Virus record (IMG/VR): IMGVR_UViG_3300043313_001602
Strand: one strand, 5' to 3'
Length of the DNA stretch: 15,741 nucleotides
Source: a virus
The number at the start of each line of letters is the position of its first letter. Positions within the stretch are counted from its first letter, which is position 1. A program made the position numbers and the translations under genes. This document shows, in pieces, positions 1-15,741 of this stretch. The notes beneath the pieces are model-generated. The model saw only the letters and a program-made list of their open reading frames with translations. It ran no database searches and was not told where the DNA came from.

Positions 1-69
1 ACCGGGTCCCGCCTCGCCCGCCGGGCACGGCGCCCCGCTCCCACGTCGAGGGCGTGGTGATCGGCGCCC
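1..69 (+). repeat. Terminal direct repeat, copy 1 (identical to 15673-15741); contains the 3' end of the HNH gene (1-60) and the start of the 54..254 ORF
   Basis: Base-by-base comparison: accgggtcccgcctcgcccgccgggcacggcgccccgctcccacgtcgagggcgtggtgatcggcgccc occurs at both window ends. Confidence 0.97.
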
Positions 70-254
70 TCGCCCTGGCCGTGCTGTTGGTCGGGGTGGT
101 GGGGTGTGCGGTGTGGTCGGGGTGGTGGGCGCGGCGGCAGGTGGCCGAGCTCGAGGCCGAGTGGGAGCGGGCCCGGGATCCTGTAGTCGACGCCGATCGA
201 GGGGTGAGCAACCCCCCTCATAGTTCCGAACGATCGTTCGATGAGCGGGGATAG
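54..254 (+). CDS. Small single-pass membrane protein (function unknown; holin or exclusion-like)
   Basis: The GTG start overlaps the HNH stop (GTGGTGA). A hydrophobic helix (VIGALALAVLLVGVVGCAVWSGWW) is followed by a charged Arg/Glu tail. GC3 bias is good for about 45 codons and decays toward the 3' end. Confidence 0.55.
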   Translation: MVIGALALAVLLVGVVGCAVWSGWWARRQVAELEAEWERARDPVVDADRGVSNPPHSSERSFDERG

Positions 255-263
255 TTATACCAA

Positions 264-293
264 GTTGTCGGCTCGCAGTCGGCGCCGACTTTT
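264..293 (+). terminator. Terminator-like hairpin followed by a T run
   Basis: gtcggc (267-272) or agtcggc (277-283) can pair with gccgac(t) (284-290), followed by tttt (290-293). A second imperfect hairpin, ggcggtgga/tcgaccgcc (295-316), precedes ttttt (326-330). The site lies just after the 54..254 stop. Confidence 0.35.
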
Positions 294-394
294 GGCGGTG
301 GACTGTTCGACCGCCGCCTCCGTCGTTTTTCTCTCTCCACGGTCAGGCGCACACCCTAAATCGCTGTTACAAATTGCATGTAGGAATACACGCA

Positions 395-727
395 ATGGGT
401 TCTGATCAGGGCCGATTGCCCGGGATCGGCGCCAGACGCCGGCGAACCGGCCGGGTTCGCCGAGGACTCGACGAGACCCTCCGGGCGATGCGCGACCTCG
501 GCCACCTCGAACCCGTGGACGCCGCCCTCGTCGCCCTGGCCCGCGTGGCCGCCGACGAGCTCGACGACGCGTGCCACGACGACGACGAATCCCGCTACAC
601 CCGCGCCACCCTCATCGCCCGCTACGCCGGCGTCCTCGACACACTGGTCGGTCATGACCCCGGCTACGACGGCGGACCCTCGCTCGACGAGCTGCTCGCC
701 GCGATGGGCGACGAGGCGCCGGCCTGA
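395..727 (+). CDS. Terminase small subunit (putative)
   Basis: About 110 aa, immediately upstream of and overlapping the large terminase. It has a basic N-terminus (RRRRTGRVRR) and then an acidic helical region. AGGA lies 9 nt upstream of ATG 395. The track start is TTG 374. Confidence 0.6.
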   Translation: MGSDQGRLPGIGARRRRTGRVRRGLDETLRAMRDLGHLEPVDAALVALARVAADELDDACHDDDESRYTRATLIARYAGVLDTLVGHDPGYDGGPSLDELLAAMGDEAPA

Positions 728-2081
728 ACGGGCGACCCGAGGGCCGGGCGTCGCGAAAATCGCCCGGGCCCTGGGCCGCCCGCTGATCCCCTGGCAACGT
801 CACCTCGCCGATGTCGCGGGCGAGGTCGACCCCGACACCGGGCGGCTCGCCTACCAGCGGGTCGTGATCATCGTGCCCCGCCGCGCCGGGAAAAGTTTGC
901 TTCTGCTCGCCGAGGGTTTGGATGCCGGACGCACACACCGGCACCGCAAAGCGTTCTACGCCTCGCACCGCCGCGAGACCGCGGCGGCGATGTGGCGCGA
1001 CGACTGGATCCCCTGGGTCGAGGAGAGCCCCCTCGGGCGGTACCTGAGCGTCCGCCGAGCCAACGGATCCGAGTCGTTCCGCTGGCGCGGGGTCGGATCC
1101 ACCCTCCGACTGCTGCCACCCGACGGGGACGCGATGCGGTCGTTCGCGGCGAACCTCGCCATGGTCGACGAGGCCCGCGAGTTCGACGCCGGCCAGGGCG
1201 AGGCCGTCGAGGCCGGGATGTTCCCGACCATGGCCACCGGCGACGGCGGACAAGTCTGGATCGCCTCGAGCGCCGGGGACGCGGCGTCGGAGTGGCTGAT
1301 CCGCTGGCGCGACCTGGGCCGGGCGGCGGTGGCCGCCGACCCCGGGGCCGGGACCTGCTACCTGGAGTACGCCGCCCCCGACGGTGCCGACCTCGACGAC
1401 GAGGCCACCTGGTACGCCGCGCATCCCGGCCTCGGCCACCACGTGCTCCTCGACGCCCTGCGCGCCGATCACCAGGTCATGCGGCCCGACACGTTCGCCT
1501 GCGAGTACCTCGGCGTCTGGCCCGAGACCCGGATCGACCGGGCCCTCGTCGACGCCTGGGCCGCCTCGCTCGACCCGTCCGCCACCCTCGTCGGTTGGCC
1601 GGTGTTCGCCGTCGAGACCACCGTCGACCGCGACCGCTCCGTGATCGTCGCCGCCGGCCACACCCCGACCGGCGCGGTAACCGTCGAGGTCGTCGAGGAC
1701 CGCCCCCACGGCCCGTGGGTCGCCGAGCGCCTGGCCGAGCTCGTCGACGCCCACCACCCCCTCGCCGTCACCTGGGACGCCGGCGGCCCCGTCGCCGCCC
1801 TGCGCCGCGACCTCGACGAGCTCCCCACCGTCCCCGCCCCGCTCAACACCCGCGACGTCGCCGCCGCCTGCGGCGCCGCCCATGACCGGATCCTCGCCGG
1901 CGCCATGACCCACCGCGACGACGACCGGTTCACCGCCGCGGTGGCCGCGGCGCGGCAGACGAGGGCCGGTGGCGCCTGGCTGTGGGACCGCCGGGAACCC
2001 TCGGCCGGCCCGCTGCTCGCCGCCGCCCTCGCCGCCTGGACCCTCCAGGACCGCACCCGCACACCCCCCGTGATAACGTAA
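654..2081 (+). CDS. Terminase large subunit (HK97/Terminase_1-like)
   Basis: A PWQ motif is followed by Walker A-like VPRRAGKS and Walker B-like LAMVDEA. The 475-aa size leaves room for a C-terminal nuclease domain. The gene sits before the portal. There is no in-frame ATG/GTG between 654 and the conserved core, so it overlaps terS by 74 nt; the start is uncertain. Confidence 0.9.
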   Translation: MTPATTADPRSTSCSPRWATRRRPERATRGPGVAKIARALGRPLIPWQRHLADVAGEVDPDTGRLAYQRVVIIVPRRAGKSLLLLAEGLDAGRTHRHRKAFYASHRRETAAAMWRDDWIPWVEESPLGRYLSVRRANGSESFRWRGVGSTLRLLPPDGDAMRSFAANLAMVDEAREFDAGQGEAVEAGMFPTMATGDGGQVWIASSAGDAASEWLIRWRDLGRAAVAADPGAGTCYLEYAAPDGADLDDEATWYAAHPGLGHHVLLDALRADHQVMRPDTFACEYLGVWPETRIDRALVDAWAASLDPSATLVGWPVFAVETTVDRDRSVIVAAGHTPTGAVTVEVVEDRPHGPWVAERLAELVDAHHPLAVTWDAGGPVAALRRDLDELPTVPAPLNTRDVAAACGAAHDRILAGAMTHRDDDRFTAAVAAARQTRAGGAWLWDRREPSAGPLLAAALAAWTLQDRTRTPPVIT

Positions 2082-2351
2082 CGATGGTTGTACATGGATA
2101 CCGTGTAACAACGGTTAGTGTCACAGGGCCGTGAGGCGCTGTTACGCGGCCGGGTGGGGTGATCGGGCGTGACCCCCCACCCGGCCGCGTGAGGCGGGCA
2201 CGTGGGCGGGTGGACGGGACTTCCGGGTTACGTCACCCTCGGGAGGGTGCCGCTATTCACCCGAGGCCGGACCTTCCCACCGCCGCCTCTGCCGCCACCA
2301 CCGGTACCGCCGGCACCGCCGCCGGGCGGCCACACCCTCGGGCCCGAGGGT
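2082..2351 (+). promoter_or_regulatory. Atypical noncoding spacer between terL and portal (low-GC GTAAC-repeat island plus two GC hairpins)
   Basis: Stops and poor GC3 in all frames over 2082-2200. GTAAC-containing words at 2077-2087, 2104-2114 and (inverted) 2137-2145. A TAGTGT -10-like hexamer at 2116-2121. A hairpin caccct-cggg-agggtg at 2234-2249. Confidence 0.5.
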
Positions 2352-2357
2352 GTGGCC
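2328..2357. repeat. Perfect 30-bp palindrome (15-bp arms, no spacer)
   Basis: ggccacaccctcggg|cccgagggtgtggcc was checked base by base. It spans the proposed portal start codon GTG 2352. Confidence 0.95.
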
Positions 2358-3476
2358 CCGGTCTCCGCCGTCTCCGCCACGATCACCGAGGCCATCGCGG
2401 CCAGGACCTGGGGACCCGAGCTCGACCCCTGGCAACTCCCCGTCGTGGTCGCCTGTAGGGGTCTGATCGCCGACACGATCGCCCAGCTCCCGCTCATCAC
2501 CCTGCGGGGACGCCGGCCGCTCCCAACCCAACCCATGCTCACCGTGCGCCCCAACCGGCTCGAACCGCGATGGCTCACGTTCCACCGGCTCGCCAACAAC
2601 CTCACCCGCTACGGCTACACGTGGCTGATCGTGACCGACACCGACGCCGCCGGGATCCCCGCCGCCGTCCGGGTCGTCGACCCCGCCGACGCGACCGCCT
2701 CCTGGGACCCGCTCACCGGCGACCTCGACACCGTCACCTACAACGGCCACGACCTAGTCCCCGGCCTCGAGGCCATCTGGATCCCGTTCCACGTCGAACG
2801 CAAAGCAAGCCTCGGGACCTCGCCGCTGGTCGACGCCGCGGGCGCCGTCGCCTACCTCACGCAGCTCTGGACCATGGCCGGGTCGTTCTGGGAAGCCGGC
2901 TACCCGAGCCTGGTCGTGAAGGTGAAACAACGGCTCAACCCCGGCCAGGCCCAACGCATCAAAGCCGATCTGATCACCTCGCTCGGCGGCCGCCACGAAC
3001 CCGGCGTGATCGACGCCGACGGCGACATCGGCCCCCTCGGCGTGTCCCCGCTGGAGGCCCAGCTCGTCGAGTCGATCGGCGCCGCCAACGCCGAGATAGC
3101 CCGGGCATTCCTCATGCCCCCCTCGCTCGTGAACGTCGCCTCCGGGGACTCGCTCACCTACTCCACCGTCGAGGGCGAGTTCCGCCGGTGGTTGGCCACC
3201 GGCCTCGGCGCCTACCTGAACCGCCTGGAATCGGCGTTCAACGACCTCACGCCCCGCGGGCAGACCTGCCGGTTCGACACGACCGAGCTCGTGCGGGCCG
3301 ACTTCGCGGCGCGCATCGAGGCGTACACGGGGATCCTCGCCGGTCAGGCGTGGATGACCGTGGACGAGGTCCGCGACCTGGAGGGACTCGACCCGCTGGA
3401 GGATCCCCCGCCGCCGTCCCCCGCGACCGTGCCCGCCGCCGCCACCACCCTCACCGACGCCCCACCGGGCGCCTGA
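2352..3476 (+). CDS. Portal protein (HK97 family)
   Basis: Portal-like core: ...LNPGQAQRIKADLITSLGGRHEPGVIDADGDIGPLGVSPLEAQLVESIGAANAEIARAFLMPPSLV... The gene follows terL. I set the start at in-frame GTG 2352, where GC3 bias begins. The track ORF starts at GTG 2202 (another in-frame GTG lies at 2247), but that extension is a poly-Pro stretch with weak codon bias. Confidence 0.9.
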   Translation: MAPVSAVSATITEAIAARTWGPELDPWQLPVVVACRGLIADTIAQLPLITLRGRRPLPTQPMLTVRPNRLEPRWLTFHRLANNLTRYGYTWLIVTDTDAAGIPAAVRVVDPADATASWDPLTGDLDTVTYNGHDLVPGLEAIWIPFHVERKASLGTSPLVDAAGAVAYLTQLWTMAGSFWEAGYPSLVVKVKQRLNPGQAQRIKADLITSLGGRHEPGVIDADGDIGPLGVSPLEAQLVESIGAANAEIARAFLMPPSLVNVASGDSLTYSTVEGEFRRWLATGLGAYLNRLESAFNDLTPRGQTCRFDTTELVRADFAARIEAYTGILAGQAWMTVDEVRDLEGLDPLEDPPPPSPATVPAAATTLTDAPPGA

Positions 3477-3493
3477 CCCACCGGAGGCCACCC

Positions 3494-5218
3494 ATGGCCC
3501 GATCCCCCGTCCTGGCCCGCACGCTGATCGAGGCCGCCCCTACCGCCACCCTGGCCCGCCGCTCGGCTCAGCCCGTGCACCTCGACGACGCCGGCACCCT
3601 CACCGGGCGCCTCGTCCCGTGGGACACCCCGGCCGAGGTCGACGACGGCACCGGCCGCTACACCGAATCGTTCGCCCGCGGTGGGATCACCGCCCGGGCC
3701 GGCGCCGTGATCCCCGTCTACGCCGGTCACTCCGTCGACTCCCGGGGACGGCTCACCCGCGGCCCCCTCGTCGGCCGCCTCGACGGCGCCGAGTCCCGCG
3801 AGGACGGGCTGTACGGGACCGTGGTCCTGGCCGACGTCCCCGCCGCCGCCGAGCTGCGGGCCCTGGCCCGCACCGTCGGCGCCACGTTCTCCGTCGAGTT
3901 CGAGGCCGAGCCCGCCGTCGGATCCGTGGTACGCACCGGGATCGAGCTCGACGGGGTCGCCGTGCTCACCCTGCCCCACCGGGGCGCCTACGCCGGCGCC
4001 GAGGTCCTCGCCGTGCGGGCCGCCCCCGACGGCGACGAGGAGCCCGACGAGGACGAGGGCGACGACGGCGGCGACGACGGCGGCGACACCCCCACGACAC
4101 CGGTGCCGGGCGCGCCGACCGCGGCCCGGGCCGTGATCGCCCGCGAGGTGCAACGGGCGTTGGGCCGCGTCGCCCGCCCGCTCGCCCACCCCCTGCAACG
4201 GTTCTCCGGGCCGTTCGAGTTCTACGAGGCCGCCCGGGCGTCGAGCTCGGACGAGCTGCCGCTGTTGTTCCGAGACGCCTACCAGGCGCACCGGGCGCGG
4301 GTCACCCTCGGCCGCGTGTTCGTCGACCAGATCACCACCGACAACCCCGGCGTCGTCCCCCCCGCGTGGCTGACGGAGATCTTCGGGATCCTCGACACGG
4401 GCCGCCCGGTGATCAACGCGATCGGCACCCGGCCGCTGCCGCCGTCGGGGATGGAGGTCGACTGGCCGTACTTCGACGGCGACCTCCACGCCCTGGTCGG
4501 CGAGCAGACCCTGGAGAAGGGTGACGTCACCTCCGTGAAGGTGTCGTTCAAGAAGGCCTCGACGCCGATCAAGACCTACGCCGGCGGATCCGACATCTCC
4601 TGGCAGCTCATCCGCCGGTCACAGCCCGCCTACCGCGACGCCTATCTCCGGGTCCTGAACGCCGCTTACGGGGTCGTCACCGACAACGTGGTGGGCGACC
4701 TGCTCCCGGTCGTGCCCGGGCACCAGACCGTCGACTATGACGTCGCCGCGGCGGACCCCGACGGCGCCGCCCTCAAGGCCGCGGTGTTCGAGGCCTCGTC
4801 CCTGGTGCAGGTCGCGACCGGTTCGCCGGCCTCGTGGGTCCTCGCTTCCACCGACGTGTTCCTCGCGTTCGGTGGCATGCCATCGATGGTCGCCTCGCCC
4901 TACGGGACGCAGAACGTGCCGGGCACCGCCACCGCCTCGACGCTCGACGTCAACATCTCCGGCCTCAAAGTCACCCTCGCGGCGGACCTCGCCGCCGGTA
5001 CCGCCATCGTCGGCAACACCGCGGCGGCGGCGTGGATGGAGGACGGGCCGTTCGTCGTGGCGGCGCCGGTGATCCCCAAGCTCGGCGAGGACGTCGCCGT
5101 GTGGGGCATGGGCGCGTTCGCCGCGTTCATCCCCGCCGGGATCGTCGTGCTCACCAACGTCGTCGCCGCCGACCAGGCCACCGCCGGGTCCCGAGGCAAG
5201 AGGACCTCGGACCGGTGA
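3494..5218 (+). CDS. Prohead protease - major capsid protein fusion (HK97-type)
   Basis: GGAGG lies 7 nt upstream of ATG 3494. The N-terminal ~175 aa carry protease-like motifs (GRLVPWD, VYAGHSVD, FSVEF). An acidic linker DGDEEPDEDEGDDGGDDGGD sits at about nt 4027-4089. A ~380-aa HK97-fold-like capsid region follows in the same uninterrupted frame. Confidence 0.85.
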   Translation: MARSPVLARTLIEAAPTATLARRSAQPVHLDDAGTLTGRLVPWDTPAEVDDGTGRYTESFARGGITARAGAVIPVYAGHSVDSRGRLTRGPLVGRLDGAESREDGLYGTVVLADVPAAAELRALARTVGATFSVEFEAEPAVGSVVRTGIELDGVAVLTLPHRGAYAGAEVLAVRAAPDGDEEPDEDEGDDGGDDGGDTPTTPVPGAPTAARAVIAREVQRALGRVARPLAHPLQRFSGPFEFYEAARASSSDELPLLFRDAYQAHRARVTLGRVFVDQITTDNPGVVPPAWLTEIFGILDTGRPVINAIGTRPLPPSGMEVDWPYFDGDLHALVGEQTLEKGDVTSVKVSFKKASTPIKTYAGGSDISWQLIRRSQPAYRDAYLRVLNAAYGVVTDNVVGDLLPVVPGHQTVDYDVAAADPDGAALKAAVFEASSLVQVATGSPASWVLASTDVFLAFGGMPSMVASPYGTQNVPGTATASTLDVNISGLKVTLAADLAAGTAIVGNTAAAAWMEDGPFVVAAPVIPKLGEDVAVWGMGAFAAFIPAGIVVLTNVVAADQATAGSRGKRTSDR

Positions 5219-5565
5219 CCGACGCCGAGCTCGCCGCGGCCGTGGCCGCCACGGTCGCGACCGTGCTCGGATTCCCCGCGGCCTCGGCGCCGCCGACGCG
5301 GGTCACCGACGCGTCGGCGGCCGCCGTCGCCGTGGCCCGCCAGTACCTCTACGGGCCCGAGGCCGACCCGATCACCCTCATCCCCGACGGCCCCGACGTG
5401 ATCGCCGGCCTCGCCAGCCTGGCCGTGCGCATCTACCACGACCCCGCCTCGCCGGGCGGGGTCGTCGGCGGCGACGCCTACACCGGCGCCGCTCTCCCCG
5501 AGGACCTCATGGCCCACGTCCACCACTACCTCGACCCCTACCGCAGTTCGTTCGGGTTCGCATGA
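5215..5565 (+). CDS. Head-tail adaptor/connector protein (gp6-like)
   Basis: GTGA overlap with the capsid stop. 116 aa, Ala-rich N-terminus. The position is immediately after the capsid gene. Confidence 0.6.
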   Translation: MTDAELAAAVAATVATVLGFPAASAPPTRVTDASAAAVAVARQYLYGPEADPITLIPDGPDVIAGLASLAVRIYHDPASPGGVVGGDAYTGAALPEDLMAHVHHYLDPYRSSFGFA

Positions 5566-5951
5566 CCACCACCGCCGAGCTCCTCGAGGTGATCCGGGCC
5601 GGGTTCGAGGGCGGCGCCCTGGTGGTCACCGCCGGCCACGAGGCCCCCGCCGAGGTCACCGGCGCCCCCGCCGTGATCCTTCGCCCGGCCAACCCGTGGC
5701 TCGTCCCGAACCACCGCGTCGGCACCTGCCCCCAGGTGACCTGGTCGGTGCAACTCGTGGGCGGCCGGTTCGACCTGCCCACCACCCTCGACACGCTCGC
5801 CGCCGGCTACCTCGCCGCCCGCCGCGCCCTGCTCGACGCCAGGGTCGGGAAGGTCGGCCCGCTCGGCGAGGTCACCCCCACCGAGATAGCCGGTGTGCCG
5901 ATGCTCGCCGCGACGTTCCCGCTCACCCTCGATTACGACCCGGGAGACTGA
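5562..5951 (+). CDS. Head-tail joining / neck or tail-terminator-like protein
   Basis: ATGA overlap with the preceding gene. 129 aa, strong GC3. It lies between the adaptor and the major tail gene. The call rests on synteny only. Confidence 0.5.
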   Translation: MTTTAELLEVIRAGFEGGALVVTAGHEAPAEVTGAPAVILRPANPWLVPNHRVGTCPQVTWSVQLVGGRFDLPTTLDTLAAGYLAARRALLDARVGKVGPLGEVTPTEIAGVPMLAATFPLTLDYDPGD

Positions 5952-5956
5952 CCCCC

Positions 5957-6466
5957 ATGGGCAACTACTTCGACGACGTCACCCTGACCCTCACCGTGCC
6001 CACGGGGACCGGCACCGCCACCGACGTCTCCTGCGACGTCACCGCCGCCACCCTCACCCCCGACACCCCCGAGGAGATCCGCAAACGCCTGTGCGGACAG
6101 AAGACCGTGACCGGCACCACCACGTGGACGCTCGACCTGGAGTACGACCAGAACTGGGCCGAGGCCTCCGTCGGGCCGCCGGTCGTCGGCATGGGCCTGT
6201 CGCTGTTCCTGTCGACCAACGCCGGCCAACTCGCCGACTTCAAGATCGAATGGCCGCTCGAGGGAACCCAGGCCACCGGCATCGTGCGGCTCAAACCGGG
6301 ACCCTACGGTGGGACCGCCGGTGAGATCGCCGAGGCCTCCGTGACCCTCGGCCTCGACGGCGAACCGACGTTCGGGCCGATCGTCGCCGCCGGCACCACC
6401 GGCACCGGCCCCGACGCCGACGCCGACGAGGACGACCGCACGGTCGGCTACGAAAAGGCCGCCTGA
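5957..6466 (+). CDS. Major tail protein (putative)
   Basis: GGGAG lies 10 nt upstream of ATG 5957. 169 aa, Thr/Gly-rich, beta-type sequence. It sits directly upstream of the chaperone genes and the tape measure. Confidence 0.6.
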   Translation: MGNYFDDVTLTLTVPTGTGTATDVSCDVTAATLTPDTPEEIRKRLCGQKTVTGTTTWTLDLEYDQNWAEASVGPPVVGMGLSLFLSTNAGQLADFKIEWPLEGTQATGIVRLKPGPYGGTAGEIAEASVTLGLDGEPTFGPIVAAGTTGTGPDADADEDDRTVGYEKAA

Positions 6467-6783
6467 TGGCGAGGGCGATGTCGCTGTCGTTCACGTTCGA
6501 GCTCACCGTGGACGACACCAAGGTCCGGGTCACGAACCGCCCGGGTGACGTCCTGAAGCTGCGCGCCGCCATGCCCGCCGGGCGGTCCCTCGACGACGAG
6601 CTCGCCGCCGGCGGGACCACCGCCTATGAGGTCCTGTTCCGGTTCGCCCACCAGGCCCTGCGCCACCACGACGGCTACGCCGATCTGACCGTCGAGGAGT
6701 TCATGGACCGGGTGGAGGACTGGTCGATCATCGAGGACGACCCCGTGCGCCCTACCGGCGCGGCACCGTCGAACGAACCGTGA
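6466..6783 (+). CDS. Tail assembly chaperone (G-like)
   Basis: TGATG overlap with the major tail gene. 105 aa, acidic C-terminus. Canonical position two genes upstream of the tape measure. Confidence 0.6.
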   Translation: MARAMSLSFTFELTVDDTKVRVTNRPGDVLKLRAAMPAGRSLDDELAAGGTTAYEVLFRFAHQALRHHDGYADLTVEEFMDRVEDWSIIEDDPVRPTGAAPSNEP

Positions 6784-6917
6784 TCGAACTGGCTTTGGCC
6801 ACGGGGACGGCGCCGCGGGACTGGTGGGACGAACCCCCCGAGGTGATCGCCACCGCCGCCGCCCTGCTCAACGACCGCGCCCGCCGGGCCCGGGCCGAGC
6901 GAGGCAAACGGCGATGA
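6780..6917 (+). CDS. Small ORF in the -1 frame after the chaperone (T-like segment or independently initiated chaperone partner)
   Basis: Not in the track (45 aa). GTG 6780 overlaps the chaperone stop (GTGA), and its own stop overlaps the next ATG (ATGA). Sequence: VIELALATGTAPRDWWDEPPEVIATAAALLNDRARRARAERGKRR. The frame is open from 6630. Confidence 0.5.
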   Translation: MIELALATGTAPRDWWDEPPEVIATAAALLNDRARRARAERGKRR

Positions 6918-7426
6918 CCACCCGGCCCCGCCGCTCGACCGGCGACCGGTCCATCGACGCCGACCTCCACGTCGAGGGCCTACAGGAGACCCTGCGGGCG
7001 TTCAACCGGTACGGCAAGGACGCGAACCGCGAGCTGCGCCAGGCCGCCGGGAACATCGCCGATCAGCTCGTCCCCGCCCTCATCCTCGCCGCCGGCTCCG
7101 CCTCGCCGCAGGCGGCGCTGGTGGCCCCGACCGTCAAGCGACGCTCCGATAGGGTGCCGACGATCGTCGCCGGCGGGAGCAAGCGGATCCGGCCGAACAC
7201 CAGGTCCAACCGGCGGGTCACCGCCGGCGACGTGTTCTTCGGGTCCGAGCACGGCGGCGGCCGCCGCCCCTCGACCCGCCAGTTCCCCGAGTGGGTCGGC
7301 AAGTCCGGCTACTGGTTCTGGCCGACGGTCCGGGCCGCGATCCCGGTGCTGCGCCGCGAATACATTCGCACCCTCGACGAGCTCGCCGCCCGCTGGGCCC
7401 GGGGAGGGGACGAGGCCGGTGGCTGA
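6914..7426 (+). CDS. HK97 gp10-like tail-completion/neck protein
   Basis: Internal ATG 6914 of track ORF 6824..7426 (ATGA overlap). The pattern ...LQETLRAFNRYGKDANRELRQAAGNIADQLVPAL...VFFGSEHGGG...YWFWPTV... resembles the gp10 family. Its position after the chaperones is unusual. Confidence 0.55.
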   Translation: MTTRPRRSTGDRSIDADLHVEGLQETLRAFNRYGKDANRELRQAAGNIADQLVPALILAAGSASPQAALVAPTVKRRSDRVPTIVAGGSKRIRPNTRSNRRVTAGDVFFGSEHGGGRRPSTRQFPEWVGKSGYWFWPTVRAAIPVLRREYIRTLDELAARWARGGDEAGG

Positions 7427-9011
7427 TCGCGACATCGCCGTCAAGTTCACCGGCGACAGCTCCGACCTCGAGCGCGCCAGCAACCAGGCCGAGCGGTCGG
7501 TCGCGGATACCGGCAAGTCCATGGGCGGCGCCCTGGCCGGTCTCGCCGGGCCCGCGGCGATCGGCGCCGCCGCCATCGCGGGGGTCGCCATCGTCGGCTA
7601 CGACCTCGCCCAGGCCGCCATGGAGGACGAGGCCGCCGCGAGCCAGCTCGCCCAACAGCTCCGCCAGGCCGCCGGCGCCTCGGACGAGGCCGTCGCCGGC
7701 GCCGAGGCCTACATCTCGACCCTGTCCAAGGCGGCCGCCGTGGCCGACGACGAGCTCCGCCCCGCCCTGGCCACCCTGGCCACCGCCACCGGCGACACCA
7801 CCAAGGCCCAGGACCTGCTCGCCCTGGCCACCGACATCAGCGCCGGCACCGGCAAGGACCTCGGCACCGTCACCCAGGCCCTGGCCAAAGCCCAGCTCGG
7901 CTCCATCGGTGGCCTGTCCAAGCTGGGGATCGCCACCGAGGACGCCGACGGTAAGGCCCTGTCGCTCGAGGAGACCCTGGCCAAAGCCCGCGACACGTTC
8001 AAGGGCGCCGGCGAGGCCGCCGCCAACACCAGCGCCGGCGGCATGAAGAAAGCTCAGATCGGGTTCGACGAATTCAAGGAGTCCATCGGCGCCAAGCTCC
8101 TGCCGGTCCTGGGCACCCTGTCGACGTTCTTCACCGAGAAGGTGCTCCCGGGGATCGAGTCGCTGGTCGCGTGGGTCGAGGAGAACTGGCCCCGGATCAT
8201 GGCCGAGATTCAACCGTCGCTCACCGAGCTGCAGACCCTGGTGTCCGAGGTCCTCACCAACATCAGCTCGTTCTGGACCGAGTGGGGCGACGAGATCATG
8301 GCCCTGGTCGGGCGGATCGCCGAGCTCTGGGTCACCGAGATCGTCACCAAGATCAAGATCGCGATCGCGATCATCACGTGGATCGCCGACACCATCAAGG
8401 CGTTCTGGGCCGAGTGGGGCGACGAGATCATGGCCGGCGTCAAGTCCGTCGCCGACTTCATCAACGGGGTCGTCACCTGGATCGGCGAGTTCTGGCTCGA
8501 GTGGGGCGACGAGATCACCGAGGGTGCCCGTACCGCGTTCGACATCATCATGTCGATCATCCGGTTCGCGATGGACACCATCGGATCCATCATCAAGTTC
8601 ATCACCGCGGTGATCACCGGCGACTGGGGCGGCGCCTGGGACGCCGTCAAGTCCATCGTGCGCGGCGGGGTCGACTTCGTCCTCGACCTGATGGGCCGGA
8701 TCGGGGGGCTCATCCGCGACGCCCTGTCCGGCGTCGCCGACCTCATCACCAAGCCCTTCAAGATCGCGTTCAACGCGATCGCCGATCTCTGGAACAACAC
8801 GATCGGCGCCCTCAATTTCACGTTCCCCGACTGGATCCCGGGCCTCGGCGGCAACCGGATCGACGTGCCCGACATCCCCCGGTTCGCAACCATGGGCGCG
8901 CTCACGATCGTCATGCCCCCGGGATCGGACGGCTACGACGTCGCCCGCCAGGTCACCTCGTTCTCCCGCAACGTCGCCCCCATGGGCACCCTGACGGTGG
9001 CGGTCCGATGA
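7419..9011 (+). CDS. Tape measure protein
   Basis: Longest real ORF (530 aa). Ala/Leu-rich helical N-terminal half. Three FWxEWGDEI repeats. An Ile-rich hydrophobic central segment. The gene sits before the Dit-like gene. Confidence 0.9.
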   Translation: MADRDIAVKFTGDSSDLERASNQAERSVADTGKSMGGALAGLAGPAAIGAAAIAGVAIVGYDLAQAAMEDEAAASQLAQQLRQAAGASDEAVAGAEAYISTLSKAAAVADDELRPALATLATATGDTTKAQDLLALATDISAGTGKDLGTVTQALAKAQLGSIGGLSKLGIATEDADGKALSLEETLAKARDTFKGAGEAAANTSAGGMKKAQIGFDEFKESIGAKLLPVLGTLSTFFTEKVLPGIESLVAWVEENWPRIMAEIQPSLTELQTLVSEVLTNISSFWTEWGDEIMALVGRIAELWVTEIVTKIKIAIAIITWIADTIKAFWAEWGDEIMAGVKSVADFINGVVTWIGEFWLEWGDEITEGARTAFDIIMSIIRFAMDTIGSIIKFITAVITGDWGGAWDAVKSIVRGGVDFVLDLMGRIGGLIRDALSGVADLITKPFKIAFNAIADLWNNTIGALNFTFPDWIPGLGGNRIDVPDIPRFATMGALTIVMPPGSDGYDVARQVTSFSRNVAPMGTLTVAVR

Positions 9012-10273
9012 TCGCGTGGCCGCCGATCCCGCCACCCACCGGCGGCACCGCCCTCGCCGCCGACCTCGTGCACGTCACCCTCGCCCTACCGACCGCGCAG
9101 GACGTCTGGGACCGGGCCCGCTGGGACCAGGACCGGTGGGACGCCGTCGACTACGACAACTTCATCGACGCCTCCTGCGACTGCTCCGGGGTGTCCATCG
9201 AGCGGGGCCGCAACGGGCCCCTCGACCACGCCGCCCCCGCCCGCGCCTCGTTCCAACTCGACAACCCGACCGGCGTCTACTCCCCGTGGAACACCCTCGA
9301 CGCCAACGGCGCCGACCTCGGCCGCCCCGTCCTCGGCCCCGACATCCCCGTCCAGGTCGCCACCCACGCCGGCCCGCTCTACACCGGGTTCGTGCGCACG
9401 ATCACCGAGACCGACGACGGCGGCGAATCCACCGTCCAGCTCGCCTGCACCGACGCCCTGTCATTCCTCGGCGACGCCAACGGCCTCGAGCAGGCGAGCC
9501 AGGGCGGCGGCGAGCTCGCCGGCGCCCGCCTCGCCCGGATCATGAACCAGGCCGCCGTGCCCGCCGTCGTCGACAGCGACCTCGACACCGGCGTCGCCAC
9601 CCTGCAGGCAACGACCCTGGCCAAGGGCGCCCTCGAGGAAGCCTGGCTCACCGCCGACTCGGACGGCGGGGTGTTCTGGTGCACCGCCGGCGGTGTCATC
9701 CGCTACGTCGACCCCACCGGCCTGCAGGCCCCCGAGTTCACCGAACCGATCGCCACATTCACCGACGATCCCGACGCCGACGGTCTGTGCCCGATCCAAT
9801 TCACGATCGCCACCGACCGCGACCAGGTCAAGAACGTCGTGTCCGTGGCCCGGGTCGGCGGCACCGCCCAGACCGTCACCGACGCCCTGTCCGTGACCCG
9901 CCACGGGGTCCGGTCCACCCAACGAACCGACCTCATCCACCAGTCCGACGCCTGGTCCGCGACCGTCGCCGGGTTCATGCTCGCCCGCCTGGCCAACGCC
10001 GAGACCACCGTCTCACCGATCGACGGGGTCGCCACCGACGACGAGGACTGGTTCGACCTCGCCCACGCCGTCGACCTCGGCTCCCGGGTCGAGCTCATCC
10101 GCTACCGGTTCGGCCAGGTGCTGGAGGTGTTGGCCACCGTCGACGGCATCGGCCACAACATCAGCCTCGACCAGTGGACCGTCACCCTCAAGTGCGCCCC
10201 CGGCGAGCAGGTCCAGGGCTACTCCCGGTGGGACTCGGCCGTCTGGGATCAATCCGTCTGGGACCACCGATAG
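9008..10273 (+). CDS. Distal tail (Dit-like) / minor tail protein
   Basis: ATGA overlap with the tape measure stop. 421 aa. Siphovirus tail-component-like N-terminal region (SIERGRNGPLDHAAPARASFQLDNPTGVYSPWN). W-D triplet motifs occur at both termini. Confidence 0.7.
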   Translation: MIAWPPIPPPTGGTALAADLVHVTLALPTAQDVWDRARWDQDRWDAVDYDNFIDASCDCSGVSIERGRNGPLDHAAPARASFQLDNPTGVYSPWNTLDANGADLGRPVLGPDIPVQVATHAGPLYTGFVRTITETDDGGESTVQLACTDALSFLGDANGLEQASQGGGELAGARLARIMNQAAVPAVVDSDLDTGVATLQATTLAKGALEEAWLTADSDGGVFWCTAGGVIRYVDPTGLQAPEFTEPIATFTDDPDADGLCPIQFTIATDRDQVKNVVSVARVGGTAQTVTDALSVTRHGVRSTQRTDLIHQSDAWSATVAGFMLARLANAETTVSPIDGVATDDEDWFDLAHAVDLGSRVELIRYRFGQVLEVLATVDGIGHNISLDQWTVTLKCAPGEQVQGYSRWDSAVWDQSVWDHR

Positions 10274-10282
10274 GAGACCGTC

Positions 10283-10780
10283 GTGCCGATCGTCGTGCCG
10301 ACCCCGAACACCGTCATCACCTCGGCCTGGGGCAAGTCCGTGGCCGACGCCCTCAACGCGATCATCCCCCACGAGCTCGCCTACACCCAGTCCACCGCCA
10401 CCAAGCTGGTCACCGTCGGCGTCGAGGCCTCGGCCGACGCCGTCGTGATCGGACCCGCCGTCACCTACGACGGCGCCACCCCCGTCATCGTCGAGTGCTT
10501 CGCCCCGGCCGTCGTGCCCGCCGCCGTCGCCGGCGCCAACGTCATGCTCTGGCTCTACCAGGACGGGGTGTCGATCGGTCGCCTGGCCACCGTCCAGACC
10601 CCGGCCGCCGGTGTCTTCATCGCGCCCGTACACCTCACCCGGCGAATCACCCCGACGGCGGGGTCCCACCAGTACACGTTCGCCGCCACCGTGAACGGCG
10701 GCAACGGCAACGTGTTCGCCGGCACCGGCGGCCTCGGCCAGTACCAGCCCTCGTTCATCCGGGTCACCCGGGCCGCGTGA
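10283..10780 (+). CDS. Minor tail protein (possible receptor-binding component)
   Basis: AGGAG lies 6 nt upstream of GTG 10283. The N-terminal motif PTPNTVITSAWGKSVADALN is of the kind seen in actinophage minor tail proteins. 165 aa. Confidence 0.6.
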   Translation: MPIVVPTPNTVITSAWGKSVADALNAIIPHELAYTQSTATKLVTVGVEASADAVVIGPAVTYDGATPVIVECFAPAVVPAAVAGANVMLWLYQDGVSIGRLATVQTPAAGVFIAPVHLTRRITPTAGSHQYTFAATVNGGNGNVFAGTGGLGQYQPSFIRVTRAA

Positions 10781-10781
10781 T

Positions 10782-10934
10782 GTGGACGCCGCCGCCGCGG
10801 TCGCCGTCGTCCTCGTCGCCCTGGCCGTCGTCCTCGCCGGCGCCGCCTGGCGCCACGCCCGCGGCGGGATCCGGGTGGACCTGCGGGTCTGGTGGGGCGA
10901 GCGGGGCGAGGCCGGTGACGGCGAGGACCGGTGA
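10782..10934 (+). CDS. Holin-like small membrane protein
   Basis: Not in the track (50 aa): VDAAAAVAVVLVALAVVLAGAAWRHARGGIRVDLRVWWGERGEAGDGEDR. It has one hydrophobic helix and a charged tail, and almost every codon ends in G/C. It sits directly upstream of the endolysin. Confidence 0.55.
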   Translation: MDAAAAVAVVLVALAVVLAGAAWRHARGGIRVDLRVWWGERGEAGDGEDR

Positions 10935-10949
10935 CGGTACGGTGACGGG

Positions 10950-11717
10950 GTGTCCCGCCTGACGGTGGCGCCGCTCGCCGAGTACGACCTCTCCGGGGGA
11001 CGGGTGATCATCACCTCGCCCTACGGCGACGGCCGCAATCACAAGGGCGTCGACTGGGGCACCACCGACGGCATCGAAATCGGCACCCCCCTGTTCGCGC
11101 CCGTCGACGGGCACATCTCCAACGCCGGCGACGACGGCCCCTACACCCCCGAGGGCGGCCACACCGCCGGGCGGTGGCTGTGGTTCGCCGGCGACAACGG
11201 CACCCGCTGGAAGATGTTTCACCTGAATCGGGTGACGGGCCCGGCCGGGGTCTGGTTGGCCGCCGGTACCCCCATCGCCGAGGTCGGCAACACCGGCACC
11301 CAGGCACCCCACCTCCACCTCGAAGAGCACCGCGAGGGCTCCTGGTCCTCGCCCGTCGACTTCACCGCCGACGCCTACGAGGTGATCGAGGCCGGGCGGT
11401 GGCCCGGCACCCGCCCCCCACCGGAGGAACCCGACATGACCGACGACGACCACAACAGGATCATGGCCAACGTCGGCGCCCTGCTCGACAACCGCATCGC
11501 CCAGTTCCTCACCGCGAGCCTGCTCTGGACCGACGGCGACCTCGCATTCGAGGTCGTCACCGACGGCGACGGCCACCGGGTCCGCCGCCGCCTCGCCCCC
11601 GGCGAGCTCGTCGCCCTCCGCACCGGCGCCGCCATCGCCGAACAGCCCGCCATCGACGTCACCCGCCTCGCCCAAGCCCAGGCCGACGCCGTGCGCGCCT
11701 GGCCGCTAGTCGACTGA
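10950..11717 (+). CDS. Endolysin, M23-family metallopeptidase with C-terminal extra domain
   Basis: HxxxD-like NHKGVDW and the HxH motif in GNTGTQAPHLHLE. 255 aa. The C-terminal ~95 aa follow a Pro-rich linker, and an in-frame ATG at 11436 is preceded by GGAGGA. Confidence 0.85.
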   Translation: MSRLTVAPLAEYDLSGGRVIITSPYGDGRNHKGVDWGTTDGIEIGTPLFAPVDGHISNAGDDGPYTPEGGHTAGRWLWFAGDNGTRWKMFHLNRVTGPAGVWLAAGTPIAEVGNTGTQAPHLHLEEHREGSWSSPVDFTADAYEVIEAGRWPGTRPPPEEPDMTDDDHNRIMANVGALLDNRIAQFLTASLLWTDGDLAFEVVTDGDGHRVRRRLAPGELVALRTGAAIAEQPAIDVTRLAQAQADAVRAWPLVD

Positions 11718-11999
11718 ATCGGGGAAGTCGACCGCCTCGGTCGGCCGCAACACCACCCGCTCGGCCCGCCCGTCCCCCGTCTCCGCCGCGTCCGACAGGA
11801 CGTTGTGCAGACCCAGGAAGAAGTCGTGCAGGTCATCCATGGCGCCGGCGAACAGTAGTTGCGACGGCCCGTAGGTGCCGCCTCGGACATCGACGTGGAA
11901 CCGGCGCCGGTCGGGGTCGTCGTCGATGGGCGGCACCTCATAGGCGTGAAGCGTGGTGACACCGCGGACTTGGACGGACGGCCGATCGACATAGGTCAT
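11706..11999 (-). CDS. Hypothetical protein (only minus-strand gene)
   Basis: 97 aa with strong GC3 bias on the minus strand. The ATG lies 6 nt downstream of a TAGGCT hexamer (leaderless-type arrangement). It is divergent from parA, and its 3' end overlaps the endolysin stop by 12 nt. Confidence 0.7.
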   Translation of the reverse strand: MTYVDRPSVQVRGVTTLHAYEVPPIDDDPDRRRFHVDVRGGTYGPSQLLFAGAMDDLHDFFLGLHNVLSDAAETGDGRAERVVLRPTEAVDFPDSVD

Positions 12000-12042
12000 A
12001 CCATCAGCCTATCAGCCCTCAGCCATCAGCTAGGCTGTTCGG
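12000..12042. promoter_or_regulatory. 43-bp divergent leaderless promoter region packed with (A)TCAGCC repeats (candidate partition site/operator)
   Basis: atcagcc at 12003-12009 and 12011-12017, tcagcc at 12019-12024, atcagc at 12025-12030, and inverted ggctg at 12033-12037. TAGGCT at 12031-12036 (+) lies 6 nt before ATG 12043. TAGGCT on the minus strand (12011-12006) lies 6 nt before the minus-strand ATG at 11999. Confidence 0.6.
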
Positions 12043-12753
12043 ATGACTACTGTTATCAGTGTTGCCCATGTCAAGGGCGGTGTCGGGAAGTCGACGACCG
12101 CCGTGCAGCTCGCCCTGCACGCCGGTGCCACCGGCCGCCGGACCATGCTTATCGACGCCGACCCGTCGCGCTCGACCCTGTCGTGGGCGACCCGGGCCGG
12201 GGACTGGCCGACCGAGGTGGTGCCCGTGGAGGGGTACTGGCGGGCCGACCTCGAACGAGCCGTGCCAGCCCTGGCCTATGACTGCGACCTCGCCGTCATC
12301 GACACGCCGCACGACCCGGCCGGCCGGCACCACGCCGGGGTGGTGATGATCTCCGCCATTGTCGCGGCCGACCTGGTGGTGGTGCCGACCTCGCCCGACG
12401 GTGCCGACCTCGACCGCATGGAGGACCTGCTGGCCGCGCTCGACGTCGGCCAGCTCGACCGCCAGCAACGTGGTCTCGGCCCCGTCGACTGGCTCGTGGC
12501 CCTCACCCGGGTCGACCTGCGTAGAAGGACAATCGCGGCCGAGGTCGTCGAGCTCATGGTGAACCGCGACCTGCCGGTCCTGCCGATCGCGGTGCCCTCC
12601 GCCCTGGCCGACGGGCACGCCACCTCGACGTGGGTTCCCGAGCGGGCCGCCGTCGAGGACGCATTCGGGACGTCCACCGTGCTCGACGAGTACGCCGGCC
12701 TAGCCACCGCCGTCCTCGCCCGGGCCCTCGGGACCACGGTGGCCCCGGCATGA
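12043..12753 (+). CDS. parA: ParA/Soj-family partition ATPase (small, type Ib-like)
   Basis: Deviant Walker A KGGVGKST at the N-terminus, then LIDADP and a Walker B-like AVIDTP. 236 aa with no N-terminal HTH domain. The downstream small RHH gene overlaps by ATGA. Confidence 0.85.
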   Translation: MTTVISVAHVKGGVGKSTTAVQLALHAGATGRRTMLIDADPSRSTLSWATRAGDWPTEVVPVEGYWRADLERAVPALAYDCDLAVIDTPHDPAGRHHAGVVMISAIVAADLVVVPTSPDGADLDRMEDLLAALDVGQLDRQQRGLGPVDWLVALTRVDLRRRTIAAEVVELMVNRDLPVLPIAVPSALADGHATSTWVPERAAVEDAFGTSTVLDEYAGLATAVLARALGTTVAPA

Positions 12754-13013
12754 GCCGCGACACGCAACGCCCGACGATCCCGGCCTCGACCCGCCCTGCC
12801 CCCGACCCCGTCCCGCGGCGACCCAAGCGCTTCACCATGGACCTGCCCCCGGACAATCACACGATGCTCCGGCTCTGGGCCCTCGACCGCCAGGTGCCGG
12901 CCTCGCTGCTCGTCATGACCCTGGTCGATCTGGCCATCAACGACCCGGCGATACGGGCCCGGGTCGAGCACATCGCCGCCGACCAGTGGGAGGCACGATC
13001 AGCCCGTCAGTAG
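12750..13013 (+). CDS. Ribbon-helix-helix (ParG/CopG-like) DNA-binding protein, probable centromere-binding partner
   Basis: Internal ATG 12750 of track ORF 12630..13013 (ATGA overlap with parA). 87 aa with a disordered basic N-terminus, then KRFTMDLPPDNHTMLRLWALDRQVPASLLVMTLVDL (beta strand plus two helices). Confidence 0.65.
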   Translation: MSRDTQRPTIPASTRPAPDPVPRRPKRFTMDLPPDNHTMLRLWALDRQVPASLLVMTLVDLAINDPAIRARVEHIAADQWEARSARQ

Positions 13014-13050
13014 TCAGTAGTCAGCCGTGATGATGGGCTGCATTCAGCCC
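12999..13050. repeat. Second TCAG(CC/TAG) repeat cluster with hairpin at the 3' end of the par operon
   Basis: atcagcc at 12999-13005; tcagtag, tcagtag and tcagccg at 7-bp spacing (13007, 13014, 13021). Hairpin gggctg-catt-cagccc at 13035-13050. Confidence 0.6.
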
Positions 13051-13422
13051 GCAAACCCCCTCGGGCGGGTGACGGTGGTGTCAGAAACGGGCTCCTAGTG
13101 GATGCTCTGCGCCCGGTCCACATACACCCGTCCGAGGGGGGAGTGAGCGCGTGAGAGCAAGGTTAGCGGGCCCTGGCCGCGCCTGCTTGGGGCCGGTTCG
13201 GGGTCGCGTCATAACCGGGATTATCGGCGGATCACCCACCCCGACCGTGCTGAGGGAACCCTGAAGGGCCCCGAGCCAGCAAGGTGATGTAACAACGACC
13301 TACCGTGTCAGGATGCACACGCGCAACGGCCCGGTGTCGAGAGGGAATGGTCATCCCTCGACCCCGGGCCGGTGCCAGAACAGTCCCTACAACCGACGCC
13401 AATCGAAAGCAGGTGACCTGAG

Positions 13423-13872
13423 GTGAACCCTAGCCTCGGCCGCGCCCATCTCCGCAACGTCGCGACCCCCGACCCGGCACCGCCGCCGCTCGACCTCACG
13501 GCTAAGCAACTCACCCTCGTCGAGGCGAACCACCCGACCGTGCAGGCCCGCCAGCGCGCCGTGGCCGACGCCGTCCTCGCCGGCCACTACCGAGGCCGCG
13601 ACGGCCGGGCCCACGCGTTCCAGGCGCGTCACCGCGAGGTCATGTCCTGGCTCTGCATGCTCGCCAACCGCGACGGCGAGGTCCGCCCCGAGGTCATGAC
13701 CGCGGGCCGCCTGGCCGACCGCCTCGGCCGGACGCACACCAACGTCTGCGCCGACCTGCGCGACCTCGAGACTGCCGGACTGCTGTGGCGCCGCGCGCTG
13801 CCAGCAACGCGGGGACCGCTGTACGTGTACTGGGTCCCCGGGATGATGGCTCCCGTCCGGGCCGCCGAGTGA
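13423..13872 (+). CDS. Winged-helix DNA-binding protein (candidate replication initiator or repressor)
   Basis: 149 aa with good GC3. wHTH-like segment TAGRLADRLGRTHTNVCADLRDLETAGLLWRR. The gene ends 15 nt before the three perfect 24-bp repeats, and a degenerate copy overlaps its stop codon. Confidence 0.7.
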   Translation: MNPSLGRAHLRNVATPDPAPPPLDLTAKQLTLVEANHPTVQARQRAVADAVLAGHYRGRDGRAHAFQARHREVMSWLCMLANRDGEVRPEVMTAGRLADRLGRTHTNVCADLRDLETAGLLWRRALPATRGPLYVYWVPGMMAPVRAAE

Positions 13873-13886
13873 TCCCCAGGGCCGTG

Positions 13887-13960
13887 CCCAGGGTGATGCT
13901 GGGGCATCACCCCAGGGTGATGCTGGGGCATCACCCCAGGGTGATGCTGGGGCATCACCC
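13887..13960. repeat. Three perfect tandem 24-bp repeats made of alternating inverted 9-mers (iteron or operator array)
   Basis: The unit cccagggtgatgctggggcatcac occurs at 13887, 13911 and 13935. GGGTGATGC and GCATCACCC alternate with 4-nt (tggg) and 2-nt (ca) spacers. A degenerate copy lies at 13869-13886. Confidence 0.95.
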
Positions 13961-14045
13961 CTATAGGGAGACCAAAGAAGAGACCACTACTGAGACAGGC
14001 CCCTGTAGTCGCGCGGTCCGCGCGACAGGCCCTGTGGATCAGACG

Positions 14046-14082
14046 TTGACGCCGTGCCCGATCGGGCAAATAGGCTTCAGGT
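14046..14082 (+). promoter_or_regulatory. Putative leaderless promoter for the 14083 operon
   Basis: TTGACG (14046-14051), a 19-nt spacer, TAGGCT (14071-14076), 6 nt, then GTG 14083. This is the same TAGGCT-N6-start geometry as the two par-region promoters. Confidence 0.55.
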
Positions 14083-14433
14083 GTGATCAGCCAACCGCCT
14101 CTCCTGCCGCCACCGGCCAAGCCGCTGGCCGCCGCTCGGGCGGCGGTGAGAAGGGCGCGAGAAAAGGCGCTGACAGCGGTGCCGACGCCGAGCTCGCTGA
14201 CACCACCGGGATCCGCTCCCCTGTCACACCCCCGCCCTACGGTGGGGGAGGTGCCCCGAGGTCGACCGGCCGCCCCCGTCCCACCGCATGGCACGCGCGC
14301 CCGGTACAACCACCGCACCGACCCGTGCCGATGCACCCGCTGCCGCGTAGCGAACACCCGGTACATCGCCGCCTACCGAACCCGGACCGCCCTCGACGAG
14401 CACCACGACCAGGCCGAGGTTCTCGCCCGATGA
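14083..14433 (+). CDS. Small protein with HGTxxxYxxxxxCRCxxC Cys motif (putative zinc-binding/DNA-binding regulator)
   Basis: The 116-aa C-terminus PPHGTRARYNHRTDPCRCTRCRVANTRYIAAYR matches a motif recurrent in actinophage and actinomycete-element DNA-binding proteins. ATGA overlap with the next gene. Confidence 0.6.
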   Translation: MISQPPLLPPPAKPLAAARAAVRRAREKALTAVPTPSSLTPPGSAPLSHPRPTVGEVPRGRPAAPVPPHGTRARYNHRTDPCRCTRCRVANTRYIAAYRTRTALDEHHDQAEVLAR

Positions 14434-14792
14434 CGAGCTCGCTCGACACCCGCCCGCAACGGCTCGACCTGAAGCTGTACGGCGGCGACGACACCGTGAT
14501 CCGGCTCACCGTCCTCGACTCGGCCGGCGCCCCGCTGGATCTCTCCGCGGGCGAGCTGCTCGCCCAGGTCCGTCCCAAGCCCGGCGACGACGAGCTCACG
14601 TGCACCCCTGTCCTCGACACCACCGAGGCCGCCCTCGGGGTCGTGTACCTGCTGTTCGCCGCCGCCTGCACCCGGGCACTGGCCGCCGGGAAAATCCACG
14701 CGTGGGACCTGCGCTACCGCGTCGCCGGGCTCGACGAACGGCTCTGTAGCGGCACGATCCACGCCCAACCCGAGGTCACGGTCGACCCATGA
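14430..14792 (+). CDS. Ig-like (BppU N-terminal-like) minor tail protein
   Basis: Internal ATG 14430 of track ORF 13785..14792. 120 aa with the pattern LKLYGGDDTVIRLTVLDSAGAPLDLSAGELLAQVRP...WDLRY...GTIHAQPEVT, typical of phage fibre/baseplate Ig-like domains. It is translationally coupled to the fibre gene. Confidence 0.55.
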   Translation: MTSSLDTRPQRLDLKLYGGDDTVIRLTVLDSAGAPLDLSAGELLAQVRPKPGDDELTCTPVLDTTEAALGVVYLLFAAACTRALAAGKIHAWDLRYRVAGLDERLCSGTIHAQPEVTVDP

Positions 14793-15487
14793 TCGAGGCC
14801 GAGATCGTCGTCCCCGCCGAGACCGTCGCCGTGATCGGCGCCCGCGCCGGGGCCCCCGGCCCCGCGGGGCCCCCGGGCGAACCCGGGCCCGCCGGCCCGC
14901 CCGGGCCCGAGGGTGACCCCGGTCCCGCCGGCCCGCCCGGCCCCACCGCCGTGAGCTCTGTCGACGGGCGCACCGGCGCCGTCACCCTCACCGACCGGTA
15001 CGTCGACACCGGCGGCGACACGATGACGGGCACGCTGAACGCGCCGTCGATCGCCCTCGGCGCGACACCGGCGACAACGGGAACAGTCCGCCTGACTAAC
15101 AACCAGGGCATCGTTTCTCGGAACGCCGCCGGCGACGCCGACCTGCACATCGCGTCGGTGTCGGCCACCAACGTGATGCAATTCGGCGTCGGCCCTGCGG
15201 CCTGCCAATTCAGCTCCAATACGTCGATCAAATTCTTGATCAGCGGGATTCGTCAGCTCGAATTCCTACCCTCCGGAGTAAGTCTCGCCGAGGGACTGGT
15301 CTTCATCTGTGGGACGACCACCGGCAACCGGATCGGCACGGCGGCCACGCAAAAGCTCGCCTTCTTCGGCGCCACCCCCGTGGTGCGCCCCACCGCCACC
15401 CCGGCGGCGGCCACCGACCCGGCCACGACCATGGCCCTGGTCAACGACCTGCGGGCGAAACTGATCGCCCTCGGTCTGATCGGGTGA
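14789..15487 (+). CDS. Tail fibre with collagen-like Gly-X-Y repeats
   Basis: GAPGPAGPPGEPGPAGPPGPEGDPGPAGPPGP, then the fibre motifs SVDGRTGAVTL and GGDTMTGTL. The actinophage minor-tail C-terminal motif KLAFFGATPV...LGLIG is also present. Confidence 0.85.
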   Translation: MIEAEIVVPAETVAVIGARAGAPGPAGPPGEPGPAGPPGPEGDPGPAGPPGPTAVSSVDGRTGAVTLTDRYVDTGGDTMTGTLNAPSIALGATPATTGTVRLTNNQGIVSRNAAGDADLHIASVSATNVMQFGVGPAACQFSSNTSIKFLISGIRQLEFLPSGVSLAEGLVFICGTTTGNRIGTAATQKLAFFGATPVVRPTATPAAATDPATTMALVNDLRAKLIALGLIG

Positions 15488-15732
15488 GACCGTACGACGA
15501 GCCCGAACACCGGGCCCTGTCGGCTCGGCTCAAGTCCGTCGAGGTGCAGTGCTGGCGGTGTCCCGCCCGGGCGAGCACCGTGGACCATGTGCCCCCGCTC
15601 GCCCGCCATCAGCACCGCCACGGCACCCGATGCTGCGAGCTGCGCCCCGCCTGCCCGGCGTGCAACTACTCGACCGGGTCCCGCCTCGCCCGCCGGGCAC
15701 GGCGCCCCGCTCCCACGTCGAGGGCGTGGTGA
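15484..15732 (+). CDS. HNH endonuclease (terminase-associated type)
   Basis: 82 aa. CWRC...DHVPPLARHQHRH...CPACN forms an HNH/zinc-finger pattern. It lies next to the terS/terL genes across the circular junction. Confidence 0.85.
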   Translation: MRPYDEPEHRALSARLKSVEVQCWRCPARASTVDHVPPLARHQHRHGTRCCELRPACPACNYSTGSRLARRARRPAPTSRAW

Positions 15733-15741
15733 TCGGCGCCC
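15673..15741 (+). repeat. Terminal direct repeat, copy 2 (identical to 1-69)
   Basis: Exact 69-nt identity with the window start. The offset of 15,672 bp gives the unit genome length. Confidence 0.97.

Follow-up and report, generated by a model that had tools for sequence, protein, structure and literature searches.

How can a tailed phage with a genome of under 16 kb and no recognisable integrase persist in its host? The question is raised by a 15,741-nt stretch of viral DNA (IMG/VR record IMGVR_UViG_3300043313_001602; the window), which an original prediction had described as a miniature phage-plasmid. The host is probably a high-GC actinobacterium. From comparison with related genomes and known systems, we infer that the phage is probably maintained as a very small plasmid prophage or, failing that, integrates by means of host enzymes.

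Genome organisation and virion genes

The first 69 bases of the window were 100% identical to its last 69 (1–69 and 15673–15741; direct repeat D18), so the genome unit is 15,672 bp, circular or circularly assembled. Two independent metagenome contigs (L002 and L003) crossed this junction with an uninterrupted order of fibre, HNH and terS genes. The junction is also spanned by a 98-aa ORF that starts at 15630 and whose 3' part, with a hydrophobic segment, lies at 54–254 (+); this ORF was called on both contigs and agreed with the GC3 frame plot, and it had no family match in a Pfam-type profile search.

Gene families were assigned by profile searches against Pfam, PHROGs and NCBIfam, and these confirmed that the window encodes a complete siphovirus-type virion and lysis set, in agreement with the original prediction of a circle carrying both. 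The rightward genes began with the small terminase subunit (terS, 395–727; PF23931, 7e-07; phrog_15169), the large subunit TerL (654–2081; phrog_9, 1.6e-45), the portal protein (2202–3476; PF04860, 1.5e-41) and a fusion of prohead protease and major capsid protein (3494–5218; phrog_2263, 2.3e-39). The last of these weakly matched the 'major capsid and protease fusion protein' of Curtobacterium phage Barebow, and PF25209 and PF04586 were found in the corresponding proteins of relatives. Synteny with relatives and Barebow, together with weak matches to phrog_4574 and phrog_5, suggests that the genes at 5215–7426 (+) encode a head-tail connector, a major tail protein (weakly assigned, 5957–6466) and tail assembly chaperone-like proteins, alongside a 170-aa protein. 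These were followed by the tape measure protein (7419–9011; phrog_991, phrog_58 and phrog_3981), which contains three internal 'FWxEWGDEI' repeats (family D9), and by two minor tail proteins of 421 and 165 aa that were conserved family-wide (9008–10780; phrog_5313, 9e-22). A 50-aa hydrophobic protein (10782–10934, +) had no family match in profile searches and is a candidate holin by its sequence and its place before the M23 endolysin (10950–11717; PF01551, 1.4e-11; endolysin PHROGs). At the right end, a 120-aa protein (phrog_1084) preceded a collagen-like tail fibre (14430–15487 together, fibre at 14789–15487; PF01391) and an HNH endonuclease (15484–15732), the latter identified by weak matches to phrog_338, 2323 and 589 and a CxxC...H...CxxCN pattern, and kept in relatives. 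An HNH endonuclease beside the terminase genes is the usual layout of cos-packaging phages.

A ParA cassette occupies the integrase slot

Integrase, recombinase, transposase, protelomerase and replicase profiles from Pfam, PHROGs and NCBIfam had no match in the window, and tblastn with six integrases of relatives found nothing there. The original prediction had reported the lack of the first four and had proposed profile searches for integrase and replicase; both were indeed absent. The window belongs to a large family of 15–16-kb phages known from metagenomes only. In eleven distant members (capsid identity ~40–47%) the lysis genes were immediately followed by a minus-strand tyrosine integrase gene (six with Phage_integrase E = 1e-21 to 4e-27, the others found by tblastn), and by this gene content the sister lineages of the window's clade appear plainly temperate. 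All 16 near-complete members of the clade itself lacked an integrase and carried in its slot a ParA, 50–66% identical to that of the window, with a small RHH-like partner.

The window's ParA (12043–12753, +; phrog_164, 8e-30) is a partition ATPase of the small type without an N-terminal DNA-binding domain, and its Walker A motif is of the deviant kind (KGGVGKST). It matched NF041546 at 2.4e-28, under the curated cut-off, and its matches in the PDB included ParF and small ParA. Its best phage matches were cluster A mycobacteriophages (RedRock ParA, 33% identical), and 3,293 plasmid records matched at ~33–38% identity. The 87-aa partner encoded immediately downstream (12750–13013, +; alignment A6) had a disordered N-terminus with an invariant Arg-Pro followed by a strand-helix-helix pattern, with helices at 36–46 and 51–64 in the predicted model. 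It is a candidate RHH centromere-binding protein; its matches to ParD, CopG and ParG profiles were sub-threshold, and profile and model comparisons gave no significant support for an RHH fold.

Arrays of a 7–8-bp repeat unit flanked this cassette on either side. Each comprised four TCAG-core repeats with spacings of 8, 7 and 7 nt, the left array directly 5' of parA (12004–12030, +) and the right one overlapping the partner stop codon (12999–13024, +). The pattern TCAG-N3-TCAG-N3-TCAG occurred exactly twice, at 12012–12029 and 13007–13024, bracketing the operon (0.00 expected). The left array is a candidate parS-L-like centromere and operator, and the right one a candidate parS-R-like site. Every relative had its own short repeats upstream of parA, and ParA, partner and arrays were kept under selection in 16 of 16 clade genomes. 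Thus, of the ParA, RHH partner and flanking repeats originally proposed, the ATPase and the repeats were upheld and the RHH assignment stayed below threshold. Divergent from parA was the sole leftward gene (11706–11999, −), encoding a 97-aa protein that was called on all contigs and agreed with the GC3 frame plot; homologues occurred in the nearest relatives only, and Pfam, PHROGs and NCBIfam gave no family match.

The closest parallel to this arrangement was found in the cluster A parABS mycobacteriophages (RedRock, Alma, LadyBird and others), which are also temperate tailed actinophages without an integrase. The RedRock prophage was shown experimentally to be extrachromosomal at 2.4 copies per cell, and cluster A parABS aligns in gene order with the integration cassettes that relatives carry. 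As in the window, a small ParA and a ~90-aa 'ParB' occupy the slot of that cassette, with short direct-repeat arrays on both sides; RedRock 'ParB' (89 aa) also had a strand-helix-helix pattern, and 8-bp repeats lay directly 5' of RedRock parA. Both have a non-coding region of several hundred bp by par, which in most of the cluster A phages holds an RNA-based prophage origin; theirs lies 5' of parA and is transcribed leftward, whereas the conserved region of the window lies 3' of the partner gene. Cluster A genomes differ in being ~3.4 times larger (~52 kb), in having a DNA polymerase gene of their own along with numerous further genes, and in having unrelated virion genes. A small ParA-type ATPase, an RHH partner and short repeats 5' of the operon also recall TP228 ParF/ParG (type Ib), PDB entries of which were among the hits and from which the window differs in the sub-threshold RHH assignment and in being a phage rather than a plain plasmid.

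A dif-like site within a conserved non-coding gap

Between the partner and winged-helix genes we found a 28-bp dif-like XerC/XerD site (13204–13231, −; TCCGCCGATAA-TCCCGG-TTATGACGCGA) that resembled actinobacterial dif, of which the published Frankia alni sequence is CACGCCGATAATGCACATTATGTCAAGT. The core pattern matched once in the window versus 0.01 expected. One such site was present in each of the 16 ParA-type genomes, always on the minus strand and between the same two genes, and in none of the integrase-type genomes (11 identified, 10 of them scanned) or of 210 shuffled genomes. The arms were conserved and close to actinobacterial dif, with one mismatch in 19 specified positions in L007, L008, L009 and L006. 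The central 6 nt varied widely even among close phages, as recombination between two identical copies allows, and the half proximal to the XerD arm never equalled the host 'ACA'. At IMEX sites that use XerC-only exchange, the central half by the XerD arm is likewise unmatched to the host. Two genomes (L033 and L074), and perhaps L073, had a dif-like site in the position of the integrase without a recognisable ParA; L033 and L074 had no recognisable integrase either.

Partition is normally paired with multimer resolution in low-copy plasmids, and an ordinary 16-kb Mycolicibacterium plasmid carried both ParA and a recombinase. The dif-like site could therefore serve plasmid dimer resolution by host XerC/XerD, which would support a plasmid state. 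ColE1 cer and pSC101 psi are likewise core sites for host XerCD and serve multimer resolution; both arms of the window site resemble chromosomal dif, while in cer the site is degenerate and accompanied by ~180 bp of accessory sequence. The main rival role is that of an attachment site, through which the phage could integrate at host dif. The original prediction had counted a recognisable attP against an episomal phage; as a possible IMEX-style attachment site, this conserved site leaves that point less than cleanly in its favour.

The surrounding 'non-coding' gap (13014–13422) showed strong DNA conservation, which, like the dif-like site, the 97-aa leftward gene and the 116-aa gene described below, was absent from the original prediction. 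It contained a long conserved hairpin (13056–13140, +; −54.6 kcal/mol, z = −3.7) with some compensatory changes among six relatives compared. The leader 5' of the winged-helix gene (13235–13422, +) was kept across the whole ParA clade and included a hairpin at 13321–13375 (z = −4.0) and a strong ribosome-binding site (GAAAGCAGGTGA, 13405–13416).

The winged-helix gene and its repeats are shared across the family

The 149-aa winged-helix DNA-binding protein (13423–13872, +) had weak MarR/Crp/CodY-type HTH matches, and its predicted model showed only generic likeness to the winged helices of MarR, ArsR and CodY; it may be either a replication initiator or an immunity repressor. Directly downstream, a 24-bp unit was repeated perfectly 3.1 times (13887–13961, +), giving six 8-bp half-sites (GGTGATGC / GCATCACC) that alternate in orientation at 12-bp intervals. 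Next came a less GC-rich patch (13968–13999, +) with 12-nt repeats (GAGACCAAAGAA, GAGACCACTACT and GAGACAGG), a candidate unwinding element or promoter; GAGACCACTAC(T) repeats also occurred in L009, L011, L020, L022 and L027. These elements bore out the original description, whereas the GC hairpin listed with them (14008–14026, +; 7-bp stem GTCGCGC / GCGCGAC) was unremarkable on folding (13996–14040, z = −1.9). Nearly all ParA-type relatives checked had the same repeat architecture with genome-specific sequences; no repeats were detected after the gene in L018, L032 and L006.

That the winged-helix gene and its 24-bp repeats form a plasmid replicon (Rep plus iterons) that defines a plasmid lifestyle is a tentative proposition, to which we give distinctly less than even weight. 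The order of DNA-binding gene, three 24-bp repeats and less GC-rich patch with short repeats is consistent with it, as is the way in which the repeats co-varied with the protein: they were identical in L009 (86% identical protein) and different in L007 and L008 (55–57%). The L033 protein at the corresponding place also resembled phage replication initiator O (phrog_391, 1.4e-07), but profile comparison between this and the window's protein was weak. Moreover, the winged-helix fold is of a generic MarR/ArsR type, and the sites are palindromic and 23–24 bp apart, which a three-operator repressor switch would fit equally well. The gene, 22–24-bp repeats and short-repeat patch were also found in integrase-type L044, L072, L076, L057 and L034, so the module is family-wide and cannot make the clade plasmid-borne. 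It may serve replication, as initiator plus origin, or repression, as repressor plus operators, and the single 'plasmid-style maintenance core' originally proposed does not hold together. No recognisable immunity repressor was identified in the window.

Downstream lay a previously uncalled 116-aa gene (14083–14433, +) encoding a zinc-ribbon-like HGTRARYN-x5-CRCxxCxxANxxY motif. It had a weak phrog_8936 match and homologues in every ParA-type genome (44–85% identical) and in integrase-type genomes.

Plasmid maintenance, integration or lytic growth

We consider it an even call that the window represents a complete temperate small siphovirus whose prophage is kept, without a recombinase of its own, as a very small low-copy plasmid. 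After infection, the DNA would circularise and persist in that form. The RHH-like 87-aa protein would bind both TCAG arrays as centromere and operator, its Arg-Pro N-terminal tail would stimulate ParA, and ParA would separate the copies over the nucleoid like RedRock parABS and TP228 ParF/ParG. Host XerC/XerD would convert plasmid dimers to monomers at the dif-like site, as at cer, psi or chromosomal dif, thereby sparing the small genome a resolvase gene. Replication would depend on host enzymes, with candidate origins at the winged-helix protein, its six half-sites and the adjacent less GC-rich repeat patch, or in the conserved structured non-coding region beside par. Induction would turn on a long rightward operon running from the 116-aa gene, fibre and HNH genes through terminase to endolysin.

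Such maintenance is supported by the integrase slot swap, the RedRock precedent, the matched repeat arrays, the plasmid ParA family, the dif-like site in all 16 ParA-type and no scanned integrase-type genome, and the lack of a host–phage junction in any contig, all contigs crossing the site being flanked by phage DNA on both sides. Contig size does not discriminate between lifestyles, since the integrase-type relatives are likewise 15–16-kb contigs only. Counted against it are L033 and L074, the RHH fold without significant support, the lack of a recognisable repressor, the integration of tailless 'dif-type' phages as IMEX, a search of PLSDB that yielded no plasmid record of the element, and its single appearance, as a MAG contig, among 185,579 species-representative genomes. 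Scanning up to 6 kb from RedRock par revealed no dif-like site, so the pairing of par with dif lacks a tested phage precedent. The episomal lifestyle originally proposed is partly supported, by the integrase-less and replicase-less genome, the cassette in the integrase slot and the likeness to RedRock, and qualified by the rival role of the dif-like site.

Somewhat unlikely, in our judgement, is an IMEX-type tailed prophage, whose circle host XerC/XerD would integrate at chromosomal dif through the dif-like site, with ParA and partner only stabilising the excised or replicating circle or being a secondary addition. Like the IMEX (the inoviruses CTX-phi, VGJ-phi and TLC-phi, and dif-type double jelly-roll vibriophages), the window lacks its own integrase and has a dif-like site, its near relatives are set apart only by an integrase module, and its genome is so small that the use of host XerCD economises on coding sequence. 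The Vibrio double jelly-roll phages are split into int-type and dif-type members, the latter integrating at dif, and site and integrase were mutually exclusive throughout the window's family. The site also lies just 5' of the winged-helix regulator, the place that corresponds to the integrase-to-regulator intergenic region, the likely attP, of integrase-type relatives, and the close match of its arms to actinobacterial dif, the central half that never reads 'ACA' and its presence in L033 and L074 also favour this reading. However, selection on ParA, partner and arrays in all 16 genomes would make little sense if there were no inherited extrachromosomal form, and central regions differed widely between close phages. 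IMEX phages are tailless or filamentous, have proteobacterial hosts and lack a partition cassette, and no tailed IMEX was found in the literature searched. IMEX have been shown to integrate at dif, whereas for the window no host–phage junction was found in any contig; a scan of 185,579 species-representative genomes, which rested on two peptide patterns only, gave a single match, a MAG contig of roughly genome length (12.8 of 14.4 kb examined), and no chromosomally integrated copy.

We regard as improbable a strictly lytic or only pseudolysogenic phage, in which the dif-like site would only resolve replication intermediates and ParA and partner would position replicating DNA or prolong a carrier state. 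Genes resembling parA are spread over many families of phages (phrog_164), no repressor was recognisable, and the element was seen only as genome-length contigs, no isolate and no sign of a lysogen having been found. Against this stand the integrases of the sister lineages and of the similarly arranged cultured phage Barebow, which also has HTH genes, the exact substitution of the cassette for the integrase, and its layout and best matches, which are those of a system proven to maintain prophages (RedRock).

Comparison with small temperate phages and phage-plasmids

The cultured temperate actinophage Barebow (18.3 kb) shares with the window the order of terminase, portal, capsid-protease fusion, tail and endolysin genes, then a lysogeny slot, small regulators and HNH at the right end. 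Its lysogeny slot holds a tyrosine integrase and HTH genes and no ParA, and the similarity is limited to ~33% over a quarter of the capsid protein, with none at the DNA level. Virion genes and plasmid maintenance are also combined in P1, N15, SSU5 and the tectiviruses GIL16 and Bam35, and in P1 partition by parABS goes together with dimer resolution by Cre/lox. P1, N15 and SSU5, at 46–100 kb, supply replication and recombination proteins themselves; the tectiviruses are ~15-kb linear plasmid prophages, tailless and protein-primed. The window, in contrast, is tailed and circular and appears to borrow replication and recombination from its host. Its compact size, originally put forward as unusual, is so in a more qualified sense, given these tailless phage-plasmids of similar length and one published phage-plasmid community with sizes down to 16 kb.

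Genome form and gene content of the window

Bases 1–69 of the window, which has a G+C content of 72%, were repeated with 100% identity as its last 69 bases, indicating either a circle of 15,672 bp or a unit with terminal redundancy. Its ParA gene was found in identical form on seven other metagenome contigs (ENA, JGI and Logan), and 2/7 continued across the junction. Genes were called using third-position G+C together with the genes called on the contigs carrying these exact ParA copies, which gave ~25 genes, all rightward except one. The terminase large subunit, portal and HK97-fold major capsid protein were present (phrog_9, 1.6e-45; PF04860, 1.5e-41; phrog_2263, 2.3e-39), as were tail and lysis genes (tape measure PHROGs, a collagen-like fibre and an M23 endolysin). 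Family searches also returned the small terminase, a prohead-protease/major-capsid fusion, minor tail proteins and an HNH endonuclease adjoining the terminase genes. These genes class the window as a tailed phage, specifically an HK97-type siphovirus with cos/HNH packaging. The full virion and lysis set on a circle, as described in the original prediction, was thus confirmed by the end identity, the junction-crossing contigs and the family searches.

Profile searches of the ORFs against Pfam, PHROGs and NCBIfam, as proposed in that prediction, detected no integrase, serine recombinase, transposase, protelomerase, polymerase, primase or helicase in the window and no match to a Rep family, and tblastn of the window with the integrases of relatives gave no match. 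Its description as a genome lacking integrase, recombinase and replication genes was therefore accurate. Scanning the window for Rfam families (E up to 1) and for tRNA/tmRNA genes returned nothing credible, and hence no tRNA-type attP; GC skew showed neither an origin nor a terminus switch, and a sigma-70 promoter and terminator scan of 11600–14500 found nothing. Two repeat features were also observed. The tape measure gene contained three imperfect ~66-nt repeats (8258–8542), each encoding 'FWxEWGDEI', and a G-rich 26-nt tandem repeat (80–137; 2.3 copies) lay inside a 98-aa junction ORF, between the genes for HNH and the small terminase, which is the expected location of a cos site.

Relatives of the window and exchange of the integrase for partition genes

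Neither 50,697 phage records nor 72,556 plasmids contained a close relative of the capsid fusion. With the entire window as query, megablast gave no match in phage genomes, tblastn of the capsid gave only four weak matches among phages and none among PLSDB plasmids, and these searches yielded neither a plasmid record nor an isolate for the element. Metagenome protein sets contained 318 relatives of the capsid fusion and IMG/VR contained 228 loci, nearly all of both on contigs of 14.5–16.3 kb; two NCBI metagenome/MAG contigs of 15.2 and 15.6 kb also belonged to the family. A search for the element in related assemblies, as the original prediction had advised, produced a single match among 185,579 species-representative genomes, namely a contig of 14.4 kb assigned to an Actinoallomurus MAG, which was approximately genome-length and showed no chromosomal flank over the 12.8 kb inspected. 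Just one contig in the family was much longer than a genome (23,469 bp); it was the longest of capsid cluster P0003, which has an 86%-identical capsid, and may be a concatemer or an integrated copy. The spread of contig sizes was discarded as a test of lifestyle because integrase-carrying relatives likewise occurred only on 15–16-kb contigs.

ParA and a small partner gene were present in 16/16 near-complete genomes with a capsid identity of at least 60% (hereafter ParA-type), and these ParA proteins were 50–66% identical to that of the window. Eleven distant genomes of the same family (integrase-type; capsid identity ~40–47%) were without ParA and instead encoded a tyrosine integrase on the minus strand, immediately following the lysis genes (Phage_integrase E = 1e-21 to 4e-27 in the six scanned). 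By presence/absence and gene order, the window's cassette was colinear with the integration cassette of its relatives. This split, together with the shared slot after the lysis genes, shows that ParA and its partner replace the integrase in the window's clade. In Curtobacterium phage Barebow (18.3 kb), which has been cultured, the genes are ordered as in the window, and an integrase and HTH genes occupy the slot. Such an exchange has been reported almost only from cluster A mycobacteriophages, in which parABS lies at the position of the integration cassette of related phages, and the authors of that work were aware of no other group of related genomes showing it.

The partition cassette

The ParA gene (12043–12753, +) encodes a deviant Walker A motif (KGGVGKST) and matched phrog_164 (8e-30), NF041546 (2.4e-28, under the curated cut-off) and small ParA and ParF structures in the PDB. 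Its best phage matches were RedRock, a cluster A mycobacteriophage with a proven extrachromosomal prophage, and relatives of RedRock; the RedRock ParA, likewise small and with a deviant Walker A, was 33% identical to that of the window. As a prophage, RedRock is maintained by extrachromosomal replication at 2.4 copies per cell. Its cassette is flanked by two arrays of 8-bp repeats, one of them directly upstream of parA, to which its 89-aa 'ParB' binds.

The 87-aa partner gene of the window (12750–13013) overlaps the parA stop codon. The N-terminus of its product is disordered and contains an invariant Arg-Pro, and is followed by a strand-helix-helix segment, a pattern conserved in an alignment of 14 genomes. 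The product is likely an RHH protein, as profile matches to ParD, CopG and ParG were in register, although below significance. In the PDB, both the single sequence and the profile gave sub-threshold matches, and no family or structure match was significant; a single-sequence model had no structural neighbours, a homologue search returned only the partner itself, and BLAST detected no similarity to RedRock gp38.

Two arrays of four TCAG-core repeats each, both spaced 8, 7 and 7 nt, were located directly upstream of parA and across the partner stop codon, and the pattern TCAG-N3-TCAG-N3-TCAG occurred in the window at those two places only (0.00 expected). RedRock has eight 8-bp repeats in each array, also on both sides of the cassette, whereas the window has four repeats of 7–8 bp in each. 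Upstream of parA, every relative had its own short repeats, direct or inverted, which is the pattern expected of a centromere/operator that co-evolves with its binding protein. We thus regard the TCAG arrays as a candidate centromere/operator, with binding predicted. The original prediction of a ParA with an RHH partner flanked by repeats consequently held for the ParA and the arrays, with the RHH assignment being the less certain part. The sole leftward gene (97 aa; 11706–11999, −) is transcribed away from parA, with the intergenic region that carries the repeats between the two; it was found in the nearest relatives only, had no family match and might be expressed in lysogeny.

A dif-like site in the ParA-type genomes

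The most invariant block of the 409-bp gap between the partner and winged-helix genes was TCCGCCGATAA-TCCCGG-TTATGACGCGA (13204–13231, −), in which XerC and XerD arms of 11 bp each lie on either side of a 6-bp centre and form the inner ATAA-N6-TTAT dyad. For Frankia alni, dif has been published as CACGCCGATAA-TGCACA-TTATGTCAAGT, and predicted dif sites of other actinobacteria commonly read GCCGATAA-nnnACA-TTATGTCAAGT. The core pattern GCCGATAA-N6-TTATG occurred once in the window compared to 0.01 expected, and the site agreed with Frankia dif at 18/28 positions (XerC arm 9/11, XerD arm 7/11). Sites of relatives had as few as one mismatch in 19 specified positions, and several were within one or two of the consensus arms. 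By its sequence, 13204–13231 would qualify as an Xer site of the dif/cer/psi type with the host-phylum consensus, and such sites could serve as a clue to the host phylum of uncultured phages. The central six bases differed between phages, and none ended in the host-typical ACA.

The dif-like site was present in 16/16 ParA-type genomes, once in each and on the same strand in the same place, and was found in none of the 11 integrase-type genomes (10 of which were pattern-scanned) and in none of 210 shuffled genomes. In RedRock, none was detected within 6 kb of par. Two other family members, L033 and L074, and more weakly a third (L073), carried the site without a recognisable integrase or ParA, and in L033 and L074 it lay directly after the tail/lysis block, that is, in the integrase slot. 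L033, a complete 15,250-bp circle with the site at 14292 (−), is a possible 'dif-only' lifestyle variant. An ORF of L033 that spans the contig ends (14949 to 391) was considered as a ParA and discarded, since its motifs were cytosine methyltransferase-like; a Dcm-like tblastn detected homologues of this gene (44–48% identity) in the relatives L042 and L051. Three near-complete genomes of the distant clade (L041, L042 and L048) had no integrase, ParA or dif-like site at the thresholds used, and the family may hold further variants of the lysogeny slot or lytic members.

Plasmid maintenance or integration at host dif

Compared with its relatives, the window is very probably a small temperate phage whose prophage is kept without a recombinase of its own, and the best-supported mechanism would be a plasmid prophage with ParA partition and Xer dimer resolution; all of our statements on lifestyle are drawn from such comparisons. 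Low-copy circular plasmids need multimer resolution, which P1 achieves with its own Cre/lox. ColE1 uses host XerC/XerD at cer, and the phage would similarly borrow these recombinases at the dif-like site to resolve plasmid multimers. We would give this role of the site about an even chance of being correct. It would complete a plasmid maintenance set, partition plus resolution, and leave the central region of the site unconstrained. The strongest argument for it is that ParA, the partner and the repeat arrays were conserved in every member of the ParA clade, which implies a heritable extrachromosomal state and would be unexpected if the site served for integration.

The serious rival, which we consider distinctly less probable, is that the dif-like site is an attachment site for IMEX-type insertion at host dif. 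Integrase-less 'dif-type' members of int-type groups of tailless phages insert in this manner, and the window shows the combination by which IMEX elements are recognised, a dif-like site and no integrase of its own, with the site situated where attP would be expected from the integrase-type relatives. Of the two features named in the original prediction as refuting it, integrase and attP, the integrase was absent, but the dif-like site opens a route to integration. All contigs that cross the site, including 5 recovered by a metagenome scan with the XerC arm plus phage flank, had phage DNA on both sides of it, with no phage-host junction; this counts only weakly against integration, given the small sample and the fact that integrase-type relatives were also found only as free-length contigs. 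Resolution and integration could both apply.

We lean, with modest confidence, towards one joint proposal: that the family, seen almost only in metagenomes, comprises the first tailed phages found to rely on host XerC/XerD; that the ParA clade (~14.4–16 kb) comprises the smallest tailed phage-plasmids, with a full virion, borrowed replication and a partition-and-resolution lifestyle; and that the slot switches between an own integrase, a dif-like site alone and a dif-like site with the ParA cassette. The unusual compactness noted in the original prediction stands for a tailed phage of 15.7 kb, but phage-plasmids of ~15 kb are already known among tectiviruses, and the novelty therefore lies beyond size alone. 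What would be new is a tailed phage this small, a host Xer site in a tailed phage (viral use of host Xer recombinases being known from tailless phages only) and a second family with the integrase-to-partition swap, so that both phenomena would be extended. If confirmed, a tailed phage could combine all of its virion genes with a prophage state that is inherited in ~15.7 kb, by outsourcing replication and site-specific recombination to the host. As int-type, dif-only and dif-plus-par genomes share a conserved backbone, the trade-off between integration and plasmid maintenance becomes testable, and the par, dif-like and origin-like segments are candidate parts for compact vectors in high-GC actinobacteria.

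The winged-helix module and adjoining non-coding region

The original prediction placed a single plasmid maintenance core at 11.7–14.1 kb, which did not hold, as this region mixes the clade-specific par module with a family-wide regulatory/origin module. The latter begins with a 149-aa winged-helix protein (13423–13872, +). Three perfect 24-bp units, forming six alternating 8-bp half-sites, start 14 nt after its stop codon and are followed by a patch of lower G+C content that carries 12-nt repeats, and then by a small GC hairpin. The predicted layout was thus present, but it was not plasmid-specific: it occurred in nearly all ParA-type genomes checked (none detected in L018, L032 and L006) and also in the integrase-type genomes L044, L072, L076, L057 and L034, which points to a function common to the family. 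Repeats and protein changed together (in L009, the protein was 86% identical and the repeats identical). The module could be an origin with its initiator or could equally be a three-operator repressor switch preceding a long rightward operon. The structure of the winged-helix protein was discarded as a discriminator, as its matches (MarR/ArsR/CodY) were generic and do not separate initiator from repressor. At the corresponding place, L033 encodes a 278-aa protein (ORF 1164–2000) that resembles phage replication initiator O, with which the winged-helix family had a weak profile match (15% probability).

The gap between the partner and winged-helix genes (13014–13422) was more conserved at the DNA level than its flanking genes, had indels that were not multiples of three, and contained two very stable hairpins (13056–13140 and 13321–13375; z = −3.7 and −4.0) that bracket the dif-like site. 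It had no Rfam match and may act as a structured RNA or, at the DNA level, in cis. A 400–500-bp non-coding region adjoining par is an RNA-based prophage origin in most cluster A parABS phages, and by analogy the hairpin-rich region is a second origin candidate. Only its 3' third was conserved across the whole ParA clade, and this part resembles a leader with a ribosome-binding site for the winged-helix gene. In eight genomes (L018, L020, L021, L022, L031, L006, L011 and L094), which make up half of the ParA clade, the 5' part was replaced by two ORFs, one rightward (87–125 aa) and one leftward (57–154 aa) that ended at the XerC arm of the dif-like site; these small ORFs had no Pfam/PHROG function and no XafT-like match. 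Downstream of the winged-helix gene, a 116-aa gene (14083–14433, +) with a zinc-ribbon-like motif (HGTRARYN-x5-CRCxxCxxANxxY), overlooked by both the original prediction and the metagenome gene callers, was present in all ParA-type and many integrase-type genomes.

Follow-up and report, generated by a model that had tools for sequence, protein, structure and literature searches.

Short repeats of the form (A)TCAGCC lie on both sides of an operon encoding a small ParA and an RHH protein in a viral DNA of 15,741 nucleotides (IMG/VR record IMGVR_UViG_3300043313_001602; this whole stretch is called the window, or W, below). Do these repeats act as a split centromere and autoregulatory operator, as a sequence-only reading had proposed, or do they serve some other function? 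Our analysis favors a type Ib (ParA plus RHH ParB) partition cassette with flanking centromere arrays, carried by a small temperate phage; we give this reading a probability of roughly 0.7. The locus is a divergent member of a known partition design, and no new mechanism is involved.

Anatomy of the two repeat arrays

The two arrays, U and D, and the operon between them are made up of the following features.

12003-12038, + strand: array U, with ATCAGCC at 12003, ATCAGCC at 12011, TCAGCC at 12019, ATCAGCT at 12025 and an inverted unit, ACAGCC(T), at 12032-12038
12043-12753, + strand: parA; its 236-aa product is a deviant-Walker-A ATPase of the small, ParF-like (type Ib) kind
12750-13013, + strand: gene of the 87-aa RHH protein, the candidate centromere-binding protein; its ATG overlaps the parA TGA
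12998-13027, + strand: direct units of array D, with ATCAGCC at 12998, TCAGTAG at 13007, TCAGTAG at 13014 and TCAGCCG at 13021
13035-13050, + strand: hairpin of array D, GGGCTG (13035-13040) and CAGCCC (13045-13050), pairing over 6 bp around a CATT loop

Direct reading placed the core words of U at 12004, 12012 and 12019 (TCAGCC) and at 12026 (TCAGCT), with a start-to-start spacing of 8, 7 and 7 bp. The direct units 1, 2 and 4 have an A in front, and the GGCTG of the inverted unit corresponds to 12033-12037. As had been claimed, four direct copies and one inverted copy thus fill the entire gap of 43 bp between the start of a minus-strand 97-aa ORF (11999) and the parA ATG (12043), and a second cluster is present at the other end of the operon. 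The repeat coordinates given by the sequence-only reading were accurate overall; the first ATCAGCC of D starts at 12998 and not at 12999, and the inverted copies match the hexamer at only 5 of 6 positions (ACAGCC, GCAGCC).

The core words of D start at 12999, 13007, 13014 and 13021, which is the same 8-7-7 phasing as in U. The array reaches into the RHH gene, covering its final five codons and its TAG stop (13011-13013), which is located within the second D unit. Altogether, each site contains four direct units plus one or two inverted or extra ones, spaced by 7-8 bp. The hairpin downstream of the direct units of D consists of an inverted unit and a direct unit, (T)CAGCCC, and its second arm includes another TCAGCC, at 13044. 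It is a possible terminator of the operon. In the minimum free energy fold of 12996-13055 (-17.0 kcal/mol), the inverted unit pairs with the first direct unit instead of forming the 6-bp stem.

Enrichment of the repeats

The genome-wide count of the hexamer agreed with the expected enrichment. On both strands of the window, TCAGCC was found 13 times, versus 7.8 +/- 2.7 in shuffled sequences, and 6 of the 13 copies, all in + orientation, belong to the two clusters. Compared with the rate outside the clusters, 0.021 copies would be expected in U and 0.028 in D, where three were observed in each (Poisson P=1.4e-6 and 3.5e-6, respectively). With the degenerate word TCAG[CT][CA], the two arrays ranked highest among all 60-bp windows genome-wide (5 matches in one and 3 in the other). 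None of 300 dinucleotide shuffles reached 5 matches in any 60 bp, and only four reached 3; the maximum was otherwise 1-2. Moreover, 12001-12030 and 13006-13024 were the only period-7 arrays detected by Tandem Repeats Finder; nearly all other short-period arrays have a period that is a multiple of 3 and lie in coding DNA. Together with the co-variation of the repeat word across relatives described below, these statistics rule out a chance origin of the arrays.

ParA and the 87-aa RHH protein

ParA carries the Walker A motif KGGVGKST at residues 11-18 and has no N-terminal HTH, in line with its earlier assignment to the small type Ib proteins. It matched Pfam AAA_31 and CbiA, the PHROG ParA-like family (E=8e-30) and, in the PDB, 3cwq and ParF (4dzz). 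Its match to NCBIfam ParA_partition (E=2.4e-28) reached 99 bits, which is under the 180-bit cutoff. No relative above ~40% identity was present in 185,579 representative genomes, where neither an integrated copy nor a host was found. At the nucleotide level, blastn of 11600-13400 returned only a 90-bp stretch around Walker A from plasmids, and no match from phages.

The 87-aa protein had no match in Pfam, PHROG or NCBIfam, and a search with its single sequence returned one near-identical protein only; the alignment was then built from related loci. The family comprises 36 proteins, all on contigs of 15.7 kb or less, and in every member examined translation of the RHH gene is coupled to that of parA. 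The best PDB match of the family profile was ParG (1p94, E=0.002), ParD and CopG being found as well, and Pfam RHH_1 matched 2 of 11 members. An AF2 model built from database homologues had a pLDDT of 83.8, with low confidence for residues 1-25. Its Foldseek list was composed mostly of RHH proteins (StnY, McdB, ParG, CopG and Arc, with rmsd of 1.1-1.4 Å), all with E-values above 0.2. The predicted architecture starts with a disordered basic N-tail with an invariant R7-P8, continues with the RHH (strand at ~26-33, helices at 34-47 and 51-64) and ends with an additional helix at the C-terminus (66-86). These predictions support the RHH fold proposed earlier, here with a flexible tail, every score being below the strict significance threshold.

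A promoter region shared with a divergent gene

Array U adjoins a second gene, and -10-like hexamers are found on both strands.

11706-11999, - strand: gene of a 97-aa protein, divergent from parA, conserved beside it in the clade and sharing the repeat-filled promoter region
12006-12011, - strand: -10-like TAGGCT, 6 nt upstream of the ATG of the 97-aa gene
12031-12036, + strand: -10-like TAGGCT, 6 nt upstream of the parA ATG, overlapping the last direct and the inverted unit of U

Both hexamers lie in an inverted repeat (I4, 11995-12011 / 12031-12047). A script-based analysis of TANNNT placed both of them within U, and found this motif 6-8 nt upstream of both starts in six out of six clade members (W, L006, L007, L008, L103 and L112). 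By direct reading, there is no SD-like sequence upstream of the parA ATG. Judging from the sequence, both the 97-aa gene and parA are probably expressed as leaderless transcripts. Scans of 11850-13450 for sigma-70 promoters and intrinsic terminators returned nothing; their consensus is ill-suited to an actinobacterial-type genome of 72% GC. The sequence-only reading had also suggested that the repeats control the divergent gene. The geometry of the promoters and the presence of TANNNT within the array, conserved in the clade, argue for such a shared control.

The 97-aa gene has a GC content of 0.76, 0.42 and 0.85 at the three codon positions. The search returned eleven homologues, 52-100% identical to its product and located on contigs of up to ~15 kb apart from one of 23.5 kb, which is listed for the identical sequence. 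The protein had no match in Pfam, PHROG or NCBIfam, and its AF2 model (pLDDT 72.7) displayed a beta3-alpha topology. Foldseek matches to COMMD, PX and dsRBD folds were of low probability and were rejected as unrelated.

Co-variation of the repeat word in related elements

Both clusters were found in ten related elements of ~15 kb. The repeat word varies from one element to another (TCAGCC, TCAGTAG, ACCGTAG or CGTA-type), and shifts jointly at both sites. Indeed, counts of the respective word at U and D were 3 and 3 in the window (TCAGCC), 2 and 3 in L006 (ACCGTA), 3 and 4 in L008 (TCAGTA), and 4 and 3 in L103 (CAGTAG). CGTA-type units occur at U and D of L131-L133, with a looser sharing of exact words in L132, and TCAG-type units at both sites of L124 and L007. 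The position of D, with a word matching that of U, recurs in L006, L008, L103 and L131-L133. Sites of the relatives contain 3-8 units, often in a palindromic arrangement. In L123, a close relative, all TCAG cores of D are kept and the spacers differ; U differs from that of the window by a 15-bp insertion, corresponding to two units.

Extra clusters were detected before other genes, at 852-883 of L008 (before the ATG of the M23 peptidase) and at 1560-1590 of L015 (before a tape-measure-like gene). Such locations would suit a general repressor no less than a centromere protein.

A conserved noncoding element follows array D

The region downstream of D contains two further features.

13051-13422: nc1, a conserved noncoding element, always after array D
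13423-13872: gene of a 149-aa winged-HTH-like protein, following nc1

A long hairpin (13056-13078 / 13118-13140) opens nc1. The alignment of this region from four elements displayed a mean column identity of 72% with long invariant blocks, and 14-19 predicted pairs show compensatory changes. An RNA and an origin are the candidate functions. Rfam searches of 12900-13500 gave only sub-threshold look-alikes of hairpins (a nematode sRNA and miRNA precursors), which were judged to be chance matches. In L007 and L124, nc1 comes after one extra gene, with a unit cluster again in front of it; in the relatives, the 3' cluster thus follows the 5' edge of nc1 and not the RHH stop codon as such. The 149-aa or a similar HTH-like gene is found after nc1 in the window, L124 and L132. 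Directly after this gene, Tandem Repeats Finder detected 3.1 perfect copies of a 24-bp palindromic unit (13887-13961), a better candidate for iterons than the TCAG arrays. The composition profile contained no origin-like signal except a slightly lower GC content in noncoding regions.

Comparison with known partition systems

In tblastn searches, ParA matched records of phages of Mycobacterium (161) and Gordonia (28); among annotated phages, the best match was ParA (gp37) of the cluster A mycobacteriophage RedRock (32.5% identity, 96% coverage, E=1e-12). The 87-aa protein had no match in phages by tblastn. Alignment of profile A2 to RedRock gp38 with hhalign gave E=0.0015 with a probability of just 16%, and only the RHH core was aligned; the ParB sequences of RedRock and the window are barely alignable.

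The facts on RedRock given here were taken from PMC7157519 and from reading of the RedRock sequence. RedRock ParB binds parS-L and parS-R, which are centromere-like, and the cassette stabilises plasmids; replication is reported to take place without a Rep protein, via a noncoding RNA region adjacent to par (PMC7157519). In the RedRock locus (L122), the units of parS-L span 1437-1497 and the ATG is at 1498, and those of parS-R start from 2310 and include the TAG stop of parB (2315-2317). The layout is that of the window: the 5' array reaches the parA ATG and its final unit contains a TANNNT hexamer, the 3' array begins within the TAG stop codon of parB, ParB is tiny (89 aa, versus 87 aa here) with an RHH-like core, and the cassette is located just past the tail/lysis genes of a phage without integrase. 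The RedRock units end in ...AGTAG, as do those of the TCAGTAG relatives of the window. We propose that U may be the equivalent of parS-L, acting both as operator for the two divergent promoters and as centromere, and that D may be a second centromere, equivalent to parS-R. The two systems also differ. RedRock has ~8 strictly direct 8-bp units per site, whereas the window has 4-6 units with a mixed 7/8-bp spacing, inverted ones included. Unlike RedRock, the window has a promoter region common to parA and a conserved divergent gene, and its conserved noncoding element is downstream of parB, not upstream of parA. The phages are also of different size (15.7 kb for the window and 53 kb for RedRock).

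In the enterobacterial plasmid pB171, ParB is an RHH protein and parC1 doubles as operator. Ebersbach and Gerdes in 2001 and Ringgaard in 2007 are said to have described 17-18 repeats of 6 bp per site, many more units than in the window. The par2 locus of this plasmid, parC1-parA-parB-parC2, is a type Ib operon bracketed by two centromere arrays (PMC4270457). The 3' cluster of the window, regarded as less usual in the sequence-only reading, therefore belongs to a layout already known from RedRock and pB171 par2 (PMC4270457).

Other type Ib systems share parts of this organization. ParG of TP228 is the best solved-structure match of the 87-aa family and ParF is among the best for ParA, but TP228 has a single upstream centromere with a different unit length. 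This centromere is made of 4-bp boxes. The pCXC100 plasmid of Leifsonia encodes an actinobacterial type Ib system in which the N-terminal domain of the RHH ParB is flexible; nine direct repeats of 9 bp, contiguous and located before parA, also take part in autoregulation (PMC3074162). Unlike the window, it has a single upstream centromere and a ParA of 317 aa. More generally, the RHH centromere-binding proteins omega and pCXC100 ParB bind contiguous units of 7-9 bp in either orientation at their own promoters (PMC9499535, PMC3074162).

The omega system of pSM19035 resembles the window by its RHH ParB with a flexible N-tail, its several separate arrays per replicon, and its contiguous, non-palindromic 7-bp units, direct and inverted, which lie over promoters. 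Activation of ParA by omega needs at least 4 contiguous heptads (PMC9499535), a minimum that is reached by both arrays of the window. The differences are an unrelated unit (WATCACW), the number of units per array (7-10), the fact that omega and delta do not form one array-flanked operon, and the nature of the replicon, a Firmicute plasmid and no phage.

Proposed mechanism and alternative explanations

In the partition mechanism that we propose, each TCAG unit of 7-8 bp would be occupied by one dimer of the 87-aa RHH protein, with cooperative binding within each contiguous array. Specific binding and repression would find indirect support in the joint change of the word at U and D across about ten relatives. 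U would sit over two back-to-back promoters of presumably leaderless transcripts and form a partition complex; since it lies over both of them, its occupancy would repress parA-RHH (autoregulation) as well as the divergent 97-aa gene. D (12998-13050) would be a second centromere site, like RedRock parS-R or pB171 parC2, at the end of the operon and the edge of nc1, where an RNA hairpin may aid termination of the operon. The flexible N-tail of the array-bound RHH protein, with its invariant Arg7-Pro8, would stimulate the ATPase activity of ParA on the nucleoid, leading to segregation of the copies. Several observations were counted against this reading. The arrays are short, with 4-6 units where RedRock has 8 and pSM19035 has 7-10, and D is a mixture of TCAGCC and TCAGTAG. 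Relatives with differing words have identical R27, T29 and D31, the strand residues predicted to face the DNA. The sequence and fold scores behind the RHH assignment are sub-threshold, and the extra clusters of some relatives count here as well. The 149-aa winged-HTH-like protein, present in those relatives in which it was sought, might be the binder instead.

The RHH protein might instead be an omega-like or CopG-like repressor, the arrays being operators only, without any centromere, and D controlling or blocking transcription into or out of nc1, for example in copy-number or lysogeny control. Such a repressor would account for the overlap of U with both -10-like hexamers, for the constant position of D at the 5' edge of nc1, even with an extra gene after RHH, and for the clusters right before other genes in L008 and L015; omega of pSM19035 also controls copS besides the par genes (PMC9499535). 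We consider it unlikely, as the RHH gene is coupled to a bona fide ParA in all family members examined, no TANNNT promoter-like hexamer was seen by eye beside D, and both RedRock sites are described as ParB-bound, centromere-like parS loci (PMC7157519). Furthermore, known type Ib systems use a single stretch of DNA as both operator and centromere (PMC3074162, PMC9499535), so that repression at the arrays is compatible with the partition reading.

The position of D at the end of the operon in all relatives, the stability of its RNA folds (-17.0 kcal/mol in the window, -29.7 in L006, -28.1 in L008 and -13.3 in L103) and the conservation of the GGGCTG/CAGCCC stem in L123 would also be expected if D were just the intrinsic terminator of the par operon or a hairpin that stabilises its 3' end, with no functional significance in the likeness to U. 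But a terminator has no need for four phased direct TCAG units at the 8-7-7 spacing of U, nor for a word that follows the changes seen at U across about ten elements. In the window the stable stem is not made by the four direct units, the consensus scan detected no terminator, and a T-run is lacking. Of the explanations considered, this one is the least probable, with very little chance of being correct. It is also very improbable that the repeats are iterons or operators of another protein, either the 149-aa winged-HTH-like or the 97-aa one, for replication initiation or immunity. The element has no recognisable Rep gene, so some set of repeats must serve replication; D adjoins nc1, a possible origin, and an HTH-like gene follows nc1 in three elements. 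This role would better suit the 24-bp palindromic repeats, and the 97-aa protein had no DNA-binding fold among its Foldseek matches. The signature of RHH binding is a run of contiguous units of 7-8 bp in both orientations; iterons are typically of ~17-22 bp. In RedRock, the reported binder is the small ParB (PMC7157519).

The host phage

The contig is circular, with an end overlap of 69 bp, corresponding to a complete genome of 15,672 bp. It encodes TerS, TerL, portal, MCP, tape measure and tail proteins and an M23 peptidase; neither an integrase nor a Rep gene was found in this complete genome. On gene content, a complete phage genome with ParA and RHH and without integrase classifies as a phage-plasmid. 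The element is probably a small temperate phage kept as a plasmid-like prophage, as far as gene content and the lack of close ParA relatives in the 185,579 representative genomes can tell. We infer an extrachromosomal lifestyle, and the cassette may have a stabilising effect. Known phage-plasmids have a median size of ~68 kb, and a 15.7-kb tailed phage with parA-parB and without integrase or Rep suggests that plasmid-like lysogeny extends down to the smallest tailed-phage genomes.

For partition biology, the locus is a very divergent, minimal example, with 4-6 units per site and both promoters inside 43 bp. Its relatives form a natural series in which the word has changed and the predicted DNA-facing residues have not, and provide material on the evolution of RHH specificity and incompatibility. 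For phage biology, the genome context weighs more than the repeats: a complete, integrase- and Rep-free tailed-phage genome of 15.67 kb and a structured nc1 after D are more novel than the arrays themselves. The compact par and noncoding module is also a possible small replicon or stability cassette for high-GC bacteria.

A broader scenario, which is speculative and which we regard as rather doubtful, is that these elements form an undescribed family of tailed phage-plasmids of ~15-16 kb. The RHH ParB would be both the centromere protein and the master repressor of lytic or accessory genes, a role suggested by the clusters before M23 peptidase and tail genes in relatives. D would couple assembly of the partition complex to an RNA-type origin in nc1, by extension of the proposal made for RedRock-type prophages. 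Switching between words (TCAGCC, TCAGTAG, ACCGTAG, CGTA-type and TCAGGGTAC) would define incompatibility or immunity groups. If this were true, the arrays of the window and L123, in which TCAGCC and TCAGTAG are mixed, would represent a specificity transition under way.

Repeat arrays flanking the parA-RHH operon

The partition cassette of the window comprises the following elements.

11706-11999, minus strand: 97-aa gene, divergent from parA
12003-12038: upstream repeat array (U)
12043-12753, plus strand: parA
12750-13013, plus strand: RHH gene, encoding the 87-aa candidate centromere-binding protein
12998-13050: downstream repeat array (D)
13051-13422: noncoding element

The sequence-only reading had described (A)TCAGCC repeats on both sides of the operon as a candidate split centromere and autoregulatory operator. 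The observation was confirmed and its interpretation is supported. Direct reading located units at 12004-12037 and 12999-13050. The 43 bp separating the start of the 97-aa ORF (11999, minus strand) from the parA ATG (12043) do contain four direct units (TCAGCC at 12004, 12012 and 12019; TCAGCT at 12026; spacing 8, 7 and 7) and one inverted unit (GGCTG, 12033-12037). The direct units of D (TCAGCC at 12999, TCAGTAG at 13007 and 13014, TCAGCC at 13021) display the same 8, 7, 7 spacing and are followed by GGGCTG (13035-13040), then CAGCCC (13045-13050). As had been noticed, D overlaps the coding end, the stop codon of the 87-aa ORF (TAG, 13011-13013) falling within its second unit.

Genome-wide counting gave 13 TCAGCC in the window against 7.8 expected, six of them in U and D, all on the plus strand. 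For TCAG[CT][CA], the two arrays were the genome's densest 60-bp windows; among 300 dinucleotide shuffles, five per 60 bp were never attained and three in only four. The Poisson probability, relative to the rate outside the clusters, was about 1e-6 for each. Tandem Repeats Finder detected period-7 arrays at the U and D sites only, and no third repeat cluster was found in the window.

ParA and the RHH protein

Codon-position GC backs all three ORFs (GC3 of 0.89 for parA, 0.88 for the RHH gene and 0.85 for the 97-aa gene). ParA (236 aa) carries a deviant Walker A motif, KGGVGKST, at residues 11-18; therefore it has no room for the N-terminal HTH of type Ia proteins. It matches ParA-type families and small solved ParAs. 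The position of the motif and the presence of ParF among the structure matches bear out its proposed assignment to the small, type Ib kind.

As a single sequence, the 87-aa protein had no match in Pfam. Its homologues are encoded directly after parA in every related locus, and a profile search recovered 36 proteins, all on contigs of 15.7 kb or less. Against solved structures, the family profile matched ParG of TP228 best (E=0.002); the next RHH proteins in rank were ParD and CopG. Pfam RHH_1 matches two family members. In the AlphaFold2 model (pLDDT 83.8), an N-terminal tail of low confidence is followed by an extended segment and three helices (34-47, 51-64 and 66-86). Foldseek searches with this model returned mostly RHH proteins (StnY, McdB, ParG, CopG, Arc, MatP, antitoxins) at 1.1-1.4 A over the core, with E-values above 0.2, as expected at 40 residues. 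Altogether, the profile match, model confidence and structural neighbors make the RHH assignment well supported but not proven. Among the invariant positions are Arg7-Pro8, within the tail, and the RHH residues R27, D31, H37 and S52.

The predicted DNA-facing strand residues R27, T29 and D31 (RHH residues 26-33, alignment A1 of RHH relatives) are identical across elements using TCAGCC, TCAGTAG, ACCGTAG or TCAGGGTAC; N replaces T29 in the clade with long palindromic operators.

Variation of the repeat word among relatives

The strongest argument for the repeats is comparative. Both clusters are present in the clade that has the 97-aa gene, and the repeat word varies among elements, yet is common to both sites within any one element.

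Repeat words of related elements and number of copies in U / D.
Window: TCAGCC; 3 / 3
L006: ACCGTA(G); 2 / 3
L008: TCAGTA / CAGTAG; 3-4 / 3-4
L103: CAGTAG; 4 / 3
L131-L133: CGTA-type units; at both sites
L124, L007: TCAG-type units; at both sites

The closely related element L123 (DNA 88% and RHH protein 97% identical to the window) retains all TCAG cores of D as well as its GGGCTG/CAGCCC stem, with altered spacers between and after them. Its U array has a 15-bp insertion relative to the window, corresponding to two units, one a TCAGTAG. Thus, TCAGCC and TCAGTAG units appear interchangeable for essentially one protein, and array evolution proceeds in steps of whole units. Such evolution fits protein-binding sites, unlike chance repeats or a mere terminator.

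Predicted divergent promoters

The two start codons are mirror-images: GTCATACCATCAGCCTA (11995-12011) pairs with TAGGCTGTTCGGATGAC (12031-12047). TAGGCT lies 6 nt before each ATG, and no Shine-Dalgarno sequence precedes either. In each of the six clade members examined, a TANNNT hexamer precedes both starts by 6-8 nt; three more remote relatives instead carry GGAGG-type sequences in front of parA. TANNNT at such a distance from the start codon is a known signature of leaderless actinobacterial transcripts. If it applies here, both promoters would lie wholly inside U, and occupancy of the array would silence parA-RHH together with the 97-aa gene. This predicted layout supports the suggestion that the repeats also control the 97-aa gene.

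The 97-aa gene (11706-11999, minus strand) converges on the M23 peptidase gene (10950-11717), overlapping its end by 12 bp. It is conserved, with 11 homologues and an invariant motif DLHxxxLGLHNV...DGRAE...PTEA; its product had no family or fold match.

The 3' cluster and the noncoding element

In 10 of the 10 elements of the clade, the 3' cluster lies at the 5' edge of the noncoding element (13051-13422 in the window). In L124 and L007, one additional gene follows the RHH gene; the second cluster comes after that gene, immediately 5' of the conserved element, and in L124 overlaps the gene's TAG stop. In the more distant clade, L009-L017, parA is preceded by a long palindrome, and no cluster follows the RHH gene.

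The noncoding element is better conserved than the adjacent proteins: mean column identity is 72% among elements with only 61-67% identical ParA proteins. It contains long invariant blocks (e.g. CATAACCnGGATTATCGGCGGA), a long hairpin (13056-13078 / 13118-13140), another at about 13338-13383, and compensatory changes at 14-19 predicted pairs. Comparison with Rfam gave no credible match. RedRock-type prophages without RepA are reported to replicate via a par-adjacent noncoding RNA region (PMC7157519), and the element could similarly be an ncRNA or an RNA-type origin.

Some relatives have third clusters using their own par repeat word. L015, which belongs to the clade L009-L017, has four ACTGACCT units (1560-1590) that follow the TGA stop of one tail-module gene and precede another, a 504-aa tape-measure-like gene; L008 has TCAGTAG CTACTGA CCTACTGA GGTACTGA (852-883), 2 bp before the M23 peptidase ATG. 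Therefore, this family's RHH protein probably has several sites of action, like omega of pSM19035, and these two clusters suggest that it also regulates lytic or structural genes.

Comparison with known systems and alternative explanations

Among annotated phage proteins, ParA matches gp37 of mycobacteriophage RedRock best (32.5% identity, 96% coverage), and RedRock ParB (gp38, 89 aa) aligns weakly with the 87-aa family over the RHH core. In RedRock, contiguous 8-bp TCGAGTAG-like units reach the parA ATG, with TAGAGT 7 nt before it, and a second run opens with TCGATTAG, in which the TAG serves as stop codon of parB. The bracket layout is also that of pB171 par2, parC1-parA-parB-parC2 (PMC4270457). 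The 3' cluster is thus not the less usual feature it had been taken for. In pSM19035, omega recognizes 7-bp units of either orientation at several promoters, and ParA activation requires at least four contiguous units (PMC9499535). The actinobacterial RHH protein ParB of pCXC100 has nine 9-bp repeats upstream of parA (PMC3074162). The window cassette is a divergent member of this known design: it has fewer units, shares its promoter region with a divergent gene, and attaches its 3' array to a conserved noncoding element. Its mixed 7/8 spacing and inverted units are closer to omega than to RedRock.

That the arrays are operators only is compatible with much of this, but is not really an exclusive alternative, as the operator is also the centromere in type Ib systems. 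The RNA hairpins, at -13 to -30 kcal/mol, favor a terminator at D; however, a pure terminator cannot account for the phased direct units or for the way D co-varies with U. An iteron function, or binding by another protein, is less likely: the size and arrangement of the units speak against it, as do the RedRock precedent and the existence of a separate iteron-like array at 13887-13961.

The latter lies in the noncoding stretch 13873-14405, directly after the 149-aa winged-HTH-like gene. Its 24-bp unit, CCCAGGGTGATGCTGGGGCATCAC, is internally palindromic and present in 3.1 perfect tandem copies. These repeats, candidate iterons or operators of the HTH protein, also occur in L103; in L007 the region is 88% identical. 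At 13960-13975, CCTATAGGGAGACC resembles the initiation region of a T7-type promoter and is conserved in L103 (~4895-4910) right after the 24-bp repeats. The window encodes no phage RNA polymerase; therefore the likeness is probably coincidental.

The genome carrying the cassette

A more interesting lead than the repeats themselves is their context: a tailed-phage genome, complete at 15.7 kb, that carries a partition cassette and an RHH protein specific to its family, with a conserved, structured noncoding element adjoining the 3' array. The window ends in a 69-base copy of its own start (1-69 = 15673-15741), indicating a circularly assembled genome of ~15,672 bp (72% GC). On contigs with identical ParA, the fibre gene runs directly into the small terminase gene, which confirms circular permutation.

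374-727: small terminase (TerS)
654-2081: large terminase (TerL)
2202-3476: portal
3494-5218: major capsid protein (MCP)
7419-9011: tape measure, 530 aa (head-tail and tail genes are also present)
10950-11717: M23 peptidase
13423-13872: winged-HTH-like protein, 149 aa
14789-15487: collagen-like fibre protein

No integrase, recognizable repressor or Rep protein was found among the genes of this complete genome. Known phages are remote relatives only (the portal is ~26% identical to mycobacteriophage portals), and none of 185,579 representative genomes contained a close ParA relative. ParA relatives of 50-67% identity occur on viral and metagenome contigs of 15.0-16.0 kb. Known phage-plasmids have a median size of ~68 kb (PMC7969092); the window genome and its relatives are a candidate family of unusually small phage-plasmids.

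Finally, the circle-closing stretch ahead of the small terminase gene contains a 26-bp tandem repeat (80-137; 2.3 copies with 82% matches), a possible packaging site.

Follow-up and report, generated by a model that had tools for sequence, protein, structure and literature searches.

A conserved palindromic repeat array next to an orphan winged-helix gene as a candidate replication origin of a very small tailed phage

In the present study we have analysed a 15,741-nucleotide stretch of viral DNA (the window), which corresponds to the complete genome of a tailed phage (~15.67 kb, 72% GC) and in which three perfect 24-bp palindromic repeats follow the gene of a winged-helix (wHTH) protein. By analogy with known systems this array may represent the initiator-binding part of a lambda-type replication origin with a minimal orphan initiator, a reading to which we give about an even chance of being correct.

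The genome, which has a putative 69-bp terminal repeat, carries a ParA together with a ribbon-helix-helix (RHH) partner; no integrase was found in it, and no other replication gene (Rep domain, helicase loader, primase, polymerase or P-like gene) was detectable. Rather than a plain theta plasmid, the element is a small tailed phage that carries partition genes. Its relatives are ~15-16 distinct contigs of ~15 kb each, all from soil metagenomes, and in the two most distant ones the wHTH protein is just 33-40% identical to that of the window. The HNH and terminase genes lie near position 1 of the window, and many of the relatives' contigs appear, from their ranges, to begin near these genes too. 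Searches of cultured phages at the DNA level and with the wHTH protein gave no match, and a search with the wHTH protein in 185,579 species-representative bacterial and archaeal genomes gave none either, therefore indicating no integrated or cultured copy among them. Cumulative GC skew, suggested by the first-pass annotation as a check and run around the circle, falls monotonically, as nearly all genes share one strand, and cannot locate an origin.

The array occupies positions 13887..13961 and consists of 3.1 perfect units of 24 bp, to which, in our interpretation, the wHTH protein probably binds as a dimer. The description of three exact 24-bp repeats was borne out by TRF (period 24, 3.1 copies, 100% matches, score 150), for which this is the top-scoring tandem repeat in the window. 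The unit CCCAGGGTGATGCTGGGGCATCAC is repeated three times without a change, and exact self-matches at lags 15-40 run for up to 51 nt, compared with a maximum of 13 in 20 shuffles; the array is far beyond chance. Analyzing the units it is possible to see three 22-bp palindromes GGGTGATGC-TGGG-GCATCACCC (13891-13912, 13915-13936 and 13939-13960), with the half-site GGGTGATGC in six exact copies of alternating orientation at 13891(+), 13904(-), 13915(+), 13928(-), 13939(+) and 13952(-). These are the sole exact copies in the whole genome, and no wHTH site was found elsewhere in it or at the promoter-like region of the wHTH gene itself. Both the 22-bp (4-nt spacer) and the 20-bp (2-nt spacer) palindromes reported earlier are present as described; however, the latter are a mere by-product of a palindrome repeated in tandem, and the relatives keep only the unit with the TGGG spacer and not the 20-bp palindrome. 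The degenerate copy reported at the wHTH stop codon exists but is weak (11/24 in register), and is better seen as a 12-nt half-unit CCCAGGGCCGTG (9/12) with a degenerate half-site GAGTGATCC spanning the stop codon, both located at 13867..13886, across and just 3' of that codon. This half-unit sits in the slot where most relatives hold a complete first palindrome: the array begins 15 nt past the stop codon in the window, and the first palindrome of the relatives starts 2-6 nt before the end of that codon. An ORF at 13785-14792, in which the array would be read as PRVMLGHH three times, was rejected as non-coding across the array part by GC3. The array was also considered as a packaging site and this was rejected, the HNH and terminase genes being near window position 1.

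The anatomy of the module is conserved. It is found after the same wHTH gene in ~16 relatives and includes the palindromes, GAGAC-type repeats, a box GTAGTCGCGCGGTCC and a DnaA-box-like TGTGGAyAA, with the order palindromes, low-stability repeats and DnaA-box-like motif kept in essentially every relative. The comparison of these sequences supports the view that such a conserved order next to the wHTH gene would fit an origin better than an operator. In every relative the array adjoins or overlaps the wHTH stop codon with a period of 24-25 bp, mostly in three copies (two in L001 and one in L007 and L014). The arms change symmetrically, in a compensatory manner, across 15 relatives; in a test of dyad symmetry 90% of cells are paired, 4/10 arm positions vary on both sides, the score is attained by 0/500 shuffles and lost in slid controls. 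The alignments thus place the dyad symmetry under selection. In L010 and L011 the TGGG spacer of single units is flipped to CCCA, which fits symmetric recognition of double-stranded DNA.

The changes in the arms follow those of the recognition helix of the wHTH protein (partial Mantel r = 0.55; 0/20000 permutations as high). Among the 13 closer genomes (window and 12 relatives) helix 3 reaches r = 0.68, whereas the wing and C-terminus give 0.20 and the remaining parts of the protein 0.11-0.13. The wing and C-terminus are encoded in the stretch that separates helix 3 from the array and yet correlate weakly; therefore linkage alone fails to explain the association. At helix position 6 the pairings with the arm base are Arg-G, Asn-A and Cys-T, which are classic contacts. 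Since the arms follow the recognition helix but no other part of the protein, we predict that the wHTH protein very probably binds the array, so that the first proposal of the adjacent wHTH protein as its binder gains strong comparative support.

The wHTH gene (13423..13872, plus strand) is coding by GC3 (0.91) and specifies a 149-aa protein, a candidate origin-binding initiator with the recognition helix THTNVCADLRDL. Its profile matches are weak (MarR, Crp, CodY, HVO_A0114 and HTH_36, all below Pfam cut-offs), HTH_36 being matched by 3/10 members of the family. The AlphaFold2 model, with a core of pLDDT 80-93, gives generic Foldseek matches (CodY, MarR and ArsR), and the family is an orphan one with 11 representatives in 1.84 billion proteins. 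There was no Pfam, NCBIfam or PHROG match to known Rep initiator families (Rep_3, RepA WH1-WH2 and similar), no match to Phage_rep_O and no homology to RRH1 gp17. Sequence, profile and fold searches do not separate an initiator from a regulator, all matches being generic wHTH ones. The protein ends at the array and has no C-terminal domain.

The array is followed by a low-GC patch (13962..14001, plus strand; 46-47% GC and 68% purine) which is a candidate DNA-unwinding element or set of sites for a second factor, and in which GAGAC forms the core of three directly repeated 12-mers (GGGAGACCAAAG, AAGAGACCACTA and CTGAGACAGGCC). The stability of the 37-nt patch is ~3.7 SD below the genome mean. 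The value of 47% GC first given for 13961-13994 is correct, but the patch is not the lowest in the genome, since it ranks third to eighth by GC or stability and the positions 357, 2070 and 15205 are lower. Three GAGAC or GAAGAC direct repeats with an 11-15-nt period are present in all close relatives, and the patch is among ranks 1-5 of the least stable 30-bp windows in 12/13 loci. In sequence the GAGAC 12-mers are unrelated to the palindrome arms, nor do they follow the wHTH helix class. They were also considered as DnaA-trios, which was dropped as by eye no frame yields a run of trios.

Next to the patch the conserved box GTAGTCGCGCGGTCC (14005-14019, within a feature at 14005..14026) overlaps, in the window genome, a hairpin GTCGCGCG-GTC-CGCGCGAC (14008-14026), whose stem and flanking repeats ACAGGCCCCTGT and ACAGGCCCTGT are exact, as originally reported. 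About half of the relatives (L005, L013, L015, L016 and L019) carry another sequence in place of the 3' arm, and therefore it is the box that is conserved and not the GC hairpin. A search of IMG/VR for the box beside known replication genes gave only family members and chance matches inside unrelated genes. After the box comes a 9-mer TGTGGATCA on the minus strand (14033..14041; reverse complement TGATCCACA), which by resemblance is a candidate DnaA box. In the whole window TGATCCACA is the only site with ≤1 mismatch to TGTGGAYAA, and it differs by 1 mismatch from TTATCCACA and by 2 from the actinobacterial TTGTCCACA (consensus listing in PMC4285127). A match with ≤1 mismatch, in the same place and orientation, occurs in 10/15 genomes (window and 14 relatives), a 22-fold enrichment, with the exact consensus in L005 (TGTGGATAA) and L019 (TGTGGACAA); the motif is missing in the two most distant relatives.

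In iteron replicons of the P1, F and pSC101 type the initiator gene stands beside the repeats with a melting region and a DnaA box, and the P1 replicon adjoins a par operon. The theta-plasmid origin layout recognised by the first-pass annotation is present as far as the repeats, the low-stability patch and the adjoining candidate initiator gene are concerned, but not as direct-repeat iterons. In the iteron-type theta replicons compared here (P1 oriR/RepA, F and pSC101, and pWTY27, pFP1 and pFP11 of Streptomyces) a two-domain Rep of ~250-520 aa binds as a monomer to directly repeated classical iterons, whereas the present phage has palindromes and a 149-aa single wHTH protein and, unlike those replicons, no operator copy at the promoter of the wHTH gene itself. 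An actinobacterial plasmid precedent for the array is the inverted-repeat RepA region of pWTY27, where the RepA footprint covers an inverted-repeat "iteron" of alternating complementary 7-8-mers (PMC3583192). Because the sites are palindromes suited to dimers, the closest layouts are those of oriλ and of the O-like gene of Arthrobacter phage Decurro.

The oriλ has four 18-bp palindromic iterons with spacing of 20, 24 and 23 bp, compared with three of 22 bp and period 24 in the window, and continues with a purine-rich AT-rich stretch and an inverted repeat, to be compared with the ~40-bp patch and the inverted repeat at 14008-14026; however, the latter is lost in half of the relatives. λ O binds its sites as a dimer through a small wHTH domain, and in lambdoid phages the specificities of initiator and site vary between relatives, as those of helix and site do here. 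On the other hand, an hhalign comparison with λ O (residues 1-158) detected no sequence similarity (probability 0.3%), and oriλ lies inside the O gene whereas the array is just outside the wHTH gene, overlapping its last 2-6 nt in the relatives. Unlike λ O, the wHTH protein is devoid of a C-terminal domain, and the genome encodes no P-like helicase loader; there are four sites in λ and three here, with one to two in some relatives; and, unlike oriλ, the module has a DnaA-box-like motif. The host is a high-GC actinobacterium.

Decurro (Cluster AN, 15.5 kb) is among the nearest cultured phages by TerL similarity and shares with the window phage the tiny size, a related terminase and the overall genome plan. 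Its gp23, of 222 aa, is annotated as "replication initiation O-like" and matches HTH_36 (E = 1.9e-8), and the gp23 gene has the same position as the wHTH gene, a few genes before the HNH endonuclease. Directly after the part coding for the wHTH domain, a 23-nt unit that includes a 16-bp palindrome occurs twice in this gene with a spacing of 25 bp, and short direct repeats lie in the AT-rich stretch that comes next. The C-terminal part of gp23 is Cys-rich, and here a protein with a Cys motif (gp116, see below) is encoded beyond the module. The repeats of Decurro are inside one gene and those of the window between two genes. The wHTH protein resembles gp23 only marginally (hhalign E = 0.015, probability 3%); in contrast to the ParA-encoding window phage, Decurro has no ParA and has been described as lytic, and the origin function in Decurro is an annotation.

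The partition genes lead to a further comparison. ParA is most similar to that of Cluster A mycobacteriophages (its nearest cultured-phage homologue, 32-33% identity), whose prophages replicate as plasmids with the replication functions beside parABS (Wetzel et al. 2020, PMC7157519). The window phage is likewise an actinophage with a par cassette and no integrase, in which replication would be expected near par. Cluster A phages, however, are ~50 kb, with a RepA of 320-350 aa and no repeats found at their origins (PMC7157519), and their ParB is of a different type from the RHH protein.

On this basis we propose a mechanism whose unwinding, DnaA use and replication steps are inferred by analogy only. 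Dimers of the wHTH protein would bind the three 22-bp palindromes, and the nucleoprotein complex, possibly with extrusion of a cruciform, would destabilise the adjacent patch holding the three GAGAC 12-mers. The DnaA-box-like site, perhaps together with the 116-aa protein, would then recruit the host replication machinery. Such an origin would serve for plasmid-like maintenance of the prophage, a role suggested by the presence of ParA with its RHH partner and the absence of an integrase, and possibly for lytic replication too, and the helix/site classes of the relatives would represent replicon specificities, that is, incompatibility groups. Points that weigh against this reading include the missing helicase loader, primase and Rep domain, the lack of homology to λ O, the merely marginal alignment with Decurro gp23, the monotonic GC skew, the patches of lower GC elsewhere in the genome, and the absence of the DnaA-box-like motif from the two most distant relatives together with its position against a -35 hexamer in others.

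Downstream of the module a promoter-like element (14046..14082, plus strand) has a -35 hexamer TTGACG (14046-14051), a -10 hexamer TAGGCT (14071-14076) and a perfect palindrome GCCCGATCGGGC within its spacer (14056-14067). The promoter first predicted here is retained inasmuch as the hexamers are present and kept in at least six relatives, but a strict sigma-70 scan makes no call, nothing being called as a promoter in 11600-14600. It is conserved in L001, L004, L007, L009, L017 and L022 despite their differing wHTH specificity classes. Judging from its sequence it probably drives a leaderless transcript from the GTG at 14083, the start of the gene for gp116 (14083..14433, plus strand), a 116-aa protein with the invariant motif HGTRARYN...PCRC..C..AN..Y...YR. 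This gene is always 3' of the module (15/15 loci examined), its homologues are confined to this element family, one of them coming from an Ornithinibacter MAG, and gp116 could be a partner of the wHTH protein; its AlphaFold2 model has a pTM of 0.29, a confidence too low for a fold search. In genomes of the window type the DnaA-box-like motif abuts the -35 hexamer.

The array could instead be an operator or roadblock, with the wHTH protein as an immunity or early regulator whose three dimers would block read-through from par-wHTH into a largely structural operon or control the 14046 promoter remotely, and we regard this as unlikely. A triple operator or roadblock was already the alternative of the first-pass annotation, and the dimeric HTH protein and dyad sites which it involves, inferred from the fold, the selection for symmetry and the co-variation, are common to the operator and origin readings. 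Several observations speak against an origin and for an operator: the protein is small, of a dimeric type and nearest to transcription factors (CodY, MarR, ArsR), palindromes are also typical of operators, and a single one is enough in L007 and L014. The array lies between two transcription units and upstream of a conserved promoter, helix/site diversification would also fit heteroimmunity, and in L005 the next gene begins inside the module with no recognisable promoter and therefore would be transcribed through the array. However, the site centres are 133-181 bp upstream of the GTG at 14083, further than ordinary repression or class I/II activation would allow, and the promoter is not overlapped or closely flanked, the distance from the array end to the -35 hexamer being 86 bp. 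The palindrome GCCCGATCGGGC is constant over four wHTH specificity classes, and since it stays invariant while that specificity changes the wHTH protein is not needed as repressor of that promoter. An operator is also at odds with the absence of sites at the wHTH gene's own promoter and elsewhere in the genome, and it leaves unexplained the 12-mers, the low-stability patch, the box and the DnaA-box-like motif, which accompany the array even without the promoter.

An origin could also be sought upstream of the wHTH gene, where a conserved 410-bp non-coding region (13014..13422, plus strand) contains two structures, a long stem (~13062-13140) and a leader hairpin (13323-13375), together with a -10-like TACCGT and the motif CATAACCGGGATTATCGGCGG. 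As a possible true origin, perhaps RNA-primed, or a control RNA, it counts against an origin at the array, which would then be a site for copy-number or incompatibility control that titrates or handcuffs the wHTH protein; to this we attach little probability. Nucleotide conservation of the region extends to relatives whose wHTH protein is only 33% identical, and its stems show compensatory and G-U changes on the plus strand. The iteron array incA of P1, just downstream of repA, is a precedent for the control site. For the origin the precedent is found in most Cluster A prophages, those of the non-RepA kind, which replicate from a ~600-bp non-coding RNA-expressing region beside parABS (PMC7157519). 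Nevertheless the 5' ~250 bp of the region are replaced by a minus-strand 86-aa ORF in L005, L011, L013, L015 and L019, whereas the array module is universal; 13014-13422 has no wHTH sites and therefore no second array for handcuffing; and the DnaA-box-like motif and low-stability repeats adjoin the array and not this region. The array might also be a partition centromere (parS) bound by a centromere-binding protein that works with ParA, encoded 1.1 kb upstream, since in small ParA systems centromeres are arrays of short direct or inverted repeats. Miko-type phages have an extra parS directly 3' of repA (PMC7157519). We find a centromere at the array very improbable: parA (12043-12753, plus strand; deviant Walker A) already has as translationally coupled partner, through an ATGA overlap, the RHH gene (12750-13013, plus strand; 87 aa, with an RHH_1 match in the L005 homologue). 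Heptad-like repeats with a TCAG core (12001-12030 and 13006-13024) flank the pair, each relative having its own element-specific ones; they are the expected sites of the RHH protein, and parA-RHH with its heptads is probably a partition cassette with its own centromere. Besides, the wHTH gene is ~400 bp from the par genes with its own promoter-like leader, and it is the wHTH protein that the array tracks. Structure of RNA or DNA with no dedicated protein, as tandem hairpins that end or stabilise the wHTH transcript or a cruciform lacking a specific binder, is quite improbable too. Actinobacterial terminators are often without a U-tract, the region has a strong RNA fold (-100 kcal/mol, z = -6.3), compensatory changes preserve the complementarity of the stems and the array is directly 3' of the stop codon. 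But no terminator-like site was called in 11600-14600 and no T-run follows any hairpin, termination would not need three identical copies at a fixed 24-bp period, the loop TGGG is conserved yet invertible to CCCA, and the arm mismatches tolerated in L013 and L024 are G-A and A-A and not wobble pairs. Rfam and tRNA searches gave just chance miRNA-like hairpin matches on the array and no Rfam family, and a pure structure needs no recognition-helix residues tracking the arms with canonical amino acid-base pairings. A neutral, recent tandem duplication would account for identical copies, as slippage yields, and for the copy number of 1 to 3 among relatives; the comparison with relatives effectively refutes it, and its probability is practically nil, the array keeping its position and period where flanking proteins are only 33-60% identical and turning over symmetrically in step with the recognition helix.

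Returning to the lambda-type origin, a more tentative and on balance doubtful extension is a two-part "split O" replicon, in which the wHTH protein and its Cys-motif partner would flank the origin and, with ParA and RHH, would allow a 15.7-kb phage to persist as a plasmid. Such elements would be the smallest phage-plasmids known, the size being, to our knowledge, far below that of known ones, and the four or more helix/site classes would be incompatibility groups. If the origin reading is true, a small protein with a 200-bp site would form a self-contained replicon of ~700 bp for high-GC Actinobacteria, where vector choices are limited, with several naturally orthogonal specificity variants at hand. 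Whatever its function, the family offers a natural experiment on winged-helix recognition, in which single helix residues shift with single base pairs in both half-sites. As an origin, the module would show how the smallest tailed actinophages, with no polymerase, helicase or recognisable Rep, start replication, and would support a plasmid-prophage lifestyle at a very small genome size.

The tandem repeat at 13887-13961 was the top-scoring one found by TRF in the window (period 24, 3.1 copies, 100% identity) and its longest exact self-match reaches 51 nt (shuffled sequences: 13 nt at most), which bears out the perfect triple 24-bp array of the first-pass annotation. The half-site GGGTGATGC occurs in six exact copies of alternating orientation and is absent elsewhere in the genome. 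The alternating 20-bp and 22-bp palindromes described earlier both exist, but the 20-bp ones are mere junctions arising from repetition of the 22-bp palindrome, and the degenerate copy reported at the stop codon of the wHTH gene is present but weak. The 47% GC patch, the 8-bp GC stem (14008-14026) and the 11-12-nt direct repeats flanking it are all as annotated; the patch, however, is not the lowest of the genome, as its stability ranks third to eighth lowest. Cumulative GC skew, proposed as a check, was uninformative on the origin.

The family of the wHTH protein, the 149-aa winged helix-turn-helix product of 13423..13872 (+), is very small (10 clusters among 5.8 billion proteins, 11 representatives among 1.84 billion) and has no member in 185,579 species-representative genomes. 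All members are encoded on soil-metagenome contigs of ~14-15.65 kb that share one gene order. Comparison with these relatives, another of the checks proposed, located the array in all of them, usually in three copies (two in L001, one each in L007 and L014), the palindromes having 7-10-nt arms, a TGGG spacer and a 24-25-bp period. They form part of a module placed directly 3' of the wHTH stop codon, often overlapping it, and are followed by three direct repeats, each 11-15 nt long and built around GAGAC or GAAGAC, a conserved box GTAGTCGCGCGGTCC and finally a TGTGGAyAA motif. The GC hairpin is not conserved as a structure, since L005, L013, L015, L016 and L019 have another sequence in place of the 3' arm and retain only that of the 5' arm. 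Some relatives carry cargo genes just 3' of the module: a DNA methylase-like gene in L005 (10456-11136), which begins with a GTG within the DnaA-box-like 9-mer, and an AAA_33 kinase-like gene in L007 (11045-11755).

The variation of the arms indicates that the wHTH protein very probably binds the array. Versions among relatives comprise TGATGC, TGGTGC, TGGTTC, AGGTGC, GGGTGC and TGGACC, the copies within any one genome being the same. Changes in the left and right arms are coupled, with 90% of cells paired and both-side changes at 4 of the 10 positions; the covariation score was reached in none of 500 shuffles and slid controls collapse. In one unit each of L010 and L011 the spacer is inverted to CCCA, a change to which a symmetric dimer on duplex DNA would be indifferent. 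The arm class follows the class of the recognition helix (helix 3), namely TNVCAD, QNVCRD, DNVNTD or (A/S)(N/G)VR(R/T)(D/E), and the association of helix and arms persists when the rest of the protein is controlled for (partial Mantel 0.55, a value that none of 20,000 permutations attained). When the comparison is narrowed to the 13 closer genomes, those of the window and 12 relatives, a correlation with the arms is seen for helix 3 alone (r = 0.68), the values being 0.20 for the wing and C-terminus and 0.11-0.13 for other segments. Linkage alone is thus insufficient to explain the association, because the wing and C-terminus are encoded between helix 3 and the array and hence nearer to it. 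At helix position 6, Arg, Asn and Cys pair with G, A and T, respectively, at one arm position. L004 and L010, whose arms are identical, share 92% in the helix and 56% elsewhere in the protein; L015 and L010, whose arms differ, share 58% and 86%, respectively. Three helix/palindrome classes were found in a single soil sample (IMG 3300020009), represented by L009 (TGATGC x3), L014 (GGGTGC x1) and L017 (TGGTTC x3), as expected if the classes avoid mutual incompatibility or immunity.

The window ends are identical over 69 bp (1-69 = 15673-15741), and the genome is therefore closed at ~15,672 bp. It has 72% GC and nearly all its genes lie on the + strand according to GC3 analysis. Pfam and PHROGs identified a small terminase, portal, M23 peptidase, collagen-like tail fibre and HNH endonuclease, together with a ParA ATPase (12043-12753, +) with a deviant Walker A motif, and detected no integrase, polymerase, helicase, primase or Rep family. 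The stop of parA is overlapped (ATGA) by an 87-aa gene, a homologue of which in a relative clears the Pfam threshold for RHH_1 (ribbon-helix-helix). The cultured phages with the most similar large terminases are RRH1, GRU3, SallySpecial and Arthrobacter Cluster AN, all tiny actinophages, at 33-35% identity. The closest homologues of ParA belong to Cluster A mycobacteriophages, which carry parABS in place of an integration cassette and live as plasmids (PMC7157519). From this gene content, the lack of a detected integrase and the ParA kinship, we infer that the element is a tailed phage of very small size that can opt for life as a plasmid prophage. Contigs of many relatives appear to start near the same position, after the HNH gene and just upstream of the small terminase; together with the 69-bp ends this would fit real fixed termini (cos or a short terminal repeat) beyond assembly overlap alone. 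The sole minus-strand gene (11706-11999, 97 aa, no family matches) diverges from parA across a 43-bp spacer filled by heptad repeats, is restricted to the window-type subgroup (L001, L007, L017, L022 and L026), and occupies the position of the integrase and repressor in small temperate Gordonia phages. Downstream of the module, gp116 (14083-14433, +, 116 aa, flat GC3) is present in all 15 loci, with the invariant motif HGTRARYN-x5-PCRC-x2-C-x2-AN-x2-Y-x3-YR; its homologues are confined to this element family, one of them, in a MAG assigned to Ornithinibacter, being the sole host hint, and weak matches are to actinophage PHROGs annotated HNH or HTH.

The array region folds very stably, as would a terminator or another folded transcript, but it lacks a T-run, its loop can be inverted, the mismatches tolerated in the arms are of non-wobble type and arm sequence varies in step with protein residues. 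Right after the array, CTATAGGGAGACCA (13963-13976) equals the T7 phi10 promoter from -5 to +9/+10 (NC_001604), and CTATAGGGAGACCAC in L001 (10517-10531), also found in L004 and L009, shows the same identity; this is probably coincidence, since no single-subunit RNA polymerase is encoded. A centromere role of the array in the ParA system is less likely, as element-specific heptad-like repeats flank the parA-RHH pair in every relative, here CCATCAG x4 (12001-12030, upstream of parA) and GTCAGTA x2.7 (13006-13024, end of the RHH gene), and in the same two places elsewhere, for example, CAGTAG/CTACTG or TCAGGGTAC; these probably serve the RHH partner as its centromere and operator. Transcriptional regulation by the wHTH protein through the array is a weaker reading, as the array centres are 133-181 bp away from, and upstream of, the putative leaderless start (14083) and no array-type sites occur at the wHTH gene's own promoter-like region or elsewhere in the genome. 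Moreover, the promoter-like element before 14083 has its own perfect 12-bp palindrome, GCCCGATCGGGC (14056-14067), exactly between -35 TTGACG and -10 TAGGCT, which shows a single change at most in L001, L004, L007, L009, L017 and L022. Being constant across four wHTH classes, this putative operator must be read by another, conserved factor. A roadblock to transcriptional read-through is possible, especially in L005, where the next gene starts inside the module.

Replication origin is the best reading of the module, as the components travelling with the array are those typical of origins, and we give this function an even chance. In 12 of 13 loci the patch of GAGAC repeats falls within the five least stable of the 30-bp windows. 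The 9-mer TGTGGATCA is the window's sole match within one mismatch of TGTGGAYAA, and such a match recurs at the same place and orientation in 10 of 15 genomes (the window and 14 relatives), a 22-fold enrichment; the L005 version, TGTGGATAA, is the high-affinity DnaA box of E. coli/B. subtilis and that of L019, TGTGGACAA, the one of Streptomyces/Mycobacterium. A live rival places the true origin in the non-coding region 13014-13422, between the RHH and wHTH genes, and leaves the array as a control site. These 410 bp are strongly conserved at the nucleotide level, even in one relative that has a wHTH protein of just 33% identity, and contain a long stem (~13062-13140) in which two pairs have changed in a compensatory way and several G-U changes occur on the + strand, a near-universal motif CATAA-N5-6-TTAT(C/G)GGCGG and a leader hairpin (13323-13375); most parABS mycobacteriophages have an RNA-based origin beside par (PMC7157519). 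In L005-type relatives, however, an 86-aa minus-strand ORF replaces its 5' part, whereas the array module is universal. The region may act as a structured RNA, control wHTH expression or serve as an RNA-based origin.

An origin at the module would be of a known kind, the phage or plasmid origin with dyad-symmetric initiator sites beside an unwinding element. Its layout equals that of oriλ (NC_001416), in which four palindromic iterons of 18 bp, at spacings of 20, 24 and 23 bp, lead into an AT-rich, purine-rich stretch and then an inverted repeat, though the wHTH protein has no detectable homology to λ O and was classified as a generic wHTH in every search. The same succession of wHTH, tandem palindromes and AT-rich stretch is seen in gene 23 of Arthrobacter phage Decurro (NC_028692), annotated "replication initiation O-like" (HTH_36, E = 1.9e-8). 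In the repeat region of that gene (14409-14550), two identical 23-nt units, which contain the 16-bp palindrome TACCCCCGGGGGGGTA and are 25 bp apart, come right after the wHTH domain. They are preceded by an inverted repeat of 12 nt and followed by an AT-rich stretch with AAACCATC x2, after which the gene encodes a Cys-rich C-terminus. This lambda-like layout is unannotated in the Decurro record. Decurro holds repeats and Cys-rich end within one gene, whereas in the window family the wHTH gene ends where the array begins and the Cys-motif gp116 lies beyond the module. Experimental precedent comes from the Streptomyces plasmid pWTY27, whose RepA gives a footprint over short repeats that alternate with their complements (PMC3583192). 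By the searches run, the variant appears new in having an orphan 149-aa initiator whose sites lie beyond its gene, in perhaps being split between this protein and another small one, in the DnaA-box-like site and in its presence in a 15.7-kb tailed phage also bearing a partition cassette. The several natural specificity variants in the family make the origin hypothesis directly testable.
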